Notes under the pieces: generated by a model
The model's database searches: none
Seen by the model: the letters and a program-made list of their open reading frames with translations, nothing else
Told to the model about the DNA's origin: nothing
Translations under genes and position numbers: made by a program
Shown: positions 1-64,000 of the stretch, in pieces
How positions within the stretch are numbered: the stretch's first letter is position 1
How the letters are laid out: the number at the start of each line of letters is the position of its first letter
DNA from: an uncultured Sneathiellales bacterium
Lineage (GTDB): Bacteria; Pseudomonadota; Alphaproteobacteria; CAYFNG01
NCBI GenBank assembly: GCA_964344385.1
Contig: CAYFNG010000005.1
Location: 23,583 to 87,582, forward strand
Reading direction: 5' to 3'
Length of the DNA stretch: 64,000 bases

Positions 1-1
1 G

Positions 2-301
2 CCCTGGCTGCGAGACCCGGACCGGATTACCCTGCTGACCCATGAAAACGGCATCCGTCCGGATGCCGGCTTGGCCGCGCTTTACAAGAACCGCGAGACC
101 CACGACCCGGCCGACATCCACCGGGCCCGGGAGCTGGCCTCGATGGAGAATTCGATCCCGGTCGGGGTGCTGTACCGCAACCCGGACGCGCCGCGCTACG
201 ACGAGGCCCACTACAGCAACCGGACCAGCGCGCCGGACGTCATTCAATCCGGGCTGGAAGCCGAGATGGACAAGTACACGGTTTGGCCCGACGACGAGTA
301 G
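2..301 (+). CDS. korB: 2-oxoacid:ferredoxin oxidoreductase beta subunit, C-terminal fragment (gene continues upstream of the window)
   Basis: Frame 2 is open from the window edge. The C-terminal peptide ...ITLLTHENGIRP...SIPVGVLYRNPDAPRYDE... resembles KorB/OorB C-termini. Stop at 299-301. Confidence 0.45.
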   Translation, partial: PWLRDPDRITLLTHENGIRPDAGLAALYKNRETHDPADIHRARELASMENSIPVGVLYRNPDAPRYDEAHYSNRTSAPDVIQSGLEAEMDKYTVWPDDE

Positions 302-322
302 GGGCCGGTCGCGAAGCTGATT

Positions 323-2578
323 ATGACCGCGCCCAGGAAAGAGTATGGAACCATGAATTTGCAATCCCCACGGCATGCCCTGTTCCACCTGTTGGGTGAG
401 CGCCCGGCCGAGAGTGGCGAGCCCGACGACGTCATGCGGTTCCGACCGGCCCAATTGGCCCGCTACCGGGACCTGGCCAGCCTGCGCCATGACTATCCGT
501 TGGTGCTGCGGGAAGGTGGGCCCGAACCCCTGGCGGCGGGTTTGAGTTCGGTGGTCGGTGGGGTCGCCCGGCAATTGGCACCACAGGGGGCCGACGGCGA
601 AGCGTTGCGCCGCCTGCTGTTGCGGCTGGAGTACGAGGTCCGGGCACAGGCCATGGCCGGCACCAAAGGCAGCCTGAGGATGCTGTGGAACCGGGCCGAA
701 AAGGCGGTTCTGGAAGAAACAGAAAGTGGTGCGACGCACCTCAAACAGGACCTGCGGACGATCCGCCGGGCCCTGCCGATCAAGGGCCGGGTGGTCGGCT
801 GCAACGCCGACACGTTGGGCACCGTGGCACGTTACGCCTGGGACGGCATCCAGGCGAATAAAGTCGCCAGCCTGGGCCGCGAAATCGAGAAGCTGGTCAC
901 TTCCTTGCGGGAAACCCTTGACGCCGACCACCAGAAGACCGCGGCGGCCCGCACGCCCAAACAGTTGGAACGCGACCTTGGCGACAGCTATCGCGCTGAT
1001 ATCGATTTCAACCGGCTGTCACAGTTGCTGCCGCCGGTCGAGGCGGGGGCGGTCATGCCCAAGGAACGGCGAGCCCGGATCCTGGCGGCGCTCAAAGTGC
1101 TGGAAGAGCAACGCTTCCTGGTCCCCGCCGGGGCCAGCGAACGCCGCGGCCGGCGGTCCTACCGGTTCGTGTTCGAACGTTGTGGCGAAGCCCGGGCGGC
1201 ATTCCGCAAGCGGCTGCCCAAGCTGGTCGATCTGGTCAAGGCGATGACCCTGGCCGAGTTGGAGATCGCCAACCGCTACCAGCCCGAAAAGCACGACGCG
1301 CATTTCGCCCGTTTCGACGAGACCCATATCGAGCCGGAATACCTGGCCCGGTTCCCGGCCTATCTGGTGCACCTGCACGCCGCCCGCAGCGACGCGGTGG
1401 AAATGGCGGTCATGACCGAGTTGCTTGAAGCCGGCCTGCCGTTCAAGTTCATCCTGGAAAGCGACGACCTGCTGGCCGAACAACCGGTCACGTCGGGCCG
1501 GTTCTCGCTTGGCGCGCGCGGCACCAGACTGGCCGGCATGACCTTGTGCACCTGCAATGCCTTTGTCCTGCAGGCGCCGGTCTCGCATCTCAGGCAGCAT
1601 TGGACACAGTTCATGCGGGCCATGAACTTTGACGGCCCGGCCTTGATCCACATGCTGTCGACCGAGGGCATGGACGCGCCGCACCTGCCGACCTACCTGA
1701 AGGCGGCCGCCGCTCTGCAGGCCCGGGCCTTCCCCGCCTTTAGCTTCGACCCGGCCGCCGGCGGCGACTGGGCCAGCCGCTTCAGCGTTGCCGGAAACCC
1801 CCAGCCGACCGTCGACTGGCCGGTGGACGAGCTGGACTATGAAGACGATGTGATGCGCCGTGAGGCCATCGAATTGGCCTTCACTTTTGTTGATTTTGCG
1901 GTCCTGGACGCGCGCCAGGCGCATCATTTCGCGGCCGTGCCCCGCAACCAATGGCATGACGGCATGATCCCGGTGGCCGATTACCTGGCGGCGCCACCGG
2001 ACAGCGTCGCCGACCGCATCCCCTATATCCTGGCGGCCGACGAGAATGACGTCATACACCGCCTGGTGGTCGAAAAAGAGATGATCCTGGCCGCCTTGCG
2101 GTGCCTGGACGCCTGGCACAGTCTGCGCGAGCTGGGCGGGATCGCCAATTCCCACGCCGCCGCCGCGGTGGCGGCCAGCGACGCGGCCTGGCAGGATCGG
2201 CTGGCGGCGGAAATCGCCAGCCATGAGGCGAAGGCCGAGCCGGAGGCCCCGGCCAAGGTCGCGGCCCAACCGGCCGCAGCACCGGCACCGGCCGCCGAGC
2301 CGGAGGAGCCGGAAGAGGAAGCCCGCCCGGTCGGCGACCCCTACATTGACACGCCGCGCTGCACCACCTGCAACGAGTGCACCCAGTTGAACGACCGCAT
2401 GTTCGCTTACAATGAGAACATGCAGGCCTATATCGCGGACCCCGATGCCGGCAGCTTCAAGCAGCTGGTGGAGGCGGCCGAGAACTGCCAGGTGTCGATC
2501 ATCCACCCGGGTAATCCCCGTAACCCGGATGAGGACGACCTGGAAGCCCTGATCGACCGCGCCGAGCCGTTCAACTGA
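323..2578 (+). CDS. Large conserved hypothetical protein (751 aa) with a C-terminal ferredoxin-like Cys cluster (CTTCNECTQ...NCQV)
   Basis: Long ORF with GC3-rich codon usage. C-terminus carries C-x2-C-x2-C plus a distal Cys, a single [4Fe-4S]-like motif. An Ala/Pro/Glu-rich linker precedes it. No recognisable catalytic family. An alternative start at 353 (MNLQSP) follows an AGGAAAGAG purine tract. Confidence 0.6.
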   Translation: MTAPRKEYGTMNLQSPRHALFHLLGERPAESGEPDDVMRFRPAQLARYRDLASLRHDYPLVLREGGPEPLAAGLSSVVGGVARQLAPQGADGEALRRLLLRLEYEVRAQAMAGTKGSLRMLWNRAEKAVLEETESGATHLKQDLRTIRRALPIKGRVVGCNADTLGTVARYAWDGIQANKVASLGREIEKLVTSLRETLDADHQKTAAARTPKQLERDLGDSYRADIDFNRLSQLLPPVEAGAVMPKERRARILAALKVLEEQRFLVPAGASERRGRRSYRFVFERCGEARAAFRKRLPKLVDLVKAMTLAELEIANRYQPEKHDAHFARFDETHIEPEYLARFPAYLVHLHAARSDAVEMAVMTELLEAGLPFKFILESDDLLAEQPVTSGRFSLGARGTRLAGMTLCTCNAFVLQAPVSHLRQHWTQFMRAMNFDGPALIHMLSTEGMDAPHLPTYLKAAAALQARAFPAFSFDPAAGGDWASRFSVAGNPQPTVDWPVDELDYEDDVMRREAIELAFTFVDFAVLDARQAHHFAAVPRNQWHDGMIPVADYLAAPPDSVADRIPYILAADENDVIHRLVVEKEMILAALRCLDAWHSLRELGGIANSHAAAAVAASDAAWQDRLAAEIASHEAKAEPEAPAKVAAQPAAAPAPAAEPEEPEEEARPVGDPYIDTPRCTTCNECTQLNDRMFAYNENMQAYIADPDAGSFKQLVEAAENCQVSIIHPGNPRNPDEDDLEALIDRAEPFN

Positions 2579-2664
2579 AATTGACCGGCCGGCCGGTAGA
2601 AACACGATTGTCGTTACCGGCACGGCTTCGATAGACTGAATGTCTGTCGCTACCGGAGCCGAAC

Positions 2665-2955
2665 ATGACCGCGCACGTCGTCACCAAGGAAATGGGTTAC
2701 ACCCACAGGGAATTTCTGCGCCTGCTGCCCAAGGCGTTGGGCAGCGACGACTACACGGTCGATGGCCGCGAAATCCGGTTTACCGACGGGGAACGCCAAC
2801 TGGACATCAGCCTGTCCGAAGAGGGCGAGCGCCGAATTGCCCTGGTACGGATACCGATGACCGAGGTCCAGCTCAGTTTCACCGGTTATGACCAGCCCGG
2901 CATCGAGGCGGCCCTGAAGCTCTTCTGGCGGGCCTATCAGAAGGGCGGCGGTTAA
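2665..2955 (+). CDS. Small hypothetical protein (96 aa)
   Basis: ORF with typical codon bias in an otherwise gene-free gap. No recognisable motifs. Confidence 0.4.
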   Translation: MTAHVVTKEMGYTHREFLRLLPKALGSDDYTVDGREIRFTDGERQLDISLSEEGERRIALVRIPMTEVQLSFTGYDQPGIEAALKLFWRAYQKGGG

Positions 2956-2974
2956 AGCCCACCCCGGCCGAGGA

Positions 2975-3292
2975 TCACACCACCGGCGAACCGTAGCCCC
3001 AGCTATAGGGGACCGCCCCCGAGAGCGCGACCACGTCGCCGTCTTCCAGCTCGAACGACCCGCGCACCGGATCGCCGACCCGGCCGCGGGTGACATCGCG
3101 GCCGTTGACCAGGACCAGGAAGATTTCCGGCTCGGGGATGTTCAAGGTTTCGGCCAGGTGGCTGACCGTGGCGCCGGGATCGAGTTCGATCCGGAAGCGC
3201 TGGCCGCGGGTGTCGGCGAAACGCGAGATGCTGTTGAACAGGCGGACCTCGACGGTGATCTTGACGCCCTGGGAATTGTGACCGACCAACAT
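2975..3292 (-). CDS. MoaD/ThiS-family ubiquitin-like beta-grasp protein
   Basis: VKITVEVRLF...ELEDGDVVALSGAVPYSWGYG pattern typical of ThiS/MoaD sulfur carriers. ATG at 3292 preceded by GAGGG. The C-terminus extends past the Gly pair (WGYGSPVV). Confidence 0.5.
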   Translation of the reverse strand: MLVGHNSQGVKITVEVRLFNSISRFADTRGQRFRIELDPGATVSHLAETLNIPEPEIFLVLVNGRDVTRGRVGDPVRGSFELEDGDVVALSGAVPYSWGYGSPVV

Positions 3293-3405
3293 GACCTTGC
3301 CCTCGGACCGTGCCGGCGCAATCTGGCATCGCGGGATCGCTGAGGTCAAGAAAAACGGCGGGTACCCGGGGCACCCGCCGTCCTTCGTGAGAGAGAGGTC
3401 GAAAG

Positions 3406-4728
3406 TTAGGCGATCTGTGAGCCGCGCCCAAATTCGGGATAGGCTTCCAGCCCCAGTTCCGCCCGGTCGAGGCCCAGAGCCTCTTCCTCTTCGCTGGCCC
3501 GGATGCCAAAGGTGAATTTCAGCACCAGCCAGACCACGGCGCTGGTGACCGCGACGAACCCGCCAATGGCGACGACGCCAAGCGCCTGGGTCGCGAACTT
3601 GGCGTCACCGTTGGTCAACGGCACCGCCATGGTCCCCCAGATACCGGCCACCAGGTGGACCGGGATGGCACCGACCACATCGTCGATCTTCAGGCGGTCC
3701 AGCAGCGGCACCACAAAGACCACGATAACGCCACCGACCGCACCGATCAGGGTGGCGCTGCCCAGGGTAGGCGTGTCGGGCCCGGCGGTGATGCTGACCA
3801 GGCCGGCCAGGGCCCCGTTCAACACCATGGTCAGGTCCGGCTTCTTATAAAGGATCTGGGTCAGGGCCAGGGCGGCAATGACACCGCCGGCGGCGGCGAT
3901 ACCGGTATTGGCGTAGATATTGGAGATGGCGACCGCGTCGGCGCCGGTACCCAGCGCCAACTGCGAACCGCCGTTGAAGCCAAACCAGCCGAGCCACAGG
4001 ATGAAGGTGCCCAGCGTCGCCAGCGGCAGGGACGAACCGGGCATGACGTTGATGCGGCCATCCGCCCCGTACTTGCCCTTGCGGGCGCCAAGAACGATGG
4101 CACCGGTCAGGGCCGCCCAGCCGCCAACCGAATGCACGATGGTCGATCCGGCGAAATCGGCAAATCCCTTGTTCGACAGCCAGCCGCCGCCCCACTGCCA
4201 GGCACCCTGGATCGGGTAAATGAAGCCGGTCAGCACGACGATGAAAGCCAGGAACGGCCACAGGCGAATGCGTTCGGCCAAGGTGCCGGACACGATCGAC
4301 GCGGCGGTGGCGACGAACACCATCTGGAAGAACCAGTCCGACGAAGCAGCGTAGCCGCCTTCGAAATCACCGGCCAGCGCCTTGGCATCGTCGGCGGACC
4401 ACAGGCCGAAACTGCCGATCCAGCCGCCGTCGACACCGGCGTACATCAGATTGTAGCCGACAAGGTAGTAGAGGATCATCGCGGTCGCAAACAGGGCGAC
4501 GTTCTTTAAGAGGATCGTGGCAACGTTCTTCGAACGCACCAAGCCGGCCTCCAGCATGGCAAAGCCGGCGGCCATGAACATCACCAGGAAGCCGTTCATC
4601 AGGAACGACAGGGTGTTGAAGACATATGTGGCTTCAGGCGTCACTTCGGCCCGGGCCGGGGTGGCGGCAAGGGCCAGAACGCAGGCGACACCCGCGGCCA
4701 TGAGCGGGGTTTTACGGGTCAGGTACAT
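3406..4728 (-). CDS. amtB: Ammonium transporter (Amt family)
   Basis: 11-TM Amt signature throughout (…SIVHSVGGWAALTGAIVLGAR…, GALAGLVSITAG). Signal peptide present. GGAG RBS. Lies immediately downstream of glnK. Confidence 0.95.
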   Translation of the reverse strand: MYLTRKTPLMAAGVACVLALAATPARAEVTPEATYVFNTLSFLMNGFLVMFMAAGFAMLEAGLVRSKNVATILLKNVALFATAMILYYLVGYNLMYAGVDGGWIGSFGLWSADDAKALAGDFEGGYAASSDWFFQMVFVATAASIVSGTLAERIRLWPFLAFIVVLTGFIYPIQGAWQWGGGWLSNKGFADFAGSTIVHSVGGWAALTGAIVLGARKGKYGADGRINVMPGSSLPLATLGTFILWLGWFGFNGGSQLALGTGADAVAISNIYANTGIAAAGGVIAALALTQILYKKPDLTMVLNGALAGLVSITAGPDTPTLGSATLIGAVGGVIVVFVVPLLDRLKIDDVVGAIPVHLVAGIWGTMAVPLTNGDAKFATQALGVVAIGGFVAVTSAVVWLVLKFTFGIRASEEEEALGLDRAELGLEAYPEFGRGSQIA

Positions 4729-4758
4729 GATCGGTCTCCGCAGAATTCGGAAAATACG

Positions 4759-5097
4759 TTAAAGGGCCGTCGCACCGGTCTCGCCGGTACGGATGCGAAC
4801 CGCTTGGGTCAGTTCGTAGACGAAGATCTTGCCGTCGCCGATTTTGCCGGTCCGGGCCGTGTCGCCGATGATTTCGATGGCGCGTTCGGCCAGTTCGTCC
4901 GGGACCGCGACCTCAAGGCGCAGCTTGGGCAGGAATTGCACCGAATACTCGGCGCCACGATAGATTTCAGTGTGGCCACCCTGGCGGCCAAAGCCGCGGG
5001 CCTCGCTCACCGTTACCCCGGCGACGCCCAGCGCCGAGAGCGCCTCGCGAACCTCATCGAGTTTGAACGGCTTGATGACGGCCGTGATCATTTTCAT
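4759..5097 (-). CDS. glnK: Nitrogen regulatory protein P-II
   Basis: 112 aa, MKMITAVIKPFKLDEVREAL...RIRTGETG. T-loop Tyr51 (RGAEYSV) present. Classic glnK-amtB pairing. Confidence 0.95.
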   Translation of the reverse strand: MKMITAVIKPFKLDEVREALSALGVAGVTVSEARGFGRQGGHTEIYRGAEYSVQFLPKLRLEVAVPDELAERAIEIIGDTARTGKIGDGKIFVYELTQAVRIRTGETGATAL

Positions 5098-5272
5098 CGG
5101 ATCAACCTTCCTAATATGACACTCGCAGGGACCAAGCCCCCTTGGCCTGGCCTTATCAAGAAGCGTGCCGTTTTTGCAGGAAGGTGATTTACTGTTTTAA
5201 ATCAAAATATTAATTACTGCCGCGTGGTGATCGGTCGAATCCCATCAATCGATTGTGATGAAAAAATAGGCA

Positions 5273-5289
5273 AGAAAAATTCACCGCCT
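5273..5289 (-). terminator. Possible intrinsic terminator after the amidase gene (palindrome CGCCTAAA-A-TTTAGGCG followed on the minus strand by a U-rich tract)
   Basis: 8-1-8 palindrome immediately 3' of the amidase stop (5295). The minus-strand continuation is gtgaatttttcttgcctatttttt. Confidence 0.35.
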
Positions 5290-5294
5290 AAAAT

Positions 5295-6653
5295 TTAGGC
5301 GCACATAATCTGTTCAGCAGCGGAAGCCAATCGCAGCAGACCGCCTTCGCCGAACGGAGGCGCCATGAACATCAGCCCGACCGGCAGGCCATCGGCCAGG
5401 CCGCAGGGCAAGGTTATGGCGCACAGGCCCAGCAGATTGCCGATCCGGGTGTTGCGGACCGCCAACAGGGCCGCCTTGGCATAGGCGGCCGCATCCGCCT
5501 CCAACGGGGCGATCGGCGGCGGCGGCACCGCGACGGTGGGGGCCACGACAGCCGTGAAGCCGGCCGTACGGGCGGCATAGGCGCGCTTCAATTCCTCGGC
5601 CCTGATCAAGGCGCCGGCATAGGCCGACGCCTCATGCCCCAACGTGCCCCGGAAACGGTCGTAGATCGGCCGGTAGACTTTGGCGGGCGCCGCCTCCATC
5701 GCGTCCCGCCATTGGCCATAGCCCTCGGCATTGATCTGGCCGCCGGCGGCGTCGACGAGCGGCCCGATCTCGGCGGCTTCGGGGAGCGGCGCCTCCACAA
5801 TCGCGCCCCCGGCGACAACCAGCCGGTCCAGCGCCGATTCGATCACGTCTGCCACCCCGGTATCGAGCCCGTCCCACATGTGGCCCTGCGGCTTGCAGAG
5901 CCTGACCCCGTCCAGACTCGCCCCGCCAAGGTCGGCCGGACGGCGGCGGGCCAATACGGCGAGCAGTGCATTGGCGTCGGCCACGTCACGGGTCAACGGG
6001 CCGACAGTATCGAGGGTTGGCGACAGCGCGATCACCCCGTCCAGGGGCAGCAGCCCGGCCGTGGTCTTCAATCCCACCAGGCCGTTCCAGGCGGCCGGGA
6101 TCCGCACCGAACCACCGGTATCGCTGCCGATCGCCGCCGCCGCTAGGCCGCGGGCGACCGACACGGCGGCCCCGGCCGAGGAACCACCGGGGACTCGCGG
6201 CACCCGGTCGTCGAACGGGTTGCGCGGGGTACCGTGATAGGGGTTGATGCCCAGCCCGGAAAAGGCCAGGTCCGGCAGTCCGGTCTTGCCCAGACAGACC
6301 AGCCCGGCCCGGGTCGCCCGGGCCAGAAGTTCGGCATCCCGGTCGGGCACCCGCCCCGCCAGCAGTTCGGTACCGCCATTGGTTTCGACGCCGGCCGTGT
6401 CGAACAAATCCTTCCAGGAAATCGGGACGCCGTCCAAGGGGCCCAGGCGCATGCCGCGCCGGTTGCGGTCGCGGGCGGCCATGGCTTCCGCTCGGGCGCG
6501 GTCGGCGGTCAACCGGACATAGATCGCGTGATCGGGGTCTTCGGCCCCAATCCGGTCGAGGAATAAGTCGGTCAATTCGACCGGATCGATGCGCCCATCG
6601 CCGATGGCTTGGCCCAGCGACAGCGCGGTCTGTTCATGCCATGGCGTGTCCAT
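5295..6653 (-). CDS. Amidase (amidase-signature family, GatA-like)
   Basis: AS signature GGSSAGAAVSVARGLAAAAIGSDTGGSVRIPAAWNGLVGLKTT with the Ser-cisSer-Lys triad region. Start trimmed to ATG 6653 (MDTPWHEQ); the upstream in-frame extension looks non-coding. Confidence 0.85.
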   Translation of the reverse strand: MDTPWHEQTALSLGQAIGDGRIDPVELTDLFLDRIGAEDPDHAIYVRLTADRARAEAMAARDRNRRGMRLGPLDGVPISWKDLFDTAGVETNGGTELLAGRVPDRDAELLARATRAGLVCLGKTGLPDLAFSGLGINPYHGTPRNPFDDRVPRVPGGSSAGAAVSVARGLAAAAIGSDTGGSVRIPAAWNGLVGLKTTAGLLPLDGVIALSPTLDTVGPLTRDVADANALLAVLARRRPADLGGASLDGVRLCKPQGHMWDGLDTGVADVIESALDRLVVAGGAIVEAPLPEAAEIGPLVDAAGGQINAEGYGQWRDAMEAAPAKVYRPIYDRFRGTLGHEASAYAGALIRAEELKRAYAARTAGFTAVVAPTVAVPPPPIAPLEADAAAYAKAALLAVRNTRIGNLLGLCAITLPCGLADGLPVGLMFMAPPFGEGGLLRLASAAEQIMCA

Positions 6654-6777
6654 GGCCGAGAAACTAGACCGGTCGCCGCAGCCCGACAACCGCCAAGACG
6701 AAGGCGATCGCGGAAAGCCTGTTCCGGTGCCGCGCGCTGTGCCATCTTGGCCCCGGCAATCCAAGGGACCTGAAGCG

Positions 6778-7686
6778 ATGACGAACCAAACTCCTAAAGT
6801 GGGACTGATCGGCACCGGCGATATGGGACACGCGGTCGGCGGCGCGTTGAAGGACCATGGCCTTGACGTCGTCACCAGCCTGGTCGGGCGCTCGGCGCGG
6901 TCACGCGGCCTAGCGCAGGCCGCCGGCATTCATGACCTGGGCAGCCTGGACGCGGTTGCGGGCACGGCCGATCTGGTGCTGTCGATCCTGCCCCCCGATG
7001 CCGCCCTGCCTGCCGCCGAGGACATGGCCGACGCCCTGGCGCGTAGCGGTGGCCGGCCGGTCTATGTCGATTGCAACGCGGTATCGCCGGACCGGGCCCA
7101 AGCCATTGCCGACCGAATAACCGCGGCTGGCGCGGTCGCGATCGATGTCGGTATCATCGGTGGCGCCCCGGGCCGCGGCGCACCGCCGCGATTCTACGCC
7201 AGCGGACCTGAAGCGGGACGGCTGGAGGTGCTGGACGGCAAGGGCATCGACGTCGCGGTGATCGGGGACGCAATCGGCCGTGCCTCGGGCCTGAAGATGT
7301 GCTATGCGGCGCTGACCAAGGGTCGGATGACGCTGCACACCGCCGTCCTGATCGCCGCCGAGGTGCTGGGGTTGAGCCGCGATTTGCGGGATGAACTCAG
7401 CTATAGCCAGGCCGAAAGCTGGGCGCAAATGCAGCGTACGGTCCCCCGGTTGCCGGCCGATGCCGGGCGCTGGGTCGGCGAGATGGAGGAAATCGCGGCC
7501 ACCTTTCGGGCCGCCGGCGTGACGCCCGGCTTTCACGACGGCGCGGCCGAGATCTTCCGCCTGCTGGCTCAAAGCCCCTATGCGGCCGAAACCCGCGAGA
7601 CCATCGACCCGAACCGGACCGTGGCGGACGCGGTGCCGGTGTTCGCCGCCCTGCTGGCCCAAGGTGGCGGCGAAGCCGAGGACTGA
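6778..7686 (+). CDS. NAD(P)-binding oxidoreductase (6-phosphogluconate dehydrogenase-like NAD-binding domain plus DUF1932-type C-terminal domain)
   Basis: N-terminal Rossmann motif VGLIGTGDMG. Start chosen at ATG 6778 (MTNQTPKV) rather than ORF-track 6589. Confidence 0.7.
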   Translation: MTNQTPKVGLIGTGDMGHAVGGALKDHGLDVVTSLVGRSARSRGLAQAAGIHDLGSLDAVAGTADLVLSILPPDAALPAAEDMADALARSGGRPVYVDCNAVSPDRAQAIADRITAAGAVAIDVGIIGGAPGRGAPPRFYASGPEAGRLEVLDGKGIDVAVIGDAIGRASGLKMCYAALTKGRMTLHTAVLIAAEVLGLSRDLRDELSYSQAESWAQMQRTVPRLPADAGRWVGEMEEIAATFRAAGVTPGFHDGAAEIFRLLAQSPYAAETRETIDPNRTVADAVPVFAALLAQGGGEAED

Positions 7687-7703
7687 ACCAGGCCGGGAGA
7701 GAT

Positions 7704-8243
7704 GTGGTGCGCAGCTTTGTCGCGATCGAGATCCCCGACGATATCCGCCAGGGACTGGCCGGGCTGGCCGGTGGGGTCCCCGGGGCACGGTGGCTGCCGC
7801 CGGACCAGATCCACCTGACACTGCGTTTCGTGGGCGAGGTCAACGGCACCCAGATCCCCGACCTGACCGCAGCGCTGGAGGCGGTTCATGTCGCCCCGTT
7901 CGAGCTCGAGCTCGCCGGGATCGGCACGTTCGGCCATCGCGAAGCGCGGGTGCTGTGGGCGGGGGTCGCGCCGCAGCCCGCCTTGACCACATTGCAGCAA
8001 AAGGTCGAGAACGCGGTGCAGCGGGCGGGACTGGAACCGAACGGTCGCAAATTCACCCCCCACGTCACCCTGGCCCGGCTCAACCATGCCAAAAAAGCCA
8101 AGCTGGGTGAATTCATCAGCCTTCACGGCCTGTACGCCAGCCGCAGCTTTACCGTCGACCGGTTCGTTCTGTTCTCGAGTTTCCTGAGCCACAACGGCGC
8201 CATCCACACGCCCGAGGCCGTATTTCCCCTCAACGGGGGATGA
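7704..8243 (+). CDS. thpR: RNA 2',3'-cyclic phosphodiesterase (2H phosphoesterase, LigT/ThpR)
   Basis: Two H-x-T/S-x motifs (HLTLRF and HVTLAR) at the canonical spacing. GTG start after GGGAGAG. Confidence 0.85.
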   Translation: MVRSFVAIEIPDDIRQGLAGLAGGVPGARWLPPDQIHLTLRFVGEVNGTQIPDLTAALEAVHVAPFELELAGIGTFGHREARVLWAGVAPQPALTTLQQKVENAVQRAGLEPNGRKFTPHVTLARLNHAKKAKLGEFISLHGLYASRSFTVDRFVLFSSFLSHNGAIHTPEAVFPLNGG

Positions 8244-8283
8244 TTTGCTTTTGGTTGAGGCGGGTCCACCCGCCCGGTTACGG

Positions 8284-9135
8284 TCAATATCCCAACCGAT
8301 CGAGGACCCGCGCCACATCGCCGGCATAGCCGCCGCCAAACAAGCGGACATGGACCAGAAGTGGGTAGAGGTTGTAGAGGTAGCGCCGGACCTCGAAGAA
8401 ACCGGGAGCGATGGTCCGATGATCCTGGTAACAGTCGAAGAAGCGCCTGTTGAATGTCCCGAACAGGGTTCCGAAGGCGAGTTCGATTTCGGCATCGGCG
8501 TAGTAGATCGCCGGGTCGACCACCCCAGTGACCCGGCCATCCGCCGACAGGATATTGCCGGTCCACAGATCGCCATGGACCAGCGACGGCGCGGAAGCGG
8601 CCGGCAGGTGCTCGGCGAGAGACGCCGCCAGCCTTTCCAGCCGGGGCACCAGGACCGTCGGCAGCCTGCCGGCATCCACCGCCTGGCGCGTCATATAGAG
8701 AAGCCGCCGCTCGCGGAAAAAATCGATCCACCCATCCATCCAGCCATTGGGCTGGTTCAGCCCGCCGATGACGGTATCTTGATCCAAGCCAAAGCGGTCG
8801 GCGGTGATTTGATGCTGGCCGGCGATCAGATGGGCCGCCTCGGCCTCGGCGCCGGCGATCCCGGGCCGTCCGTCCAGCCAACTCATCACCAGCAATTCAG
8901 GCTCCGCGCAGATCACATCGGGCACCGGCAGCGGCGACCGGCTGCCAAGCTCAGCCAGCATCCAGCCTTCGAGGTCAAGCCCGCCGCCGCCCGGGGCCCA
9001 TTTGGCGACCAGTGGCGGCCGGTCCACAAAGTCGAGCCGGAAGACCTCGCCGATGCAGCCGCCCGCCAGTCCCCGGATCGCCGTCGGCCGGCGGGCCAGC
9101 GCGGCCTCGATGGCGTTTGCCAGGGCGGCGGTCAC
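8284..9135 (-). CDS. Fructosamine/ketosamine-3-kinase family phosphotransferase
   Basis: APH-like fold. HGDLWTGN catalytic loop and DPAIYYADAEIELA. 4-nt overlap with the upstream phosphatase gene. Confidence 0.8.
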   Translation of the reverse strand: MTAALANAIEAALARRPTAIRGLAGGCIGEVFRLDFVDRPPLVAKWAPGGGGLDLEGWMLAELGSRSPLPVPDVICAEPELLVMSWLDGRPGIAGAEAEAAHLIAGQHQITADRFGLDQDTVIGGLNQPNGWMDGWIDFFRERRLLYMTRQAVDAGRLPTVLVPRLERLAASLAEHLPAASAPSLVHGDLWTGNILSADGRVTGVVDPAIYYADAEIELAFGTLFGTFNRRFFDCYQDHRTIAPGFFEVRRYLYNLYPLLVHVRLFGGGYAGDVARVLDRLGY

Positions 9136-9599
9136 GCCGTGAGCTTGGCCCGCACCGCCGCCAGCAGGCCGGGAATGGCGGCCTCAATCAGTTCGAACGA
9201 CAGGTCGTAATCGGCCTCGCCACCGTAATAGGGGTCCGGGACCTCCTCGGCCGGGTGGTCGGGGGCAAAATCCATCATTCGGAAGACGGTGCCGGGGCGG
9301 GCGTGCCGCGCCATCGCCCGGTAGTGCCCGTTGTCCATGGCGACCAGAAAATCAAACTCGTCATAGTCGGAAGGCAGGAGCCGCCTGGCGCGCAGACTGT
9401 GCAGATCGTAGCCGCGTGCGTCGGCCGCGTTGCGAGCCCTGGGATCCGGCGGCTCACCTTCATGCCAACCGCCGGTGCCGGCACTGTCGACCACCACCTG
9501 GTCGCCCAGTCCTTCGCGTTCGACATAGGTCCGGAACACGCCCTCGGCGGTCGGTGAACGACAAATATTGCCACTGCACACGAACAAGACCTTGACCAT
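9132..9599 (-). CDS. Low-molecular-weight protein tyrosine phosphatase
   Basis: P-loop CSGNICRSP (C-x5-R-S) at the N-terminus and the DPYY motif. Start trimmed to MVKVLFVC (ATG 9599). Confidence 0.9.
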   Translation of the reverse strand: MVKVLFVCSGNICRSPTAEGVFRTYVEREGLGDQVVVDSAGTGGWHEGEPPDPRARNAADARGYDLHSLRARRLLPSDYDEFDFLVAMDNGHYRAMARHARPGTVFRMMDFAPDHPAEEVPDPYYGGEADYDLSFELIEAAIPGLLAAVRAKLTA

Positions 9600-9684
9600 T
9601 TTCGCCCTTCCGTTTTTGTTGTGCGGCACGGCCGACACAGAGTCTTGGAGTCCAGTTCACCGGTCTCTGCTCTGTCCCGCTCCT

Positions 9685-9748
9685 CTGCCCAGCCACCCAT
9701 TGAGGTACCCTGGTAGGAGATTGGGCGGAGGAGCGGGACGGAACAACA
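9685..9748. repeat. GC-rich palindromic dispersed repeat, copy A (core ...CCACCCATTGAGGTACCCTGGT...)
   Basis: Imperfect hairpin gtcccgctcctcTgccc...gggcGgaggagcgggac around a GGTACC centre. Copies at 34379-34455 (perfect) and 13815-13855 (half) share the core. Lies in the divergent intergenic region between the LMW-PTP gene and cobB. Confidence 0.7.
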
Positions 9749-9806
9749 CCCCGAAACAGCGCGGCTGGCGCATTTTCGGCCACAAACCTAGAGGGTAACC
9801 CGTATC

Positions 9807-10517
9807 ATGTCGAAATACGACCGCATCGTCATCCTGACCGGCGCCGGGATCTCGGCCGAGTCCGGGCTCGGTACCTTCCGTGACGAGGATGGCCTGTGGA
9901 CCAAATACGACCTGGAAGAGGTTGCCACTCCCGGCGGCTTTGCCCGCAACCCCGATTTCTGCCACGAATTCTACAACGCACGGCGCCGCAACCTGCTGGA
10001 CGCCGAACCCAATGATGCCCATCGCGCCCTGGCCAAGCTGGAACAGGACTATGCCGGCGAGGTGTTGGTGGTGACCCAGAACATCGACGACCTGCACGAG
10101 CGCGCCGGCACCACGCGCTTGATCCACATGCATGGCGAGCTGTTGAAAAGTCGCTGCGAACTTTGCAACACAGTCTTCACCTGGCGCGACGATTGCAGCA
10201 CCGCCAACGCCTGCCCGGCCTGCGCCGAGACCGGCGCCTTGCGGCCGCATGTGGTCTGGTTCGGCGAGATGCCGTATGAGATGAACCGGATCTACAGCGA
10301 ATTGGAGCGTTGCGACCTATTCCTGTCGATCGGCACGTCGGGCAATGTCTATCCGGCGGCCGGTTTTGTCGAGGCGGTGCGCGGCCGCGGCCGGGCCCAC
10401 ACCATGGAACTCAACCTGGAACCGTCCGAGGGAGCCAGCCTGTTCGCCGAACAAATCCTTGGCCCCGCCACGGAGATCGTCCCCACCGCCGTGGAGCGGC
10501 TGTTGACGGCCGGCTAA
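9807..10517 (+). CDS. cobB: NAD-dependent protein deacylase (Sir2 family)
   Basis: GAGISAESGLGTFR Rossmann motif, Zn ribbon C-x2-C...C-x2-C (CELC...CPAC), and the catalytic His in IDDLHERAG. Confidence 0.9.
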   Translation: MSKYDRIVILTGAGISAESGLGTFRDEDGLWTKYDLEEVATPGGFARNPDFCHEFYNARRRNLLDAEPNDAHRALAKLEQDYAGEVLVVTQNIDDLHERAGTTRLIHMHGELLKSRCELCNTVFTWRDDCSTANACPACAETGALRPHVVWFGEMPYEMNRIYSELERCDLFLSIGTSGNVYPAAGFVEAVRGRGRAHTMELNLEPSEGASLFAEQILGPATEIVPTAVERLLTAG

Positions 10518-11347
10518 CGCCGGCAGACCAGGGCGGGGCAGTCAAGCTGTTCGATCAGGCTCTGCAATTCCTCGGGCGCGAAGGCGCTGGCCGCCAGCAC
10601 CATGAAACCACGACCGTCGGCACGGGCCGCGTCCGCCGCGTCCATCGGCCGTGACAGGGTGCGGAATTCGGCATCCAGGACCGGGTCGAGATGGCCGACC
10701 GCATGGGCCTGCATCTCGGCCGCATCGGCGCCGGGGGGCGGCAGCAGGTAGACCACCACCATGCCGGCATCATTGCGGGCCAGCCGTGAGGCCAAGGCCA
10801 GGGCGCGCTCGCCGCAGGGCGAACCGTCATAAACCACCCCCACCCGATGTGGCGCCGACAGCGCCCCTTCGGCGGTCAACAACAGGCCGCAATGGGCGGC
10901 CGACGCCAGCGACCGGGCGGTGCTGCCCAGCCGGGCCCGCCGGGTCAGGGGCCGGATCGCCTTGCCCATGGCCATCAGGTCGGATTCCAGCGCCGCCCGC
11001 ATCAGTTCCAGTTCAACCCGACCGCGGGCGATTTCGAACGACCAGCGCAAGTTTCGTTCGCGGGCCGCAGCCTCGATCGCCCGGCGCGCCATTACCGCCT
11101 GGGCCCGCACCTGGGACTCAATCTCGGTCCGTTGGGGGCGACCACCACTGCCTGAGATGACCTGCACCTCGCGGGCAACCGGCAGGGCCGCCAGGTTGAT
11201 CAGGTTGATGTCCTCGACGAAGATGCCGTGCAGGTCGACACCGAGCCGGGCCGCCAGACGGGCCGCCTCGGTCAGCGCCGCCAGGCTCTCGGGCGAGGCA
11301 TCCAGGGCGACCAGCACCCGGCTGATCTCGTCCCGGCCGCCGGTCAC
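10514..11347 (-). CDS. Universal stress protein, tandem UspA domains
   Basis: Two USP-like alpha/beta domains (VLVALDASPES..., VGVVYDGSPCGE...). 4-nt overlap with the upstream Lon-like gene points to an operon. Confidence 0.65.
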   Translation of the reverse strand: MTGGRDEISRVLVALDASPESLAALTEAARLAARLGVDLHGIFVEDINLINLAALPVAREVQVISGSGGRPQRTEIESQVRAQAVMARRAIEAAARERNLRWSFEIARGRVELELMRAALESDLMAMGKAIRPLTRRARLGSTARSLASAAHCGLLLTAEGALSAPHRVGVVYDGSPCGERALALASRLARNDAGMVVVYLLPPPGADAAEMQAHAVGHLDPVLDAEFRTLSRPMDAADAARADGRGFMVLAASAFAPEELQSLIEQLDCPALVCRR

Positions 11348-13788
11348 GGTTTCGACTCCTCGTCCTCGGTGCCTTTCCCGGTCGCCCCGAACGCCTTGCG
11401 GGCCTCGGCCAGCGCCTTCAGGCGCTGCTCCACCAGGTGGAAGACGGTGCCTTCCGGGAAGGCACCGTCGGCGTCGCGCACGCCCGCCGGCACCCCGGTC
11501 AGCAGTTCGATCCCTTCGGCAATCGTCGCCACCGGGAAGACCTGGAAGCGGCCCTCGGCACAGGCCTCGACCACGTCGCGGCGCAGCATCAGGTGGGTGA
11601 CATTGGCGGCCGGGATCATCACGCCCTGCTCGCCGGTCAGGCCCTTGCGCCGGCAGACATCGAAGAAGCCCTCGATCTTTTCGTTGGCGCCGCCGATCGC
11701 CTGCACTTCGCCCAGTTGGTTGACCGAGCCGGTCACCGCCAACGACTGGCGGATCGGCAGGCCGGAAAGGGCCGACAGTAGGGCATAGAGTTCAGTCGAC
11801 GAGGCGCTGTCGCCGTCGACCCCGCCATAGCTCTGTTCGAAGACCAGGCTTGCCCCCAGGGACAGAGGATGGTCGGTGGCGAAGGTGGCCCCCAGATAAC
11901 CGGCCAGGATCAGCACGCCCTTGGAATGCAAGGGCCCGCCCAGTTCCACCTTGCGTTCGATGTCGATCACCTCGCCGCCGCCCATGCGGACCCGTGCGGT
12001 GATCCGGCTGGGCCGGCCGAAGCTGAAATTGCCGAGGCTGAGGACCGAGAGCCCATTGACCTGGCCGACCTCGGCACCGTCGGTCGAGATCATCATGATA
12101 TCGCGCTCGATCATCTCGTGGCTGCGCTCGCGCAATCGGTCGGCGCGGTGGATTTGGGCATCAATCGCCTGCTCGATATCGGCGGCGCTGACCACCTTGC
12201 GGGTGGCCTCGCCGGCCCAGTAATCGGCCTCGCGCATGACGTCGGCCACGCTGCCGATGCGCGAGGTCAGCCGGGCATTGTCGCCGGCCAGCCGGGCGCT
12301 GTGCTCGATCACCCGGGCCACCGCGTCCCGGTCCAGGGGTTTCAGCCCCTCACGCCGGGCGACGGTGGCGACCAGCCTGGCATATTGCTGGGTGACGCCA
12401 TTGTGCCGGTCCATTTCGTCGTCGAAATCGGCCGCCACCTTGAATAGCTCGGAAAAATCCGGCTCGTACTGGCAGAGCAGGTAATAGAGCCGACGATCGC
12501 CGATCAGTACCACTTTCAGATCCAGCGGGATTGCCGCCGGGTCCAGCGACACGGTGCTGACCAGGCTCATGGCCTGGCCCAGGGATTCGATCCGCACCTC
12601 CTTGCCCCGCAAGGCGGATTTCAGCGCCTCCCAGCCATTGGGCTGCATCAGGAGTCGCCGGGCGTCGAGCAGCAGGTAGCCGCCATTGGCGCGATGCAGG
12701 GCGCCCGGCTTGATCAGCCGGAAATCGGTGACCAGGGCGCCCATCTCAGAGAGATGCTCGATCCGGCCGACCAGATTGGCGTGGCTGGGATGATCCTCGA
12801 ACACCACCGGCGCGCCCTTGGCCTCGCCGTTGTCGATCACCAAATTGACCTCGTAGCGGCCCAGGGACGGTTGGCTGCCACCGGCCCGCGCGCCCGGCAT
12901 GCCGCCGCCGGCCAGCACCGCCTGAGCGCCCTCCGCCTTCTGGCCGAGGAAGCTGTCGACATTTTCGCCGACGTCCTTGCGCACCGCTGCCAGGTAGTCG
13001 CCGATCGCCGCGTGGTCGCGGTAACGCTCGCGGACCGCGTCGATCAAATGGCCAACGGCGTAGGCCGAGACTTCGCGGTTGAGGTCCCGCACCCGGTCGC
13101 CATGGTCCTTGGCCCAACTCGGGATCTGCTGGACGATGCCCTGCAGCTGTTTTTGCAGGTCCTCGATATCCGCCTCGATACGGTGGCGCTCCGTTTCCGA
13201 CAGGGTTTCGAACTCTTCCGGCTTCAGGACCTCGCCATCCTTGACCGGCGCCATGCCGAACCCCATTGGAGTGCGGATCAGGGCAATCCCCTTGTCCTTG
13301 GCCCGGTTCTGAAGGTCATCGAAGGCGGTTTCCTGGCGCTGTTTGAACTCCTCTTCGATCACCTGGCGGCGGTTGCGGTAGTCGTCGCTTTCGAAGGCCG
13401 CCGGGATCGCCGATTTCAGATCGGCAACCAGTTGCGCCATGTCCTGGCGAAACTGCCGTCCCAGCCCCGCCGGCAATCGGACCGCGACCGGTTTGTGCGA
13501 CATCTCGAAGTTGAAGAGGTAGCACCAATCGTCCGGCACCGGGGCCTGGGCCGCGGTTTCCTCGAGATAGCGTTTCAGGGTGGTGTGCTTCCCCGCCCCG
13601 GGCGGGCCGAGCGCGAACAGATTGTACCCTTCGCGCTTGATGCCGATGCCAAAACGGATGGCCGCCAGGGCCCGGTCCTGACCGATGATTTCATCCAAAT
13701 CGGCAAGATCGTCGGTGGTGGTGAAGTCGAGGCTCGCCGGATCGCAACGCTGGTACAGGGACTCTACCGGTAACGGGTCGGGCGCCAT
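11344..13788 (-). CDS. Lon-like ATP-dependent protease (COG1067/LonB-BrxL-type: AAA+ ATPase plus Lon S16 proteolytic domain)
   Basis: Walker A GPPGAGKHT. C-terminal S16 domain ...GVDGDSASSTELYALLSALSGLPIRQSLAVTGSVNQLGEVQAIGGANEKIEGFF with the Ser-Lys dyad region. Strong RBS AGGAGGG ahead of ATG 13788. Confidence 0.85.
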   Translation of the reverse strand: MAPDPLPVESLYQRCDPASLDFTTTDDLADLDEIIGQDRALAAIRFGIGIKREGYNLFALGPPGAGKHTTLKRYLEETAAQAPVPDDWCYLFNFEMSHKPVAVRLPAGLGRQFRQDMAQLVADLKSAIPAAFESDDYRNRRQVIEEEFKQRQETAFDDLQNRAKDKGIALIRTPMGFGMAPVKDGEVLKPEEFETLSETERHRIEADIEDLQKQLQGIVQQIPSWAKDHGDRVRDLNREVSAYAVGHLIDAVRERYRDHAAIGDYLAAVRKDVGENVDSFLGQKAEGAQAVLAGGGMPGARAGGSQPSLGRYEVNLVIDNGEAKGAPVVFEDHPSHANLVGRIEHLSEMGALVTDFRLIKPGALHRANGGYLLLDARRLLMQPNGWEALKSALRGKEVRIESLGQAMSLVSTVSLDPAAIPLDLKVVLIGDRRLYYLLCQYEPDFSELFKVAADFDDEMDRHNGVTQQYARLVATVARREGLKPLDRDAVARVIEHSARLAGDNARLTSRIGSVADVMREADYWAGEATRKVVSAADIEQAIDAQIHRADRLRERSHEMIERDIMMISTDGAEVGQVNGLSVLSLGNFSFGRPSRITARVRMGGGEVIDIERKVELGGPLHSKGVLILAGYLGATFATDHPLSLGASLVFEQSYGGVDGDSASSTELYALLSALSGLPIRQSLAVTGSVNQLGEVQAIGGANEKIEGFFDVCRRKGLTGEQGVMIPAANVTHLMLRRDVVEACAEGRFQVFPVATIAEGIELLTGVPAGVRDADGAFPEGTVFHLVEQRLKALAEARKAFGATGKGTEDEESKP

Positions 13789-13814
13789 CTCATAACCCTC
13801 CTAGTGGATGAAAT

Positions 13815-13855
13815 CTAACATAAGGTACCCTGTCATTGGGTGGTTGGGCGGCAAG
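13815..13855. repeat. Half copy (C) of the GGTACC-centred palindromic repeat family
   Basis: aaGGTACCCTGtcattGGGTGGTTGGGcggcaAGCGG matches the right arm of the copy at 34379-34455. Confidence 0.55.
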
Positions 13856-13899
13856 CGGACTGGAACAGCAATCGCCAAACCGAAACCATCACCTTCCAA

Positions 13900-14322
13900 T
13901 CAGTCTTCGTAACTCTCCTCGATCGCCTGCATGTCGGCATCCGAAAGGCCATAGTGGTGGCCGATTTCATGGATCAGCACGTGGCGCACCACATGCATCA
14001 GATCCACATCATGTTCGCACCAATAATCCAGGATCGGTCGCCGGTAGAGGAAGATCATGTCAATCGCCTGCGGCACGTCCAGGACCGATTTCTGATCCAA
14101 GCTGACCCCCTTATAGAGGCCCAGCAGGTCAAACGGGCTTTCCAGCTCCAAGTCAGCCGCGACGTCCGCATCCGGAAAGTCCTCGACCCGGACGACCAAG
14201 CCGGAAATCGGCCGCCGGAGCTTTTCCGGCAGGCTTGCCAAGGCGGTTCGCGCCATTGTCTCGATATCCCCGAGACTGGGCGCGCGTGCGGCGACTTCTG
14301 GTGGCGGAACGCGTGGCTTCAT
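13900..14322 (-). CDS. Zincin-like metallopeptidase-fold protein (DUF1025/Zincin_1 family)
   Basis: HEIGHHYG zinc-binding motif close to the C-terminus. Small acidic protein. Confidence 0.75.
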   Translation of the reverse strand: MKPRVPPPEVAARAPSLGDIETMARTALASLPEKLRRPISGLVVRVEDFPDADVAADLELESPFDLLGLYKGVSLDQKSVLDVPQAIDMIFLYRRPILDYWCEHDVDLMHVVRHVLIHEIGHHYGLSDADMQAIEESYED

Positions 14323-14618
14323 GCCGAATAAGATAGTACCGCAAGCCGGGAAGTACCATGCACGTCCGGCCTTAAACAGCGAAAAATCCCGCCGATCGTT
14401 TAACTATGAAAAACTTTCGGATAATCCCGGCAAGCGGGTTCAAAGCTTACCCTTTTTTAATCTCGTTACCCGACACTCGCAGGCGGTGAACAACCACTAT
14501 CGTGCCAAGGTCAATGGCCCACTTGCCTGGCGCGCTTGGTGCAGATGTGACAGGTGGCCCAGGAGGCCAGAACAACAACCAATTCCGGCGCGACGACATC
14601 ATCCCCCGAGAGAGTCAG

Positions 14619-15449
14619 ATGACAGCCACCGACCCTAACGCGAACACCCTAACGTCCTTCGAAATGAGCGAGGTCGGGAGCCCGGAAACCGCGCAACAGC
14701 CGGACCAATCGGCCGAATGGACAACCGTCCTTCATGCCGCCCGCCGGACCCATGAAGACGCTTCGGCCACGTCGAGCAAGGCCGACATGATCATGATGAA
14801 CGTCCGCATGGTCACGGCCATGATGACCCAGACCTGTGACAGCTGTGTCGACGTGGTCGGCAAGGCAAAGGTCTCGGAAGATGCGGCGCAAAGCGCGCTG
14901 GACCGTACCGCGGAATGCCAGGAGCGCATCCAGGTCCTGTCGACGATCGGCGACCAGATCGCCAGCATCGCCAACATCATCAAGGGAATCGCCGGGCAGA
15001 CCAACCTGCTGGCCCTGAACGCCACGATCGAGGCGGCGCGGGCCGGCGAGGCCGGCAAGGGATTTTCGGTCGTCGCCCACGAAGTCAAGAACCTGGCAAC
15101 CCAGACCGCCAAGGCCACCGAGGACATCACCGCCCAGATCAACGACATCAAACGGGCCACCGGTTCGGCCGTCGAATCGATCGAGAGCGCCCATACGGGC
15201 GTCACCGAGGTTCGCACGATGGTCGGTGGGCTGGCCGGCGCGGTCGGCGACCAGCGCGACACGGTCAACACGATCAACACCTACATCTCGGAAGCCGCGG
15301 ACGGCGTCGAGGAGATCGCCAAGAGCCTGAAGGGGATCGCTGAAAGCGCCGCCGAGACCGACCAAACCGCGGAAAATGCCGTAACCCGGTTGAACGGCCC
15401 CGACGAGCAAGCGGAGGCATGCGACAACGATAGCCAGAGTGCGGCGTAG
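14619..15449 (+). CDS. Soluble methyl-accepting chemotaxis protein (signalling domain only)
   Basis: Highly conserved MCP hairpin tip [30 protein letters not shown]. No TM or periplasmic sensor domain. Start trimmed to ATG 14619. Confidence 0.85.
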
Positions 15450-15517
15450 GGGGGGCGGGGAGCCACTTTATCCGCGCCTCGTACGGGGCGTATGTGAAAC
15501 ACGAAGGAGACTGATAG

Positions 15518-15931
15518 ATGCCGTTAATCGAATGGACCGATGGGATGAGTGTGGGAGTGGCGGCTTTCGACGACGATCACAAGAAACTCGTTGCCATGCT
15601 GAACGAGCTGTTTGATTCCATGCAATCCGGCGCCGGCAAGGACAAGCTGGGTGAGATTCTCGACGGTCTGATTGCCTACACCGTGACGCATTTCGACCGC
15701 GAAGAGAAGATGTTCGCGGAACATGGCTTTCCGGGTGCGGAAGCCCATATCAAGCAGCACGAGGACCTGAAAGCCCAGGCCGTGGCAGCCCAGGAGAAGT
15801 TCAAGAGCGGTGCCGCCGCAACCGTCAGCATGGAAGTCCTGAACTTCCTGAAGAACTGGCTGGTAACCCATATCCAGGGGTCGGACATGGCCTATTCAGC
15901 GTTCTTCAAGCAAAAAGGGCTCGCCGCCTGA
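15518..15931 (+). CDS. Bacteriohemerythrin (hemerythrin-like O2-binding protein)
   Basis: H...H...E...H...H...D di-iron ligand pattern ([23 protein letters not shown]). Immediately downstream of the soluble MCP. Confidence 0.85.
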
Positions 15932-16106
15932 GGGGCTGAGCCGGGCTTTCGGGCCCAGAACGTTTCGGGTGTATCGGGCCTGGTCGGCGATCCGTCACCG
16001 ACTGTGCTCGATCCGCCCGATATTTTTATTTATCTCCCACCATTGTCGACCTCGGCCCCGGGTTACAGTTCAAGGCAAAAGACCCTCCGAACCCCCGAGG
16101 ACCCGA

Positions 16107-16394
16107 ATGACCGAACCACTGAGCCCCGCGGAGCGTGACGCGGCGCTGGCCCGCCTGCCCGGCTGGGCGTTGGACGATACCGGCACCGCGATCGGCAAGC
16201 GCTTCCAATTTACCGACTTCAGCACCGCCTTTGCTTTCATGACCCGGGTCGCCCTGGCCGCCGAGCGGCTCGACCATCATCCCGACTGGTGCAATTCCTA
16301 CCGCCGGGTCGACATCACCCTGACCACTCATGAGATCGGCGGCCTGAGCCGGCGCGACATCGCCCTGGCCGAGGCGATCGAGGCCTTGGTTTAG
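16107..16394 (+). CDS. phhB: Pterin-4a-carbinolamine dehydratase (PCD/DCoH)
   Basis: 95 aa. ...[20 protein letters not shown]...HHPDW... matches the PCD fold and catalytic His motif. Confidence 0.85.
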
Positions 16395-16468
16395 GCGCCG
16401 GGCAACGGATTCATGATTGCACAACGAAATTTCGCAACAATATATAGGTGTGAACCAGGAAAGCCGAT

Positions 16469-16804
16469 ATGTTCTCATGGGGACGCAGACGAGCGGCCAA
16501 GCGCTATGCCAATGAGCTGGGGCCGCAGTTGATCAATGACTACGGCGCGTCGGAGACCTACACCGCCGGCCAGATCCGTTCGGCCGTAGCCCGCCTGGAG
16601 CTGCCGGAAAAATACCTCTGCTTCGGTTTTGCCGGGTTCATGGACGAGGCCGGCTACAATACCCAGCTCCGCGACCTGAGAAAGGCGCCGCCCTACGCCA
16701 TGGCCCGCAAGCTGTTCCAGCGCTATGTCCCGGTCCGTGGTTTTTCCGAACCCGCGCCGGCCCGCGTCAGCCCCTATATCCACACCGGCAGCAGCATTCG
16801 CTAA
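16469..16804 (+). CDS. Hypothetical protein (111 aa)
   Basis: ORF with normal codon bias. No family recognised. Confidence 0.4.
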   Translation: MFSWGRRRAAKRYANELGPQLINDYGASETYTAGQIRSAVARLELPEKYLCFGFAGFMDEAGYNTQLRDLRKAPPYAMARKLFQRYVPVRGFSEPAPARVSPYIHTGSSIR

Positions 16805-16805
16805 C

Positions 16806-16840
16806 CACCGGCGGAACCTGCATTTACACGTGGCGTGACG
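16806..16840 (+). repeat. Direct repeat DR-L (accacCGGCGGAACCTGCATTTaCaCgTGGCGtGAC) flanking a low-GC insertion. Contains an ECF-sigma-like GGAAC-N16-CGT motif
   Basis: 24 of 28 core positions are identical to the copy at 20286-20320. It sits directly after the stop of the 16469..16804 gene. Confidence 0.6.
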
Positions 16841-16970
16841 TGGGGCACGGGGCAATCTGCACAACACCGCCGGCGGGTCGCCCAGCAGCATCATGTATCG
16901 CGAGCCCAAGCCCACCCAAGCGTGGAAGTTTGCCTCGGAGTTGGGTTACAAGTTCGGTGTTCTTGGTCTG

Positions 16971-17273
16971 CTATGCAGTCGCAACGCTGTAGTCATCGAC
17001 AATTCGTGCGGTGCCGACCGTGGCCTCAAGGCGCAATGGCAGTATTTCGCGATAGGCGGGCGAATTGTACCACGCTTCCGCCTCATCCCGGGATTTGAAC
17101 CGGAGTACGATCGTTCGCGGAAAATCGGAACCGCCTTCGAGAATTGTGCTGTCCTCATCAAACACGAGCACTTCCCCGCCGCTTGCCTCGATAAGCGCAA
17201 AAGCCTCCCCGACATATTTCGCCATCTTCTGCGCATCGGTCACGACGTTGTTGAAAATCACATAGGTTGCCAC
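16971..17273 (-). CDS. DUF1330 domain protein
   Basis: GTG start after GAGGAAGAACAA. ...YVIFNNVVTDAQKMAKYVGEAFALIEASGGEVLVF... matches DUF1330 (dimeric alpha+beta barrel). Confidence 0.6.
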   Translation of the reverse strand: MATYVIFNNVVTDAQKMAKYVGEAFALIEASGGEVLVFDEDSTILEGGSDFPRTIVLRFKSRDEAEAWYNSPAYREILPLRLEATVGTARIVDDYSVATA

Positions 17274-17631
17274 TTGTTCTTCCTCAAAAAAGTATGGAAA
17301 TGGGGCGTTCGATCCCGGGTTGAAGGGGCGGCAATGCAATTGTGCCACATCGCCCAGAGTCGGCGGATGCCTCGCTGCCACGCAAGGGTCTCAATACTGC
17401 GACCGACCCCGAGCCGGCGCAACCAATTGTGCCCTGAAATCCGCAGAGTACGGGGTCCTCGGTCTCGACGTAAATGGCTCTCTCCCTCTCCAAGTAAAAA
17501 GCGTCCATTAAACCGAGGGGACTCCAATCTACTAGCGCGCCTGCTCCAAGAGAAAAATGGCCGGAGTTCACCCGGCCATTTTTGCGCTGCCAGTGAGATG
17601 GCAATTCCATTTTGGAAACCGGCGGCCCGTT

Positions 17632-17892
17632 TTAGGCACCGATCAACATGACAATCGTATCTGGTCGTACGCCATCATGCTTCATCGCCGCGGCACCAAC
17701 GTCGCTTTGCATGAGTGCGTCGAATGCGTCCATGTCATCAACGACCATGGTCAGGCCCACCTTGTTGGCGTCGGAGGGATGGACATAGGTCTCGATGTTC
17801 TCAGCGATGCCGGCAAAGACTTCCTGCCGCTTGGGGGATGCGAGCCAATGATCGACGTTGTCAACTTCATGCATGACGATAATATTTGGCAT
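17632..17892 (-). CDS. Small hypothetical acidic protein (86 aa)
   Basis: Strong RBS AGGAGA 7 nt ahead of ATG 17892. The opposite-strand ORF 17557..17943 is judged spurious. Confidence 0.55.
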   Translation of the reverse strand: MPNIIVMHEVDNVDHWLASPKRQEVFAGIAENIETYVHPSDANKVGLTMVVDDMDAFDALMQSDVGAAAMKHDGVRPDTIVMLIGA

Positions 17893-18035
17893 TGTTTATC
17901 TCCTGGTTCGTTAGAGGGATACGCATCGCTCAAGTGCGATTAGCGTGAGCCAACAGGCGGACGGATATTTGAGCCACCTGTGATGAGGTGTGAGAGGTCG
18001 CGGTGATGGGGCTTTGCTGCGGCTGGAAATAGATC

Positions 18036-19049
18036 TTAGATGTTCAGCACAGCCGCCGAGAGACGCCCAATGTGGGTATCGGCATACCGCCCGCCATCGT
18101 AAACCGTTGTTAGACGCGCTATGCGTCCATCGCTATCCAGTACGACCCCTGTGACGCCAGTGTTGACTGGAGCGGTTGCGGTGGCCGTCCATTCTATGGC
18201 ACCGCCATCGTCGGATCCGACAACATGCCGAAATACGACCCCCTTGCCATAGGGCAGCATCGGCAGGGCGCGCTTTAGATGCGCTTGAACCGCGTTGCGA
18301 CCGATCAACTGCGACCGCAAAGCCATATCCTCGAATACGACGTCGTATGCGAAAACATCACTCGCCTCAGCTTTCGGGTCGTTCTCGAATACCGCCAGTA
18401 GCTTCTGCGAGACATCCGCCATCTTGGCGGGGGTTGCGCTCGCAACTTCGGTTTGGCGGAAGTCGGTAAGTTGAGCCTTTTCAAGCCCATAGTCATTGGG
18501 CCAGTCGCGGCTGTCCCAATGGTCTATCCAGCGTATGATTTTGCCGTCCTTGAAATCGATAACCGCCAAGAGACGCAACTCGCCGCCAAACAATTCGGGT
18601 GTGTCTGTGAAGGCGACAAAGGCACCGCCCTGCATGTCGCCAACGATGCGTGTGGCGTACGACCTGGCAGTATCGGGCCAGTTCGGCATATATTGCGTGA
18701 AGACACCTTTGAGCGCTTCATAGCCGGCTATGTCCCATCCCAAAGTCGCGTCAATATAGGTGACGAGATCAGGCGAGAAGAACGACATGGTGGCGTCAAT
18801 ATCGCGGTTTGTCTTGGCTTCGAAAAAATCCGTCATGAAGGCTGCTAGATCAGGCGACGCGCCGGTTGTGTCGATCTGCGTTTCACGGCCAGCATCGGTG
18901 TGCGCACGGGCCGGCAGGTTGACTGTCATTGCTGCCATTGATCCCATAGCGGCAAGCTGAAGAAACCTCCTTCGCTGCGTGTTGATAGGCCCGGGGAAAC
19001 TGTCCAAATTCATTAGCTCTTCGTTAGAGCCAATATTTTTAAATCCCAT
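18036..19049 (-). CDS. Tat-secreted protein with tandem NTF2-like (SnoaL-like) domains
   Basis: Twin-arginine motif QRRRFLQLAAMG followed by an AxA cleavage site. Two NTF2/SnoaL-like repeats. Start uncertain (19049 or 19013). Confidence 0.6.
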   Translation of the reverse strand: MGFKNIGSNEELMNLDSFPGPINTQRRRFLQLAAMGSMAAMTVNLPARAHTDAGRETQIDTTGASPDLAAFMTDFFEAKTNRDIDATMSFFSPDLVTYIDATLGWDIAGYEALKGVFTQYMPNWPDTARSYATRIVGDMQGGAFVAFTDTPELFGGELRLLAVIDFKDGKIIRWIDHWDSRDWPNDYGLEKAQLTDFRQTEVASATPAKMADVSQKLLAVFENDPKAEASDVFAYDVVFEDMALRSQLIGRNAVQAHLKRALPMLPYGKGVVFRHVVGSDDGGAIEWTATATAPVNTGVTGVVLDSDGRIARLTTVYDGGRYADTHIGRLSAAVLNI

Positions 19050-19165
19050 GGTAGCGAGTCCTTCCGTTGCGTCCATTGTGGGCCTGGTGCCCAAACTGTG
19101 CTTGCGAATTGTGGACAGCTTGGGCGAAGCTGCACCATCACTCAAACGAATGGTTTTCAGGGGTC

Positions 19166-20116
19166 ATGAAGGAAATTCAGCTGCATCGGGTCGACCTCAA
19201 CCTGCTGGTCGTATTTGAGGCCCTGATGCTTGAAGGCAGTGTCGTCGGGGCAGCCTCAAAGCTGAACAAGACGCCTTCGGCCGTCAGTCACGCCCTTGCC
19301 CGCCTGCGTGACCAGGTGGGGGATCCGCTTATGGTCAAAGTCGGCGGGCGGATGCAGGCCAGCCCGTTTGCACTTCAACTTATTGATGATGTCCGGCCGA
19401 TTTTGCGCAGCATCAAACGTGTGCTTGAGCTGCCGGAACCTTTTGATCCTGCCGCCAGCCAGCGCACGTTTCGAATAGCGAGTCCGATTGCGGGGCAGGT
19501 ATTGTCCGATGTCGTGAACCAAGTCGGCCGAGAAGCGCCGAACGCATCCATCGAATGGTTATCGACGCCGCGAGAAGTCTATGCAGCCGTCTCCGAGGGG
19601 ATGATTGACCTGGCGCATTTGGGTGGCGAGCGCAGCCTCCCCGATGGCCTCGAAGAAGCTGAGATGCCTGCGTTGAACTTTGTGAGTTTTGTGCGCGAAG
19701 GTCACCCAGCAATAGCGGACTGGGGACCTGAGGCCTGGCAACATTTCAACCATGTTCAGGTCGCGATTGGCAATGAGGTTCGAAGCCCCGTCGATAGCGC
19801 TGGGACAGGCGCAACTGGCGAGCGGAAGATTGGTGCCTTGATTTCCGAGTTCGCTGCTGTCGGACCACTCCTCGCCAGCAGCAACATGATTGCCACGCTT
19901 CCCACCATGATCATGGCAGGGGATATTCAGAAATACGGGCTCAGACCTATGCCATCCCTGTTACCAATCCCACCGTTCCGTGCACGCTTTTTTTGGTCGT
20001 CGCGAACCGCCAACGACCCGGCTCTGGTCTGGATTCGGGACCTCGTTCTGAACGCCTACCGCACGGCGCACGAAGAGGCCGAATCAATTGTACAGAGCGC
20101 GCTGAACGCTTCTTAA
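19166..20116 (+). CDS. LysR-family transcriptional regulator
   Basis: N-terminal wHTH LNLLVVFEALMLEGSVVGAASKLNKTPSAVSHALARLR, then an LTTR substrate-binding domain. Divergent from the NTF2-like gene. Confidence 0.85.
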   Translation: MKEIQLHRVDLNLLVVFEALMLEGSVVGAASKLNKTPSAVSHALARLRDQVGDPLMVKVGGRMQASPFALQLIDDVRPILRSIKRVLELPEPFDPAASQRTFRIASPIAGQVLSDVVNQVGREAPNASIEWLSTPREVYAAVSEGMIDLAHLGGERSLPDGLEEAEMPALNFVSFVREGHPAIADWGPEAWQHFNHVQVAIGNEVRSPVDSAGTGATGERKIGALISEFAAVGPLLASSNMIATLPTMIMAGDIQKYGLRPMPSLLPIPPFRARFFWSSRTANDPALVWIRDLVLNAYRTAHEEAESIVQSALNAS

Positions 20117-20285
20117 AAGCGGCTTTTACAAGTCGAGACTCCTCGAAACATAGAGGGCGCCGGCTTTCGCATCAGCCGTGCGATCCAGCAGAGAGGGTTT
20201 GTCTTATGATTTCTCTATCGGTCTGGAAGGACATCGAAACGGCTCGTAACCGAGGAAACAGATAACAGCTGAAAACTGGCTGACC

Positions 20286-20320
20286 ACGGGCGGAACCTGC
20301 ATTTGCCCATGGCGCGACCC
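20286..20320 (+). repeat. Direct repeat DR-R (accacGGGCGGAACCTGCATTTgCcCaTGGCGcGAC). Probable native promoter region of the ComM/YifB gene
   Basis: Same 35-bp motif as 16806-16840. Located 60 bp upstream of the 20380 start. Confidence 0.6.
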
Positions 20321-20379
20321 GCAACCAGCCTGTACCATGTTTCGGTTGTGTCTTTGTCTGTTTAACAACGCAAACCGGG

Positions 20380-21909
20380 TTGGGTGACATGGTCGCGCGG
20401 GTCAGTACGGTGGCGTTCCAAGGGATCGAAGCCAGGGACGTCGACGTCCAGGTGCAGGTGGCGTCGGGCATCCCGTCCTTCGCCATTGTCGGCCTGCCCG
20501 ACAAGGCGGTGTCGGAAGCCAAGGAGCGGGTCCGGGCCGCCCTGGGCGCGGTCGGCATGGCCTTGCCGCCGAAGCGGATCACCGTCAACCTGGCACCGGC
20601 CGACCTGCCGAAGGAGGGCAGCCACTACGACCTGCCGATCGCGGTCGGCCTGATGGTCGCGCTGGGCGTGCTGCCCGGTGATGCCATCGCCGGCTACACG
20701 GTGCTGGGGGAGCTGGCGCTGGACGGCGCGATCAGCACCGTGGCCGGAACCCTGCCGGCGGCTCTGCAGGCCTCGGCCCAGGACCGCGGCATCATCTGCC
20801 CGGCGGCGTGCGGCGGCGAGGCGGCCTGGGCCGGCGAGATCGAGGTGCTGGCACCGGCCGGCCTGTTGGCCCTAGTCAACCACTTCAAAGGATCCCAGGT
20901 GCTGAGCCCGCCGGAACCGCGCCTGGCCGATGACAACCCGAGTGTCCTGGACCTGAAGGACATCAAGGGCCAGGAGACCGCCAAGCGGGCCCTGGAAGTG
21001 GCGGCGGCCGGCGGACATAACCTGTTGATGGTGGGACCGCCCGGCGCCGGCAAGTCGATGCTGGCGGCCCGGCTGGCCGGCCTGCTGCCGCCGCTGGACG
21101 CGGCCGAGGCGTTGGAGGTCAGCATGATCGCCTCGGTCGCCGGCCTGTTGGGCGATGGCCGGTTGAGCCGCACCCGCCCGTTTCGCGACCCGCACCATTC
21201 CGCCTCGATGCCGGCGATGATCGGCGGCGGCACCAGGGCCCGGCCGGGCGAGGTCAGCCTGGCCCATCTTGGGGTTCTGTTTCTGGACGAACTGCCGGAA
21301 TTCCCGCGCCCGGTCCTGGATTCCCTGCGCCAGCCGCTGGAGACCGGCGAGGCGGTGGTGGCACGGGCCAACGCCCATATCCGCTATCCGGCCCGGGTGC
21401 AATTGGTGGCGGCAATGAACCCCTGCCGCTGCGGCTATCTGGGCGACCCGGAGCAGGCCTGCACGCGGGCGCCGCGCTGCGCCGGGGAATACCAGTCGAA
21501 GATTTCCGGCCCCTTGTTCGACCGCATCGACCTGCATGTCGAGGTCCCGGCGGTCGCCGCCACTGATTTGAGCCTGCCGCCGCCGGCCGAGGGGACGGCC
21601 GAGATCGCCGCCCGGGTCGGCCTGGCCCGCGACCTCCAGCGGACGCGCTACGCCGAACGGGGCAATGGCGCGGTCATCCGGACCAATGCCGAGGTTGACG
21701 GCGAACTGCTGATGGACGTGGCCGCCCCGGATGATGCCGGCAAGCGGCTATTGGCCGAAGCCACCGAAGCCATGCGCCTGACCGCCCGCGGCTACCACCG
21801 GGTCCTCAGGGTCGCCCGCACCCTGGCCGACCTGGAGGGCACGGACGCCGTCCGCCGCCTCCATATCGCCGAGGCCTTGAGCTACCGGCGGATCCTGTTG
21901 GGACGGTGA
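20380..21909 (+). CDS. comM: YifB/ComM-family Mg-chelatase-like AAA+ ATPase
   Basis: N-terminal Lon-SSD-like domain. Walker A GPPGAGKSM and Walker B VLFLDELPEF. C-terminal ChlI-like domain. Confidence 0.9.
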   Translation: MGDMVARVSTVAFQGIEARDVDVQVQVASGIPSFAIVGLPDKAVSEAKERVRAALGAVGMALPPKRITVNLAPADLPKEGSHYDLPIAVGLMVALGVLPGDAIAGYTVLGELALDGAISTVAGTLPAALQASAQDRGIICPAACGGEAAWAGEIEVLAPAGLLALVNHFKGSQVLSPPEPRLADDNPSVLDLKDIKGQETAKRALEVAAAGGHNLLMVGPPGAGKSMLAARLAGLLPPLDAAEALEVSMIASVAGLLGDGRLSRTRPFRDPHHSASMPAMIGGGTRARPGEVSLAHLGVLFLDELPEFPRPVLDSLRQPLETGEAVVARANAHIRYPARVQLVAAMNPCRCGYLGDPEQACTRAPRCAGEYQSKISGPLFDRIDLHVEVPAVAATDLSLPPPAEGTAEIAARVGLARDLQRTRYAERGNGAVIRTNAEVDGELLMDVAAPDDAGKRLLAEATEAMRLTARGYHRVLRVARTLADLEGTDAVRRLHIAEALSYRRILLGR

Positions 21910-21917
21910 GCCGGCCG

Positions 21918-22655
21918 TCAGGTGTGGGGAAGATTGAGAAACGACTTTAGCTGCGTGCGTTGCGGTGAGCCGGGTCCCAGGATTTGCCGTTCGGTGGCGA
22001 TCAGCGTGACCACCGCTTCGGCCTGGCCCTGCATGTCGAGGACCGGCCCGGCCAGGGCAAACAGTCCCGGGATATAGATTTCCTTGGCCTCGGCCAGGCC
22101 TTCGTCCCGGACGGATGCGCGAATTCCGGCCAAGTCCGCCGCCGTCAGGTCCGGGCGTTCCGCCTGGGCCAATGGCAGGACCATCCGGTCCGGCAGCCAG
22201 GCCGCGAAGGCGAGCCCGGTCGCCGAGCGCAACAGCGGCAGGACCGACCCCACCCCCAGGGCGGTCACCAGCGGCGGATGGGTGCGTTCCCAGCGGACCA
22301 CGGTCGGCCCCATGGTGCCGAACACAGATAACATGGCGGTGCAGCCCAGCCGCTCAACCAGCCCCGGCAGCGCATCGGCGGCGCGGTTGACCACGTCGAC
22401 CCGGGCGACGGCGGCAACCCCGATGCGGGCGGCTTCCGGCCCCAGATCGTAGCTGCCGCTGTCCCGCTGAACCACAAGGCCCGAGGCGATCAGGCTGACC
22501 AGGTAGCGGTGGACCTTGGCGGCCGGCATGGCGACCTGCGCCGCGAGATCGGATAGCGCCACCGGTCCGCCGGCATCGGCCACCGCCTTGAGGACCCGTA
22601 CCGATACCTCTACCGACTGAACGCCGCGATGACGAGCCGCAGCAATCCCATCCAT
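21918..22655 (-). CDS. IclR-family transcriptional regulator
   Basis: N-terminal wHTH (SVRVLKAVADAGGPVALSDLAAQVAMPAAKVHRYLVSL) plus a C-terminal IclR effector domain. Divergent from the aromatic-acid catabolic genes. Start trimmed to ATG 22655. Confidence 0.8.
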   Translation of the reverse strand: MDGIAAARHRGVQSVEVSVRVLKAVADAGGPVALSDLAAQVAMPAAKVHRYLVSLIASGLVVQRDSGSYDLGPEAARIGVAAVARVDVVNRAADALPGLVERLGCTAMLSVFGTMGPTVVRWERTHPPLVTALGVGSVLPLLRSATGLAFAAWLPDRMVLPLAQAERPDLTAADLAGIRASVRDEGLAEAKEIYIPGLFALAGPVLDMQGQAEAVVTLIATERQILGPGSPQRTQLKSFLNLPHT

Positions 22656-22807
22656 GTCGCGTTTCCCTTTTGCTGTGTCGTCACACCATACGTGCTTCCA
22701 GGCAAGCCGGCACCGAATAGCCGGCTTCCCGAGTCCACTTGACAAATTATATAATACGTAAATAATTACGCAATAAGTAACTACAGATCCGATATAGGGG
22801 AGTGGAC

Positions 22808-23944
22808 ATGCAGATTTCCGTCATTGGCGGTGGCCCGGCCGGATTGTACGCGGCGATCCTGATCCGACGCGCCCGCCCCGATATCGAGGTTCGGGTTTTC
22901 GAGCAGAACCCCGCCGACGCCACCTGGGGGTTTGGCGTCGTCTTTTCCGACCAGGCCCTTGCCTTCCTTAAGGCGGATGACGCCGAGACCGCGGACCTGA
23001 TCGAACCGCAAATGAAACGGTGGTCGGATATCGCGGTGGTCCACCGGGGTGAGCGCATCACCATCGACGGCGTCGGTTTTGCCGGTATCGGACGGTTGAA
23101 ACTGCTCCGGCTGCTGCAGCGCCGTGCCAAGGACCTGGGCATTGCCGTCGCGTTCGAACAGCGGTGGGACGATGTCGCCGGGCTCGACGCCGATCTGGTC
23201 ATCGGTGCCGATGGCTTGAATTCCGTCGTGCGTGCCTCGGCCGATTTCGGGGAACGCATCGAAACGAAACGCAATCAATTCGTCTGGTACGGCACCGAGC
23301 GGGAGTTCGATGCGCTGACCCAGACTTTCATCGACACGGAATACGGCGCCATGAACGCGCACCACTACGCCTATGCGCCGGGTCGAGCGACGTTCATCAT
23401 CGAAATGCCGCCAGAGGTCTTCGCCCGTACCGGTTTTGCCGACATGCCGGAACCGGAATACCGCCAGGTTTGCGAACGCCTGTTCGCCGACACGCTGGAC
23501 AGCGCGGCCCTGGTCGCCAACAACTCGATCTGGCGCCAGTTCCCCGATCTCACCTGTTCCCGCTGGCACGTCGGCAACCGGGTGCTGGTCGGCGACGCCC
23601 TGCATACCGCCCATTTTTCGATCGGTTCCGGCACAAGGCTGGCGCTGGAAGATGTCATCGCATTGGTCAAGGCGTTAAGGGACGCCGACTGGGACGTCGG
23701 CCGGGCCCTGCCGGCCTACCAGGCCAACCGCAAGCCGATCCTGGACAAACTGGTCGCCGCCGCCAGGACGTCGTGCGATTGGTACGAGGATTTCCCGGAC
23801 CACATGGCCCTCGACCCCTGGCGGTTTGCGCTTTCCTATATTCGGCGGGCCGGGCGACTGGACGTCACCCGGTTGAGCGAACTGGCGCCCCGCTTCACCC
23901 GCGCCCTGAAAGAGCGCGGGATCGACCCGGAGGCGGCGGCATGA
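22808..23944 (+). CDS. FAD-dependent aromatic-ring hydroxylase (group A flavoprotein monooxygenase; salicyloyl-/aroyl-CoA hydroxylase-like)
   Basis: GxGxxG ISVIGGGPAGLYAA, the DG motif LVIGADGLNSVVR and GD motif VLVGDALHTAHFSIGSGT. RBS AGGGGAG. The stop overlaps the ligase start (ATGA). Confidence 0.8.
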   Translation: MQISVIGGGPAGLYAAILIRRARPDIEVRVFEQNPADATWGFGVVFSDQALAFLKADDAETADLIEPQMKRWSDIAVVHRGERITIDGVGFAGIGRLKLLRLLQRRAKDLGIAVAFEQRWDDVAGLDADLVIGADGLNSVVRASADFGERIETKRNQFVWYGTEREFDALTQTFIDTEYGAMNAHHYAYAPGRATFIIEMPPEVFARTGFADMPEPEYRQVCERLFADTLDSAALVANNSIWRQFPDLTCSRWHVGNRVLVGDALHTAHFSIGSGTRLALEDVIALVKALRDADWDVGRALPAYQANRKPILDKLVAAARTSCDWYEDFPDHMALDPWRFALSYIRRAGRLDVTRLSELAPRFTRALKERGIDPEAAA

Positions 23945-25494
23945 ACCATCCCACGATCGAGGCGTTGGCCCGGCAAGTCGGCTTCGACCTGCCGCAACGC
24001 TACAATGCGTCCCGCCTCCTGTGGGACAACCTCGACAAGAACGCCGACCGCCCCGCCATCCTGCACGACAGCGGCACCTGGTCCTATGCCCAATTGGCGG
24101 CGGACGCCGCCCAAATCGGCAACCACCTGCGCACCCTGTCAAAGCCGGGCGATCGCGTCCTGCTGTTCATGGACGACGAGCCGGTCTATCCGGCCGCCAT
24201 CATGGGTGCGATGCGGGCGGGCCTGGTGCCGATCCTTGCCAACACCCTGTCGCCGCAAGACCAAATCCGTTTCTTCCTGGACGACAGCGGCGCCACGGCC
24301 TGCATCGTGTCGGACAGTTTTCGCGACCTGTTTAGCCGCGAGATTGTCGACGGCACCGCCTGTCACCAGGTTCTCTACGCTGGCGATCGGCCGTGGCGCG
24401 ACGCGGCGACCGAACTCGCCCCCCACCCGACCGACCGCCGGGACCCGGCCTTCTGGATGTATTCCTCCGGCTCCACCGGGCGGCCCAAGGGGGTGGTACA
24501 CCGGCACGAAGATGCCGCCTATACCGCCGCGACCTACGCGGCGGAAATCCTGCGGATCGCCCCCGGCGACATCTGTTTTTCGGTGCCCAAGATTTTCTTC
24601 GCCTATGGCTTCGGCAACGCCGTGACCTTCCCCATGAGCCGGGGCGCCGCCGCCGTGCTGATGTCCGGCCGCCCCGATCCAGCCCGGGTGTTCGATCAGA
24701 TCGCGCGGCATCGCCCCACCATCTTCTTCGGCCTGCCGACCCTGTACACCGCGCTGGCCCACAGCGCGCCGGCGAAATCGGCGGACCTCGGCTCGGTCCG
24801 GCTGTGCGTTTCCGCGGCCGAAATCCTGTCCGACGAAATTGCCGGCCTGTGGCGGTCCCGCTTTGGCCTGGACATCGTCGAGGGGCTGGGCTCAACTGAG
24901 ATGCTGCACATTTACCTGTCGAACGACGCGGTTCGACGGAAACCGGGCTCCGCCGGCCGGGCGGTCCCCGGCTATGCGGTGCGGCTGATCACACCGGACG
25001 GCCGCGAAGCCGGGCCAGGCGAAGAGGGCGTCATGGAAGTCCGCGGCCTGTCCGGCGCCGAGACCTATTGGAACCGGCCGGACAAGACGGCTGAAACCAT
25101 GCGGGACGGCTGGCTGGTCACCGGCGACTGTTTCGTCAGGGACGCCGACGGTTACTATTTCTTCAAGGGCCGGGCCGATGACCTGGTCAAAGTGTCGGGT
25201 CAGTGGGTGTACCCGCTTGAGATTGAACTGGCTCTCAATGACCACCCGAAAGTGCGGGAATGCTGCGTCCAGGCGGTCGAACTGGCCGACCGCAGGCTGA
25301 CCATCGCGGCCTGGGTCGTCCCCGCCACCGGGATCGGCAGCGGCCCGGACCTGACCAGGGAGCTCCAGGACTACGCAAAAGCCACCTTGTTGCCCCACAA
25401 ATATCCCCGCGAAATCATATACTTGGCGGAACTTCCGAAAACCGGGACCGACAAGATCGACCGGCAGGCCCTGCGCCGTTCAAGGCCGGACTGA
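23941..25494 (+). CDS. Aromatic acid--CoA ligase (benzoate-CoA ligase family, AMP-forming)
   Basis: AMP-binding motif YSSGSTGRPKGVVHRH. BCL-family N-terminus. Conserved C-terminal Lys region (PKTGTDKIDR). Confidence 0.85.
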   Translation: MNHPTIEALARQVGFDLPQRYNASRLLWDNLDKNADRPAILHDSGTWSYAQLAADAAQIGNHLRTLSKPGDRVLLFMDDEPVYPAAIMGAMRAGLVPILANTLSPQDQIRFFLDDSGATACIVSDSFRDLFSREIVDGTACHQVLYAGDRPWRDAATELAPHPTDRRDPAFWMYSSGSTGRPKGVVHRHEDAAYTAATYAAEILRIAPGDICFSVPKIFFAYGFGNAVTFPMSRGAAAVLMSGRPDPARVFDQIARHRPTIFFGLPTLYTALAHSAPAKSADLGSVRLCVSAAEILSDEIAGLWRSRFGLDIVEGLGSTEMLHIYLSNDAVRRKPGSAGRAVPGYAVRLITPDGREAGPGEEGVMEVRGLSGAETYWNRPDKTAETMRDGWLVTGDCFVRDADGYYFFKGRADDLVKVSGQWVYPLEIELALNDHPKVRECCVQAVELADRRLTIAAWVVPATGIGSGPDLTRELQDYAKATLLPHKYPREIIYLAELPKTGTDKIDRQALRRSRPD

Positions 25495-25570
25495 CCGGAA
25501 AACGGTACCGGTTCCATCGAAGGTCCGCTTCGGCGAAAACCGGTTCAGTCCCACGCCCCCGGCTTTTACG

Positions 25571-25585
25571 GTTAACAACTTGTTA
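25571..25585. promoter_or_regulatory. Palindrome TTAACAA-c-TTGTTAA upstream of the OM beta-barrel gene (candidate regulator binding site)
   Basis: Perfect 7-1-7 inverted repeat ~65 bp upstream of ATG 25651. Confidence 0.3.
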
Positions 25586-25650
25586 AGCAATTCTGCCTAG
25601 CGTGAGGCCACGGAAGCGTTCTTTCGTCGTAAGCAATCGGGGGATCTACC

Positions 25651-26316
25651 ATGACATCGACGCGTGCATTGCTGCTTGGCGCATCCATGCTGGCCATGAC
25701 CGCTGCGGCCACGCCGGCATTGGCTGAAAACGGCCGTTCCGTCGCCTTCGGGCTCGGGGTCGGTACGCTTGGTGCCGGCGCCTCGATTTCCACGCGGTTG
25801 AACGACTATCTGGTGTTGGGCGTCAACGGTAACTATTTTGCCTTGTCCAAGACTGTCGACTATGGCGGTCTGTCGTACAGCGGTGACCTGGAACTGGCGA
25901 CCGCCGGGCTGGTGGCCGATTTCCACCCCTTCAAGTCCGGCTTCATGATCTCGGTCGGGGTCTACTGGAACGGCAACAACGCCGATTTCGACGTCACGCC
26001 GACCAACAACGTGGTGATCGGCGGCACCACCTATACCCCGGCCCAGGCCGGCCGCCTGGACGGGCGGGTCGAGTTCGACAACGCCGCCCCGTTCCTTGGC
26101 ATCGGTTGGGACGGCGCGCTGTATGGCAAGTCCAGCTTCTCGTTCGTCGCCCGCCTGGGTGTCCTCTACCAGGGTGAGGCCAAGGTAACCCTGACCTCGA
26201 GCGGTACTGTCTCGAACGCCGATATCGCCACCGAAACCGCCCAGATCCGATCGGATATCGAAGACAATCTGGAGTTCTATCCGGTGCTGTTCTTCGGCGT
26301 CAAAATCCCCTTCTAA
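25651..26316 (+). CDS. Small outer-membrane beta-barrel protein (OmpW/OmpA-like 8-strand family)
   Basis: Sec signal peptide (…AATPALA), alternating amphipathic beta strands, and a terminal aromatic (…FFGVKIPF). Confidence 0.7.
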   Translation: MTSTRALLLGASMLAMTAAATPALAENGRSVAFGLGVGTLGAGASISTRLNDYLVLGVNGNYFALSKTVDYGGLSYSGDLELATAGLVADFHPFKSGFMISVGVYWNGNNADFDVTPTNNVVIGGTTYTPAQAGRLDGRVEFDNAAPFLGIGWDGALYGKSSFSFVARLGVLYQGEAKVTLTSSGTVSNADIATETAQIRSDIEDNLEFYPVLFFGVKIPF

Positions 26317-26395
26317 CCCTGGCGCCCGGCACCGCCGGGGCACGTGCTTGACAAGCCGCGGCACCCATGCAGACATGCGGCCTGGGTGAACACAA

Positions 26396-27520
26396 ATGCG
26401 CGGCGAGGACAAGTTGAAGATCGGGGTTCCACGTGAAATCAAGCCACAGGAAGGCCGGGTCGCGTTGCTGCCGGCCGAAGTCGAGGCACTGACCCAAGCC
26501 GGCCACGCGGTCACCGTCGAGCGCGGCGCCGGTCACGCCTCGGAAGCCGGCGACGATGCCTATCGGGCGGCCGGCGCCCAGCTGGCCGATGACGGAGCGG
26601 CGGTGTTCGCCGCGGCCCAACTGATCGTCAAGGTCAAGGAGATCCTGCCCCCCGAATACCCGTATCTGCGGGCCGATCACACCATCCTGACCAACATCCA
26701 TGGCGCCGCCAACCGGGACGAGCTGGACCAGCTCCTGACCGCCGGCCTGACCGCCATCGCGGCCGAGGACACCCACCAGCACGGTTCGCCCAATTGCGCC
26801 CTGGCCGGCGAGGTCGGCGCTTTCGAGGGCCTGCGCCTGACCCTGGCTCCCCATGGCGGGTCGGGACGCCATTTCATGCGCCAGTTCGGGGCACCGCCGG
26901 TCGAAGCCCTGGTGTTGGGGCTCGGCCATGTCGGACGCGGCGCCCTGCGCACGCTGTTGAGCCTGGGCGTCGCGGTGACCGGCCTCGACATCGACGCCGG
27001 CGCCCGCAGCCGTGCGGCACGCGATTGGCCCAATGCCGGCTTGAGCATCGACGATATCGGCACGCTCGACGCCTATCTCGGCCAGGCCGACCTGGTGGTC
27101 AATTGCGTGCTGTGGCCCAAGCACCGCGACGATCATCTGATCGCCCGCAGCCAGCTCGGCCGGATGAAGCCGGGCGCGGTGATCGCCGACATCTCCTGCG
27201 ACGAGGGCGGCGCGGTCGAAACCTGCCGCGCCACGACCTGGGCCGACCCGGTCTATATGGTCGACGGCATCCGCCATTTCTGCGTCGACAACATCCCCGG
27301 TGCGGTGCCGGTTGCCGCATCAGCCGGCTATGCCCAGGCGCTGCTGCCCAAGGTCATGGCGATCGCCGAACTGGGCCCGCTGGAGGCCTGTGCCCGCGAC
27401 CCCTGGCTGGCTCGCGGCCTGACCTGCGCGGATGGCGTCCTGACCCACGCCGAATCCGCCCGGGTCCAGAACCGCGACCACGTGCCGGTCGATGAATTCC
27501 TTACCGGTCGCGCCTCGTGA
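26396..27520 (+). CDS. Alanine dehydrogenase/PNT-family NAD(P)-dependent dehydrogenase (N5-carboxyethyl-ornithine synthase-like)
   Basis: AlaDH/PNT N-terminal domain (LKIGVPREIKPQEGRVALLP) and Rossmann motif LVLGLGHVGRGA. Confidence 0.7.
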   Translation: MRGEDKLKIGVPREIKPQEGRVALLPAEVEALTQAGHAVTVERGAGHASEAGDDAYRAAGAQLADDGAAVFAAAQLIVKVKEILPPEYPYLRADHTILTNIHGAANRDELDQLLTAGLTAIAAEDTHQHGSPNCALAGEVGAFEGLRLTLAPHGGSGRHFMRQFGAPPVEALVLGLGHVGRGALRTLLSLGVAVTGLDIDAGARSRAARDWPNAGLSIDDIGTLDAYLGQADLVVNCVLWPKHRDDHLIARSQLGRMKPGAVIADISCDEGGAVETCRATTWADPVYMVDGIRHFCVDNIPGAVPVAASAGYAQALLPKVMAIAELGPLEACARDPWLARGLTCADGVLTHAESARVQNRDHVPVDEFLTGRAS

Positions 27521-28851
27521 ATCGCTGGCTGCACGCCTTTGCCGACTACCGGGAGCCGCGCATTGTCGCGATGCTGTTCCTCGGTTTCGCCTCCGGCCTG
27601 CCACTGGCGCTCACCTTCAGCACCCTGACCATCTGGCTCGCCGAGCTCGGGATCAGCAAGTCGACGGTCGGTCTGTTCGCATCCCTCGGCACGCCTTATG
27701 CCCTGAAATTCCTCTGGGCACCCTTGATCGACCAGCTGCCGCTGCTGGGATTGACCCGCCGTTTCGGACGCCGGCGCGGTTGGATATTGCTGACCCAGTT
27801 CGCCCTGATCGCCAGCATTTTGGCGCTCGGGTCCTGGGACCCCGCCATCGATATCTGGCTGACCGCCCTGCTCGCCTTCACCGTGGCATTTTGTTCCGCC
27901 AGCCAGGATATCGTGATCGACGCCTATCGGGTCGAGATCCTGGACCGTGAGCAATACGCCGCCGGCGCCGGTGCGCAGGTGTTCGGCTACCGGATCGCCA
28001 TGCTGGTGTCGGGAGCCGGGGCACTGTATGTCGCCGAGTTCGGCAATTGGTTCATCGCCTATGCGGTGATGTCCGGGCTGATGCTCATCGGCGTGATCAC
28101 GGTGTTGGTGAGCAGGGAGCCTGAAGACAGTGGTGAAAGTGAACGTGACGCCCGCCTAGCCGAAGCCAACGCCTATTTGGAAACCCGGCCCGAACTGGGC
28201 GGTCGCAAGGGAATTGCGATCGCCTGGCTCTATGTCGCCGTCGTTTGTCCGTTCGCGGATTTTCTCAAGCGGTCGGGGCCCATGGCCATCGTCGTGCTGG
28301 GTTTTGTCGTGTGTTTCAAGTTGGGCGACAGCCTTGCCGGAATAATGACCAACCCTTTCCTGATTGAACTCGGTTTCAGCAAGATCGACATCGCCAACGT
28401 GTCCAAGCTGTACGGCTTCGCGGCCACGATTATCGGCCTGGCGCTCGGACACTGGCTGTACGAGAGGGTCGGCATGGTGCGCAGCCTGTGGATCTGCGGT
28501 TTCCTGCAAATGGGATCGAACCTGATGTTCGCCGTCCAGGCGGAAGTCGGTGCCGATATCAACGTGTTGGCGTTGACCATCGGCATCGAGAACCTAGCCG
28601 GCGGCATGGGGACGACGGTGTTCGTCGCCTACCTTTCCAGCCTCTGCAACATCACTTATACGGCGACGCAATACGCGTTGCTCAGCTCGCTGTTCGCCGT
28701 CCCCCGGACCTTGATTTCATCCGGCTCCGGCTTCATCGCCGAAATGATGAGCTGGACCGATTTCTTCATCGGCACCTTTTTCGCCGCCATCCCCGGGCTG
28801 ATCCTGCTGTGGTTGATGGCCCGTCCCGGTGCGGTGACCCGGCCCGACTGA
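27517..28851 (+). CDS. ampG: Muropeptide permease AmpG (MFS)
   Basis: Characteristic N-terminus ...YREPRIVAMLFLGFASGLPLALTFSTLTIWLAELGISKSTVG. 12-14 TM. 4-nt overlap with the preceding gene. Confidence 0.85.
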   Translation: MNRWLHAFADYREPRIVAMLFLGFASGLPLALTFSTLTIWLAELGISKSTVGLFASLGTPYALKFLWAPLIDQLPLLGLTRRFGRRRGWILLTQFALIASILALGSWDPAIDIWLTALLAFTVAFCSASQDIVIDAYRVEILDREQYAAGAGAQVFGYRIAMLVSGAGALYVAEFGNWFIAYAVMSGLMLIGVITVLVSREPEDSGESERDARLAEANAYLETRPELGGRKGIAIAWLYVAVVCPFADFLKRSGPMAIVVLGFVVCFKLGDSLAGIMTNPFLIELGFSKIDIANVSKLYGFAATIIGLALGHWLYERVGMVRSLWICGFLQMGSNLMFAVQAEVGADINVLALTIGIENLAGGMGTTVFVAYLSSLCNITYTATQYALLSSLFAVPRTLISSGSGFIAEMMSWTDFFIGTFFAAIPGLILLWLMARPGAVTRPD

Positions 28852-28909
28852 CTTGACTCGCGCCTCAGCCGGTTTAGGCTGATGGCCGTGAACCAGACAG
28901 GAGACGATC

Positions 28910-29212
28910 ATGCGTCTTTCCTTGTTTTACGGGCCGGCGATTGCCGCGGTTTTGGTCCTGCCGGCCGCCGCCCAGCCGACCGATGCGGGCCACGCCGATA
29001 CGGTCAACGGCCTGCGCCAGGCCGATTGGCAGGTGGTGAAGAAGGTCGAACGGGACGAATGGGTCAAGGGCGAAGCGCCTTACGAGAACCTGCGCCGGCT
29101 GATCTACACCGCCGTCTATACCCTGGAAAAGAACGGCCGGACGCGCACCTGCACGCTGACCCGCGACCTGATGACCGACAAGTTCACGGAGCGCTGCTCG
29201 GCGGCGGAGTAG
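28910..29212 (+). CDS. Small secreted hypothetical protein (100 aa, signal peptide)
   Basis: Signal peptide MRLSLFYGPAIAAVLVLPAAAQP. Two Cys. Confidence 0.5.
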   Translation: MRLSLFYGPAIAAVLVLPAAAQPTDAGHADTVNGLRQADWQVVKKVERDEWVKGEAPYENLRRLIYTAVYTLEKNGRTRTCTLTRDLMTDKFTERCSAAE

Positions 29213-29254
29213 TGCAGAGCGCCTGATCTCGGCCAGGCGATTGCGAATAACCCC

Positions 29255-31315
29255 TCACCCCAACTCCGGCTCTTCGGTCCGGAACGGTTCTTCGGTCGCG
29301 TCCAGGCCGCGGGCGTAGGCGTGGCCGGAATAGATCGCGGTGGCGATGGCGCCGGGCGCGTGGGCGTCGCCGATCGGGGTGAGGCTGGCGATGCCGGCTG
29401 CCGACAACACCGCCGGATCGGCCATCAGTTCCCGGTAAAGGCCGTCGTTGCGTTGGCGCGTGCCGGCCACCACCAGGGTGGCGCAGGGGATGTCGATTTC
29501 GCGGCCGCTGTAGGTGCAGATCGCGGTCAGGGCCTCGCCATCGAACCGGGCCACACGATGGGCCGTGACCAGTCGGACGCCCAGCTCCAGCAGCCGCGAT
29601 TGGGCGTGGGCGTGTTCGTTGGTCTCGCGGCCCCAGGTCGAAACTTCGGCGGCGTTGGTGACCAGGGTCACGGGATGCCCATCTAGGGCCAGCTTCTCGG
29701 CGATGACACCGCCGATGTAGTGGTTATCGAAATCGAAGACCGTCACCGGGCCCCGCACCTGGGCACCCGCCATCACCTCGCCCGCGCCCAGTACGGTCCC
29801 GCCTTCGGGCGCCGCGACCGGTGCCGCATCGGGGCCGAGCAGCTGACGGCTCCAGCCGGCGCCGGTGGCGATGGCGACATGATCGGCGCCGAAGTCGAGG
29901 ATGTCTTTGGCGGTCATGCGGCTACCGAGATGCACCGCGACGTTCGGCATCTCAGCCAACCGCCCGACCCGCCAATCGCGCACCCGGGCCCAGGTGGCGA
30001 GGCCGGGCAGCGCCGCCTCCCCATTGATGCGGCCGCCCAGTTCGCCCGTCGCCTCGGCCAGGGTCACGTCATAACCGCGTTGCCCTAAGGCGCGGGCCGC
30101 TTCCAGCCCGGCCGGGCCGCCGCCGACCACCAGGACGCGTGCCTCCGAGCCTTTCGGCGGGATCCGCTCCGGATGCCAGCCGCGCCGCCATTCCTCACCC
30201 ATGGTCGGGTTCTGGGTGCAGCGGATCGGCGTGCCCATGCGATAGGTGGCGATGCACATGTTGCAGCCGATGCATTCGCGGATTTCGTCGATCCGACCAT
30301 CACGGATCTTATTGGGCAGGAAGGGATCGGCGATCGACGGCCGGGCGGCGCCGATCAGGTCGACCACACCGCGGCGGACCTGGGCGGCCATGGTGTCGGG
30401 CGAGGTGAAATGCCCGACCGCCAGCACCGGCTTGCTGGTCACCGACTTGGCGAAGCCCATCATCACTTCCATATAACCTTCGCCCGAGAACCGGGCCGAG
30501 GGCGGATCCCAATCAGCGGTGCCCTTCAGGTCCCAGAGGTCGGGCTCCTCGGCCAGCAGTTCGAGGACCTCCCTTGCGTCACCGGTGCCGTGGGCCCGGT
30601 CCTGGGCGATCAACTCGTCGATCGACAGCCGCACCGCGACGCCGCACCGGTCACCGACCGCGTCCTTGGTGTCGCGGATCATCTCCTTGAGGAGCCGGGC
30701 CCGGTTTTCCAGCGAGCCGCCATATTCGTCCCCGCGCTGGTTGAGGTGGCGCAGCAGGAACTGCAACGGCCCGAAGCTGTTGCCGGCATAGACATAGACG
30801 ACGTCGAAGCCGGCCTGGACCGCCCGCCTGGCCGCCGCGACCTGCCAATGCCGCAGGTCCTTGATATCGGCCTTCGACATTGCGGCTTTGCCCTGTGGGT
30901 AGGAATAGCGCTGGTAGCCGGTATGCCAGCCGACCCCGGAGGGGGTCAGCGACGGGGTGCGGCTGTAGATGTTGGGGGCATAGGTGCCACCGTGCCAAAG
31001 CTCGATCCCGGCCAGGGCGCCATGTTCGTGCACCGCCTCGACGGTGAGGGCATGGGATTTGATATCGGCCTGGTTCCAGATCCGGCTGTGGGGATAGGGG
31101 GCGTCGTCGGAACTGGGGTGGATCGAGCAATAACCGGTACACACCACGCCCCAGCCGCCCTCGGCTTTGACCCGGCGGATCTCGGCCCGGGTCCGGGGTA
31201 GGGGATGGCCGGCGCCGGTCGCATGCGGCACCTGGTAGAACCGGTTCGGCGCCGTGACCGGACCGATCGCCACCGGTTCGAACAACACATCGTATCGCGG
31301 ATCCCGCGCCACCAC
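29255..31315 (-). CDS. OYE-family NADH:flavin oxidoreductase fused to 4Fe-4S and FAD/NAD(P)-binding domains (2,4-dienoyl-CoA reductase / trimethylamine dehydrogenase-like)
   Basis: TIM-barrel OYE domain (…HGALAGIELWHGG…), Cys cluster CIGCNMCI…C, then a GxGxxG domain VLVVGGGPAGLEAA. Confidence 0.85.
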   Translation of the reverse strand: MVARDPRYDVLFEPVAIGPVTAPNRFYQVPHATGAGHPLPRTRAEIRRVKAEGGWGVVCTGYCSIHPSSDDAPYPHSRIWNQADIKSHALTVEAVHEHGALAGIELWHGGTYAPNIYSRTPSLTPSGVGWHTGYQRYSYPQGKAAMSKADIKDLRHWQVAAARRAVQAGFDVVYVYAGNSFGPLQFLLRHLNQRGDEYGGSLENRARLLKEMIRDTKDAVGDRCGVAVRLSIDELIAQDRAHGTGDAREVLELLAEEPDLWDLKGTADWDPPSARFSGEGYMEVMMGFAKSVTSKPVLAVGHFTSPDTMAAQVRRGVVDLIGAARPSIADPFLPNKIRDGRIDEIRECIGCNMCIATYRMGTPIRCTQNPTMGEEWRRGWHPERIPPKGSEARVLVVGGGPAGLEAARALGQRGYDVTLAEATGELGGRINGEAALPGLATWARVRDWRVGRLAEMPNVAVHLGSRMTAKDILDFGADHVAIATGAGWSRQLLGPDAAPVAAPEGGTVLGAGEVMAGAQVRGPVTVFDFDNHYIGGVIAEKLALDGHPVTLVTNAAEVSTWGRETNEHAHAQSRLLELGVRLVTAHRVARFDGEALTAICTYSGREIDIPCATLVVAGTRQRNDGLYRELMADPAVLSAAGIASLTPIGDAHAPGAIATAIYSGHAYARGLDATEEPFRTEEPELG

Positions 31316-31437
31316 ACACCTCCCAGATCGGACCAGGCGCCCACGCTAATCAGGGCAGAGGGTGTGCGCAACGGGAAACGGCGGCGCCACTGGGTGGGAG
31401 CGCCGCCGCTGCTTGCCCGGAGGAGAGAACGGGCCGG

Positions 31438-31842
31438 CTATTTCTCGAGGTCGCGAAACTTGCGGGCCAGGTTGAACTCGGCCGAGGTGACGTGGCGTTC
31501 GATGTCGCGCAGGCGCGCTTCCAGGTCCCGGAAGGTGTGGCGTAGCGACGAGAAGGTGCGGTCGGGCGCGGTCGAGACCGAGCGCCAGAAGACCTCTTCC
31601 TCGCCCGAGGCGTAAACCCGGTCGGGGCGCCGGGGGAGGAAGATCACCGCGGCGATATAGGCCAGCACCGCCGGCACGGTGAAGAAGATGCCGCCGGCGA
31701 TCGCCGCCAGGCGCATGGTCCAGGGCGCGACCCCGAAATAGTCGGCAACCCCGGCACAGACGCCGAACAGGATCCCGTTTTCGGTATTGCGGAACAGCCG
31801 GTGCGGGTTGGGCGAACGGAAGCTGTCATATTCCGTCGTCAT
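31438..31842 (-). CDS. pspC: Phage shock protein C
   Basis: PspC domain (RLFRNTENGILFGVCAGVADYFGVAPWTMRLAAI) plus a TM helix. The ATGA start/stop overlap with pspB. Confidence 0.85.
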   Translation of the reverse strand: MTTEYDSFRSPNPHRLFRNTENGILFGVCAGVADYFGVAPWTMRLAAIAGGIFFTVPAVLAYIAAVIFLPRRPDRVYASGEEEVFWRSVSTAPDRTFSSLRHTFRDLEARLRDIERHVTSAEFNLARKFRDLEK

Positions 31843-32069
31843 TGTTGGTTCCTCCATTCGGGGGTTTCGGCGTCCAGGATGGTCTCCAGGGTGGCGATCC
31901 GGTTTTCCATCTTGCGGACGGATTCCCAGATTTCGACCAGCATGCGTTCGTCGTCGGTGGTCAGGCCCTTGGCCGCCTTCCAGCGCGCCAGATAGTGGAA
32001 CACGATCCACAAGGGCGCCACGAACGCCATGAAGATTACCATCGGCACGAAGAAAAACAGCGATCCCAT
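31839..32069 (-). CDS. pspB: Phage shock protein B
   Basis: 76 aa. N-terminal TM, then …LVEIWESVRKMENRIATLETILD, the typical PspB region. Confidence 0.8.
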   Translation of the reverse strand: MGSLFFFVPMVIFMAFVAPLWIVFHYLARWKAAKGLTTDDERMLVEIWESVRKMENRIATLETILDAETPEWRNQQ

Positions 32070-32115
32070 GATCTTACCTTTTCCGTCTACGCGTTCAGGC
32101 CGGCGGGGTTGTTTC

Positions 32116-32140
32116 CAACGGTCATTGGGAATGACCGTTG
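32116..32140 (-). terminator. Intra-operon hairpin between pspA and pspB (11-bp perfect stem CAACGGTCATT/AATGACCGTTG, GGG loop)
   Basis: Perfect inverted repeat in the 188-bp pspA-pspB spacer. No clear U-tract, so a partial terminator or attenuator. Confidence 0.4.
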
Positions 32141-32257
32141 ATCAGTCCCTCAAACGCCGGGCGCATTTCTCCGAAACGCTTGGCTTCCGGCACACAAGCG
32201 CCGACGCACGTTTGTGCTTGCCACCGGGCCATGAGCCACGCTCACTGCCCGATGGAA

Positions 32258-32953
32258 CTACGACTTGGCCGGCTTCTTGGCCGATTTGGCCTTGACTGCC
32301 TTGGCCTTCAGGGCCTCCAACTCGGCCTCGACCTTGGACTCGACCTCCAGGTCACCGAATTCCTCGGCCAGGCTCTTCTTGCGTTCACCGCCCAGATCAT
32401 AAGCCTCGACCTGCCCGTTCACCTCGTCCAGCTTCCTTTCCATATAGTCAAAGCGGTCGATCACGTCATCGACCTTGCGATTGTGCAGTTCGACCCGCAC
32501 TTTCAGCCGGTTGCCGGCGGTCTTGGTCCGCATGGTCATCGCCTTCTGGCGCGACTTGGCATGATCGAGCTTTTCCTGCAGCTTGGCGATATCGTCGCTG
32601 GCCTTGGCCAGGTCTTCGTCGATCCGGGCCATGTCCTCGTCCAACTGGTCGCGGGTTTCGACCAGCTTGGCCTTGGCGACCAGGGCCGCCTTGGCCAGGT
32701 CTTCGCGGTCCTTCTCCAGCGCCAGTTCCGCCTTGCGCTGCCATTCGTCGATCTGGGCGGTCAGCCGCTCCCGCTGGCGTCCCAGTTCCTTGGTCTCGGC
32801 GATGGTGCGGGCGGCGCCCGAGCGGGCCTCAACCAGCGTGTCCTCCATCTCCTGGATCATCAGCCGAACGATCTTTTCCGGATCCTCGGCCTTGTCGAGA
32901 ATGGCGTTGACGTTGGAATTGATGATGTCGGTGAGGCGCGAGAAAATGCTCAT
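32258..32953 (-). CDS. pspA: Phage shock protein A (PspA/IM30 family)
   Basis: MSIFSRLTDIINSNVNAILDKAEDPEKIVRLMIQEMEDTLVEARS…, a canonical PspA coiled-coil protein. Confidence 0.95.
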   Translation of the reverse strand: MSIFSRLTDIINSNVNAILDKAEDPEKIVRLMIQEMEDTLVEARSGAARTIAETKELGRQRERLTAQIDEWQRKAELALEKDREDLAKAALVAKAKLVETRDQLDEDMARIDEDLAKASDDIAKLQEKLDHAKSRQKAMTMRTKTAGNRLKVRVELHNRKVDDVIDRFDYMERKLDEVNGQVEAYDLGGERKKSLAEEFGDLEVESKVEAELEALKAKAVKAKSAKKPAKS

Positions 32954-33177
32954 CTGTCCTGTTCCGTGGTCTTGGCGGCACCGCCCATCGGCGCCGTCAT
33001 TTGGGGTTGGTAACTGAGGTCCGGTGCCACATCCTGGACCCGGCGCAGGTCAGCCAGCCAGACAAAGGCCAGCAGGATCAGGGGCACCGCGATCACGCCG
33101 ACCAGGACTTGGGTGATGGCCCGTGGGTCGATCATCGATCCGGCCCTGCCTGCACCACTGGTCGCGCTCTGCATCTG
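32950..33177 (-). CDS. Small single-TM protein, translationally coupled (ATGA) upstream of pspA
   Basis: ORF ending 4 nt into pspA. One TM helix (ITQVLVGVIAVPLILLAFVWLADL). Lies downstream of the sigma54 promoter. Start uncertain (33177 or 33135). Confidence 0.35.
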   Translation of the reverse strand, partial: QMQSATSGAGRAGSMIDPRAITQVLVGVIAVPLILLAFVWLADLRRVQDVAPDLSYQPQMTAPMGGAAKTTEQDR

Positions 33178-33247
33178 CACCCTCCTGTCGTCGGGACGGT
33201 CCGTCTCTGCGGTTCCGTCGCTTGCCCGATACATAGCAGGGAGCGTG

Positions 33248-33263
33248 CCAATTCGGGCCGGCC
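33248..33263 (-). promoter_or_regulatory. Sigma54 promoter of the psp operon (minus strand TGGCACG-ctcc-cTGCt)
   Basis: The reverse complement of 33248-33263 reads TTGGCACGCTCCCTGCT: perfect -24 and a GC at -12 with correct spacing. Sits in the divergent pspF-pspA intergenic region. Confidence 0.65.
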
Positions 33264-33378
33264 AGATAAGGCATTGAAATTTATGGGTAAAATTCCGGAC
33301 CGATTTTTGACTTCTTGATATAGTGGTGAAAATCGCTAAATAAATGGTGAGAAAAACCTATTAATCGATTTTTTTACC

Positions 33379-34353
33379 ATGGACCTGCCGCAGATCGTCG
33401 GACAATCACCGCCCTGGCTGGAACTGCTGGAGCAGATCAGCCGGGTCGCGCCCCTGGACAAGCCGGTGCTGGTGATCGGCGAACGCGGCACCGGCAAGGA
33501 ACTGATCGCGGCCCGGCTGCATTTCCTGTCGCAGCGTTGGAACGCGCCGTTCGTCAAGTTGAACTGCGCCGCGCTGCCCGAGACATTGCTGGAGACCGAG
33601 CTGTTCGGCCATGAAGCAGGCGCCTTCACCGGCGCCGGCAAGCAGCGCCTGGGCCGTTTCGAACTGGCCGATGGCGGCACATTGTTCCTGGACGAGATCG
33701 CCAACGCCTCGCTGGCGGTCCAGGAGAAGATCCTCAGGGTGATCGAGTATGGCGAGTTCGAGCGGGTGGGCTCCAGCGCCACGCAAAGCGTCGATGTCCG
33801 GGTGATCGGCGCCACCCATGTCGACCTGCCGACGGCGGCGCGGGCCGGCCACTTTCGCGAAGACCTGCTGGATCGGCTGGCCTTCGATGTCGCCACCGTG
33901 CCGCCGTTGAAGGCGCGGGGCGAGGATATCCATTTGCTGGCCCGGCATTTCGGGGCCCGTATGGCGCGCGAGTTGGAACTCGAGAGCTTCGCCGGGTTCG
34001 CGCCTGAGGTCGAAGCCGAACTGGCCGCTTACCGCTGGCCGGGCAATGTCCGCGAGCTTCGCAATGTGGTCGAGCGGGCCGTCTATCGCCAAGCCGACCC
34101 CGAGGCGCCGATCGCGGCCGTCGTCTTCGACCCCTTCGCCTCGCCCTACCGACCGGGGCGGCCGGACCCGGAAGACGCGAAAGAGGCGCCAGAGGAGCCC
34201 TACGACTTCCAGGCCCGGGTCCGCGACCTGGAAACCGATTGGCTGGGCGCCGCCCTGGCCCGCAACCACCACCACCAACGCCGCACCGCCGAATTCCTGG
34301 GCCTGACCTATCACCAGCTGCGCGGCTACATGCGAAAATACGATTTACCTTAA
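33379..34353 (+). CDS. pspF: Psp operon transcriptional activator (sigma54 enhancer-binding protein without a regulatory domain)
   Basis: AAA+ sigma54-interaction domain starts at residue ~5 (VLVIGERGTGKELIAARLH, GAFTGA present, ESFAGFAPE). C-terminal HTH. Divergent from pspA. Confidence 0.9.
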   Translation: MDLPQIVGQSPPWLELLEQISRVAPLDKPVLVIGERGTGKELIAARLHFLSQRWNAPFVKLNCAALPETLLETELFGHEAGAFTGAGKQRLGRFELADGGTLFLDEIANASLAVQEKILRVIEYGEFERVGSSATQSVDVRVIGATHVDLPTAARAGHFREDLLDRLAFDVATVPPLKARGEDIHLLARHFGARMARELELESFAGFAPEVEAELAAYRWPGNVRELRNVVERAVYRQADPEAPIAAVVFDPFASPYRPGRPDPEDAKEAPEEPYDFQARVRDLETDWLGAALARNHHHQRRTAEFLGLTYHQLRGYMRKYDLP

Positions 34354-34378
34354 GGGTTTGTCTTACAAAGTGGCCGTT

Positions 34379-34455
34379 CCATCCCGCTCCCCCTCCCAAC
34401 CACCCATTGATGGTACCCTGGTGGGTGGTTGGGAGGGGGAGCGGGATGGAACAGG
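34379..34455. repeat. GC-rich palindromic dispersed repeat, copy B (27-bp perfect arms, 17-nt loop ATTGATGGTACCCTGGT)
   Basis: ccatcccgctccccctcccaaccaccc / gggtggttgggagggggagcgggatgg are exact reverse complements. Lies 3' of pspF and could double as a terminator. Confidence 0.8.
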
Positions 34456-34581
34456 CTTCCCGTAAGTCGCCGATAGTGACTTACGGACAAAATATCACAG
34501 GTTGTTGAGCCGAGCTTCGGCCATCGCCAAGGGGCGGAAGATGCTTTAGGCTAAGGCACTTGATGGCGCGACGGAGGGGTC

Positions 34582-35595
34582 ATGCAGGGTCGCTATCGGC
34601 TGTTCGGAAGTCTGGGCTCACCCTATTCGATGAAGATGCGGGCGATCCTGCGCTACCGGCGCCTGCCGTTCGACTGGGTACTGCTGAATGATGCCAACCG
34701 GGCCGAGATCGCCCATGTCAAGCCGGCGATCATCCCGGTGCTGTGGTTCCCCGAAAGCGGCGCCCACCGGGTCGATTCGACGCCGCTGATCTACGACCTG
34801 GAGCGCCGCCACCCAGGCGCCCGGTCGATCCTGCCCGCCGATCCCGGTCACGCCTTCCTGGCCCAATTGCTGGAGGACATGGCCGACGAATGGGGCACCA
34901 AGATCATGTTCCACTATCGCTGGGCGGCCGAGATCGATCAGCTTTATGTCAGCCGCTGGCTGGTCAGTTCCCGGCTGGGCCCGACCGACGATGCGACGGT
35001 GGCGGAAGCGGCCGAGATCTTCCGCCAGCGCCAGGTCGGGCGCATGCCGCTGGTCGGTTGCACCCCGGAGAACGCACCGCTGATCGAGGAGAGCTTCGAC
35101 CGGTTGCTGAAAATCCTCGAGCGGCACCTGACCCGCCACGCCTTTCTGTTCGGCAGCCGCCCGTCGCTGGCCGATTTCGGCTGGTTCGGCCAGCTCTATC
35201 AATTGGCGGTCGACCCGACCCCGATGGCAATCCTGCGCGAACGGGCGCCGCGCACCTATCAATGGGTCGGGCGGATCGACGATGCCTCGGGCGTCGAGGG
35301 CAACTGGCTGGATCCGGCAGCCCCGCTGCCCGTAGCGGTCAGCGAGCTGCTGCACCTGGCCGGCGCGCTCTATCTGCCGTTCCTGGCGGCCAATCAGGCC
35401 GCCAGCGAGCGGGGCGAAGACAGGTTCCGTTTTTCCGCTCTGGGCCTTGACTACGCCCAGGCCACTTTCCGCTATCAGATCAAGTGCTTGAGCTGGCTGC
35501 GCGAGGCCTTTGCCGGGCTTGAGGGCGAACCCAGAAAGCGGGTCGAGGCGGCGCTTGACGGTACCGGTTGCCTGGAGGTTCTGCGGGGGGTATGA
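34582..35595 (+). CDS. Glutathione S-transferase family protein
   Basis: Thioredoxin-like N-domain with G-site (GSPYSMKMRAIL) and a GST C-terminal helical domain. Confidence 0.75.
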   Translation: MQGRYRLFGSLGSPYSMKMRAILRYRRLPFDWVLLNDANRAEIAHVKPAIIPVLWFPESGAHRVDSTPLIYDLERRHPGARSILPADPGHAFLAQLLEDMADEWGTKIMFHYRWAAEIDQLYVSRWLVSSRLGPTDDATVAEAAEIFRQRQVGRMPLVGCTPENAPLIEESFDRLLKILERHLTRHAFLFGSRPSLADFGWFGQLYQLAVDPTPMAILRERAPRTYQWVGRIDDASGVEGNWLDPAAPLPVAVSELLHLAGALYLPFLAANQAASERGEDRFRFSALGLDYAQATFRYQIKCLSWLREAFAGLEGEPRKRVEAALDGTGCLEVLRGV

Positions 35596-35653
35596 AACAC
35601 TATGTGCGTTCGGCCTGGTGGCCTGGGGTTTGTCTGAACTGGAGGTTTGGGCC

Positions 35654-36058
35654 ATGCTGACCATCGATCCCGACAAGGTGTGTTACATCATCGTCAAGGC
35701 GCGCGAGTTCGACGCCAAGGTCGACCCGCCGCTGGCCGATCCGGGCAGCAACCCGGGCGACGACGGATCGGGGATTGTTCTCGGCGACTATCCCAGCGAC
35801 CCGACCCTGCAGGAGCTGATGACCGCGCTGCGCGACCTGCCCGAGGACGAGAGCGTCGAGGTGGTTGCCCTGACCTGGCTGGGCCGCGGCACCTTCAGCA
35901 CCGACGAATGGGATGCCTGCCTGGAAGAGGCCCGCAGCGCCCACAACAACCGCACCGCCGAATACCTGACCGGCATCCCGCTGCTGTCGGACTATCTGGA
36001 AGAAGGCCTGGCGCAGCTCGGCTATGACTGCGAAGACTTCGAAATGGGGCGGATGTAG
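35654..36058 (+). CDS. DUF3775 domain protein
   Basis: GGAGG RBS 8 nt upstream. Acidic 134-aa protein with the …DPDKVCYIIVKAREFDAK… N-terminus typical of DUF3775. Confidence 0.6.
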   Translation: MLTIDPDKVCYIIVKAREFDAKVDPPLADPGSNPGDDGSGIVLGDYPSDPTLQELMTALRDLPEDESVEVVALTWLGRGTFSTDEWDACLEEARSAHNNRTAEYLTGIPLLSDYLEEGLAQLGYDCEDFEMGRM

Positions 36059-36087
36059 CGGCCCACGATTGCTGGTCCAGGATCTTC

Positions 36088-36606
36088 CTATTCCGGTTTG
36101 ACAAAAAACCGGTGACTGACCCGAAACTCCCGGATCAATTTTCGTTTGGTGGTGCGAAAGACCACAAACAACAGTGCGTACCCGCTGCACAACCCGACCC
36201 AGACTTGGAATTCCCAAATCCGAATAGGAGACACTAAAATCAGGGCGAATATCAGGGGTGCCGAAACGATAATCCCCAATAGCGTCCATTCAATTCGCCT
36301 CGCTATAGTCTCTTGGCTATCGTTCTCCAGAACCAGGCCAGCGTGGTTTGCACCCCACGGGTAGTAGACTTTCGTCCGACCTGGATCCTGTTGAATGTTG
36401 CGCTCGGCAAATCTTGAAACGCGACGCCGCAAGGCAAGGAAGCATATGACACAACAGGCCCTAAACCCGACACGCAACGGCTCGGACAGTCTGCACTCCC
36501 CCGCGGTCACATCTTGATGGGCCGAACGCGCACTTTGGCCACCTTGCCGGATCGGCGGTCGTTTCCGCCCGAATGGCGTCATTTTATTCCGCCTCCCTCT
36601 AGACAA
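36088..36606 (-). CDS. Hypothetical membrane protein (C-terminal 2 TM), start uncertain
   Basis: ORF in a lower-GC patch. The C-terminal half is hydrophobic. No internal Met. Weak support. Confidence 0.25.
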   Translation of the reverse strand: MSRGRRNKMTPFGRKRPPIRQGGQSARSAHQDVTAGECRLSEPLRVGFRACCVICFLALRRRVSRFAERNIQQDPGRTKVYYPWGANHAGLVLENDSQETIARRIEWTLLGIIVSAPLIFALILVSPIRIWEFQVWVGLCSGYALLFVVFRTTKRKLIREFRVSHRFFVKPE

Positions 36607-36902
36607 GCGATAAAACGAGCGGCACCGGCAACGTTCCCCAGCTCAACGGTGATCGGCCCACAAAGGTTGGTTTTAGCCAAGGTCATGAGCGTGCTTTCAT
36701 CACGCGAAACCGCCTCCAATCCGCGTATGACATAGTCGCTGGTTGCGGGTCCGATCGGGCCGGTGATTTCGAGCAGGACAGCCCGGCTGGCTGCGGCGTC
36801 GCGGACAATGCCGGACACCAACAGGGTTCCCAGAAGAAGGATTTGGAACAACCGGATCAATTCGCCCTCTTGAAACGACCGGACCGATCGGATCACAACC
36901 AT
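36579..36902 (-). pseudogene. Truncated NfeD-like (membrane-bound ClpP-class protease) N-terminal fragment
   Basis: …AVLLEITGPIGPATSDYVIRGLEA… matches the NfeD N-terminal motif, but the ORF ends after ~100 aa without the rest of the ClpP-like domain or an OB domain. The surrounding DNA has ~50% GC. Confidence 0.45.
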
Positions 36903-37195
36903 TGATCACCTATTTGTGACGACAACCGTCAATATGACGTTAAAATTGCATTTAGAATCGATATCAACTGAACGCGGGTATTTGAGAGTTTTTCCAGCCC
37001 TAAACAATTATTTCGCGTAGAGCCTGGCCGAAACCGGCGAATCCCCGGGGGCGGCGGCGGCAATGAAGCCGGATGTTCGCCAGCGATTGGCCATGGCCCC
37101 GGACATGTGCTATTGGCACGGGATCGCGCCTGCGGTCCGGGTACCGAGCGGCGCCGACACATCACAGGGGCAGGGCGAAACAGGGACTGGGCGAG

Positions 37196-37966
37196 ATGGA
37201 AGCCAATACCGTACGTGAGAAGTGGAAGGCCGGTCAGCCGGTGCTGAACGCATGGCTGGCCATCCCCGACGGGTTTGCCGCCGAAGTCATGGCGGCCCAG
37301 GGCTGGGACAGTGTCACCGTCGACATGCAGCACGGCATCGTCGACTACCAGTCGGCCGTGCGCCTGTTGCAAGCGGTCCGGGGCAGCGGCGCCACCCCGC
37401 TGGTGCGGGTGCCGTGGAACGAACCCGGGATCATCATGAAGAGCCTCGACGCCGGCGCCTTTGGCGTGATCTGCCCGATGGTCAACAGCCGCGAAGATGC
37501 GGAACGCCTGGTTGCCGCCTGCCGCTATGCGCCGGCCGGCAGCCGCAGTTTCGGGCCGAGCCGGGCCGTGATCTCGGCCGGCGCTGACTATTTCGAGCAC
37601 GCCAACCAGTCCGTCATCACCTTCGCCATGATTGAGACCGCCGAAGCGCTGGGCAATCTCGATCAAATCCTCTCGGTGCCGGGTTTGGACGCGGTCTATG
37701 TCGGACCATCCGACCTGGCGATCAGCCTCGGCCATCCGCCGAATCCCGACCCGGACGAGCCCGAGGTGGTCAAGGCAATCACCCATATCCGCGAAACCTG
37801 CGCCAACCACCGGGTCGTGGCCGGGATCCACACCGGGTCGCCGGAGCGGGCCGCCACGATGTTCAAGGAGGGCTTCGCCTTCGCCACCATCGGCAGCGAC
37901 GCGCGCCTGATGGCGTCGGCAGCCCAGGCGGCGGTGCGCGAAACCTGGAGCCGATACGAGGGCTGA
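37196..37966 (+). CDS. HpcH/HpaI-family 2-keto-3-deoxy-acid aldolase
   Basis: TIM-barrel class II aldolase. …FAMIETAEALGNLDQILSVPGLDAVYVGPSDL… metal-binding Glu/Asp region. Confidence 0.8.
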   Translation: MEANTVREKWKAGQPVLNAWLAIPDGFAAEVMAAQGWDSVTVDMQHGIVDYQSAVRLLQAVRGSGATPLVRVPWNEPGIIMKSLDAGAFGVICPMVNSREDAERLVAACRYAPAGSRSFGPSRAVISAGADYFEHANQSVITFAMIETAEALGNLDQILSVPGLDAVYVGPSDLAISLGHPPNPDPDEPEVVKAITHIRETCANHRVVAGIHTGSPERAATMFKEGFAFATIGSDARLMASAAQAAVRETWSRYEG

Positions 37967-38958
37967 CACAAGGACCCGTGTGCCGGACGGGACGAGCCAT
38001 ACCAAATCTTCGGTCGCTGCCCGAGCTGCCGGTCCCATTTCACCTGTTCCCCGACCACCCTTGGATCAATTGGCCGTTATGCCAATTGGCCGAAGCGGAG
38101 ATGCGGCGGATTATGCCGCCGGCTGGAAACATAACGCGCTGCATGACACGATCACGGCCCGCGCCCTGGTCTCAAGCATGAACCGAATCGTCAGTGGCGC
38201 CGGCAACCAAGGCTACTTTGCCTGGGGCAACGACACCGGCATCCGCGGCGAACCACCTGAGACCGTGCCGCCGCCTTGACTGAACTCGTTTTAGGTGTGT
38301 TTCTTTAATTTTTGTTAATCTATGTCAAAGACGCCGGATCCGCGTTTCCGATAATTGTTAACCATATTCGACGGGCATGGCGTCCCCGAATACTTGGCGG
38401 GGCCAACCCGTTGCACATGGGCATCGTGAGACACGCCGGAAAATCATGGTGATTTGCTAAGTCGCCTTGGTCAATTGTATTTTCTACCGTCTGAATGGGT
38501 GAAATTTGTGATGAATTTGGAACAGTAGCGGAAATTCGGCACACCGGGAGAGATTACATATTGCTTGCAGCTACGTAGTTTGGTTTAGTGAAACTGAGCT
38601 TGAAAAACGTCAGGCCAGAATAGTTAAATATAGTTAACGCACAACTTGCCGTTTATCTTAAATTTTGGCCGGTGTGCAATAAAGGCAGTAGTAGAAACAA
38701 TAAAAACAAGGCTCGACCGGCCCTGCACAGCATCCGAATCGGTTGTTAAGAGGGCGTTTTAGGTTCGCAGCCGGACGGTGACAAAGTCTATTGGTCACTG
38801 CACTTTTGGCGTGAGGCGGCAGGGGACGCTGACAGCAGTCGGGACGGCTCCCGTGGTACCTAACTGGGTCAGAAGGGCAGGATATTGATTACACAAGGCA
38901 TTAGAATCACCGTCACAGTCGGCACCGGCATCCGGGCGCCATTTGCTCCGGGCAACGG

Positions 38959-40185
38959 TTGACCATGGACGCATACACGGATACGACCGGCCGAAGTGAA
39001 AACCCGGCTGGCACCACGCGTGCCCGGCTTCGCCAATTGGGTGTCGATGAACTCTCGGAGTTGATGCTTGAGGTCGTCGGCGACAATATCGACGCCATCG
39101 ACCGGCTGCAGCAAGCGGTGCAGAAACGCGAGGGCGCCCCGGAACCGTCCCCGGTGCAGGAACCGGAAAGCGAGCAGTTCATGGTTGGCAGCAGCCCAGC
39201 CATGCGGCGCGTGTTCGACCGCATCCGACGGTTCGGTGCCACCGACGCGCCGGTTCTGGTATTGGGGGAGAGTGGCACCGGCAAGGAACTGGCCGCCCGG
39301 GCGATCCATGAGCGGTCCCGGCAAGCGAACGCACCCTTCGTTGCCATCAACTGCGCCGGCCTGCCGTCCAGCCTGATCGCATCGGAGTTGTTCGGGCACG
39401 AAAAGGGCGCGTTTACCGGCGCGACCCAGCGGCGCATCGGCCGAATCGAAGCGGCCGCCGGCGGCACCGTGCTGTTGGACGAGATCGGCGACATCCCGAT
39501 AGAACTGCAACCGTATCTTTTGCGATTTCTCGAGGAAAAAACGATCGACCGGGTTGGCGGCACCCATCCGATCGAGGTCGACGTCCGGGTCGTCGCCGCC
39601 ACCAATACCGACCTCAAAGTGGCGATCGAGGAAGGCAGATTCCGCGAAGATTTGTTTTATCGCCTGAACGTCCTGACCCTGGAGCTGCCGGCGCTTCGGG
39701 AACGCAGCGACGATATCTCTTTAATTAGCCGATTTTTTCTTGAGAAATTTGCCCGCGAAATGGGGCGGGAAGACTGCCGGTTTTCCGACAGCGCCATGGC
39801 GGCGATTCGCAGCCATGTCTGGCCGGGCAATGTCCGTGAACTGATCAGCCGGGTTCGCCAAGGCGTGGTGATGAGCGAGGATGGTTGCCTGACCGTCGAG
39901 GACCTTGGCCTGCCGCAGTCCGTGGCACCGATCGAGAGCGTATCGGGCAGCGACGACCTGGACAGCCTGATCGCCCAGGTGGGAACGTCGCACCTGCTTC
40001 CCATCCTCGACCAGGCCCGCTACCAGCTGGAAGGCAAATTACTTCGGCGGGCCCTGGACCAAAACAACGAGAACGTCAAGAAAGCAGCGCAGGATTTGGG
40101 GGTGTCGCGGGTCACCCTGTACCGGCTGATGGAAAAGCACGGAATCCAGCGCACCAAAACCGTTCGGGCAGCCACAACACGATAG
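38959..40185 (+). CDS. Sigma54-dependent transcriptional activator (bEBP) with a short N-terminal domain and Fis-type HTH
   Basis: AAA+ sigma54 domain: Walker [45 protein letters not shown]-terminal [27 protein letters not shown]. Preceded by a 680-bp AT-rich non-coding region. Confidence 0.9.
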
Positions 40186-40484
40186 AAAGGCCGAAGCCCA
40201 ATCACAGGATGGGATCAATCCAGGAGACCCCAAACATATCCGAGATCAGTTGCACCGCCCGAACGTAAGCCGCGAATAAGGTTGCGGATCGGGATTCGAA
40301 ACGCGAAACTACGCGCCTCTACGCGTAGCTTGCGCTTTCGTATGTTGATCCGGTTGTTGCAGGTGTCGGGCTCGCCTGCAGGGGACATTTGACCGGACCC
40401 GGTTTCCGTATTTCGGTCATGGTCAGAATCCACAGCAATTCTCGATCAAGGCGGGAGACAGCCGCCGTAAATAAGGAGGCGAAA

Positions 40485-41777
40485 TTGAAGCTCAGTCGAG
40501 GGAATGGATGCACGGTGGCGGGCGCCGCCTTGGTCCTGGCGGCAACGGCCGCCATTCCACCTGGAAAAGCCGGCGACCTTTCCAACAGCCAGTTGGAATT
40601 GGACCGGCTGCGCCAGGAAATTGCCGCCGAACGCCAGCAACTGGCCGATCAGCAACAGGCGCTGGAGCGACAGTACGAGGCGCTGCAGAATCAACGTGAC
40701 CGACTCGAAGCGCTGGAAGCCCAACTTGATGGCGTCGGTGGTCCGCGGATTGAACGGGCCGGCTATCGGGTGCCGTCCACGACACGGGATCGCATGCGGG
40801 ACGGCGGCAGGCGGACGCAGGTGCAGACCACACCGCAGGCCGGCGAAGCGCCGTCCGAAGAGCGGCCCCGGGTCCAGGCGCTGGTGGAATCCGGCGGCGT
40901 GTTGCTGCCCCAGGGTAATTTCGTCCTGGAACCGTCGTTCGAATATGTGCGAAGCGACGTCAACCGGGCGGAGATCGTCGGCTTCACGGTGCTGCCCGGC
41001 ATTGTCGTCGGCAACATTTCCGTGGTCGAGGCCAACCGTAACACCTATGTCGCTGCTTTGACCGGCCGGTACGGCGTCACCGACCGGCTGGAGATCGAGG
41101 CCAAGGTACCCTATGTGATGCGCGATGATAGCACGACGACCCGTGAGATCGGGCAGGGCGCATCGGCAGACGTTGTCACCAGTGCCGACGGCAACGATGT
41201 CGGCGACATCGAAGCCGCGATCCACTACCAGCTGAATCAGCCTTCCGCCGGCAAGCCCTATTTCGTCGGCAATCTGCGTGTCAAATCCCGCACCGGCACC
41301 GACCCGTTCGAGGTGCCGCGCGACGCGACCACCAATGCCGAACTTGAGTTGCCAACCGGCACCGGTTTTTGGGCAATCGAACCAAGCGTGACCGCCATCC
41401 TGCCGTCGGACCCGGCGGTGCTTTACGGCAATCTCAGCTATCTGTGGAACATGGAGCGCAACATCGGCGGCCAGTTCGGCAAGATCGACCCCGGCGATGC
41501 CATTGGCCTGAATATGGGTTTGGGTATCGGGTTGAACGAAGACCTGTCCTTGAGCCTTGGGTACGATCACAAAGTGGTCGGCAAAACCACGCAGAACGGC
41601 CAACGCTTGACCGGATCGGACACCCTGCATGTCGGCAAGATGCTGTTGGGCAGCACCTATCGGATGTCGGATTCCACGTCGCTGAACCTGTCCTTCGGTA
41701 TCGGCGTCACCGACGATGCCCCGGACTTCGATTTTGTCGTGCGCTGGCCGATCACGTTCGGCGATCCGGACGACTAG
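40485..41777 (+). CDS. Outer-membrane protein with N-terminal coiled coil and C-terminal beta-barrel (FapF-like architecture)
   Basis: Probable TTG start 5 nt after AAGGAGG. Signal peptide (AGAALVLAATAA). Heptad coiled coil QLELDRLRQEIAAERQQLADQQQALERQYEALQNQRDRLEALEAQL. Pro/Gly linker. ~290 aa of alternating beta strands ending …FVVRWPITF. Confidence 0.7.
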   Translation: MKLSRGNGCTVAGAALVLAATAAIPPGKAGDLSNSQLELDRLRQEIAAERQQLADQQQALERQYEALQNQRDRLEALEAQLDGVGGPRIERAGYRVPSTTRDRMRDGGRRTQVQTTPQAGEAPSEERPRVQALVESGGVLLPQGNFVLEPSFEYVRSDVNRAEIVGFTVLPGIVVGNISVVEANRNTYVAALTGRYGVTDRLEIEAKVPYVMRDDSTTTREIGQGASADVVTSADGNDVGDIEAAIHYQLNQPSAGKPYFVGNLRVKSRTGTDPFEVPRDATTNAELELPTGTGFWAIEPSVTAILPSDPAVLYGNLSYLWNMERNIGGQFGKIDPGDAIGLNMGLGIGLNEDLSLSLGYDHKVVGKTTQNGQRLTGSDTLHVGKMLLGSTYRMSDSTSLNLSFGIGVTDDAPDFDFVVRWPITFGDPDD

Positions 41778-42010
41778 GATCGCGCCGGCCAGCCTGGGGA
41801 AAGGGGTCGGCCCATTCCCATCGGCCGGAGGAGGATTCTCCTGGGTTGGCTCAGGTGAAGTGCAAGGAAGGGGCTGCCACCAGGCAGCCCCTTTTCTCAC
41901 CGATCTTCAGGGTGACCCGCGGGCCGCATCGCAATTCGACGGCGGCGGTTGCCGAGGGATAGGCTGCCGTCGTCGAACGGGTCGCCGGGACCGGCAAGAA
42001 CGGCGGACAT

Positions 42011-42568
42011 TCAGAAACCAAGCGTCAGTTGGTAGCTCAGATTGTTGATCGTGGTGGCCAACCGGGAACTGATCACCGCGGTATTGAAGGTATCGACGGT
42101 GATCTTGCTGATGTTCTGAATATTTACATTGTCCCGAGTGTTCTGGACCAAGGTCAGGACACCGCTGAAGTCGTCAAAACTGACTGCCGAGTTTCCGTCG
42201 CCCACCTGGGTCACTTGGGTGACGCCATGGTCGGTGATTTCCACGCCCGGCGGCGGCGTGCCACGGGTCAGGTCTTCGGACGTGAAACTGTAACGGACCC
42301 GGTCTTCGCCGTTGATCCGCCTGAGGATCTCGACGCCGAAACGGAAACGGAAGCCGCCGCGGGTGAAGCCGCCGCGCATATTGTCCAGTTCCTGGTCGCC
42401 GACCTTGGCCATCCCGGCGAAGGGATTGTCGCTCGATGCCAAAGCGGCAGCGGCCGGATTGCCGACTGCGGAGAAACCCAACAGGAGCAGCGCGACAACC
42501 AGGCCCGCCAGTCCGTTGGTCGATAGTTTGTTCCAGCTTGTCATTGTCATTATCCCCCTCCCAGCCAA
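42011..42568 (-). CDS. Secreted curlin-repeat protein (minor amyloid subunit, FapE/CsgB-like role)
   Basis: Signal peptide. Canonical curlin motif TQVTQVGDGNSAVSF (Q-x-G-x-G-N-x-A). Gln/Asn/Thr-rich C-terminus ending in F. Confidence 0.65.
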   Translation of the reverse strand: MAGRGIMTMTSWNKLSTNGLAGLVVALLLLGFSAVGNPAAAALASSDNPFAGMAKVGDQELDNMRGGFTRGGFRFRFGVEILRRINGEDRVRYSFTSEDLTRGTPPPGVEITDHGVTQVTQVGDGNSAVSFDDFSGVLTLVQNTRDNVNIQNISKITVDTFNTAVISSRLATTINNLSYQLTLGF

Positions 42569-42572
42569 ACGT

Positions 42573-43268
42573 CTAGAAGTCGCCGGTGCCCGGCAGCAAC
42601 ATGGTGAATGTCGCCAGGCCCTGACGGCTAAGTGCGGAACCGAATGGTGCCTTCTGGCGAACCAGCCAGTCCTCTTTCTGGTTGAAATGGGTCTTGGCCA
42701 GCGGAATATTCTGGGTTACGACGAACAGGATGCCGTTCCACATCGCTTCGAATTCAGCCCGGTTATAGGTCTTGGTGCCCAAGGCAGGGTCACCGACCAG
42801 GATTTCATCGTCGCTCAAACCCTTGACGACGACGAAGTGACGGTAGCCGCGAGTGGTGATCAGGGTAATCGCGGGAATGCCCACCTCCAGCAGCTTGTCC
42901 AACGGTGCCCGGAAACCGTCCGACTGGATATTGCGGCGGTTCAGGTACTGTTTCATATCCAGAAGCGAGAACCCTTCCTTGCGGATTTTCGTCTGGTCGC
43001 CGGTTTGGTACATATCCTTGAAGACGGCCTGTTCGGTGACCGGGCTGTCATAGTGATGCGACAGCAAGGTCGCGATCGCCGCCGAGCCGCAACTGAAATC
43101 ATAGGCCTGCTTCACCACGTTGCGAAACCGCGCTTCCTTAAGGCTGACGATCGGCAGCGAGAAATCCCCGCCGACCCCAAACACCGGAAGTGACGCGGCA
43201 CCCGCGTCCCGGCCTTGCAGGCCGAAAAGCAGGAAACCCACCAATATCACGTTGAGGAACGGTCGCAT
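42573..43268 (-). CDS. Periplasmic peptidase C39-like cysteine protease (FapD-like)
   Basis: Signal peptide. Catalytic Cys in FSCGSAAIATLLSHHY, catalytic His in GYRHFVVVKG, and a downstream Asp (LVGDPALG). No ABC-transporter domain. Confidence 0.85.
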   Translation of the reverse strand: MRPFLNVILVGFLLFGLQGRDAGAASLPVFGVGGDFSLPIVSLKEARFRNVVKQAYDFSCGSAAIATLLSHHYDSPVTEQAVFKDMYQTGDQTKIRKEGFSLLDMKQYLNRRNIQSDGFRAPLDKLLEVGIPAITLITTRGYRHFVVVKGLSDDEILVGDPALGTKTYNRAEFEAMWNGILFVVTQNIPLAKTHFNQKEDWLVRQKAPFGSALSRQGLATFTMLLPGTGDF

Positions 43269-43326
43269 CTTTACCTCTCCGGGGTGATCGACCGGGACGG
43301 TTTGGCCGTCCCGGCCTCCAGCCTCG

Positions 43327-43692
43327 TTAGTGGTGGTTGATGGTCACGATCGTCGCGGTTTGAATGACGACGTTGTTGCCCGAGTTCTGGATCACCGTGG
43401 CAATGCCCGAGGCGCCGGAAAACGCGGCATCGACAATGGTGTTGGAACGTGTGGATCCATTGTCGATTGCCGTATTGTCGTGGTGATCGCTGTCGAACAT
43501 GTGATCGAAATCGAAATCGTCCGAGCCACCGCGAACGGTGGCCAGATCGCTCAAGGCCACCTTCTGTCCGGCACCGACCAGGGCATCCAATCCCGATTCG
43601 CTGGACAACTCGCCGCCAAAGGCTGCGCCGCCAAACCCCATGACTGCCAACAGAACGAACGGTCCCATTCGGGTTATGTAGGTCGTTCTCAT
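43327..43692 (-). CDS. Small secreted curlin-repeat protein (nucleator-like, CsgB/FapB analogue)
   Basis: Signal peptide, then a single repeat …SGASGIATVIQNSGNNVVIQTATIV… resembling the repeat core of the adjacent giant protein. Confidence 0.6.
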   Translation of the reverse strand: MRTTYITRMGPFVLLAVMGFGGAAFGGELSSESGLDALVGAGQKVALSDLATVRGGSDDFDFDHMFDSDHHDNTAIDNGSTRSNTIVDAAFSGASGIATVIQNSGNNVVIQTATIVTINHH

Positions 43693-43736
43693 CGCATCCT
43701 CGCTTCCAACTCAGCTTCGCGCTGGGTTAGGAAAAG

Positions 43737-43768
43737 GCGGCTGGCGGAGGTGTGGTTCCGCCAGCCGC
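43737..43768 (-). terminator. Intra-operon hairpin (12-bp perfect stem GCGGCTGGCGGA/TCCGCCAGCCGC) right after the giant repeat-protein gene, followed by CUUUUCC
   Basis: Located in the 85-bp gap between the major-subunit gene stop (43778) and the next gene. Typical differential-expression attenuator of fimbrial or amyloid operons. Confidence 0.55.
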
Positions 43769-43777
43769 GTCGGGGTA

Positions 43778-45757
43778 TCAGTAGTTGGCAACAACGCTGA
43801 TTGCCGACTGGATGGCGTTGTTGTTCCCGTTGTTTTGCTGGACGACCATCACACCCGCGGCACCCATGAAGGAGCCCGAGACCGTGTTCAGGAAGCCCGG
43901 CGCACCGACCGTCGGCTCGACGATCGACGTGTTCCCGGAAACCGTAGCGCCCAGTGCGGCCATCGAACTTGCCGGCCCGAACCCGAGGCCGCCGCCGCCG
44001 CTGTCATCGACGATGACCGCATTGGCCGAACCCATGACGTTGTTGTCGCCATTGTTCTGCTGCAGGGTCATGATGCCCGCGGCACCGTTGAACGCACCGC
44101 CTGACACACTGTTGGTGCGATCGACGAATTCGGTCGCGATCGCCCAGTTCTCGGTCACTTCAGCGTTGCCATAAGCGGCGTTCGATGCCCGGTTGGCGGT
44201 ATGGTCAGCGCTGCCGAGATTGGCAACCACCGCGTTGGCCGCCTGGATGACGTTTTGGCTGCCATTATTCTGCTGCACCGTCAGCACCCCGGCGGCATTG
44301 CCGAAGGAATTGGTCACGGTGTTGCCGCGGTTGGAGGCCCAGTCGCGGGTTTCAACGCCCGACACCATGCCTTCATTCGATGCCGTGGACCAGTTGACCA
44401 CATCCGTGTTCTCGTGGCTGCCCACATTGGCGACCACCGCGGTGGCGGCGCCCATCATGTTGTTGTCGCCATTGTTCTGCTGGACCGTGGCGATGCCTTC
44501 ATAGCCGTTGAACGACGGGTTGATCAGGTTGCTGCGATCCAGGTCGTCGCCAGCAGCCGACATCTCGGTCGACATCGTCGTGCCTTCGATGCTGCCATAG
44601 TTACTGGCCGACTGGGTCCGAACCCGTTCAAAATCGCCGTCGATAATGCCGGTCGTATCGATATTGGCATTCACCGCCGTCGCACCGGCCATCACGTTGT
44701 TGCTGCCGTTGTTCTGCTGCACGGTGGCGATGCCGGCGGCGCCATTGAACGAATTGGTCACCGCGTTGTCGCGGTCGCCCCAGGCTTCCTGCCGAACGTC
44801 GAGTCCCCGCAGAAGGCCCCGGTTGCCGGCCGAAGTGTCGGCATCCTGGTCCACCGTGCTGGGTGCCGGAAGGTTGGCGTTGCCCAGATTGCCGACCACA
44901 CCGGTCGCCGCCGACAGGACATTGCCGTCGCCATTGTTCTGTTGAACCGTGGCTACACCGCTATAGCCGTCGAACGAGCTGTCGATGGTGTTGTCACGTG
45001 ACTGGCTGCGGTCGACGATGGCCTGATTCCCCACCGAACCACCGGCTGAAACCGACTGCCCCACTCGTCCGGCACCCATGTTCATGAACACCGCCGTGGC
45101 CGCCGACATCGCATTGCCGTTGCCGTTGTTCTGCTGCACCGTGGCGACACCGCCCGCGTTGTTGAACGACGGGTTGATCAGGTTGCTGCGGGCGCTTTCC
45201 TCATCGACCAGGAAACGGCTGTCGTCGCCGCGCTGGGCTGAGGTGTTGCCTTCGGCGCTGACCGACTGGCTGGCGTTGCCGCGGCCGCCGGTTCCGGTGT
45301 GGACCGCCGTGGCGGCACCGATTTCGTTGTGGTCGCCGTTGTTCTGCTGAACGGTGGCCACACCGAAATAGTCTTCGAAGCTGTTGAGGATTTCATTGTC
45401 GCGGGTGCCGCCCACATTGACCGTCTCGTTGTCAAATGTGTTCGAATATACGGCCGCGCCGCCGCCAATATTCTGGTTGTTGGCGATATTGGCGTGGGCC
45501 GCCGTGGCCGCGCCAATCGAGTTGTTGCTGCCGTTGTTCTGCTGCGCGTGGGTGATCCCGGCCGCGCCGTTATAGGCACCATTGTTTATGGTATTCAACC
45601 GCGTGCTGCCGTAGTCGGCGGCATAGTTGCCGGAAACGGTTTCGTCTTCGGCACCGACAGAAGCATCGGCGATCGGTTCATCGGCCCAAGCCTGCGTCGC
45701 AGTCCCAACCGTCAATGCGATGGCCGAGGCACCCATTAAAAGGAGACTTTTCCTCAT
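43778..45757 (-). CDS. Giant secreted curlin-repeat protein (660 aa; 9 tandem ~70-aa repeats with core SF-G-AGxATVQQNNG-x-N-x-AATAV). Putative major amyloid subunit
   Basis: ATG 45757 after AGGAGA. Signal peptide MRKSLLLMGASAIALTVGTATQAWA. Nine QQNNG(D/S/N)xN cores. Ser/Asn/Gly/Ala/Thr-rich low-complexity sequence ending in Y. Confidence 0.85.
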   Translation of the reverse strand: MRKSLLLMGASAIALTVGTATQAWADEPIADASVGAEDETVSGNYAADYGSTRLNTINNGAYNGAAGITHAQQNNGSNNSIGAATAAHANIANNQNIGGGAAVYSNTFDNETVNVGGTRDNEILNSFEDYFGVATVQQNNGDHNEIGAATAVHTGTGGRGNASQSVSAEGNTSAQRGDDSRFLVDEESARSNLINPSFNNAGGVATVQQNNGNGNAMSAATAVFMNMGAGRVGQSVSAGGSVGNQAIVDRSQSRDNTIDSSFDGYSGVATVQQNNGDGNVLSAATGVVGNLGNANLPAPSTVDQDADTSAGNRGLLRGLDVRQEAWGDRDNAVTNSFNGAAGIATVQQNNGSNNVMAGATAVNANIDTTGIIDGDFERVRTQSASNYGSIEGTTMSTEMSAAGDDLDRSNLINPSFNGYEGIATVQQNNGDNNMMGAATAVVANVGSHENTDVVNWSTASNEGMVSGVETRDWASNRGNTVTNSFGNAAGVLTVQQNNGSQNVIQAANAVVANLGSADHTANRASNAAYGNAEVTENWAIATEFVDRTNSVSGGAFNGAAGIMTLQQNNGDNNVMGSANAVIVDDSGGGGLGFGPASSMAALGATVSGNTSIVEPTVGAPGFLNTVSGSFMGAAGVMVVQQNNGNNNAIQSAISVVANY

Positions 45758-45902
45758 CGTGTTTCTCCTAGTGACCTTAACGTTTGTCAACTGGGCGTCT
45801 CCTCGGCTGGAGGGTCGGCCCCCGAGAGCGTCGACACTCGCCCCTATCGCACCTGGTTTCAGCGGATCGGGCGCATGTGTAGCGGCGCTCGCCCACCTAC
45901 CT

Positions 45903-45918
45903 AGCAAAGCTTATGCCA
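45903..45918 (-). promoter_or_regulatory. Sigma54 promoter (minus strand TGGCAT-aagct-TTGCT) for the curlin-repeat operon
   Basis: Exact -24/-12 spacing (GG and GC 10 nt apart). ~135 nt upstream of ATG 45757, in an AT-rich leader. A sigma54 activator gene is 6 kb away in the same cluster. Confidence 0.7.
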
Positions 45919-46233
45919 TTTGGTCTATTTTTGATAAGTAATTGTTTTTATTTATGTTTATTGCGCCTGGAATCAACGCAGCAAGATATATGTAAATGTC
46001 TTGTAACTAATGGTTAAGGCTACCGAGCCGGATATTTACCTAAAATTAGCTATAAACGGACGTTTTCTGCGAACGATTCGCAATTAGGCGGGGTTGACAG
46101 TGTTACAGCAACGTTACACTCAAGGGTGAGCCCCCGCTTTCCCGGTATCGATCTGTTAACCATGCCGACAATCGGCACAAAAAGGCCGTCGCGCGGGTTC
46201 TGCGCGACGGCAGGAAAACCGGAAGTCTGGTGT

Positions 46234-46572
46234 TTATTGGCGGCCCGAAATCGAACTGGAAATCTGATTCGATCCGATATTCCGCGGCAATGTCTGACCA
46301 GCCGGTTGCGGCGGCTTGAATTCGTCCCACAGGATGACGGCCACACCCGTCTCGTTGCCGGAAGCGCCCGGCGCACCGAGGTTTTCGCCTGCCCGCTGGC
46401 GCGAGAGCTCGTCCATGGCAACCGCTTGGCCACCAAGCGGGGAGATCTGGGCGCTGGCCAAGTGCAATAGTCGATCTTCGGCCGCGACCGGGCCGGAAAG
46501 CATGGCCAGACCAGACAGCGCCAGCACTGCTGTCGCGGCCTTGAGGCAGGGTCGAAGAATTCGCTTCACCAT
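46234..46572 (-). CDS. Small secreted protein (112 aa, signal peptide), candidate accessory component of the amyloid locus
   Basis: Signal peptide LALSGLAMLSGPVAA. Preceded by its own sigma54-type promoter. Confidence 0.5.
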   Translation of the reverse strand: MVKRILRPCLKAATAVLALSGLAMLSGPVAAEDRLLHLASAQISPLGGQAVAMDELSRQRAGENLGAPGASGNETGVAVILWDEFKPPQPAGQTLPRNIGSNQISSSISGRQ

Positions 46573-46637
46573 AGCGAACGTCCCACATTCGTTCCTTTAC
46601 ATCGGCCGCCGGGATCGCCGCGACCACCCCATATTAT

Positions 46638-46653
46638 GGCAAACTTCATGCCA
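46638..46653 (-). promoter_or_regulatory. Second sigma54 promoter (minus strand TGGCAT-gaagt-TTGCC), upstream of the 112-aa secreted protein gene
   Basis: Same TGGCAT -24 element and exact spacing as the promoter at 45903-45918. ~55 nt upstream of ATG 46572. Confidence 0.6.
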
Positions 46654-46800
46654 AATTTTAACCCATACGAGAGATTTGCGCCCTTTCGCAGTTTCCGGCC
46701 GATTCAAGCAGGCCGGACCCGATCCGGAGTGCTCGGGCAGCGTAACCCGCGGTTTACACCCACCGATCGCACCGTCGGCCGGGCCGTTTGGTTCGTTCGG

Positions 46801-47151
46801 TCAGCGGGCGCAAATCAAACCGATTTCGACCGTAAAGTCCGGCGCGGCCAGTTTCGACTCCACGCAGGCCCGACACGGCGTGTGGTCGGGCACCACCCAG
46901 GCGTCCCATACCGCATTCATCTCGGCAAAATCCGAAATGTCGGCCAGCCAGATGGTGGCGGACAGGATCTTGCTCTTGTCGGTCCCCGCCTCGGCCAGCA
47001 GGGTTTCGATCCGGGCCAGAATATTCTGGGTCTGCTCGGCGGCGCTGGCGCCCGGCTTGTCCTGTGCCACCTGTCCGGCCAGGTAGACGGTGTCGTTGTG
47101 GATGACGACCTGGCTCATACGCGGACCGACGTGCCGGCGTTCGATGGTCAT
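46801..47151 (-). CDS. ridA: RidA/YjgF-family reactive-intermediate deaminase
   Basis: …VYLAGQVA…TIWLADISDFAEMNAVW…CVESKLAAPDFTVEI…, the RidA fold signature. Confidence 0.8.
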   Translation of the reverse strand: MTIERRHVGPRMSQVVIHNDTVYLAGQVAQDKPGASAAEQTQNILARIETLLAEAGTDKSKILSATIWLADISDFAEMNAVWDAWVVPDHTPCRACVESKLAAPDFTVEIGLICAR

Positions 47152-47187
47152 GGCGTTCCTCCCCAAATTTTGTTCTAGGCGGTCAAC

Positions 47188-47847
47188 TTAGCACGGGCGC
47201 CGGGCGGCCAGAAAGGCCCGCATGTGAAAGGCCGCCTGAGCCGGTTGATAACGGAAGTCGCGCCCAGCCGGACACGCCAGCCTGGCCCGGCAACCCAGCT
47301 CCATGCAGTCCACCCCGCCCTGGTCCGCCAAATGGGCCGCGCACGCCGGTACGTCGTAGCCCTGGGCCGAAAAGGCCGCCACCGGGCAGGTTGCCAGGCA
47401 GGGCCGGTCGCTGCAATTGTCACACGGGCTCGGCCGAAGGTCGGGCGCCGGTAATTCGAACCACCTGTCAAAGACCAACGCCCCACGAAAGCCATGCCAA
47501 AGGCCGAAATCGGGATGGATGAACATGCCCAGCGGCGAAGGATGGCAAGCTTCGGCCTTTTGGGCCCAGCGCTGGAACGGCAGATAGGGTCTGGTGAAGG
47601 GAAACAACGCTGCCGCACCGAGCCTTTCCGCCAGTCCCCCGATCACCTCGCGCGACCAGTCGTCCAGCCGATCGGTGTTGGAATCGCGGGCGGCCGTGAA
47701 GGCCTGCCACATCGCCGGGCCGGCATTGCCAAGCAGGATCAGAGTTGCGGTTGAGCCGCCTTCGGCCGACACCGGAACCAGATCATCCGGCCCTGGGTGG
47801 AAGCCACCCCGCACCGTCAAACCGGCGGCCTGGACGGCCTCAGTGAC
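47188..47847 (-). CDS. Cys-rich ferredoxin-like protein of unknown function (two C-x2-C-x4-C-x3-CP-like clusters). Start uncertain
   Basis: C-terminal CDNCSDRPCLATCP and CAAHLADQGGVDCMELGCRARLACPAG. The long upstream in-frame extension overlaps the neighbouring gene and is probably not translated. Confidence 0.45.
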   Translation of the reverse strand, partial: VTEAVQAAGLTVRGGFHPGPDDLVPVSAEGGSTATLILLGNAGPAMWQAFTAARDSNTDRLDDWSREVIGGLAERLGAAALFPFTRPYLPFQRWAQKAEACHPSPLGMFIHPDFGLWHGFRGALVFDRWFELPAPDLRPSPCDNCSDRPCLATCPVAAFSAQGYDVPACAAHLADQGGVDCMELGCRARLACPAGRDFRYQPAQAAFHMRAFLAARRPC

Positions 47848-47876
47848 TTTGGAAAAGTCCAACTGCCGATCTCCCC

Positions 47877-48125
47877 TCAGTGGATCCTGGGCAACGCCGC
47901 CAGGGTGTCGTTGGGCTTCAGTGGGCGGCCGAGCCAACCCGTTGCATCGGTATCGGTGACGCCGTTGATCAGGGCCAGCCGGCATTCCTCAAGCGGCACG
48001 CCAAGATCCGCCAGCACCGCGCCGGCGGTGGCCCCGTCCGGCACTTCAAGCACGGCCGCCAAGCCATCATGGCCGGATGGCAGGTATTGGCGGAAATGGG
48101 CTAGTAATTTGACTGTGACTTTCAT
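47877..48125 (-). CDS. Small MoaD/ThiS-like beta-grasp protein (82 aa) lacking the terminal Gly-Gly
   Basis: MKVTVKLLAHFRQYLPSGHDGLAAVLEVPDGATAGAVLADLGVPLEE…LINGV pattern. Ends …LAALPRIH. Confidence 0.4.
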   Translation of the reverse strand: MKVTVKLLAHFRQYLPSGHDGLAAVLEVPDGATAGAVLADLGVPLEECRLALINGVTDTDATGWLGRPLKPNDTLAALPRIH

Positions 48126-48304
48126 CGCACAACGCATCCGGACGCCAAGCCGACCGCGATGATGCCCAAGGCCGGCGACAGAGGAAACGGTTTTCTTTCG
48201 CCGACCCCAAGACCGCGTCCGGGATGTCTGGATCATCCGCGGTGATCTCGTGTAGGCTGCGCCATCCCCCATGTCCGGGGCGCACGACCCGAACGAACCT
48301 GCCG

Positions 48305-49777
48305 ATGACCCGTAAACCACCCAATCTGCTGTTCATCCTTGGCGAGAGCCACGCTCCGCACCTGCTGGGTGCGGCTGGAAATCCGCATATCAAGACCCCG
48401 AACCTGGACCGGTTGGCCGCGCGCGGAACCCGGTTCGAAACCGCCTATTGCGCCAGCCCCCTGTGCGTGCCGGCCCGGGCCGCCCTGGCAACCGGCAAGT
48501 TCCCCCACCAGACCGGCTATTGGGACAGCTCGCTGGCCTATGACGGACGCGAGGCGAGCTGGATGCACCGGTTGCGCGCCTCGGGCCATGAGACCGTCGG
48601 CATCGGCAAGATGCATTTCCGCAGCGACGCCGCCGACAATGGCTTCAGCCGGGTGATCGAGACCATGCAGATCGCGGACGGGGTCGGCGACCTGATCAGC
48701 GCGCTGCGCTATGACGGAGAGGAACCGACCTATCGCGGCCTGTGGCGGCTGTGGACCTCGCGCTACGGCGCCGGGGACCAGGACCCCTACCGCCAATATG
48801 ACGAGCGTATCGTCGCGAGCGCCGTCGACTGGCTGGCCAACGAAGCACCGCGGAACGACCGGCCCTGGGCCCTGAGTGTCCATTTCATTGCCGCGCATGC
48901 ACCGTTCATGGTGCCGGAGCGGTTCTACCGGATGTATGATCCGGCCCGCATTCCGCCGCCGGTCCGCTACGGCGAAGGCGAACGCCCCGACCACCCGGCG
49001 ATCGCCCATTTGCGGGACATAATCTGCCACGAGGCGGACCTGCCGCTGGCCCATACCCAGAAGGTCCGGGCCGCCTATTTCGCGACCGTCACCTATCTGG
49101 ACCATCTGGTCGGCCGCTTGCTGGAGGGCCTGGAGCAGGCCGGCCTGCAGGACGACACCCAGATCATCTACACCTCGGATCACGGCTTCAGTTGCGGCGA
49201 TCATTACATCTTCGGGCTGTTCCACTTTTTTGAAGAGTCCCTGGGTGTACCGCTGATCATGGCCGGTCCAGGCGTACCGAGCGGCACCACCGTCTCGCAG
49301 CCGGTCTCCCATGTCGACCTCTGTCCAACGATCCTTGAGAGCGCCGGCTTGGAGCCCACCGGCCAATCGCTCTGGCCGCTGCTCAACGGCCAGGGGGAAA
49401 GCCGTGACCCGGTGTTCGCCGAATATCACGGCACCGGGACATTGACCGGTGGCTATGTGCTGCGCGATGGCGCGATGAAACTGGTCACGTTTGTCGGCCT
49501 GGAACCTCAGCTTTTCGATCTGGCGCGCGACCCCGAGGAATCCCGCGATCTGGCCGGCGATCCGGCGATGGCACCGGTGTTGGAGCGGATGTTACGCGCG
49601 CTCCGCGCGCGGATCGATCCGGAGGCCGTCGACCGAATGGCCAAACAGGCGCAGGAAGCGCTGATCGCACAGCACGGCGGCAAGGCGGAGGTTTTGCGGG
49701 CCAAGCAGGGCTTTTCCTATTCGCCGCCGCCGGGACTGCGTTGGCAGATGATGGACGGCAATGACGCAGAGGACTGA
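48305..49777 (+). CDS. Sulfatase (formylglycine-dependent arylsulfatase family)
   Basis: C-x-P-x-R FGly motif CVPARAAL near the N-terminus (LLFILGESHAPH…). Alkaline-phosphatase-like core. Confidence 0.85.
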   Translation: MTRKPPNLLFILGESHAPHLLGAAGNPHIKTPNLDRLAARGTRFETAYCASPLCVPARAALATGKFPHQTGYWDSSLAYDGREASWMHRLRASGHETVGIGKMHFRSDAADNGFSRVIETMQIADGVGDLISALRYDGEEPTYRGLWRLWTSRYGAGDQDPYRQYDERIVASAVDWLANEAPRNDRPWALSVHFIAAHAPFMVPERFYRMYDPARIPPPVRYGEGERPDHPAIAHLRDIICHEADLPLAHTQKVRAAYFATVTYLDHLVGRLLEGLEQAGLQDDTQIIYTSDHGFSCGDHYIFGLFHFFEESLGVPLIMAGPGVPSGTTVSQPVSHVDLCPTILESAGLEPTGQSLWPLLNGQGESRDPVFAEYHGTGTLTGGYVLRDGAMKLVTFVGLEPQLFDLARDPEESRDLAGDPAMAPVLERMLRALRARIDPEAVDRMAKQAQEALIAQHGGKAEVLRAKQGFSYSPPPGLRWQMMDGNDAED

Positions 49778-49792
49778 GTTGAGGATCGTGAC

Positions 49793-51148
49793 ATGACTGC
49801 CACAGCGACCAGGATCACCATGGCGACCCCGGTCGCGTTCCGCGATCCGCTGCCCGACGCGGTCGACGTGGTGATCATCGGCGGCGGCGTTATCGGGGTG
49901 TTCAGCGCACTTTTTCTGGCGCGACGCGGCATGCGGGTCCTGGTTTGCGAAAAGGGCCGCATCGCCGGCGAGCAATCGTCGCGCAATTGGGGATGGATCC
50001 GCCAGCACGGCCGCGACCCGGCGGAACTGCCGGTCATGACCCAGTCGCTGCGGCTTTGGCACGACATCAATCGCGAGACCGGCGGCGCCACCGGCGTGAC
50101 CACCGCCGGGACCAGCTATTTGGCCAGCAGCGCCAAGGAAATGGCGGTGCTGGAAGGCTGGATGCCAATCGCCCGCGAGCATGGGCTGGACACCAGGCTG
50201 CTCAGCCGCACCGAGGCCCAGGCCCTGTTTTCGGGCGAGGCCGACCATACCTGGGTCGGCGGCACCACGACGCCCAGCGACGCCCGCGGCGAACCCTGGG
50301 CGGCGGTACCGGCGGTCGCCCGGCTGGCCCGGACGGACGGGGTGGCGATCCGCGAGGACTGCGCCGTACGAGCCCTGGACCTGGCCGGCGGCAAGGTCGC
50401 CGGCGTCGTCACCGAGGGCGGACGTGTGGCCTGTGACCAGGTGGTGTTGGCCGGCGGTGCCTGGTCGTCCCTGTTCGCTCGCCGCCACGGCATCGATGTT
50501 CCCCAGCTATCGGTGCAGGGTACTGCGGCTTGCACCGCGCCGTTGACCGAGTTCGCCACCGGCAACGCGACAGACGAGAAACTGGCTTTGCGGCGGCGGT
50601 CGGATGGCGGCTACACCCTGGCCCTGGCCGACCGCAACGGCTTCCACCCCGGCCCCGATGCACTGCGCCATTTCCTGACGTACTTGCCCTTGTTGAAGCC
50701 CAGTTGGCGGGCGATCAAGCTTCACGTCCGCGCCCCGCACGGCCGCCCGGACGGCTGGCGTACCGCCCGGATCTGGTCAGAGGATCGGGAGACCCCGTTC
50801 GAAAGGCTTCGGGTGCTGGAGCCGGCCCCCAACCGTGCCTATGTCCGGATGATGGTCGAGCGGTTCGCGGCCCGTTTTCCCGGCCTCGGCCGGCCGGCGA
50901 TCGCCGATTGCTGGTCGGGCCTGATCGATACCATGCCCGACGTGGTGCCGGTGGTTGATGAGGTACCGGCGATCGACGGGCTGGTCATGGCCACCGGCAT
51001 GTGCGGCCATGGCTTCGGCATCGGCCCCGGTTTCGGCCGGGTGGTCGCCCGCATGGTGGCCGGCGACCCGCCGGAGCACGACCTGCACCGCTTCCGTTTC
51101 AGCCGGTTCGCGGACGGCAGCCGCCTGGAACTCGGCCCGGCGCTTTAG
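49793..51148 (+). CDS. FAD-dependent oxidoreductase (DAO family)
   Basis: VDVVIIGGGVIGVFSALFLARRGMRVLVCEK dinucleotide-binding motif. Sarcosine oxidase-beta/D-amino-acid dehydrogenase-like length. Confidence 0.8.
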   Translation: MTATATRITMATPVAFRDPLPDAVDVVIIGGGVIGVFSALFLARRGMRVLVCEKGRIAGEQSSRNWGWIRQHGRDPAELPVMTQSLRLWHDINRETGGATGVTTAGTSYLASSAKEMAVLEGWMPIAREHGLDTRLLSRTEAQALFSGEADHTWVGGTTTPSDARGEPWAAVPAVARLARTDGVAIREDCAVRALDLAGGKVAGVVTEGGRVACDQVVLAGGAWSSLFARRHGIDVPQLSVQGTAACTAPLTEFATGNATDEKLALRRRSDGGYTLALADRNGFHPGPDALRHFLTYLPLLKPSWRAIKLHVRAPHGRPDGWRTARIWSEDRETPFERLRVLEPAPNRAYVRMMVERFAARFPGLGRPAIADCWSGLIDTMPDVVPVVDEVPAIDGLVMATGMCGHGFGIGPGFGRVVARMVAGDPPEHDLHRFRFSRFADGSRLELGPAL

Positions 51149-51168
51149 AGGCCGGCGGGGTTTTGGCC

Positions 51169-51711
51169 TCAGCCAGGCAGCGCGGTGCGGATGATCCGGG
51201 CCATGCCCTCCTGGAAGGCCTCGCTGGTCTCGCACTTGAGCAGGAGGCCCTTGGCCGCGACCAGCAGCAGATAGGTGATGTCTTCCGCCTCGACCGGGGT
51301 TGCGCAGACCTGCCGATCGACCAGAAAGCGCGTCAGGTCGGCTTCGACCGCGCCGTGGGGATCGATATTCGACCGCTGCATCGATTCGGTGCCCATGTCC
51401 ATGATCTCGGCGCCGTGCGGCGAGCCACGCAACAGCGGCACGACATCGCCGATCAGCCGGCTGAACACCTGCAGCAGCGATTCCGCGGCCGGCCGGCCCT
51501 CGACCCGCAACTCGGCCAAGGCATCCTCGCCGCTGGCGCGGGCCCAGCCCTCGACCGCCCAGTCCAGTACCGCCTCTTTGGTCTTGAGCCGGTTGTACAG
51601 GGTCTGGCGCGAAACACCCACCGCCTGGGCTAGGTCCTCCATCGAGGATTTGCGGAACCCGTAATGGGCAAACACGCCCAGGGCCCGTTCGAATGCCAGC
51701 CGATCTTCCAT
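51169..51711 (-). CDS. TetR-family transcriptional regulator
   Basis: HTH FRKSSMEDLAQAVGVSRQTLYNRLKTKEAVL. Divergent from the lipase gene. Operator palindromes lie in the intergenic region. Confidence 0.85.
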   Translation of the reverse strand: MEDRLAFERALGVFAHYGFRKSSMEDLAQAVGVSRQTLYNRLKTKEAVLDWAVEGWARASGEDALAELRVEGRPAAESLLQVFSRLIGDVVPLLRGSPHGAEIMDMGTESMQRSNIDPHGAVEADLTRFLVDRQVCATPVEAEDITYLLLVAAKGLLLKCETSEAFQEGMARIIRTALPG

Positions 51712-51727
51712 GGGAAGACAATACAAA

Positions 51728-51761
51728 ATTGACATAATTTGTCAATTGACATTGACAAATT
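51728..51761. promoter_or_regulatory. Nested TetR-type operator: ATTGACA-taatt-TGTCAAT overlapping AATTTGTCAA-ttgaca-TTGACAAATT
   Basis: Two overlapping perfect inverted repeats between the divergent tetR and lipase genes. The region also carries -35-like TTGACA hexamers. Confidence 0.75.
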
Positions 51762-51850
51762 ATACTTCAGTTGTAAATACGGAAGATGGCCCTTTACCGA
51801 CACGGGAGGGGTTTCTGACTTGGGAGGCGGAAATAAGGACAAGGGAGACG

Positions 51851-52615
51851 ATGGCCGGTACGACACGCGTCCTGAACGTCACCGCTGTCCTGGGCCTGGC
51901 TCTGGCGCTGGGCGCCCTGGCCGCCTGTACGCCGTCCGCCGCTTCGAGCCCCGTCAACGACGATAACCGCGAGCTGGTGGTGCTGTTGCACGGGCTGGGG
52001 CGCAGCCCCTCGGCCATGCGGTCGCTGGCCGGGCGGCTGGAAGCGGCCGGCTACCGGGTCGAACGGCCCGGCTACAGTTCGTTGGACAGCAGCCCCGATG
52101 ACATCCTGGCCGAAGTGAGCGACAAGATCGCGGCCCTGGGCATCCAACGGGCGCCGCGCGTGCATTTTGTCGGCCATTCCCTGGGCGGCCTGTTGATCCG
52201 TGCCTTTCTCGCTGATAACGAGCCGGCCAATCTCGGTCATGTGGTGGTGATCGGTTCGCCCAATCACGGCACCCCGCTGGTCGACAATCTGCGCGGCAAA
52301 TGGTGGTTCGACATGCTGGGACCGATGACCCTGGCGCTGGGTACCGGTCGCGACAGCTTTCCCAGCCGGCTGCGGCCCCCGGATTATCCCCTTGGTGTCA
52401 TCGCCGGCCGGGTCGAACGCGACAATGACGACCTGTTGCCCGGCCCCGATGACGGGCTGGTCACCGTCGCCTCGACCAAGGTCGAGGGCATGGCGGACTT
52501 CGTCGTCCTGGACGCCCATCACGCGGCCCTGCGCTCCGACAAGGCCGCGGCCGCCCACACCGTGAGCTTTCTGAAGCGCGGTCGTTTCGGCGCCGGTGCC
52601 GCCCATGTCGACTGA
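51851..52615 (+). CDS. Alpha/beta-hydrolase lipoprotein (lipase/esterase; GHSLGG nucleophile elbow)
   Basis: Lipobox LAAC after a signal peptide. GHSLGG serine motif. RBS GGGAG. Confidence 0.8.
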   Translation: MAGTTRVLNVTAVLGLALALGALAACTPSAASSPVNDDNRELVVLLHGLGRSPSAMRSLAGRLEAAGYRVERPGYSSLDSSPDDILAEVSDKIAALGIQRAPRVHFVGHSLGGLLIRAFLADNEPANLGHVVVIGSPNHGTPLVDNLRGKWWFDMLGPMTLALGTGRDSFPSRLRPPDYPLGVIAGRVERDNDDLLPGPDDGLVTVASTKVEGMADFVVLDAHHAALRSDKAAAAHTVSFLKRGRFGAGAAHVD

Positions 52616-53768
52616 CGACACCCTGGCTCTGCCGCGAGCCCGCCGCCTGCGGTTCCGCCGCTTCACCTTGCGGGTTTTATGGCTGTTTGCCGCCGCGCAT
52701 CTCTATGTCGGCTGGCGCCTATTGCCGGACCTACCCCTGGCCCTACCCTGGCAGGTCCTGGGTGCCCTGACCCTGGTCGCTTCGACCCTGTTGATCCCGT
52801 TCGGCACCATGGCACGGCTGTTCCTGGGCGACGAAGCGGCGGTCGACCGGCTGGTCTGGGCCGGCTCCCTGGCCATGGGCTGGTTCTCATCGCTGCTGAT
52901 CCTGACCCTGATACGGGATCTTGCCCTGATTGTTCCCGCCTTGCAGCCCTGGACCGCCGACAGCGCCATGCTGGCGGTCGTGCTGGCGGTTGTCGTGACG
53001 GCAATCGGGTTCCTGAACGCAAGGCGGGTGGCCAAGGTGGTGCCGGTCGACATCATGCTGCCCAACCTGGCGCCGGAGCTCGACGGTTTCACCATCGTCC
53101 AGATCAGCGACATTCATGTCGGCGCCACCATCAAGGGCGACTATGTCGACGGCATCGTCCGGCGGGTCAATGCGCTGCACCCGGATCTGGTGGCGATCAC
53201 CGGCGACGTGGTCGACGGCACCGTGGAACGCCTGGGCGACGAGACCCGGCCCCTGGGCGACCTGCGCGCCCGCCACGGCGCCTATCTGGTGACCGGCAAC
53301 CACGAATACTATTCCGGTGCCGATGCCTGGGTTGACGAATTCGCGCGGCTGGGCCTGGTCCCGCTGTTGAACCAGCACGTTGTGATCGACCATGGCGGCG
53401 CCCAATTGGTGGTCGCCGGGGTCAACGATTTCAGCGCCGCCCGGGTCCACCACGACCATGTCAGCGACCCCGGAGCGGCAGCCAAGGGCAGCCCCGAAGG
53501 CGTATTGAAAGTCCTGCTGGCCCATCAGCCGCGTTCGGCTGCGGCGGCGGCCGCCGCCGGTTTCGACTTGCAGCTCTCGGGCCATACCCATGGCGGCCAG
53601 TTCTGGCCCTGGAACCATTTCGTCCGCATGCAACAGCCCTATACCGCCGGCCTGTACCGGCACGGCGATTTGCAGGTCTATACCAGCCGCGGCACCGGCT
53701 ATTGGGGCCCTCCCAAGCGCTTCGGCGCCCCGTCCGAGATCACCCGGATCACCCTGCGCCGGGGGTGA
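52605..53768 (+). CDS. Membrane-anchored metallophosphoesterase (calcineurin-like)
   Basis: Four N-terminal TM helices, then MPE motifs IVQISDIHVG, GDVVDG, GNHEY, and GHTHGG. Confidence 0.85.
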   Translation: MSTDDTLALPRARRLRFRRFTLRVLWLFAAAHLYVGWRLLPDLPLALPWQVLGALTLVASTLLIPFGTMARLFLGDEAAVDRLVWAGSLAMGWFSSLLILTLIRDLALIVPALQPWTADSAMLAVVLAVVVTAIGFLNARRVAKVVPVDIMLPNLAPELDGFTIVQISDIHVGATIKGDYVDGIVRRVNALHPDLVAITGDVVDGTVERLGDETRPLGDLRARHGAYLVTGNHEYYSGADAWVDEFARLGLVPLLNQHVVIDHGGAQLVVAGVNDFSAARVHHDHVSDPGAAAKGSPEGVLKVLLAHQPRSAAAAAAAGFDLQLSGHTHGGQFWPWNHFVRMQQPYTAGLYRHGDLQVYTSRGTGYWGPPKRFGAPSEITRITLRRG

Positions 53769-53801
53769 AGGGGTCGGGTCGTGCTTTAGTTGCGATTTAA
53801 G

Positions 53802-53926
53802 GCCAATCAAGGCGACACGAATTAAGGGGACACGAATTAAGGGGACACAATACTTAATTCCACGCATGAATTAAGTATTGTGTCCCCTTAATTCGTGTCC
53901 CCTTAATTCGTGTCGCCTTGATTGGC
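53802..53926. repeat. 125-bp perfect palindrome (59-bp stem, 7-nt loop) containing tandem GACACGAATTAAGGGGA units
   Basis: Base-by-base check: 53802-53860 is the exact reverse complement of 53868-53926, with loop CACGCAT. Each arm holds two direct copies of gacacgaattaagggga plus gacacaatacttaattc. AT-rich relative to the genome. Intergenic between the metallophosphoesterase and GMC oxidoreductase genes. Confidence 0.9.
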
Positions 53927-54026
53927 ATCCCCTTGATCACCCAAACGCCGGCAAATGTCGCATAGGCCAAAGGACCGCGCGGTGAATACGGCTAAGCTGT
54001 CACGGTTTGCGGATCGGGAGCGGCGC

Positions 54027-55625
54027 ATGGCGGTTGGCGGGTACGATTATATTGTCATCGGCAGCGGCTCGGCCGGCGGGTTGCTGACTTACCGTCTGAC
54101 CGAGGCGCGGGACATCAAGGTACTGCTGCTGGAGGCCGGCGGCCGGGAGGGGCATTGGTCGATCCGGATGCCGGCGGCGGCCCGCAACAACTTTATGGGC
54201 GGGCCGCGCAACTGGTGCTTCGAAACCGAGCCCGAGCCCCACATGTTCGGCCGCCGCATCTTCCAGCCGCGCGGCAAAGTGATCGGCGGTTCGTCTTCGC
54301 TCAACGGCATGGTCTTTGTCCGCGGCCACCGGCGCGACTATGACGGCTGGGCGGCGGACGGCGCGCCGGGCTGGGGCTATGACGAGGTGTTGCCCCATTT
54401 CCGGAGCCTGGAGCGCTACCTGCCCGGGGCCGATGCCTATCGCGGCGACGGCGGCCCGATCGTCGTCGAGCGGCTGGGTGACCACCATCCGATCGAACAG
54501 GCCTTTCTCGACGCCGCCCAGCAGGCCGGCCACGCGCAATCGACCGACTATAACGGGGCCGAGCAGGAAGGCGTCACGCCGTTCGACGCCAACATCTTCC
54601 GGGGCGAGCGGTGCGGCACCGCCGCCGCCTGCATCGCCCCGGCCCGGGCCCGGCCCAACCTGACCATCGCGACCGGCGCCCAGGTCACGAAGATCGTCAT
54701 CGGGGGCGGCCGCGCGGTCGGCGTCGACTATGTCCAGAGCGGCCAGGTTCGGCAGGCAAGGTGCGAGCGCGAGGTGATCCTGAGCGCCGGCGCCATCCAA
54801 TCGCCGCAGATCCTGATGCTGTCGGGCATCGGCCCCGCCGATCACCTGCGCGACCATGGCATCGCGGTGGTCCAGGACCTGCCCGGGGTCGGCGAGAACC
54901 TGCAGGACCATCTGGAGGTCCATATCAAGCACCGCTGCCCCGGCGGCCTGGCCAAGAACCGCCTGTTGCGCAAGCACCGGATGGCATTGATCGGCCTGCA
55001 ATGGTTTCTCGCCAAGGCCGGTCCCGGCGCCACCACCCACAGCCGGATCGGCGGTTTTCTGCGCACCGACGCCGCCGCCGACTATCCCAATATGCAGTTC
55101 CATTTCTGGCCCTACTTTCTGGAGGGCTGGTCGCCGCCGCCGCACAAGGACGGCTACTGCTTCGACGTCGGCCCGACGCGCAGCAACAGCCGCGGCTGGG
55201 TCCGCCTGGCGTCAGCCGATCCCCTGGCCAAACCGCTGATGCGGTTGAACGGACTGTCGACCGAGCGCGATTTGGAGGAGTTCCGGGCCTGCCTGCGGAT
55301 TACCCGCGAGATCGCCCGCCAGTCGGCCTTCGACTTCTGCCGCGGCCCCGAGGTGGCGCCGGGGCCGGAGGTCACCTCGGACGCCGACATCGACGATTTC
55401 GTGCGCGCCAACGCCAACAGCGCCTACCACCCCAGCGGCACCTGCAAGATGGGCAGTGACGTGCTCGCGGTGGTCGACCCGGAGCTTAAGGTCCATGGGG
55501 TCACAGGTTTAAGGGTGGCGGACGCGTCGATCATCCCGACCATCCCCAACGGCAACCTCAACGCCCCGTCCCTGATGATCGGCGAGCGGGCGGCCAGCCT
55601 GATCCGCAATCAGCAAGCCTCCTGA
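54027..55625 (+). CDS. GMC-family oxidoreductase (choline dehydrogenase-like)
   Basis: YDYIVIGSGSAGGLL FAD motif, GMC signature GGSSSLNGMVFVRG, and the C-terminal His-containing active-site region …YHPSGTCKMG…. Confidence 0.9.
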   Translation: MAVGGYDYIVIGSGSAGGLLTYRLTEARDIKVLLLEAGGREGHWSIRMPAAARNNFMGGPRNWCFETEPEPHMFGRRIFQPRGKVIGGSSSLNGMVFVRGHRRDYDGWAADGAPGWGYDEVLPHFRSLERYLPGADAYRGDGGPIVVERLGDHHPIEQAFLDAAQQAGHAQSTDYNGAEQEGVTPFDANIFRGERCGTAAACIAPARARPNLTIATGAQVTKIVIGGGRAVGVDYVQSGQVRQARCEREVILSAGAIQSPQILMLSGIGPADHLRDHGIAVVQDLPGVGENLQDHLEVHIKHRCPGGLAKNRLLRKHRMALIGLQWFLAKAGPGATTHSRIGGFLRTDAAADYPNMQFHFWPYFLEGWSPPPHKDGYCFDVGPTRSNSRGWVRLASADPLAKPLMRLNGLSTERDLEEFRACLRITREIARQSAFDFCRGPEVAPGPEVTSDADIDDFVRANANSAYHPSGTCKMGSDVLAVVDPELKVHGVTGLRVADASIIPTIPNGNLNAPSLMIGERAASLIRNQQAS

Positions 55626-55642
55626 CAAGGGTGTCTCGTCCG

Positions 55643-56284
55643 CTATTTGATATTCCGGCAATGCACCATGGTCAGCCAACCGAGCGGCGGCAGATCACGC
55701 AGTTCGACCACGTCCACGTTGCCGCACGCCAAGAACGGCCCCAGTTCGAAGTCCGGCCGCCAGCCGAGCTGGGCCGCAAATGGCGCCAGGGACCGTTCGA
55801 TCTGGCCGCGCAGTCCGTTGACCGACGCAAAGTGGTTGACGATCACGATGTCACCGCCGGCAACACAGACCCGCTGGATCTGTTGCAGCAGCCGGGCCGG
55901 GTCAGGCACCACCGCGGCGACGAACATTGCCACCACGATGTCGAAGCTGTCGTCGGCAAAGGCGAGCCGTTCGGCGTCCATGTCGAGCAGCGCTTCGACG
56001 TTTTCCAAGCCGTGCTCCGCCACCCGGTGACGGGCACGCGCCAGCATTTCTTTCGAGACATCGATGCCGACGATCCGCTTGCTGGTGTGGTAGTCGGGCA
56101 GCGCCAGGCCGGTGCCGATGCCGATATCCAGCAACCGCCTGCCCGGCAATGCATTGACTTTTCCGACCGTCAAACGGCGACTATTGGCCAGCGCTGTCCC
56201 GAAAACCGCGTCGTAATAGGGGGCATGCCGACGATAGGCCCGTCTGACCGCCGCCAGGTCCATTCCGTTTGCCAAGCTCTGCAT
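55643..56284 (-). CDS. Class I SAM-dependent methyltransferase
   Basis: Motif I LLDIGIGTGL and motif post-I IVGIDVS. ~210 aa. Confidence 0.75.
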   Translation of the reverse strand: MQSLANGMDLAAVRRAYRRHAPYYDAVFGTALANSRRLTVGKVNALPGRRLLDIGIGTGLALPDYHTSKRIVGIDVSKEMLARARHRVAEHGLENVEALLDMDAERLAFADDSFDIVVAMFVAAVVPDPARLLQQIQRVCVAGGDIVIVNHFASVNGLRGQIERSLAPFAAQLGWRPDFELGPFLACGNVDVVELRDLPPLGWLTMVHCRNIK

Positions 56285-56420
56285 CCAAGTTTGGTTCAAT
56301 GGGAACAAACGACACTGGTGCACTCATGGTCCGGCTGTTTTCCGATCAAGGCAAGAAAAAACGCTGCATTTTCGCCCGAATCTGATATTGGGGATGGTGG
56401 CAAAATGAGGGAGAGGCGCG

Positions 56421-57725
56421 ATGAGCAAGACCTATGACGCGGTGGTCATCGGGGCGGGGATTATCGGCACCGCGGTGGCGTTCGAATTGGCAAAAAACGG
56501 CAAGCGGGTGCTGGGCCTCGACATGCTGCCGGCCGCCGGCTACGGCTCGACATCCAATTCCTGCGCCATCATCCGGGTGCATTATTCCACCCTGGACGGC
56601 ACCGCCGTGGCCTATGACGGGTATTTCTTCTGGAGGGACTGGGCCGACTATCTGGAAGCCCCCGCCGGGGAGGATCTGGCGGTGTTCAACAATTGCGGTT
56701 GCCTGGTCATGAAGACCGAAGGAAACGACCATCTCAGCCGCATCATCGGCCATCTCGATACCCTGTCGATCCCTTACGAACATTGGGACGGCGACCGGAT
56801 TCGCCAGCGCCTGCCGATTTTCGACCTGAAATGCTTCTCTCCGGCCAAGCGCATGGACCAGCCCGGCTTTGGCGAGCCCACCGGCGGTGAACTGGCGGGC
56901 GGCATCTACTTCCCCACCGGCGGCTATATCTCGGATCCGCAGCTTGCGACCCGCAACATCCAGGACGCCGCGGCGCGCAAGGGCGCCGAGTTCATCTTCA
57001 ACCGACGGGTTGTCGAGATCCTCAAGCAGGGCAACCGGGTTCAGGGCGTGGTGCTGGACGACGGCACGAGGATCGACGCACCGGTGGTGATCAACGTCAC
57101 CGGCCCGCATTCATCCAAGGTCAACGAGATGGCCGGGGTCACCGGCGACATGCGGATCACCACCCGGGCCCTGCGCCAGGAGGTGGTCCATGTGCCGGCG
57201 CCCGAGGGCTTCGACATGGGAGCGAACGGCCTGGTGATCAGCGACAGCGATATCAGCGCCTATAGCCGGCCCGAGATCGGCAACCACATCCTGGTCGGCA
57301 GCGAAGATCCGCCCTGCGATCCCCATGATTGGGTCGACGCGGACGATTTCGACCGCAATTTCACCGATCAGTGGACCACCCAGGCGATGCGCCAGGCCCA
57401 GCGCATCCCGACCCTGGGCATTCCCAGCCGCATGGCCGGGGTTGTCGACCTCTACGACGCGACCGAGGACTGGGGCCCGATCTACGACCGGTCAAACCTG
57501 GACGGCTTCTACATGGCCTGCGGCAGCAGCGGCAACCAGTTCAAGAACGCCCAGGTCGCCGGCAAGTTGATGGCCGGGCTGGTCGACTATTGCGAGGCCG
57601 GTAACGACCACGACGCGACGCCGATGCCCCTGAAACTCACGCACCTCGACTACACGGTCGACACCGGCTCGTTCTCGCGTCGCCGCGAGATCAACCAGGA
57701 CAGCAGCTTCTCGGTGTTGGGATAA
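56421..57725 (+). CDS. FAD-dependent oxidoreductase (DAO/sarcosine-oxidase-beta-like)
   Basis: YDAVVIGAGIIGTAVAFELAKNGKRVLGLD dinucleotide-binding motif. Confidence 0.8.
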   Translation: MSKTYDAVVIGAGIIGTAVAFELAKNGKRVLGLDMLPAAGYGSTSNSCAIIRVHYSTLDGTAVAYDGYFFWRDWADYLEAPAGEDLAVFNNCGCLVMKTEGNDHLSRIIGHLDTLSIPYEHWDGDRIRQRLPIFDLKCFSPAKRMDQPGFGEPTGGELAGGIYFPTGGYISDPQLATRNIQDAAARKGAEFIFNRRVVEILKQGNRVQGVVLDDGTRIDAPVVINVTGPHSSKVNEMAGVTGDMRITTRALRQEVVHVPAPEGFDMGANGLVISDSDISAYSRPEIGNHILVGSEDPPCDPHDWVDADDFDRNFTDQWTTQAMRQAQRIPTLGIPSRMAGVVDLYDATEDWGPIYDRSNLDGFYMACGSSGNQFKNAQVAGKLMAGLVDYCEAGNDHDATPMPLKLTHLDYTVDTGSFSRRREINQDSSFSVLG

Positions 57726-57748
57726 GCGCAGGACGGAACGGCCGCAGC

Positions 57749-58432
57749 TTAACCACCCGCCAGCCAGGCCTGAAAGGCGCGCGCGCCCTCGCCTGAGAAG
57801 CTGACCACGCGGCTTGCCTTATGCCGCCGGGCCCAGCCGAGGGTTTCCAGCCGGCTGAACACCGCCCGGCCAAGGCTGCCGGCCAGGTGCGATCGGCGTT
57901 CGCTCCAGTCGAGGCATTCGCGACACAGCGGGGCGCGGGCCGCGACCAACGTGTCCAGGTCGATCCCGAAGCCCAGCATCTCGGCCCGGCCGGACTCAGT
58001 CAGGACCAGGTCGTCGCCGTCCCTGATCAGGTGATTCCTGTCCACCAGGGATTCGAAAAGCTGCGTACCCATTTCGCCGGCCAAGTGGTTGTAGCAGACC
58101 CGCGCCTTTTTCAGGGCAGCGTCCTTCGGCCCGGTGCGGGTGCGGAGGTGGCCTGCCCCCGCCGCCAGCCCCATCAGACCCTCCAGCACCTTGGCAACCT
58201 CATCGCTGGCCAGGGAAAAGTACTTGTGGCGCCCCTGGCGGCGCAGGGCCAGCAGGCCGCCGACCTGGAGCTTCGCGAGGTGAGCGCTGGCGGTCTGCAG
58301 GGTCACGCCGGCTTCGTTGGCAAGCTCGGTCGCGGTGAGTGCCTTGCCGCTCATCAATGCGGTCAGGATGTTGGCACGGGCCGGATCGCCAATCAGGGCC
58401 GCCACCCGCGAGATATCAGGTCCTGTTTTCAT
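57749..58432 (-). CDS. ArsR-family transcriptional regulator with a C-terminal extension domain
   Basis: wHTH ISRVAALIGDPARANILTALMSGKALTATELANEAGVTLQTASAHLAKL. ~120-aa C-terminal domain with paired Cys (CRECLDW). Confidence 0.75.
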   Translation of the reverse strand: MKTGPDISRVAALIGDPARANILTALMSGKALTATELANEAGVTLQTASAHLAKLQVGGLLALRRQGRHKYFSLASDEVAKVLEGLMGLAAGAGHLRTRTGPKDAALKKARVCYNHLAGEMGTQLFESLVDRNHLIRDGDDLVLTESGRAEMLGFGIDLDTLVAARAPLCRECLDWSERRSHLAGSLGRAVFSRLETLGWARRHKASRVVSFSGEGARAFQAWLAGG

Positions 58433-58545
58433 AGTTCGACCGTAAACGAAGCATTCACGGCAGGCAACCGGTTATAAAATGCAGACCGAATGAGGGAGAG
58501 ATCTGTGCTGAACGCCAGCTTCCACTGTCAGGTTTGGCAGCAAGG

Positions 58546-59460
58546 ATGAGCGCCGCGCCCAACCGCGCGATTGAGTCGCTGTTCCTCGGCCTGCTGGCAT
58601 TGCTTTGGGGCTCGTCCTACCTGTTCATCAAGGTGGCGGTGAGCGAAATAACCCCAATCACCCTGATCGCCCTCAGGGTCAGCGGAGCGGCATTGTTCCT
58701 ATGGCTGGTCCTGGTCTGGCGCCGCAGGCGATTGCCGCGCGACCCGAGGACCTGGCGCCGGCTTGGGATTCAGGCGGTCCTGAACAGCATCGCCGCCTGG
58801 ACATTGCTGGCCTGGGGGCAGCAGCATGTCGATGCCGGGCTGGCGAGCGTCCTCAATTCGACCTCACCGATCTTCGTCTATCTGTTCACCGCTGTCGCCA
58901 TCCAGCAGCAGTCGCCGGGCCGGCGAAAGCTGCTGGGGGCCGTTTTGGGTCTGTCCGGCGTTGTTCTGATCGTCGGCGTGGACGTATTGGCCGGGCTGGG
59001 CACGGCGGTCGCGGGACAATTGGCGTGCCTTGTCAGCGCCATGCTTTACGCCGGGGCTGCCATGCACGGCCGGCGGTTTACCGGGCTGGGTGCCCTGGAG
59101 ACGGCGCTTGGCACCCTGATCTGGGCCAGCGCCGTGCTCGTGCCGGCGGCGTTTGTCTTTGAAGCCCCCCTCGACCTCACGCCCAGCCCACAGGCCGTCG
59201 CCGCGACCGCCGTTCTTTCGGTCCTGTGTACCGGTGTTGCGCTGTTGATCTACTTTCGGCTGGTCCAGACCCTTGGGTCCATGGGCGCGGCCAGCCAGGC
59301 CTATCTGCGGGTGGGAATTGCGGTACTGTTGGGGATTGTCGTTCTGGGCGAGCGGCTGACCCTGCCCGCCACAGCAGGAATTCTGTTCGCCGTTGTCGGT
59401 GTCGTGCTGATCAATATTCCGGTTCGGGAGACGCCGAAAGCGACAGGCGACACCCGCTGA
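58546..59460 (+). CDS. EamA/DMT-family transporter
   Basis: 10 TM. Two EamA repeats (…[14 protein letters not shown]…). Confidence 0.75.
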
Positions 59461-59693
59461 ATCATCATGTGGCTACCGCAGGTTTCGCCGCCCTGGGCCA
59501 ACCCGCCACAGGCGCGATCGCCCGCCTGTGTCCCATTTTTTCCCTGATCCCCGGGTGCCAATCTGGTATGTCTAACCATGTCGGTTATCCAAGTAGGGGC
59601 TTGCCGCCCAGTCAGGGGCGATCGGAACCGGCCCAGCACGGTTCCGGAACTTCGCGACCGGTGTCGCGGACCGGTTCTCTCAAGGAGGAAATT

Positions 59694-62600
59694 GTGAACG
59701 TTCGGGTGACGGCCGGGAAGTCGGCGAAGGGCAAGAAGAAACCGGAACTGCCGGTGCGTTTCGTGACCGCCGCCAGCCTGTTCGACGGCCATGACGCGTC
59801 GATCAACATCATGCGCCGGATCCTGCAGTCCCAGGGCGTCGAGGTCATCCACCTGGGCCACAACCGCTCAGTGCTTGAGGTGGTCGAGGCGGCGGTCCAG
59901 GAGGACGTTCACGGTATCGCCGTCAGCTCCTACCAGGGCGGCCATGTCGAGTTCTTCAAGTACATGATCGACCTGTTGCGCGAGCGCGGCCGCGGCGACA
60001 TCAAGGTGTTCGGTGGCGGCGGCGGTGTCATCGTGGCGGAGGAGATCGCCGATCTGCACGACTACGGCGTCACCCGCATCTATTCGCCCGAGGACGGCCG
60101 GCGGATGGGCCTGCAGGGCATGATCGCGGACATGGTCAACCTGTCGCGGCGGGACATCGGGGCCGAACTGCCAACCGCCGATCAGCTTGCCAAAAACGCC
60201 AACCCCGCCGACCTGGCCCGCCTGATCACCGGTTTCGAGAGCGGCACCGTGCCCCAGGCCGAAGCCGAGCGCCTGCACGAATTGGCGGCGTCGCGCCAGG
60301 GGATCGCGGTGATCGGCATCACCGGGACCGGCGGCGCCGGCAAGTCATCGCTGACCGATGAGCTGATTTTGCGCTTCCGTATGCACGCCGACAACCCGCG
60401 CATTGCCATTATTGCCATTGACCCGACCCGCCGACGCAGCGGCGGCGCGCTGCTGGGCGACCGCATTCGCATGAACGCGATCGGCGGCGACGGCATCTAC
60501 CTGCGGTCACTGGCGACCCGCGATGCCGGCAACGAGGTGCCGTCCTGCATGCCGGATGTGGTGGCCGCCGCCAAGGCCGCCGATTTCGACCTGGTCATCC
60601 TGGAAACACCCGGCATTGGCCAGCGCGACAGCGGCATCGTCGATCTGTGCGACCTGTCGCTCTACGTCATGACCCCGGAATTCGGCGCCGCCAGCCAGCT
60701 GGAAAAAATCGACATGCTGGATTTCGCCGACGTGGTGGCGATCAACAAGTTCGACCGCAAGGGCGCCATGGACGCGCTGCGCGACGTCCGCAAACAGTAT
60801 ATGCGCAACCACGAGGCCTTCACCGAGGCGCCGGAGGACCAGCCGGTCTTCGGCACCATCGCCGCCCGTTTTGCCGACAGCGGCGTCACTGCCCTTTACC
60901 TTGGACTGGTAAAGAGCCTGACGGCCAAGGGGTTCGATCGGATCCGCAACCGGCTCGATGCTGAATTCGACAAGCACAGCCAGGTCCAGGACGCGATCGT
61001 TCCACCGGCGCGCCAGCGCTACCTGGCGGAAATTGCCGAAACCGTGCGCGGCTATCACCAGACGATCGACGAGCAGACCAAAATTGCCCGCGAACGCCAG
61101 CAATTGCGGGAAACCAAGCGCATGCTGACCGAGGCGGGCAAGGACGCGAGCGACCTGGACGGGCTGATCGCCAAGCGGGAGGCGGCGTTGGATGCCCGCG
61201 CCGCCAAGTTGATCGAAATCTGGCCAAAGGTGCGTGAGAGCTATTCGGGCGACGAATATGTCGTCAGAATCCGCGACAAGGAGATTCGGACCAAGCTGAC
61301 CCATACCACGCTGTCGGGCAACCAGATCCCCAAGGTCGCGCTGCCCGACTTTGCGGACGAAGGCGAGATCCTGAAATGGCTGTTGAAGGAGAACGTGCCG
61401 GGCAGCTTCCCCTATACCGCCGGTGTCTTCGCCTTCAAGCGCGAAGGCGAAGACCCGACCCGCATGTTCGCCGGCGAGGGCGATCCCTTCCGCACCAACC
61501 GCCGCTTCAAACTGCTGTCGGCGGACCAGCCGGCCAGCCGATTGTCGACGGCGTTCGATTCAGTGACGCTTTACGGGTTTGACCCGGCGGAGCGCCCCGA
61601 CATCTACGGCAAGGTCGGCAATTCCGGCGTCTCGATCGCTACCCTGGACGACCTCAAGGTGCTGTATGACGGGTTCGACCTGTGCGACCCCAAGACCTCG
61701 GTGTCGATGACCATCAACGGCCCGGCGCCGATGATGCTGGCGATGTTCCTGAACGTCGCCATCGACCAGCAGACCGACAAGTTCGAGCGCGACAACGGCC
61801 GCGTGCCGACCGACGAGGAGATCGCCAAGATCCGCGCCTGGGTCCACGAGAACGTGCGGGGCACCATCCAGGCCGACATCCTGAAGGAAGACCAGGGCCA
61901 GAACACCTGCATCTTCGCGACCGAGTTCGCGCTCAAGATGATGGCCGATATCGCCGAGTACTTCGTCCACCACCGGGTCCGGAACTTCTACTCGGTGTCG
62001 ATTTCCGGCTACCACATCGCCGAGGCCGGCGCCAACCCGATCTCGCAGCTGGCGTTTACGCTGGCCAACGGTTTCACCTACGTCGAGGCCTATCTGGCGC
62101 GTGGCATGCACATCGACGATTTTGCGCCCAACCTCTCGTTCTTCTTCTCCAACGGCATGGATCCGGAATACACGGTGATGGGCCGGGTGGCGCGGCGCAT
62201 CTGGGCCACCGCCATGCGCTTCAAGTACGGCGCCGACGAGCGCTCCCAGAAGCTGAAATACCACACCCAGACCTCGGGCCGGTCGCTGCACGCCCAGGAA
62301 ATGTCGTTCAACGACATCCGGACCACGCTGCAGGCCCTGATCGCCACCTATGACAATACCAACAGCCTGCACACCAACGCCTATGACGAGGCGGTCACCA
62401 CGCCGACCGGGGAATCGGTGCGGCGGGCACTGGCCATCCAGATGATCATCAACCGCGAATGGGGCCTGGCCAAGAACGAGAACCCCAATCAGGGCAGCTT
62501 CATCATCGAGGAACTGACCGACCTGGTGGAAGAGGCGGTGCTGCAGGAGTTCGAGCGCATTGCCGAACGCGGCGGCGTATTGGGTGCCATGGAAACCGGC

Positions 62601-62957
62601 TATCAGCGCGGCAAGATCCAGGACGAATCGCTCTACTACGAAACCAAGAAGCATGACGGCACGCTGCCGATCATCGGGGTCAACACGTTCCTCAATCCGG
62701 ACACCGACGGGACCTTGCCGACCCCGGAACTGGCGCGCTCGACCGAAGAAGAGAAGCAAAGCCAGCTCAGCCGGCTGGGCGAATTCCAGGATCGCCACCG
62801 CGATGCCGCCGGGCCGATGTTGGCGCGTCTGAAGGCAACGGCGACCGCGGGCGACAACATCTTCGCGGTGCTGGTGGATGCGGTCCGGGTCTGTTCATTG
62901 GGCCAGATCACCGATGCCCTGTTCGAAGCCGGCGGGCAGTACCGCCGAAACGTCTAG
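59694..62957 (+). CDS. icmF: Fused isobutyryl-CoA mutase (B12-binding domain + MeaB-like G-protein + mutase catalytic domain)
   Basis: GTG start 5 nt after AAGGAGG. B12-binding DxHxxG ([13 protein letters not shown]). MeaB P-loop [12 protein letters not shown]. Mutase TIM barrel (…[25 protein letters not shown]…). Confidence 0.9.
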
Positions 62958-63141
62958 AACTACAGTTTTTTCTTGCTAAACCTAGCTGGCGCCACCTATG
63001 CTCAGGGAAAATAATGTCACAGATAAGGGCAGTCGGATACCATGTGAAGTGGCAACTAGCGTTTTGCCACGGAACACATTCGTTACTCTAATAAAAGACT
63101 AGATTTATCCCGATTGGCCCGTATTCGTAGAATGTAGAGAG

Positions 63142-63882
63142 ATGTCAACCGTTGTTCCATTGAGATGCCACGGCTGCAGGGCGCGCCATGTCGGGATCTG
63201 TGAGCCGATCACCGACGAGCATTTGGATATCGTCGAGAAGTTCAAAAGCGGCAACCGCATCCTGAAAGCCGGCACCGACCTGTTTCGCGAAGGGGAATAT
63301 TCTTACGAGCTCTACAATCTGCTGGACGGTTGGGTCTATTCCTACCACTTGCTCGAGGACGGACGGCGTCAGATCCTGGAGTTCATCCTGCCCGGCGCCT
63401 TTGTCGGCTTCGAATCCAATTTGCGGGCGCCGCTGACCTATTCCGCCCAGTGCCTGACCGAAGTCGCGGTCTGCGTCTTCCCACGCGAAAAGATCCCCGA
63501 CCTGTTCCGCGAGCACCCGGAACTTGCCATTCGCATGACCCGGATGTGCGCCAAGGAACGCATGCTGATCGCCGGCCATTTGACCAGTGTCGGACGCCGC
63601 ACCGCCCGCGAACGGGTCGCCTGTCTGTTGACGGAACTCTACAACCGGCTGGTGGTTCTGAGCCGAGGTACCAAGAACGAGGTTACCCTGCCGCTGACCC
63701 AGGAACATATCGGCGATGCCTTGGGCCTGTCGGCGGTGCATGTCAGCCGCACCCTGCGGGATTTCAGGGCCGCGGGATGGGTCACCATTCGCCGTGGCGA
63801 AATCCGGCTACACAACCCGTCCGCGGTTGCCCAGGTCGGCTGCGCCGAGACCATCGCCGCATTCAGCGACACCGTCCCTTAA
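63142..63882 (+). CDS. fnr: Crp/Fnr-family transcriptional regulator with an N-terminal Cys cluster (FNR-type O2 sensor-like)
   Basis: N-terminal CHGCRARHVGIC (C-x2-C-x7-C), a cNMP-like beta-roll, and C-terminal HTH …EHIGDALGLSAVHVSRTLRDF…. AT-rich upstream region. Confidence 0.8.
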   Translation: MSTVVPLRCHGCRARHVGICEPITDEHLDIVEKFKSGNRILKAGTDLFREGEYSYELYNLLDGWVYSYHLLEDGRRQILEFILPGAFVGFESNLRAPLTYSAQCLTEVAVCVFPREKIPDLFREHPELAIRMTRMCAKERMLIAGHLTSVGRRTARERVACLLTELYNRLVVLSRGTKNEVTLPLTQEHIGDALGLSAVHVSRTLRDFRAAGWVTIRRGEIRLHNPSAVAQVGCAETIAAFSDTVP

Positions 63883-64000
63883 CGCCGGTCCAAAAAAACA
63901 ATGAATAAGGGGCCGCGCATGATCGGCGGTTTCGGCGCACGGAAACCGGCCCTGGGGCCGGATCCTCGTTTGGAACGATGATGTCTCCGTGACCGCAGGT

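Follow-up and report, generated by a model that had tools for sequence, protein, structure and literature searches.

The three palindromic repeats in the window (the whole 64,000-nt stretch of DNA analysed here, from an uncultured Sneathiellales bacterium), together with a fourth copy in the same genome, probably represent a family of palindromic intergenic repeats that is widespread in Alphaproteobacteria, non-autonomous and, it appears, not described before. The family is best read as a new one within the REP/ERIC/MITE-like class of such repeats. Each unit measures about 82 bp (range 77-83 nt) and folds into one hairpin, its helix being some 34 bp long. The C-rich 5' arm has the consensus GCGGCACCGG-CCCGCTCCCCCNCCCRRCCNCCCA and pairs with a complementary, G-rich 3' arm, and the loop of 13-17 nt carries an off-centre conserved motif YAGGRTAC (GTAYCCTR on the other strand). 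A first-pass annotation of this DNA had proposed that three copies of a dispersed intergenic palindromic family are present at these places, and the existence of the fourth copy and of more than 50 others elsewhere confirms that the family is real.

Table 1. Copies of the element and an adjacent hairpin in the window.
Feature	Position	Strand	Basis
Copy A, full but degraded	9666..9747	.	sequence, covariance model R1, blastn, fold
Copy C, half element	13824..13868	.	sequence and blastn against the right half of B
Copy B, intact	34373..34455	.	sequence, inverted repeat, fold, R1
Small separate hairpin just 3' of copy B	34460..34486	+	direct sequence reading

In copy B the arms (34376-34406 and 34422-34452) are 100% complementary, as the first-pass annotation held, and measure 31 nt each rather than the 27 bp that it gave. 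The 15 nt between them form the loop (34407-34421), with the motif GTACCCTG at 34413-34420. The RNA fold of this copy is predicted at -81.6 kcal/mol (z = -11.9; none of 200 shuffled sequences was as stable), and the copy scores 83 bits with the covariance model R1, which was built on 41 copies. Copy A matches B at 84.7% over 72 nt (blastn, E 1e-15), and GGTACCCTGGT is exactly common to both. The shared core and the imperfect arms described earlier for this copy were thus found again, the full element being displaced and longer relative to the span 9685-9748 originally assigned to it. Its fold is weaker (-53.7 kcal/mol, z = -5.7), it scores 61.9 bits with R1 (E 1.6e-11), and its loop motif GTACCCTG lies at 9705-9712. 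Copy C indeed keeps only the right half: it matches the loop and right arm of B alone (78% over 46 nt, E 7.6e-5 by blastn within the window). Its loop motif GGTACCCTG occupies 13824-13832, its right arm (13838-13868) is G-rich but degraded, and there is no left arm. No hairpin is predicted (z = 0.06) and R1 gives no match. On the preferred reading, B may be regarded as a young or intact copy, A as an old decaying one and C as a truncated remnant. The unit had been put at about 65 bp and centred on GGTACC; this palindrome is central in B, yet the unit is longer and GGTACC is not conserved as a core of the family, being a part of the off-centre loop motif that is.

The gene calls bear out the intergenic contexts first reported (divergent promoters, 3' of pspF and 5' of a Lon-like gene). 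Copy A sits between divergent LMWPc and SIR2 (cobB-like) genes, and copy B begins about 20 nt past the pspF stop (34353), with a GST-like gene (34582) downstream. Two minus-strand genes flank copy C, which is situated between the stop of Zincin_1 and the start of the LonC-like gene. The closest homologues of this LonC are at most 65% identical; a few of the named ones come from Dongiaceae or Kiloniellaceae MAGs and others from unrelated phyla. All three copies were found identical in independent assemblies from different sequencing runs, and they are therefore not assembly artefacts. The Logan k=31 contigs end 33 nt inside copy B, so that the element disrupts k-mer assemblies. The small hairpin just 3' of copy B consists of CCGTAAGTC, 9 nt and GACTTACGG; it has no counterpart beside the other window copies and is not a T-tract terminator. 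Small hairpins also adjoin many sphingomonad copies.

The fourth copy is located about 9.2 kb to the left of the window (L060, 356-438), scores 61 bits and is predicted to fold at -77 kcal/mol. In this genome there are thus four sites in about 84 kb, three full copies and one half copy, which corresponds to approximately one copy per 20-30 kb. Elsewhere, copies were found in three Sphingomonadales plasmids (Novosphingobium, Sphingomonas and Sphingopyxis), in gene-transfer-agent (GTA) clusters within viral contigs and in chromosomal contigs, so the family spans the Sphingomonadales and the distant alphaproteobacterium of the window. Cultivable carriers include Sphingomonas sanguinis NP2-R2, Novosphingobium resinovorum SA1 and Sphingopyxis sp. 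FD7. The 1.76-Mb Novosphingobium replicon contains only 3 copies and the 98-kb Sphingomonas plasmid 2; this modest copy density was counted against our preferred explanation. The viral-collection scan, which is biased towards GTA clusters, gave 38 loci with copies, in which the sampled ORFs match RcGTA-type genes, and a second scan yielded further arm variants. Chromosomal copies adjoin rplM, lie near rpoD, follow dnaJ on its 3' side or stand between the T2SS F and E genes, and some sphingomonad copies lie between convergent genes. The copies are mostly solitary and found in unrelated gene contexts. The exact loop core of the window copies, CACCCATTGA(N)GGTACCCTGG, gave one chance match each in the genome and metagenome collections.

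The complementarity of the arms is maintained through compensated changes. In the alignment 96.3% of cells are paired and both sides have changed at 14 of the 34 pairs; none of 500 shuffles reached the observed values, and slid controls were paired at 50% or less. Such strong covariation fits the role of an RNA or DNA hairpin suggested in the first-pass annotation. The loop motif has an information content of 9.6 bits, compared with 4.6 bits for shuffled loops (51 distinct loops). The G and C tracts of the stem are invariant and the other stem positions covary; the arm pattern may be written as CCC[GT][CA][TC]CCCCCNCCC...GGGNGGGGG[GA][GT][CA]GGG, and since the pattern used for the viral-collection scan fixes part of both arms, conservation there is partly by construction. 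At its ends the palindrome reads GCGGCACC in sphingomonads, and GTTCCAT or GCCCA in the genome of the window.

The conserved loop motif and the invariant tracts amid a covarying stem, with the pattern G3-N-G3-N-G5-N-G3 fitting the G-rich arm in 44 of 47 copies, would also be expected of a double-stranded or cruciform DNA site where a host regulator or nucleoid protein recognises the motif and the tracts. We consider this highly improbable. The invariance of the tracts is, as noted, partly imposed by the scan pattern, a duplex site needs no compensated changes in a stem, and the neighbouring genes have no common function. A G-quadruplex in the G-rich arm appears unlikely too, as the complementary arm alongside would be expected to outcompete it. 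Several other candidates were set aside. A CsrA-type site with GGA in the loop is disfavoured because the motif occurs on either strand and CsrA is rare in Alphaproteobacteria; by eye, attC, dif, a sigma-54 promoter and a LexA box do not fit. We also rejected a short reading frame (MGGxEGER...) that would begin where loop and stem meet, AGGA in the loop resembling a Shine-Dalgarno sequence: its conservation follows trivially from the arm sequence, the stem would enclose its start codon, and its length varies with the flanks.

The presence of a copy differs between closely related loci, in line with the mobile character that had been suggested for the family, and this indicates that copies are gained and lost. 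Upstream of the tail-tube gene a copy is present in loci L045, L052 and L039 but absent from L037. The same locus has a 108-nt insertion exactly between stop and start codons that abut in three relatives. Comparison of the filled and empty sites places the insertion between GTCATC and TCA, with no target-site duplication beyond the bases already in the empty site; this is a single clean case, and it includes 30 nt of non-family sequence and could stem from recombination rather than transposition. Decay forms were also seen, namely one copy with a central deletion and one locus with a nested arrangement. The aligned loci show that copies have been gained and lost at intergenic sites, including those between tightly packed cistrons. 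As no mobilising gene was found, it is from these presence/absence comparisons only that mobility is argued.

An element that is nearly all inverted repeat, small, intergenic and dispersed could be a MITE, its two arms being terminal inverted repeats moved by the transposase of a parent element. Correia/NEMIS, RUP and other bacterial MITEs are likewise small, non-autonomous and built of inverted repeats, and they can be co-transcribed with their neighbours and alter the expression of these. Their terminal inverted repeats, however, derive from insertion sequences, and their target-site duplications are typically TA; neither feature was seen here. The clean insertion has no target-site duplication, and the flanking bases, which are not conserved, give no TA-type signal. 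A blastn search of 72,556 plasmids, IS-rich sphingomonad ones included, returned complete palindromes only and never an isolated arm that could terminate a complete IS; a parent insertion sequence was likewise not found in this collection. A MITE origin in this strict sense is therefore very doubtful.

The first-pass annotation had assigned the repeats to the REP/BIME type and suggested that they may be mobilised in trans by a REP-associated Y1 tyrosine transposase (RAYT) encoded elsewhere in the genome. There is a real likeness to the REP/BIME/REPIN-RAYT systems of E. coli and Pseudomonas. Those are also GC-rich intergenic palindromes, often at the 3' ends of genes or between cistrons, that form hairpins in RNA or single-stranded DNA, keep their complementarity and insert without target-site duplication, as in single-strand transposition of the IS200/IS605 type, and the conserved loop motif of our element suggests recognition by a structure-specific enzyme. 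REPs, however, are imperfect palindromes of 20-40 nt with a GTAG-type tag, and REPINs are pairs of inverted REPs. Our element is one 34-bp hairpin with a conserved loop motif instead of a tag: its arms are C-rich or G-rich tracts without internal self-complementarity, so that the element is not built from two inverted REPs, and the outward flanks of 47 copies have no conserved bases, neither GTAG nor any other tag. For these reasons the mostly solitary copies are not canonical REP, BIME or REPIN elements. REP families are usually confined to one genus or species and may reach hundreds of copies per genome in extragenic space, whereas the present family crosses bacterial orders, and its copy density is far lower in the contigs and replicons covered. 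Gene calls and Pfam scans over about 84 kb of this genome revealed no Y1 transposase (Y1_Tnp), and tblastn with the E. coli RayT gave no match in the three element-bearing sphingomonad plasmids, the 1.76-Mb replicon among them, or in about 1.03 Mb of DNA around some 60 copies, the window included. Mobilisation by a RAYT is thus improbable, and that part of the earlier proposal found no support in the DNA searched.

Among other known repeats the ERIC/IRU, RU-1, RU-2 and RU-3 elements are close in character, being long palindromic units that form one stem-loop, lie in transcribed intergenic regions including operons, occur in either orientation, are conserved across genera and have no proven transposase (PMC2229807). 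ERIC, however, has a length of 127 bp, short terminal inverted repeats of 7 bp, ends in TA and makes a target-site duplication (PMC2229807). Our element, at about 82 bp, has an extremely high GC content, one arm of C only and the other of G only, and neither TA ends nor a target-site duplication. The CIR elements of Caulobacter, Brucella and other alphaproteobacteria are also intergenic, shared between genera and provided with a motif in a hairpin loop, and the mechanism of their mobility is likewise unknown (PMC2229807). They differ in their length of about 110 bp, in having a linker between two hairpin arms and in carrying the CcrM site GANTC within a loop (PMC2229807); the element described here is a single hairpin, and GANTC was found in 0 of 47 copies. 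The window gave no match to Rfam at the gathering thresholds and the family matched no bacterial Rfam entry; sphingomonad copies produced sub-threshold matches only, to eukaryotic and viral miRNA precursor families, as a generic long hairpin would. Since, in addition, the arm sequence occurs in no paper of the literature library searched, the family does not seem to have been catalogued previously. The copies stand at non-homologous sites within and across genomes and are polymorphic for presence or absence, as is usual for dispersed palindromic intergenic repeats in general.

The copies resemble intrinsic (Rho-independent) terminators in being GC-rich hairpins 3' of genes. The stem of about 34 bp is, however, far longer, and copies also lie between divergent genes and within operons. 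There is no T-tract after A, B or C and no terminator-like site was predicted at any of them, so that the element is not an intrinsic terminator in the canonical form first suggested. Sphingomonad copies often lie directly beside classic bidirectional terminator hairpins with A-tracts and T-tracts, and the element is often followed by small hairpins with GNRA-type loops and Shine-Dalgarno sequences.

On transcription from either strand, an RNA hairpin of great stability (about -55 to -82 kcal/mol) would be predicted to form. Such a structure could act as a barrier to 3' exonucleases, as an RNase III substrate or as an obstacle to elongation, and could thereby change the expression of flanking genes, at the 3' end of pspF in the case of copy B and between cistrons in the case of the fourth copy and those in GTA clusters. 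The location of hairpins of this stability after and between genes makes the element a candidate modulator of mRNA stability, processing and read-through in Sphingomonadales and other alphaproteobacteria.

From this point of view, the element might not be mobile at all, but a host-selected structured RNA (an intercistronic processing site, stabiliser or attenuator) that regulates operons, notably the GTA clusters. The copies between cistrons of GTA clusters and of the T2SS operon agree with this, as do the strong covariation and the GNRA-loop hairpins and Shine-Dalgarno sequences often found 3' of the element. The GTA clusters of Caulobacter have internal terminators, which are bypassed by anti-termination through GafZ (PMC11150451). 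Furthermore, orthologous copies persist with perfect pairing while their loops diverge, which could reflect host-level selection rather than selfish spread. Against this stand the differences in presence between close loci and the copy inserted between abutting host genes. With respect to the sense strand the loop motif occurs either way round, and G.U pairs are no more frequent than A.C mismatches on the presumed sense strand (18 versus 20, with a strand assignment from ORFs that is crude). Copy A between divergent genes, the sphingomonad copies between convergent genes and the lack of T-tracts in the window also fit poorly. A purely regulatory, non-mobile RNA therefore seems unlikely to us, and we retain a family of non-autonomous repeats as the preferred reading. 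Spread of such a family would presumably proceed via a single-stranded or hairpin intermediate, with an enzyme acting in trans that reads both loop and stem.

As small DNA of a selfish or structural kind, the family is fairly ordinary and would not surprise specialists in bacterial repeats. With a conserved loop motif and no known mobilising gene, it nevertheless poses the question of the route by which such palindromes spread. The off-centre YAGGRTAC is retained between subfamilies in which the stems differ by compensated changes only, and it resembles the nick or recognition sites of HUH endonucleases and of other single-strand, structure-specific enzymes. It is on this ground that one may speculate, with little confidence, that the element is more than mere junk and that a hitherto unrecognised enzyme or RNA-binding protein, one that reads hairpin loops, has it as its substrate. 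If so, it would point to a new hairpin-mobilisation system in Alphaproteobacteria, or alternatively there could be a regulon of loop-recognised hairpins tuning operons, gene-transfer-agent clusters included. A more practical consequence is that small ORFs arising spuriously from the element have entered public protein databases; a covariance model would allow annotators to mask the element. A query made from translations of the element retrieved 46 'hypothetical proteins' from these databases.

The three window copies of the GC-rich hairpin repeat (A, B and C) belong to a family of palindromes that is dispersed, gained and lost, while the pairing of the stem is maintained and a loop motif is conserved. 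The sequences claimed by the first-pass annotation were all found as stated, but the unit is about 80 nt long rather than ~65 nt, and an inverted-repeat search extends the arms of copy B beyond the claimed 27 bp (see the table). Copy B folds as RNA at −81.6 kcal/mol (z = −11.9 vs dinucleotide shuffles). Copy A aligns to B with an 84.7% match over 72 nt (E 1e-15), GGTACCCTGGT being an exact stretch common to both; its inner stem is degraded and its fold reaches −53.7 kcal/mol (z = −5.7). Copy C, the decay form present in the window, aligns to B through the loop and right arm only (46 nt at 78%, E ~1e-4 within the window) and gives no hairpin fold. Searching all of the window with the covariance model, filters off, returned A and B as the only full hairpins, the only other significant match being an unrelated AT-rich palindrome. 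On this evidence B seems to be a young or intact copy and A an old one, with C a truncated form.

Coordinates of the repeat copies and other features (gene contexts from gene calls; L handles are fetched loci or contigs)
Feature	Location	Description
Copy A	window 9666-9747	between divergent LMWPc and SIR2 genes
Copy C	window 13824-13868	in 111-nt gap between Zincin_1 and LonC-like genes, both on the same strand
Copy B	window 34373-34455	starts ~20 nt past pspF stop; upstream of GST-like gene
Copy B arms	window 34376-34406 / 34422-34452	31 nt, perfectly complementary; loop 15 nt
Fourth copy	L060 356-438	~9.2 kb left of window position 1; between acyl-CoA dehydrogenase gene and next gene, same strand
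psp locus	window 32100-34353	complete; pspF on plus strand, divergent from pspA-pspB-pspC operon, which a 74-aa ORF precedes; copy B comes after pspF
Nested copy	L024 9100-9292	partial left arm, complete element, extra right arm
Flanking hairpins	L013 2965-2990 and 3075-3100	sphingomonad plasmid
Flanking hairpins	L018 2985-3005 and 3090-3115	sphingomonad plasmid
Flanking hairpins	L014, L017 flanks	sphingomonad plasmid
Tandem repeats	window 43778-45907	at least 8 diverged units of ~190-240 nt, minus-strand ORF
AT-rich palindrome	window 53802-53926	59-nt arms (100% complementary), 7-nt spacer
AT-rich palindrome, shorter relative	L057 17181-17234	~7.2 kb past right window end, between dapB and dnaJ
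Other long palindrome	L077 940-1025	metagenomic chromosomal contig also carrying the element

All three copies recur unchanged in independent assemblies from different sequencing runs and are therefore not assembly artefacts. The Logan contigs (k = 31) from three independent k-mer assemblies (L010, L011 and L012) all stop 33 nt inside copy B, as expected at this k because the perfect inverted repeat is 31 nt. Such fragmentation is systematic in k-mer assemblies wherever a perfect palindrome has arms of k nt or more. The window, part of a 441-kb metagenomic contig (project PRJEB17505), has a G+C content of 63.9%. The best homologue of its LonC-like protein among 5.8 billion proteins is at most 65% identical, and a few of the matches with names are from Dongiaceae or Kiloniellaceae MAGs, others from unrelated phyla; the host is probably an alphaproteobacterium of a poorly sampled lineage.

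It had been proposed that the similarities would be due to chance if the genome held no further copies. When 10 kb of flanking DNA was added at each window end, a fourth copy was found, scoring 61 bits with R1 (the covariance model built on 41 copies) and folding at −77 kcal/mol. Its core, AACCACCC...GGTACCCT...GGGTGGTT, is that of the window copies, and the differences in its arms, one of them an added base pair, are matched on the opposite side.

The 41-copy alignment forms one helix of 34 pairs, in which 96.3% of the cells are paired and 14 of the pairs have changed on both sides, the scan pattern having fixed part of each arm and the covariation coming from the freely varying outer and inner stem segments. 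None of 500 shuffles reached these values, and slid controls were at most 50% paired. A second scan yielded the arm variants CCCTCTCCCCC and CCCGACTCCCCC, the opposite arm being changed to match in each. Whichever strand is read, the arm rich in C is the 5' one and the arm rich in G the 3' one. The loop, of 13–17 nt, carries the motif YAGGRTAC (GTAYCCTR on the other strand) with 9.6 bits vs 4.6 in shuffled loops (51 distinct loops), placed off-centre at 1–2 nt from one stem and 4–6 nt from the other. The GGTACC at which the repeats were said to be centred holds for the window, as part of the loop motif CAGGGTAC; elsewhere this KpnI-like palindrome is not conserved, and most copies have GTATCC. 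With respect to the flanking genes the motif is found in either orientation, and no conserved target was found in the flanks. In a crude strand test the presumed sense strand had 18 G.U vs 20 A.C mismatches, giving no sign of RNA-strand selection.

A pattern scan with the exact window loop core returned chance matches only in the genome and metagenome collections. Among plasmids, three Sphingomonadales records gave clear blastn homologues: Novosphingobium resinovorum pSA1 (at least three loci), Sphingomonas sanguinis pNP2-R2 (two) and Sphingopyxis sp. FD7 pSFD01 (one). In the viral collection 38 loci matched a two-arm pattern, and because the sampled ORFs that recur across them match portal, prohead protease, HK97 capsid, tail-completion, tail-tube and GTA-gp10 families, these loci are RcGTA-like gene-transfer agent (GTA) clusters; this sample is biased, showing just the GTA-cluster part of alphaproteobacterial chromosomes. 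Element translations used as a protein-database query retrieved 46 spurious small ORFs, and through four of these, copies were reached in ordinary chromosomal contexts: adjoining rplM-rpsI, near rpoD, after dnaJ, and between the T2SS F and E genes. Altogether, distinct copies from plasmids, viral collection and chromosomal contigs number more than 50, those of the window genome not included. The 46 "hypothetical proteins" (P0124-P0169; 45–138 aa, e.g. RHRPAPPPGHP...GWPGGGAGRHR), which stand in public collections, are translated repeat and are gene-calling artefacts.

Filled sites were compared using homologous flanks. A copy just upstream of the GTA tail-tube gene is present in the loci L045, L052 and L039 and absent from the close relative L037. 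In L037 and none of the others, 108 nt made up of 18 nt, the palindrome and 12 nt separate the stop of a TANGO2-family gene from the start of the gene that follows. The insertion fits exactly between these two genes, which abut in L052, L039 and L034. No target-site duplication is evident at this insertion; only its ~82-nt palindrome is common to other copies, and the extra bases bring a new Shine-Dalgarno sequence. One further copy has a 40-nt central deletion, another is a probable remnant, and the nested or duplicated copy in L024, with its TGCCCGGAAGGCG leader repeated, recalls clustered REP arrays and half copy C.

A dispersed palindromic family constrained at the level of the hairpin is thus upheld, but its proposed assignment to REP/BIME-type elements mobilised by a RAYT (REP-associated Y1 tyrosine transposase) is not. 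REP, BIME and REPIN are ruled out by the long unit, the non-palindromic arms and the absence of a GTAG-type tag. No Y1 transposase was detected by gene calls and Pfam scans in ~84 kb of this genome, nor did E. coli RayT give a tblastn match in the three element-bearing plasmids of the plasmid collection or in ~1.03 Mb of fetched DNA; a RAYT may be encoded elsewhere on the chromosome. A MITE is unlikely, given the lack of target-site duplication and of any isolated arm, as a possible parent insertion sequence end, among 72,556 plasmids (blastn). CIR, by its description (PMC2229807), differs from the present element, which is a single hairpin with GANTC in no copy. The suggested terminator role fails in its canonical form for want of a T-tract; in sphingomonads, classic bidirectional terminator hairpins are often the immediate neighbours of the element. 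No bacterial family in Rfam matches, and in the literature searched no paper contained the arm sequence or described REP or REPIN elements in sphingomonads. The class as such is well known; this member of it seems not to have been described.

In the sphingomonad plasmids, small A-tract/T-tract hairpins bracket the element within 2–5 nt. They are of two types, GAAAATGCSC...GSGCATTTTC and GAAATTCG...CGAATTTC, and recur between copies with compensated changes; the two N. resinovorum copies have them in opposite order with respect to the orientation of the loop. The arrangement may point to a composite unit, or to insertion favouring sites beside terminators.

The simplest account would be a non-autonomous element copied via a single-stranded or hairpin intermediate by a putative trans-acting enzyme, which may read the conserved loop. 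Locally, the element would mainly give every transcript crossing it a very stable hairpin, and this hairpin could block exonucleases, serve as a substrate of RNase III or hinder elongation. In Caulobacter, GafZ anti-termination bypasses terminators that lie inside the GTA clusters (PMC11150451); the many copies between GTA cistrons fit this picture as context rather than as evidence of function.

The same genome carries a second, unrelated palindromic family of 37–41% GC vs 64% for the genome: the AT-rich perfect palindrome of the window, with internal GGGGACACGAATTAA direct repeats, and its shorter relative share GGGGACACAATACTTAATTC/GAATTAAGTATTGTGTCCCC. The tandem repeats lie within a 709-aa ORF that has no Pfam match and probably encodes a surface or secreted protein of repetitive sequence. 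The L077 palindrome, GATCGTCACCCCGGGCTCGACCCGGGGCC...GGTCCCGGGTCAAGCCCGGGATGACGATC, scores 41 bits with R1 only as a generic hairpin and is probably another alphaproteobacterial repeat family.

Follow-up and report, generated by a model that had tools for sequence, protein, structure and literature searches.

The 64-kb stretch of DNA analysed here (the window) carries a four-gene cassette upstream of comM, which differs in composition from its surroundings and lies between two copies of an imperfect direct repeat. The islet is genuine, though small and of an ordinary kind, and its horizontal acquisition is well supported. We suggest, with a probability of about 0.5, that the islet was integrated at the repeats in an att-like manner by a recombinase that acted in trans or was lost with a larger, since decayed island. 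A horizontally acquired islet next to comM had already been proposed in the preliminary description of this DNA; the composition, the occurrence of the same cassette in other contexts and the absence of recombinase domains in the 64 kb all agree with that proposal. The features of the region are as follows.

16469-16804, plus strand: DUF6559 gene, the left host flank, 111 aa (Pfam PF20196, E 4.8e-10; GC3 0.79)
16800-16839, plus strand: left repeat copy, putative attL-like junction, sequence GCTAACCACCGGCGGAACCTGCATTTACACGTGGCGTGAC
16840-16913, no strand: spacer of 74 nt, from the left repeat to the start of homology to contig L090 at 16914 (blastn)
16971-17273, minus strand: cargo gene 1, DUF1330 protein (Pfam PF07045, E 2e-22; GC3 0.63)
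17632-17892, minus strand: cargo gene 2, acidic protein of 86 aa (14 acidic and 5 basic residues)
18036-19049, minus strand: cargo gene 3, tandem SnoaL/NTF2-like protein, 337 aa (Pfam SnoaL_2 twice; Tat signal RRRFLQL; GC3 0.63)
19166-20116, plus strand: cargo gene 4, LysR-family regulator, 316 aa, divergent from the SnoaL gene (Pfam HTH_1 and LysR_substrate; GC3 0.63)
17552-20115, no strand: conserved three-gene module, comprising the 86-aa gene with its terminator hairpin, the SnoaL gene and the LysR gene
20117-20278, no strand: AT-rich non-coding right end of the islet, with weak likeness to contig L085 until about 20200 and the last ~80 nt unique
20279-20318, plus strand: right repeat copy, putative attR-like junction, sequence GCTGACCACGGGCGGAACCTGCATTTGCCCATGGCGCGAC
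20389-21909, plus strand: comM/yifB, the right host flank, Mg-chelatase-like AAA+ ATPase, 506 aa (Pfam ChlI, Mg_chelatase and Mg_chelatase_C; GC3 0.89)

Composition of the islet

The DNA between the repeat copies (16840-20278, 3,439 bp) has a GC content of 56.2%, compared with 63.9% in the window and 67.6% in the right flank, so the lower GC content reported earlier was borne out. The flanks had been put at 65-68%, which is correct for the right side, but the left side (13500-16799) has only 60.8%. The four islet genes showed GC3 values of 0.63-0.66 against 0.805 ± 0.045 (sd) in the host genes, whose minimum is 0.69, and they are thereby placed 3.5-4 sd under the host mean. The genes of the left flank, with GC3 values of 0.73-0.81, are inside the host range. 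The GC3 step is sharp at the repeats, from 0.79 in the DUF6559 gene to the islet values and then to 0.89 in comM. In the tetranucleotide profile, the islet was the most deviant 3.4-kb segment of the window (deviation 0.326; window mean 0.181, sd 0.036). These data indicate that the islet is compositionally foreign and that the step falls at the repeats.

Cargo genes

The gene set had been described as unrelated to its surroundings, comprising a DUF1330 protein, a small acidic protein, a Tat-secreted tandem NTF2-like protein and a LysR regulator. Pfam found the DUF1330 domain, two SnoaL_2 stretches and the helix-turn-helix and substrate domains of LysR, and the Tat motif RRRFLQL is present, in agreement with that description. 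In the gene prediction for L081, the DUF1330 protein is 100 aa long; its longest ORF reaches 17381, and it shares 90% amino-acid identity with the DUF1330 protein of L090. The 86-aa protein gave only a faint EthD match against Pfam/NCBIfam (E 0.057). Its AF2 single-sequence model, which is of low confidence (pLDDT 65), has the order beta-alpha-beta-beta-alpha-beta, and the top matches of this model in a Foldseek search of the PDB were ABM-family proteins, e.g., 4hl9 (E 2.8e-5). The model suggests that the protein probably adopts an ABM/EthD-like ferredoxin fold (dimeric alpha+beta barrel). Orthologues that are 78-85% identical to it occur in L085, L086, L090 and L092. The tandem SnoaL protein matched TIGR02096 (ketosteroid-isomerase-related) under the cutoff of that model and has homologues of 73-85% identity in other metagenome contigs. 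The LysR gene is divergent from an operon that encodes the SnoaL protein together with the 86-aa protein. Judged only from these fold families, the cargo looks like a self-regulated module that modifies or detoxifies small molecules. No terminator was predicted between the LysR gene and comM.

The same cassette in other contigs

The cassette was found at other loci in contigs L085, L086, L090, L091 and L092-95, with 79-87% nucleotide identity and different neighbours. The conserved module is 82.9% identical at the nucleotide level to L085 (3197-5744), 84.0% to L086 (1546-4107) and 79.2% to L090, and the divergent LysR/SnoaL pairing is seen in L085, L086, L087, L090, L091 and L092-95. L090 carries all four cargo genes, and a tRNA-Gly(CCC) gene has its 3' end about 227 nt away from them. 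In L085, the cassette lies between racemase and DUF2165 genes and has a GC3 of 0.61-0.67, compared with 0.77-0.83 in the flanking genes.

The best non-self homologue of ComM in protein searches showed 77% amino-acid identity, and a scan of genome contigs returned 80 ComM loci at 63-75% identity. As the relatives of ComM do not exceed 77%, the cassette proteins, at 75-90% identity, are closer than vertical descent predicts. Taken together, the foreign composition, the cassette at other loci and the distance of the ComM relatives argue for horizontal acquisition. None of the 80 ComM loci has PCD, DUF6559, IclR or cassette genes nearby, and the collections searched contained neither a close relative of the organism nor an empty site. 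The DUF6559 protein had no homologue besides itself among 5.8 billion proteins. With regard to a vehicle, a blastn search of plasmids with the islet returned two trivial matches, tblastn with DUF1330 for a plasmid or phage carrier gave only matches under 45% identity, and a scan of viral contigs gave nothing.

The direct repeat at the junctions

A repeat search returned an imperfect direct repeat of 40 nt, identical at 34 positions (85%), at 16800-16839 and 20279-20318 with a spacing of 3479. It contains an exact core of 16 nt, GGCGGAACCTGCATTT, at 16810-16825 and 20289-20304; with up to 3 mismatches allowed, this core matches the whole window twice, both times in the repeat copies. The preliminary description was right about the pair itself and 2-3 nt off in its position, the 35-nt motif lying at 16804-16839 and 20283-20318. 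The likeness reaches 4 nt to the left of that motif, into the stop codon of the DUF6559 gene (GCTAA versus GCTGA), and the TAA of this codon (16802-16804) falls inside the left copy. The right copy ends 70 nt upstream of the comM ATG. The left copy is located between two convergent genes; it therefore has no gene that it could serve as a promoter. On the left side, homology to the other cassette copies ends about 65 nt inward of the repeat, and on the right side about 80 nt.

The repeat is far above chance. In 60 Markov shuffles of the window, the best 40-mer match was 27-31/40 compared with 34/40 in the real sequence, and the local alignment of the junction regions scored 50, whereas none of 300 shuffles scored above 30. 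Searching beyond the pair gave no third copy in the 74 kb examined, which include 10 kb outside the window. The repeat was also absent from the 80 comM loci of relatives, including the region upstream of comM, from the sides of the cassette in L085 and L086, and from the cassette-bearing loci as a whole. In the JGI metagenomes, a 22-nt pattern of the repeat gave a single chance match, in the coding sequence of a proline-rich ORF. By inspection, the copies, 85% identical, have no conserved dyad of the kind typical of core-type recombinase binding sites. The same genome carries other dispersed intergenic repeats, at 9675-9745 and 34367-34455.

Several readings of the repeat as a regulatory or structural signal were considered. 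An ECF-sigma-like motif had been placed in the right repeat, but GGAAC-N16-CGT is found in the left copy only, the right one reading GGAAC-N16-CGC. The motif has 3 matches in the window against 2.6 expected, which is chance frequency. An ECF-sigma promoter pair was rejected because the motif is neither shared by the copies nor enriched and because the left copy faces the 3' end of a convergent gene. By eye, the repeat fits neither the sigma-54 nor the dif consensus. No sigma-70-like site or terminator was predicted at the repeats, no hairpin is common to both copies, and Rfam gave nothing at gathering score and nothing at E <= 1.

A possible route of integration

No integrase or transposase had been seen in the segment before, and our search confirmed this, as no such domain occurs among the window's ORFs of 100 aa or more. 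Integrase, excisionase and relaxase genes are absent from the islet and from these ORFs, and no pseudogene remnant was recognised. Neither a circular junction nor a second insertion with the same repeat was found.

We infer that the repeats were made by the integration event and that a site-specific recombinase was responsible. The four-gene cassette (16840-20278) would have entered the short spacer between the DUF6559 gene and comM. Before this event, the spacer probably held one repeat copy, in the order DUF6559 stop, repeat, about 70 nt and comM ATG. Recombination in the identical core of 16-26 bp would have duplicated the repeat, as attB x attP gives attL + attR. The recombinase would not have been islet-encoded; it may have acted in trans, or it may have been lost as a larger island decayed, leaving a remnant like a cis-mobilizable element. 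By analogy, the repeats are best read as putative att-type junction scars of a cis-mobilizable or decayed island.

Cis-mobilizable elements (CIMEs), like decayed genomic islands, were defined for ICESt1/ICESt3 derivatives in streptococci (PMC5704250). Like CIMEs, the islet lacks genes for integrase, excisionase and transfer and adjoins a conserved host gene or its end, and its cargo is bracketed by att-like direct repeats that share an identical core of about 16 bp. Unlike CIMEs, it has no ICE, IME or integrase found to be cognate to its repeat, its repeats are putative att sites, and they overlap just the last 5 nt of the upstream gene. It is also much smaller (3.4 kb) than the streptococcal elements, and its host is an uncultured alphaproteobacterium, not a firmicute. 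With classical tRNA-associated genomic islets and islands it shares an accessory cargo of atypical composition, direct repeats on both sides and a patchy distribution, and the cassette copy in L090 lies near a tRNA gene, as noted above. Unlike such islands, the islet has no integrase and no tRNA gene in the 64-kb window, and its insertion is in a protein-gene spacer upstream of comM. A comparison can also be made with the AbaR/Tn6019-Tn6022 (Tn7-like) islands of Acinetobacter, which are likewise foreign DNA at the comM locus. They are inserted within the coding sequence of comM and have terminal inverted repeats, a 5-bp duplication and TnsABC-like transposition proteins. In the present case, comM is uninterrupted and the islet lies 70 nt upstream of it, without terminal inverted repeats or transposition genes.

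Alternative explanations

It is possible, though rather unlikely, that the islet was acquired horizontally and that the repeats are unrelated to its insertion, being a low-copy host intergenic repeat or a protein-binding or promoter element. As a variant, the right copy might have been brought in by the acquired DNA itself. The entry route would then be illegitimate or homology-facilitated recombination after transformation or GTA-type transfer, which agrees with the absence of a recombinase. Both junctions are available in one other copy only, that of L085, whose low-GC3 cassette has no significant flanking repeat (score 22, matched by 15 of 300 shuffles); it suggests that the module can be acquired without such repeats. 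The flanking match in L085 was rejected as a replicate, as it is a marginal 14/16 match that overlaps a terminator T-tract. Other repeated intergenic elements exist in the genome, so a low-copy host repeat family is conceivable, and a promoter or operator is plausible at the right copy, 70 nt upstream of comM. On the other hand, a host element of either kind is difficult to reconcile with only two copies in 74 kb and none upstream of comM in 80 relatives, and both copies stand within about 65-80 nt of the ends of the cassette homology. Unrelated sequences would hardly be placed in this way: a binomial estimate for a 34/40 match confined to the two junction zones is ~1e-9 (p ~0.27). A regulatory role is further opposed by the position of the left copy between convergent genes, by the ECF-like motif, which is neither kept in both copies nor enriched, and by the lack of a conserved hairpin or an Rfam match.

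A transposon-type remnant, in which the repeats would be a target-site duplication made by a lost transposase or Cas1-like integrase, is in our estimate quite improbable. It would account for a foreign segment exactly flanked by direct repeats, and the left repeat had been suggested before to be such a duplication. This suggestion does not fit an imperfect 40-nt repeat when terminal inverted repeats are lacking. When the islet ends were aligned in inverted orientation, the best match (score 19, 12/13 nt) lay within the repeat and spacer and not at the outer ends, and the 16840-16913 spacer has no inverted-repeat partner at the other end of the islet. The duplications made by known DDE transposases and casposases measure 2-15 bp, far below 40 nt. 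The copies differ at 6 of 40 positions, although duplications begin identical, and no transposase or Cas1 domain was found in the window. An att-type junction is the better analogy for the repeats.

The reading in which no transfer took place, and the segment is native DNA of atypical composition with a coincidental repeat or a metagenome mis-assembly, is largely refuted. The left flank at 13.5-16.8 kb is likewise somewhat GC-poor, as such a reading would have it, but its GC3 is host-like while the islet genes fall far under the host mean. The presence of the cassette at other loci in other organisms at 79-87% nucleotide identity and a repeat far outside the shuffles also speak against it. In the source project (PRJEB17505), all contigs carry the islet and agree at 99.97-100% identity, at least five samples or assemblies independently yielded the identical sequence, and the 16-26-nt identity of the repeat is shorter than the assembler k-mers. 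It indicates that the islet is no assembly artefact.

IMEXs encode no recombinase and lie between direct repeats of about 28 bp, and the islet is comparable to them in its missing recombinase gene and in having direct repeats of that order (roughly 30 bp in IMEXs). Such a Xer-dependent integrative element, with dif and pseudo-dif sites as the repeats, would explain the missing recombinase, but it is hardly credible here, as the repeat is not dif-like and by inspection lacks the dif layout (two 11-bp arms, a 6-bp spacer and ATAA-N6-TTAT), and the cumulative GC skew drops almost steadily over the window with no clear terminus-type strand switch.

Biological meaning

As it stands, the islet represents mainly routine genome plasticity. 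It offers a clean small case of horizontal gene acquisition, with sharply defined junctions, in an uncultured Rhodospirillales-like lineage, and its cargo module evidently circulates among several uncultured bacteria. The sequences highlight a conserved and repeatedly transferred module, made up of a predicted Tat-exported SnoaL tandem protein, an ABM-like protein and a LysR regulator. A broader proposal, which we regard as doubtful, is that the LysR/SnoaL-tandem/ABM-like cassette, with or without DUF1330, is a small non-autonomous element that is moved among distantly related bacteria by a trans recombinase of the host or of a helper element, with insertion at a core of about 16 bp and junction repeats of about 40 bp as its trace. 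If this were true, it would define a class of integrase-less 'passenger cassettes' outside integrons, IMEX elements and known CIMEs. If the repeats are functional att sites for a trans-acting recombinase, the islet would provide a minimal model for the spread of integrase-less cassettes.

Composition and gene content of the islet

A horizontal origin of the DNA between the DUF6559 gene and comM is well supported, and we give it a probability of roughly 90%. The features of this region and its edges are as follows.

16800-16839, left repeat copy, GCTAACCACCGGCGGAACCTGCATTTACACGTGGCGTGAC
16971-17273, minus strand, DUF1330 protein (Pfam)
17632-17892, minus strand, 86-aa acidic protein (faint EthD match only)
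18036-19049, minus strand, tandem SnoaL_2 protein with a Tat signal (Pfam)
19166-20116, plus strand, divergent LysR regulator (Pfam)
20279-20318, right repeat copy, GCTGACCACGGGCGGAACCTGCATTTGCCCATGGCGCGAC
Flanks: DUF6559 protein on the left, comM/yifB on the right (Pfam)

The 3,439-bp segment enclosed by the repeats has a GC content of 56.2%. The preliminary description had noted that this DNA is AT-richer, which holds against the window (63.9%) and the right flank (67.6%), but the left flank (13.5-16.8 kb) reaches merely 60.8% and the bulk contrast is weaker there. The foreign composition is settled by GC at codon position 3 (GC3), which is 0.63-0.66 in the four islet genes, compared with a mean of 0.805 in the host genes (sd 0.045, minimum 0.69) and with 0.79 and 0.89 in the DUF6559 gene and comM that abut the repeats. 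Moreover, in a sliding 3.4-kb tetranucleotide comparison the segments covering the islet were the most deviant of the window (0.326 for the islet vs a mean of 0.181, sd 0.036). The profiling of GC and tetranucleotides that had been proposed as a check thus agreed with a horizontally acquired islet, as did the presence of the cassette in other contigs at 79-87% nucleotide identity.

Pfam also bore out the gene set first read from the sequence, namely DUF1330, a tandem SnoaL/NTF2 protein with a Tat signal and a divergent LysR regulator. As had been remarked, none of the window ORFs of at least 100 aa showed a domain of an integrase, a transposase or another mobility protein; the window contains no tRNA gene.

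The flanking direct repeat

The two copies are 34/40 identical in direct orientation at a spacing of 3479 bp. They share the exact 16-mer GGCGGAACCTGCATTT, which has no other match in the 64 kb with up to 3 mismatches allowed. The direct repeat of the preliminary description therefore stands, with its positions 2-3 nt off; on the left the similarity continues for 4 nt past the start first reported and overlaps the upstream gene's stop codon. In Markov shuffles of the window (n=60) the top 40-mer match was just 27-31, and the two junction regions aligned locally with a score of 50, compared with at most 30 in shuffles (n=300). When all direct pairs of at least 33/40 in the real window were compared, the others were repeats inside a single gene of repetitive sequence (43778-45907), two coding-sequence pairs (1386/50010 and 33465/39252) and a palindromic intergenic element in two copies (~9675-9745 and 34367-34455).

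Several explanations of the repeat were rejected. Mis-assembly is excluded because the same structure occurs in five independent assemblies of the ENA metagenome project PRJEB17505 at 99.97-100% identity; the identity stretch of the repeats (16-26 nt) is shorter than the assembler k-mers, and a 441-kb contig of this project contains the window sequence unchanged. By inspection the repeat lacks dif architecture, and an RNA element is unsupported, with no Rfam match and no hairpin common to both copies. Terminal inverted repeats are absent, which rejects transposon ends, and together with the imperfect 40-nt duplication this also speaks against a transposase as the source of the target-site duplication suggested earlier. 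The ECF-sigma motif GGAAC-N16-CGT had been placed in the right copy, which in fact reads CGC; it is found in the left copy only, at chance frequency, facing the 3' end of the convergent DUF1330 gene, so ECF promoters were dismissed. A dispersed repeat was likewise rejected, since the search for further copies, foreseen in the preliminary description, gave none within 10 kb outside the window and a single, chance match in coding sequence in a pattern scan of JGI metagenomes. Finally, a conserved comM element is not consistent with the absence of the repeat upstream of comM in 80 relatives and beside the cassette in the metagenome contigs L085 and L086.

An att-type junction is the most economical remaining reading, and we regard integration junctions as plausible, at about even odds. 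In the ancestral spacer a single 40-mer would have followed the DUF6559 stop, with ~70 nt between it and the comM ATG. Recombination inside the identical core, between this 40-mer and a related site carried by the incoming DNA, would have produced attL and attR. Tyrosine-integrase att sites have identical cores of such a length. Our searches failed to reveal a recombinase, an empty site, a circular form or a further instance, and in L085, the sole other copy with both junctions, a flanking repeat was not significant. That the integrase-less cassette was mobilised in trans appears improbable.

The cassette in other contigs

Metagenome contigs carrying the module or the full cassette
L085: LysR, SnoaL, 86-aa; 83% nt identity to 17552-20115; between a racemase and a DUF2165 gene
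L086: LysR, SnoaL, 86-aa; 84% nt identity to 17553-20099; adjoins an ECF sigma gene
L090 (JGI Ga0114931_10068100, 1-3310): all four genes including DUF1330 (90% aa); 79% and 87% nt identity; ~227 nt from the 3' part of tRNA-Gly(CCC)

Homologues of the SnoaL tandem protein are 73-85% identical, closer than any found for the far more conserved ComM of the host, whose top non-self match is 77% identical. The module of L085 is a low-GC3 patch too (0.61-0.67 vs 0.77-0.83 in the adjoining genes). The end of L090 cuts the tRNA-Gly(CCC) gene, which was assigned by eye from the anticodon loop and T-arm, the fragment being beyond ARAGORN calling. tRNA-Gly is a classic integration site of islands. The L090 contig is too short to display an integrase or the far junction. 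The spacer between the DUF1330 and 86-aa genes in the window (17285-17558) is ~190 nt longer than that of L090 and contains CAATTGTGCC twice, at ~17341 and ~17424.

Four independently assembled Logan contigs (L092-L095; ERR15087767/72/79/93) carry the three-gene module and all begin ~198-205 nt past the LysR stop, a shared break point of the sort usually seen where a boundary has variable surroundings within a population. The other copies cease to match the window at ~16905 on the left and ~20200 on the right, 65-80 nt inside the repeats. Judged from these contexts and end points, the cassette is evidently a recurrent passenger moved by horizontal transfer, and the repeats evidently lie at the edges of foreign DNA.

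Close relatives of the host are missing from every collection searched; a protein search found no DUF6559 homologues, and the comM neighbourhood was shared by none of 80 loci from other Alphaproteobacteria.

Other features of the window

The ~75-nt palindromic element at 9675-9745 and 34367-34455 (TCCCGCTCC...CCACCCATTGA(T)GGTACCCTGGT...GGAGCGGGA) is in gene spacers at both places and resembles a dispersed repeat of REP or MITE type in this genome. A large near-perfect palindrome of tandem GACACGAATTAAGGG units (53802-53930) directly precedes a GMC oxidoreductase gene (53955-55625) and may be a hairpin element or an array of operators. On the minus strand at 36088-36902, two ORFs (172 and 107 aa) overlap; their GC3 is 0.60-0.63 (host ~0.80), they gave no Pfam match, and they may represent another small islet of foreign DNA. 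A 709-aa ORF (42573-45907, minus strand) without Pfam match has many internal nucleotide repeats (33-35/40, spacings ~200-800 nt); a C39 peptidase-domain protein lies nearby, with one small ORF between, an arrangement suggestive of a repetitive protein that is secreted or of a bacteriocin-like export locus. In tetranucleotide usage the 42-46 kb region deviates second most strongly in the window. At 31438-34353 a PspC/PspA (IM30) pair adjoins a divergent PspF-like sigma-54 activator, apparently an ordinary phage-shock locus; a second sigma-54 activator is encoded at 38959-40185.

Nature of the locus and its cargo

The locus is a small genomic islet, a putative remnant like a cis-mobilizable element (CIME), of an already known kind. 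No terminator was predicted between LysR and comM, so transcriptional read-through into comM is possible. A single-sequence model of the 86-aa protein has a beta-alpha-beta-beta-alpha-beta topology at low confidence (pLDDT 65), with dimeric alpha+beta barrels like antibiotic-biosynthesis monooxygenases (ABM) as top PDB matches. No specific family assignment of the cargo proteins passed its cutoff. Because LysR stands beside three small ligand-binding, enzyme-like folds (the periplasmic SnoaL/NTF2 tandem, the ABM-like barrel and the DUF1330 barrel), the cargo suggests a self-regulated module whose target would be a small compound, perhaps aromatic or resembling a quinone.

Follow-up and report, generated by a model that had tools for sequence, protein, structure and literature searches.

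A probable divergent Fap-type fibre biogenesis cluster with nine-repeat and single-repeat subunits and sigma54-type promoters

The window, i.e., the whole 64-kb stretch of DNA that was analysed, carries a gene cluster in which genes for a sigma54 activator and an outer-membrane protein lie on the plus strand, while the minus strand encodes a large repeat protein, three small secreted proteins and a C39 cysteine peptidase. All coordinates of open reading frames in a first-pass annotation of this DNA proved correct and agree with genes called independently on the source contig of 441 kb. The four-gene operon described there on the opposite strand is present; a fifth minus-strand gene (46572-46234), coding for a 112-aa protein, had been overlooked, as had two sigma54 promoters and a hairpin at 43768-43737. 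The region is AT-rich only to a mild degree, with a GC content of 0.58-0.63 in the cluster versus about 0.65 elsewhere; a value of 0.53 is reached in the ORF-poor 38-39 kb stretch. Its description as an "AT-rich accessory stretch" thus needs to be toned down.

The gene at 38959..40185 (plus strand) encodes a sigma54 enhancer-binding protein of 408 aa (Pfam Sigma54_activat, 4.6e-69; AAA_lid_14; HTH_8). It combines an AAA+ sigma54-interaction domain containing GAFTGA (aa 75-241, 39181-39681) with a Fis-type HTH domain (aa 356-393, 40024-40137). The stretch ahead of the AAA+ domain is only about 74 aa long, so the protein lacks a full receiver or a VpsR-like sensor domain. Its AAA+ and HTH domains share 45-56% identity with activators adjoining related clusters compared with 39% for the PspF-like activator of the window. 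Two -24/-12 promoters of the sigma54 type reside on the minus strand: TGGCATaagctTTGCT (45903..45918) is located 146 nt upstream of the major subunit ATG, with an AT-rich stretch before it, and TGGCATgaagtTTGCC (46638..46653) precedes the 112-aa gene by 66 nt. These are the only two matches to TGGCAY-N5-TTGCH on either strand of the 64 kb, where 0.13 would be expected, and each precedes one of the two transcription units. Among 61 related loci, 22 likewise have a strict site upstream of the operon and on its strand, compared with an expectation of about 0.09 per locus. The activator and the two consensus promoters support the earlier proposal that the cluster is under sigma54 control, which would extend to both units. 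A terminator scan furthermore revealed a strong GC-rich hairpin with a 12 bp stem and a subsequent T-run (43737..43768, minus strand) 10 nt past the stop codon of the major subunit gene, between this gene and that for the following small subunit. It probably serves as an attenuating terminator by which the major subunit is kept at a high ratio to the accessory proteins.

The outer-membrane protein of 430 aa (40485..41777, plus strand; TTG start with AAGGAGG as ribosome-binding site ahead) consists of a signal peptide, a long coiled-coil helix (aa 33-84, 40581-40736), a low-confidence linker (aa 86-145) and a beta-barrel (aa 146-425, 40920-41759) with a conserved PTG motif at aa 290 (41352-41360). 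The FapF-like layout noticed in the first-pass annotation was borne out by the NCBIfam FapF model (E=1.3e-52, 179 bits, below the equivalog cut-off of 700) and by FapF from the PDB (5O65, E=1.4e-35), which covers the whole barrel. In a Foldseek search with the AF2 model (pLDDT 83), the top 18 matches were all FapF chains with a target TM of 0.80. Judged by sequence and predicted fold, the protein is a true FapF homologue. Similarly, the 231-aa protein encoded at 42573..43268 (minus strand) is a stand-alone, putatively periplasmic C39 cysteine peptidase with a signal peptide (Pfam Peptidase_C39, 4.6e-21) that resembles FapD (NCBIfam FapD, 4.2e-46, 157 bits with a cut-off of 330; NCBIfam FilB, 1.4e-36) and is 40% identical to Aeromonas FapD. 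Its catalytic triad had correctly been reported as intact: C60 (43089-43091), H144 (42837-42839) and D160 (42789-42791) are present along with Q54 (43107-43109), and 90 of 91 relatives have the same residues.

The three small secreted proteins differ in their relations. A minor subunit of 179 aa (42011..42550, minus strand), previously taken for a second curlin-repeat protein, turned out to be FapE-like. It occupies the corresponding position, finds its best match among Aeromonas Fap proteins in FapE (blastp, 5e-4) and has the motif EL..MRG(G/R/K)(F/Y) in common with canonical FapE proteins from four genera. An HMM built from 79 positional homologues picks FapE ORFs only among 236 ORFs of canonical loci (E=1e-5, 3e-5, 6e-3), and the family comprises 290 representative clusters at E<=1e-3. 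The signal peptide is followed by the leader ELDNMRGG (aa 54-61, 42368-42391), and the predicted cut after G61 would yield a mature part of 118 aa with Q/N-rich segments. The second protein (121 aa, 43327..43692, minus strand) also bears a signal peptide and a leader, ending in DLATVRGG (aa 49-56, 43525-43548), ahead of a 65-aa mature part with one 39-aa repeat (aa 81-119, 43336-43452). It matches a repeat HMM made from the 659-aa major protein, and in 77 of 87 related loci a homologue is encoded directly ahead of the C39 gene; nearly all of these homologues have L...RG(G/R/..) about 65 aa before the C-terminus. By content this protein is FapB-like, although its gene is placed after that for the major subunit. 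The third, the 112-aa protein (46234..46572, minus strand) in the 'fapA position', belongs to a family found in six related loci; it features a signal peptide, ELSRQRAG (aa 55-62, 46387-46410) and an invariant (V/I)ILWDE (aa 79-84, 46321-46338). In addition to its own sigma54 promoter, the gene has a terminator at 46211-46185, and the protein aligns with a 117-aa ORF that precedes fapB in the canonical operon of Amphritea (the BLASTP match is weak, E=0.017). Note that the NCBIfam models for FapA, FapB, FapC and FapE gave no match at E<=1 with the window's own subunits: the FapA model did not recognize the 112-aa protein, nor the FapE model the 179-aa protein, and the 121-aa protein found no match in NCBIfam or Pfam.

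The canonical double-glycine leader (L-7, h-4, R-3, G-2, G-1) is present in 67 of 83 FapE-like proteins, where R-G-G is accompanied by L at -7, L/M/V at -4, V/L/I at -12, W/L at -15 and F at +1, and in the single-repeat protein of the window. R-G-G leaders with these positions represent the double-glycine pattern recognized by C39 peptidases. This new element on two small subunits predicts both the substrate of FapD and the cleavage site. In the literature, FapE has been suspected of being the FapD substrate, as it lacks its N-terminal ~70 residues in vivo (PMC5557850, PMC6173800). C39 peptidases and double-glycine leaders are, on the other hand, characteristic of the export of class II bacteriocins and quorum peptides, the peptidase matches bacteriocin ABC exporter peptidase domains with E=1e-13, and the next-best structural match of the outer-membrane protein after the FapF chains is COG4313 (4rl8). 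The locus would then mature and export bacteriocin- or microcin-like peptides, with the 121-aa and 179-aa proteins as small secreted toxins or signals whose leaders are cut by C39, and with a COG4313-type channel in the outer membrane. We give this explanation hardly any credence, because genes for an ABC transporter, membrane fusion or immunity are absent from the cluster, the peptidase, like FapD, stands alone and has a signal peptide, and the substrates carry Sec signal peptides as well as the Q/N-rich repeat that is also found in the large subunit. Moreover, the outer-membrane protein has the FapF-type coiled coil and is far closer to FapF (E=5e-22) than to COG4313 (E=4e-13).

The major subunit is a FapC-like protein of 659 aa (43778..45757, minus strand; N 13%, G 13%, A 14.5%, Q only 4.5%) with a signal peptide ending in AWA and nine imperfect repeats. 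The 39-aa cores are spaced 64-79 aa apart and are encoded, from first to ninth, at 45488-45604, 45293-45409, 45080-45196, 44888-45004, 44663-44779, 44426-44542, 44219-44335, 44006-44122 and 43784-43900. Their consensus, R-x-N-x-I-x-x-S-F-n-G-a-x-G-i-a-T-V-Q-Q-N-N-G-x-x-N-x-m-x-a-A-t-A-V, aligns in register with the imperfect repeat of FapB/C at 11 of 39 identical positions ('.rRnN.Id.SFnGA.GVaTVQQNNGDNNaMGAATAVvAn' versus 'TNtASIgGnAF.GASGNIGVNVAAGdNNvQaNsLALSaa' for FapC). Compared with the published minimal Fap repeat G-X4-N-X3-G-X6-N, both glycines are kept, the first asparagine is replaced by glutamine and the last is lost. The hhalign score was 14.5 (P=0.0025) and exceeded all 100 column-shuffle controls (mean 9.1, maximum 13.8). 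This support is modest, and the two glycines had served as anchors for extracting both sets of repeats. Sequence-to-profile HMMER searches with a FapC-repeat HMM performed no better than shuffled controls because the composition is biased. Pfam FapBC (PF27129), which matches all 120 listed FapC homologues, recognizes 24 of the 107 proteins related to the repeat protein; for the window's own 659-aa protein there is no precomputed match to it; NCBIfam FapB was the sole family match in five of ten relatives tested. Taken together, the repeat appears to be related to the FapB/C amyloid core repeat.

The first-pass annotation had instead envisaged a hybrid in which curli-type, CsgA/CsgB-like subunits were captured by a FapF/FapD export apparatus. 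Its Fap-type export half stands, given the homology to FapF and FapD, as does the absence of CsgG, CsgE and CsgF, for which tblastn detected no homologue within the window. The claim of CsgA-like subunits fell. Pfam Curlin_rpt gave no match at E<=1 on any cluster protein, and the repeat genes gave no tblastn match to CsgA or CsgB of E. coli. The whole set contains the curlin signature Q.G.GN.A a single time, as QVGDGNSA in the FapE homologue; canonical FapE has Q-x-x-G-D-x-N at this place. The signature is missing from all nine repeats of the 659-aa protein, whose pattern is G-x-x-N since the second glycine is not conserved. With its 39-aa core of the Fap type, the repeat unit differs from the 19-23-aa curlin repeat; relatives match Pfam FapBC and NCBIfam FapB and never curlin, and structure-based identity amounts to 22% with FapC versus 9-12% with CsgA. 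We therefore regard a curli-type origin of the subunits as very unlikely and read the cluster as a divergent Fap system rather than an uncharacterised mixture.

The label 'functional amyloid' could still be wrong if FapD/E/F-type machinery exported a non-amyloid surface protein, with the large subunit forming a monomeric beta-solenoid adhesin or a surface-layer-like fibre anchored via the small subunits. This is unlikely, though less so than a curli origin, in view of the relationship to the FapB/C core repeat and the multi-repeat FapC proteins with 4-16 repeats already known from Fap systems (PMC3792158). End-to-end stacking of solenoids has likewise been predicted and observed for CsgA and FapC monomers. 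The cluster is likely to be a complete yet divergent Fap-type fibre biogenesis system from a lineage that is sister to the canonical fapABCDEF operon, comprising an ILWDE protein, a nine-repeat "FapC", a one-repeat "FapB", FapD, FapE, a divergent FapF and the activator. In such a system, the activator would act on the two -24/-12 promoters and drive transcription of the ILWDE gene and of the operon for major subunit, single-repeat subunit, C39 peptidase and FapE-like protein, with the hairpin holding the accessory genes at a lower level. All six products have Sec-type signal peptides and would reach the periplasm, and the FapF-like protein would provide an outer-membrane channel with a 12-stranded-type barrel and an N-terminal periplasmic coiled coil. 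The FapD-like peptidase may remove the leaders of the FapE-like and single-repeat proteins after G61 and G56, respectively, as C39 peptidases are known to do, and thereby license secretion. The matured small subunits could anchor or nucleate at the surface, where the nine-repeat subunit is predicted to stack its repeats into a cross-beta solenoid fibre with FapC-like amyloid behaviour.

A search of genome neighbourhoods showed that the same module recurs in about 80 sampled genomes of Alpha-, Beta- and Gammaproteobacteria and Desulfobacterota. Of about 87 related loci, essentially all have genes for the small subunit, the C39 peptidase and the FapE-like protein; 78 have a gene for the FapF-like protein and 48 one for the activator. 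Wherever the available sequence suffices to see it, a large G/S/T/N-rich protein that ends in one repeat is encoded upstream. Published surveys recorded such loci only as fapD-fapF pairs. What had appeared as unexplained pairs of peptidase and pore genes can now be read as a widespread lineage of Fap relatives.

The gene order parallels fapC-B-D-E...F, as had been noted before, and differs from that of canonical Fap systems. Deviant systems with single-repeat FapB, many-repeat FapC and detached fapF have been described (PMC3792158). An adjacent sigma54 activator is also found in canonical Fap operons of Aeromonas, Shewanella, Luteimonas and Amphritea, and the sigma54 linkage is therefore not special to the divergent cluster; in P. 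fluorescens, RpoN is a positive regulator of fap (PMC8202526). The repeat numbers of nine and one contrast with the three repeats that are near-universal in canonical FapB and FapC (PMC12822426).

The six genes that a first-pass annotation had placed in this cluster were all recovered at the same coordinates and agree with a separate set of gene calls made for the metagenomic source contig of 441 kb, and its list is extended by a fifth gene on the minus strand. The plus strand encodes a sigma54 enhancer-binding protein of 408 amino acids (38959-40185; Sigma54_activat 4.6e-69, AAA_lid_14, HTH_8, GAFTGA loop) and a FapF-like outer-membrane protein of 430 amino acids (40485-41777), the TTG start of which is preceded by AAGGAGG. 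On the minus strand lie the newly added gene for a secreted protein of 112 amino acids (46572-46234), the gene for the major subunit, a repeat protein of 659 amino acids (45757-43778), and those for a 121-residue protein consisting of a leader and one repeat (43692-43327), a C39 peptidase of 231 residues (43268-42573) and a FapE-like protein of 179 residues (42550-42011). As read from the sequences, every cluster product appears to open with a positively charged and then a hydrophobic segment of the Sec signal peptide type.

The outer-membrane protein had been taken as FapF-type from its layout, and profile, sequence and structure comparisons agree. It matches the NCBIfam FapF model with 1.3e-52, under the equivalog cut-off, and the FapF structure 5O65 in a phmmer search with 1.4e-35 over the whole barrel (residues 160-457), and it carries the PTG motif. 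In the AlphaFold2 model (pLDDT 83), residues 33-84 are predicted to form one long helix at the N-terminal end and residues 146-425 the barrel, with a linker of low confidence between them. When this model was compared with the PDB by Foldseek, as had been proposed for FapF 5O65 in the first-pass annotation, the top 18 matches were all FapF chains (E=5e-22, target TM 0.80, 28% identity), with a COG4313 channel next. The FapF-like proteins of Variovorax, Aquabacterium and Cupriavidus, including those of two loci retrieved for comparison (L004 and L007), are named 'acetate kinase' in RefSeq, evidently an annotation error that has propagated across Betaproteobacteria.

The peptidase, which had been described as a stand-alone FapD-like enzyme with an intact catalytic triad, proved to be just that. 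It matches Pfam Peptidase_C39 (4.6e-21) and NCBIfam FapD (4.2e-46, again under the equivalog cut-off), is 40% identical to FapD of Aeromonas, has an N-terminal hydrophobic signal sequence and is devoid of ABC domains. Residues Q54, C60, H144 and D160 have all been retained by 90 of 91 relatives. Since the scores for both proteins fall below the NCBI equivalog cut-offs, we regard them as relatives of Pseudomonas FapF and FapD and not as orthologues.

The nature of the repeat subunits called for reassessment, as they had been read as CsgA-like proteins bearing the curlin signature and exported by Fap-type machinery. The 659-aa protein contains nine imperfect repeats with a spacing of 64-79 aa and a core of about 39 aa (R-x-N-x-I-x-x-S-F-n-G-a-x-G-i-a-T-V-Q-Q-N-N-G-x-x-N-...-A-x-A-V). 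Pfam Curlin_rpt (PF07012; S-X5-Q-X-G-X-G-N-X-A-X3-Q) did not match any cluster protein at E≤1. The curlin core Q-x-G-x-G-N-x-A occurs neither in the 659-aa nor in the 121-aa protein and only once in the 179-aa FapE-like protein; it is absent from all nine repeats, across which its second glycine is not conserved. When E. coli CsgA, CsgB, CsgC, CsgE, CsgF and CsgG were used as tblastn queries over the 64-kb window, nothing relevant was found: the searches with CsgA and CsgB were negative, and those with CsgG, CsgE and CsgF gave no match better than E=0.01 in the 64 kb and none within the cluster. The reported lack of CsgG, CsgE and CsgF was therefore confirmed for the window, while the curlin signature and the CsgA-like subunits had to be abandoned. 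A hybrid in which curli subunits travel on Fap machinery is contradicted by the Curlin_rpt search, the CsgA/CsgB tblastn and the absence of the motif from the nine repeats.

For comparison with Fap, we used canonical operons, i.e., those of the fapABCDEF type, from Aeromonas caviae, Shewanella fidelis, Luteimonas yindakuii and Amphritea opalescens, the proteins of which match the NCBIfam FapB, FapC, FapD, FapE and FapF models. A consensus drawn from 296 canonical FapC repeats has the same register as one drawn from 923 window-family repeats, and the two are identical at 11 of 39 positions (F11, G13, A14, G16, V20, G25, D26, N27, N28, A35 and A38). In a profile-profile alignment in this register the score was 14.5 (P=0.0025), above each of 100 column shuffles (mean 9.1, sd 1.9, max 13.8); this support is modest, both repeat sets being anchored on two glycines. 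Independently of this alignment, precomputed annotations assign Pfam FapBC (PF27129) to all 120 listed FapC homologues and to 24 of 107 relatives of the 659-aa protein, but not to the repeat protein of the window itself. NCBIfam FapB was the only family match in five of ten relatives of the repeat protein (E=3e-4 to 4.5e-3). The HMM searches suggested in the first-pass annotation thus gave a divided result, as FapF and FapD were matched, Curlin_rpt was not, and the NCBIfam models FapA, FapB, FapC and FapE found nothing among the small proteins of the window, with FapB and FapC likewise negative on its subunits. The window repeat does not match the minimal Fap pattern X15-G-X4-N-X3-G-X6-N-X7. 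An HMM built from the 296 FapC repeats performed no better on the repeat protein and its 107 relatives than on shuffled sequences, a HMMER search rendered uninformative by compositional bias (106 bits).

The AlphaFold2 model of the 659-aa protein is a confident all-beta solenoid (pLDDT 84, pTM 0.89). This predicted fold supports a functional-amyloid-like solenoid, and it does not discriminate between curli and Fap, either of which would be compatible with it. According to the main rival explanation, the same machinery would export a solenoid adhesin that does not form amyloid. That reading shares the FapF- and FapD-like proteins with ours and departs from it over the subunits, the repeats of which lie in register with those of FapC. 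On the evidence from the sequences, the best explanation for the cluster is a divergent Fap-type fibre system that would represent a sister lineage to fapABCDEF; it is referred to as variant in the following.

Directly 3' of the peptidase gene lies the gene for the 179-aa protein. The NCBIfam FapE model finds nothing in this protein at E≤1. Among the Fap proteins of Aeromonas, its best match is FapE (blastp 5e-4 in a six-sequence database), and it shares EL-x-x-M-R-G-(G/R/K)-(F/Y) with the canonical FapE of four genera. In addition, an HMM derived from 79 homologues defined by position picks only the FapE ORFs from 236 ORFs of canonical loci. Judged by position, motif and family HMM, the 179-aa protein is probably FapE-like.

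C39 peptidases recognize double-glycine leaders, which have G-G, or G-A or G-S, at -2/-1 and hydrophobic residues at -4, -7, -12 and -15, counted back from the cut. Two window proteins fit this pattern by sequence. Behind its signal peptide, the FapE-like protein reads ...M(-15)AKV(-12)GDQE(-8)L(-7)DNM(-4)R(-3)G(-2)G(-1)/F, the slash marking the predicted cut, and the 121-aa protein reads ...V(-12)ALSD(-8)L(-7)ATV(-4)RGG/S, from which a mature product of 65 aa, essentially one repeat, is predicted. RGG is present in 67 of 83 FapE-like proteins of related loci. For 69 of them, a GG site can be read together with its complete upstream context; in this set Arg at -3 hardly varies (67 proteins), L occupies -7 in 60 and F occupies +1 in 56, while L, M or V is favoured at -4, V, L or I at -12 and W or L at -15. 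Nearly all single-repeat proteins of related loci carry L-x-x-x-R-G-(G/R/...) about 65 residues before the C-terminus. Canonical FapE retains EL..MRG, with the second glycine replaced by R or K. The motif, its conservation and its position lead us to infer that the FapE-like protein, and in the window the single-repeat protein as well, are substrates of the peptidase and would be cut after G-G. It has been known since 2017 that the proteolytic activity of FapD, which depends on a catalytic cysteine, is essential for secretion (PMC5557850), and the literature searched (PMC5557850, PMC6173800, PMC12822426) does not establish which substrate it cuts, or where. Fap proteins have been described as lacking canonical C39 sites, and FapE alone is missing its first ~70 residues in vivo (PMC5557850, PMC6173800). 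A 2025 review goes no further than 'is thought to process' for the action of FapD on FapE and FapF.

The additional 112-aa protein belongs to a family of small secreted proteins defined by an invariant (V/I)ILWDE preceded by L-x-x-x-R-(G/A). In the window the motif is encoded at 46321-46338; another member is found at 5961-6314 of L095, a locus retrieved for comparison. The family occurs upstream of the subunit genes not only in variant clusters but also in the canonical fap operons of Amphritea and Aidingimonas, and in Amphritea it is the ORF preceding fapB that is similar to the window protein. We dropped an identification as FapA in favour of 'ILWDE protein in fapA position', since the NCBIfam FapA model does not match the protein. 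From its position and motif, it may represent an alternative to FapA.

One genome per species was scanned with the peptidase alignment. The scan yielded at least 594 FapD-like genes, a number in which canonical and variant genes are mixed and which was not taken for the size of the variant lineage, and the best 80 of these loci, with 45-62% identity, were kept. The FapE-like proteins fall into 290 representative clusters. The search of other genomes for the same gene set, again an idea of the first-pass annotation, showed that the module recurs: the triplet of single-repeat protein, C39 peptidase and FapE-like protein is present in essentially all kept loci, a FapF-like gene, collinear or divergent, in 78 and a sigma54 activator in 48. 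Wherever upstream sequence is available, a large protein rich in G, S, T, N, Q and A and ending in a repeat (e.g., ...QSAAGIMVxNQNSGxxSLVQQSVNVQANL) is encoded there. The exception is an Alphaproteobacterial subset, comprising the window, L013, L022, L027 and the Indioceanicola locus L008, whose large proteins contain 7-21 repeats. Quite unlike these, the large subunit of most Beta- and Gammaproteobacterial loci (e.g., L004, 8028-9416) has 300-900 aa of Gly/Ser/Thr/Asn low-complexity sequence with a single C-terminal repeat, which fits G-X4-N-X3-G. L008 resides on the Indioceanicola profundi plasmid NZ_CP030127.1 (3715-10915) and encodes a large subunit with 21 repeats along with a FapF-like protein; an ORF screen of 21 kb revealed neither a C39 peptidase nor a FapE-like gene.

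Host organisms are Alpha-, Beta- and Gammaproteobacteria and Desulfobacterota; in addition, two short MAG contigs bear the labels Acidobacteriota and Chloroflexota. In the 2013 survey, Fap was found in Beta-, Gamma- and Deltaproteobacteria only (PMC3792158). Median identity of the FapD-like proteins is 46.5% between variant members and 41-47% between canonical ones, as opposed to 32.8% between the two, so that by sequence these proteins appear to split into a variant and a canonical group; judged likewise, the FapD-like and FapF-like proteins of the variant lineage form a group apart from the canonical ones. In Aidingimonas halophila DSM 19219 (L057, 7497-16480), a variant cluster resides ~3 kb from a canonical fap operon (FapB 3.6e-27, FapC 1.6e-44, FapD 6.2e-85, FapE 2.9e-29), and this coexistence side by side identifies the two as paralogous systems. 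The variant cluster consists of genes for the small subunit, the FapD-like and the FapE-like protein, followed by those for the FapF-like protein and the activator on the opposite strand, and its canonical neighbour is arranged as ILWDE-protein/fapB/fapC/fapD/fapE. The FapF-like gene and the activator gene, located between the two systems, might serve both.

A 2018 review of Fap remarks on co-localised fapD-fapF homologues (PMC6173800). Its table (Rouse et al. 2018, PMC6173800) lists Cupriavidus metallidurans CH34 (NC_007974.2, 69226-69924 and 71186-72658; L007) as having FapD and FapF only, and likewise Thioalkalivibrio K90mix, the locus of which belongs to the variant lineage. The 'orphan' fapD-fapF pairs of 2018 are thus variant-lineage loci whose subunit genes had gone unrecognised.

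Control by sigma54, proposed along with the cluster, is supported at the sequence level by the GAFTGA activator and by two consensus promoters predicted upstream of the fibre genes. The strict pattern TGGCAY-N5-TTGCH occurs exactly twice in the 64 kb, both strands taken together, compared with 0.13 expected. Both sites (TGGCAT-N5-TTGCT and TGGCAT-N5-TTGCC) are on the minus strand. One (45918-45903) follows an AT-rich stretch and precedes the major-subunit ATG by 146 nt; the other (46653-46638) precedes the gene for the 112-aa protein by 66 nt. Of 61 related loci, 22 have a strict site on the strand of the operon, at a distance of 0.3-5 kb before the peptidase gene (~0.09 expected per locus). 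No site with at least 9 of 11 matching positions was found upstream of the FapF-like gene, and neither the regions upstream of the promoters nor the 38-39 kb stretch contain inverted repeats of 12 nt or more as candidate activator sites. GC hairpins followed by T-runs, also on the minus strand, are located directly after the 112-aa gene (46211-46185) and directly after the major-subunit gene (43768-43737); going by its position, the latter probably attenuates read-through into the genes for the small subunit, the peptidase and the FapE-like protein.

The window activator is 45-56% identical to other cluster-linked activators, including one beside the canonical Amphritea operon, and 39% identical to a PspF-like activator 5 kb away. 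A sigma54 activator also adjoins canonical Fap operons of genera other than Pseudomonas, and RpoN activates fap in P. fluorescens (PMC8202526), which makes the predicted sigma54 control a shared trait of Fap and not a peculiarity of this cluster. Only ~74 residues precede the AAA+ domain of the window activator (38959-39180); its cluster-linked relatives have ~140 at this position, with weak VpsR-like matches. By analogy with PspF, it may be controlled by a partner protein, or it may be constitutively active. Gene calls reveal a complete phage-shock module 5 kb upstream of the cluster (31438-34353), with PspC (31438-31842), PspB (31839-32069), PspA (32258-32953) and a 74-aa ORF (32950-33174) on the minus strand and the PspF-like sigma54 activator of 324 aa (33379-34353) on the plus strand. 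The window thus contains two sensor-less sigma54 activators less than 6 kb apart. Upstream of the cluster activator gene lie ~900 ORF-poor nucleotides (38060-38958; GC 0.53 compared with a window mean of ~0.65) with a single gene call of 66 aa (38079-38279). An Rfam search of the whole 64-kb window, this stretch included, gave no match.

Taken together, the original observation holds in large part: the Fap machinery and the sigma54 control stand and the curlin subunits do not. In the strict sense the cluster is not a member of canonical Fap either, because it deviates in the number of repeats and in the arrangement of the operon, has no FapA match and is missed by the curated models for the subunits. 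A new kind of machine is not established by these results. We tentatively propose, with slightly less than even confidence in the whole, that the cluster exemplifies a large unrecognised sister lineage of Fap in which a periplasmic C39 peptidase cuts bona fide double-glycine leaders located behind Sec signals on the FapE-like and single-repeat subunits. If this is true, the lineage provides the long-sought FapD substrate and site, after L-x-x-h-R-G-G (RG(R/K) in canonical FapE), leader removal would be the step that licenses secretion through FapF, and fibre subunits would span a range with a single repeat at the C-terminus of a long low-complexity chain at one end and a stack of more than 20 repeats at the other. 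Fap is, to our knowledge, one of only two well-understood Gram-negative systems for functional-amyloid export, and the double-glycine leader on the FapE-like subunit, and on the single-repeat subunit of the window, makes the FapD substrate question directly testable. Loci once counted as stray fapD-fapF pairs would be complete fibre systems with subunits that the curated Fap models miss; RefSeq names proteins of the variant lineage 'hypothetical', 'transporter' or even 'acetate kinase'. Variant loci occur in Alpha-, Beta- and Gammaproteobacteria and in Desulfobacterota, so that Fap-type systems, which are here extended to many unannotated loci, including some in Alphaproteobacteria, are probably underestimated in surveys of functional amyloids.

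Among known systems, Acinetobacter Fil resembles the cluster in possessing a stand-alone C39 peptidase and a FapF-related barrel. The window proteins match FilB (1.4e-36) and FilC (4e-13), but these scores are well under those for FapD and FapF, and matches to NCBIfam models of the FilA, FilD, FilE and FilF type are lacking among the window proteins. Identity with Fil, a 'putative pilus system' in NCBIfam whose function is, as far as we know, poorly characterised, was rejected on account of the much weaker scores. The predicted leaders resemble those processed by peptidase-containing ABC transporters in the G-G pair at -2/-1, in the hydrophobic character of positions -4, -7, -12 and -15 and in E or D at -8. 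In contrast to these, they follow a Sec signal peptide, the peptidase is periplasmic and stands alone, and Arg at -3 is outside the classical consensus. A bacteriocin export locus was rejected because genes for an ABC transporter, a fusion protein and immunity are all missing from the cluster. Curli differ in repeat length and export route; the cluster proteins have no Curlin_rpt match, and the tblastn searches of the 64 kb revealed no CsgG, CsgE or CsgF.

Within Fap itself, deviant systems of Vibrio and Acidithiobacillus, in which FapB has 1-2 and FapC 4-16 repeats, fapA is missing and fapF detached, were described in the 2013 survey (Dueholm et al. 2013, PMC3792158). They share the single-repeat FapB, many-repeat FapC, missing fapA and detached fapF with the window, and the survey does not discuss a double-glycine leader or a sigma54 activator. 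The window FapF-like protein is 41% identical to proteins from Vibrio/Photobacterium replicons and 28% identical to Aeromonas FapF. The 'orphan' fapD-fapF pairs (PMC6173800) turn out to belong to a complete module, which adds genes for a FapE-like, a single-repeat and a large repeat-bearing subunit and often one for a sigma54 activator. In Pseudomonas, FapC forms the amyloid fibres, FapF is a trimeric channel, FapD a C39 peptidase and FapA a chaperone. The window cluster differs from this system in several respects. Its minus-strand genes are in the order (ILWDE)-C-B-D-E, and those for F and the activator run divergently on the plus strand. The major subunit of the window has nine repeats and the small one has a single repeat, as opposed to the 3 + 3 that are near-universal in canonical operons. 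The window proteins are missed by the curated FapA, FapB, FapC and FapE models, and the FapE-like and single-repeat proteins carry RGG in place of the RG(R/K) of canonical FapE. Both systems share a FapF homologue composed of coiled coil, linker and barrel, the barrels being 28% identical along their entire length, a homologous periplasmic FapD with identical catalytic residues and a putative FapE-like gene directly 3' of fapD, Q/N/G-rich repeats of ~39 aa in major and minor subunits, those of the window aligning in register with the FapB/FapC repeat, predicted Sec dependence of all components and the link to sigma54/RpoN.
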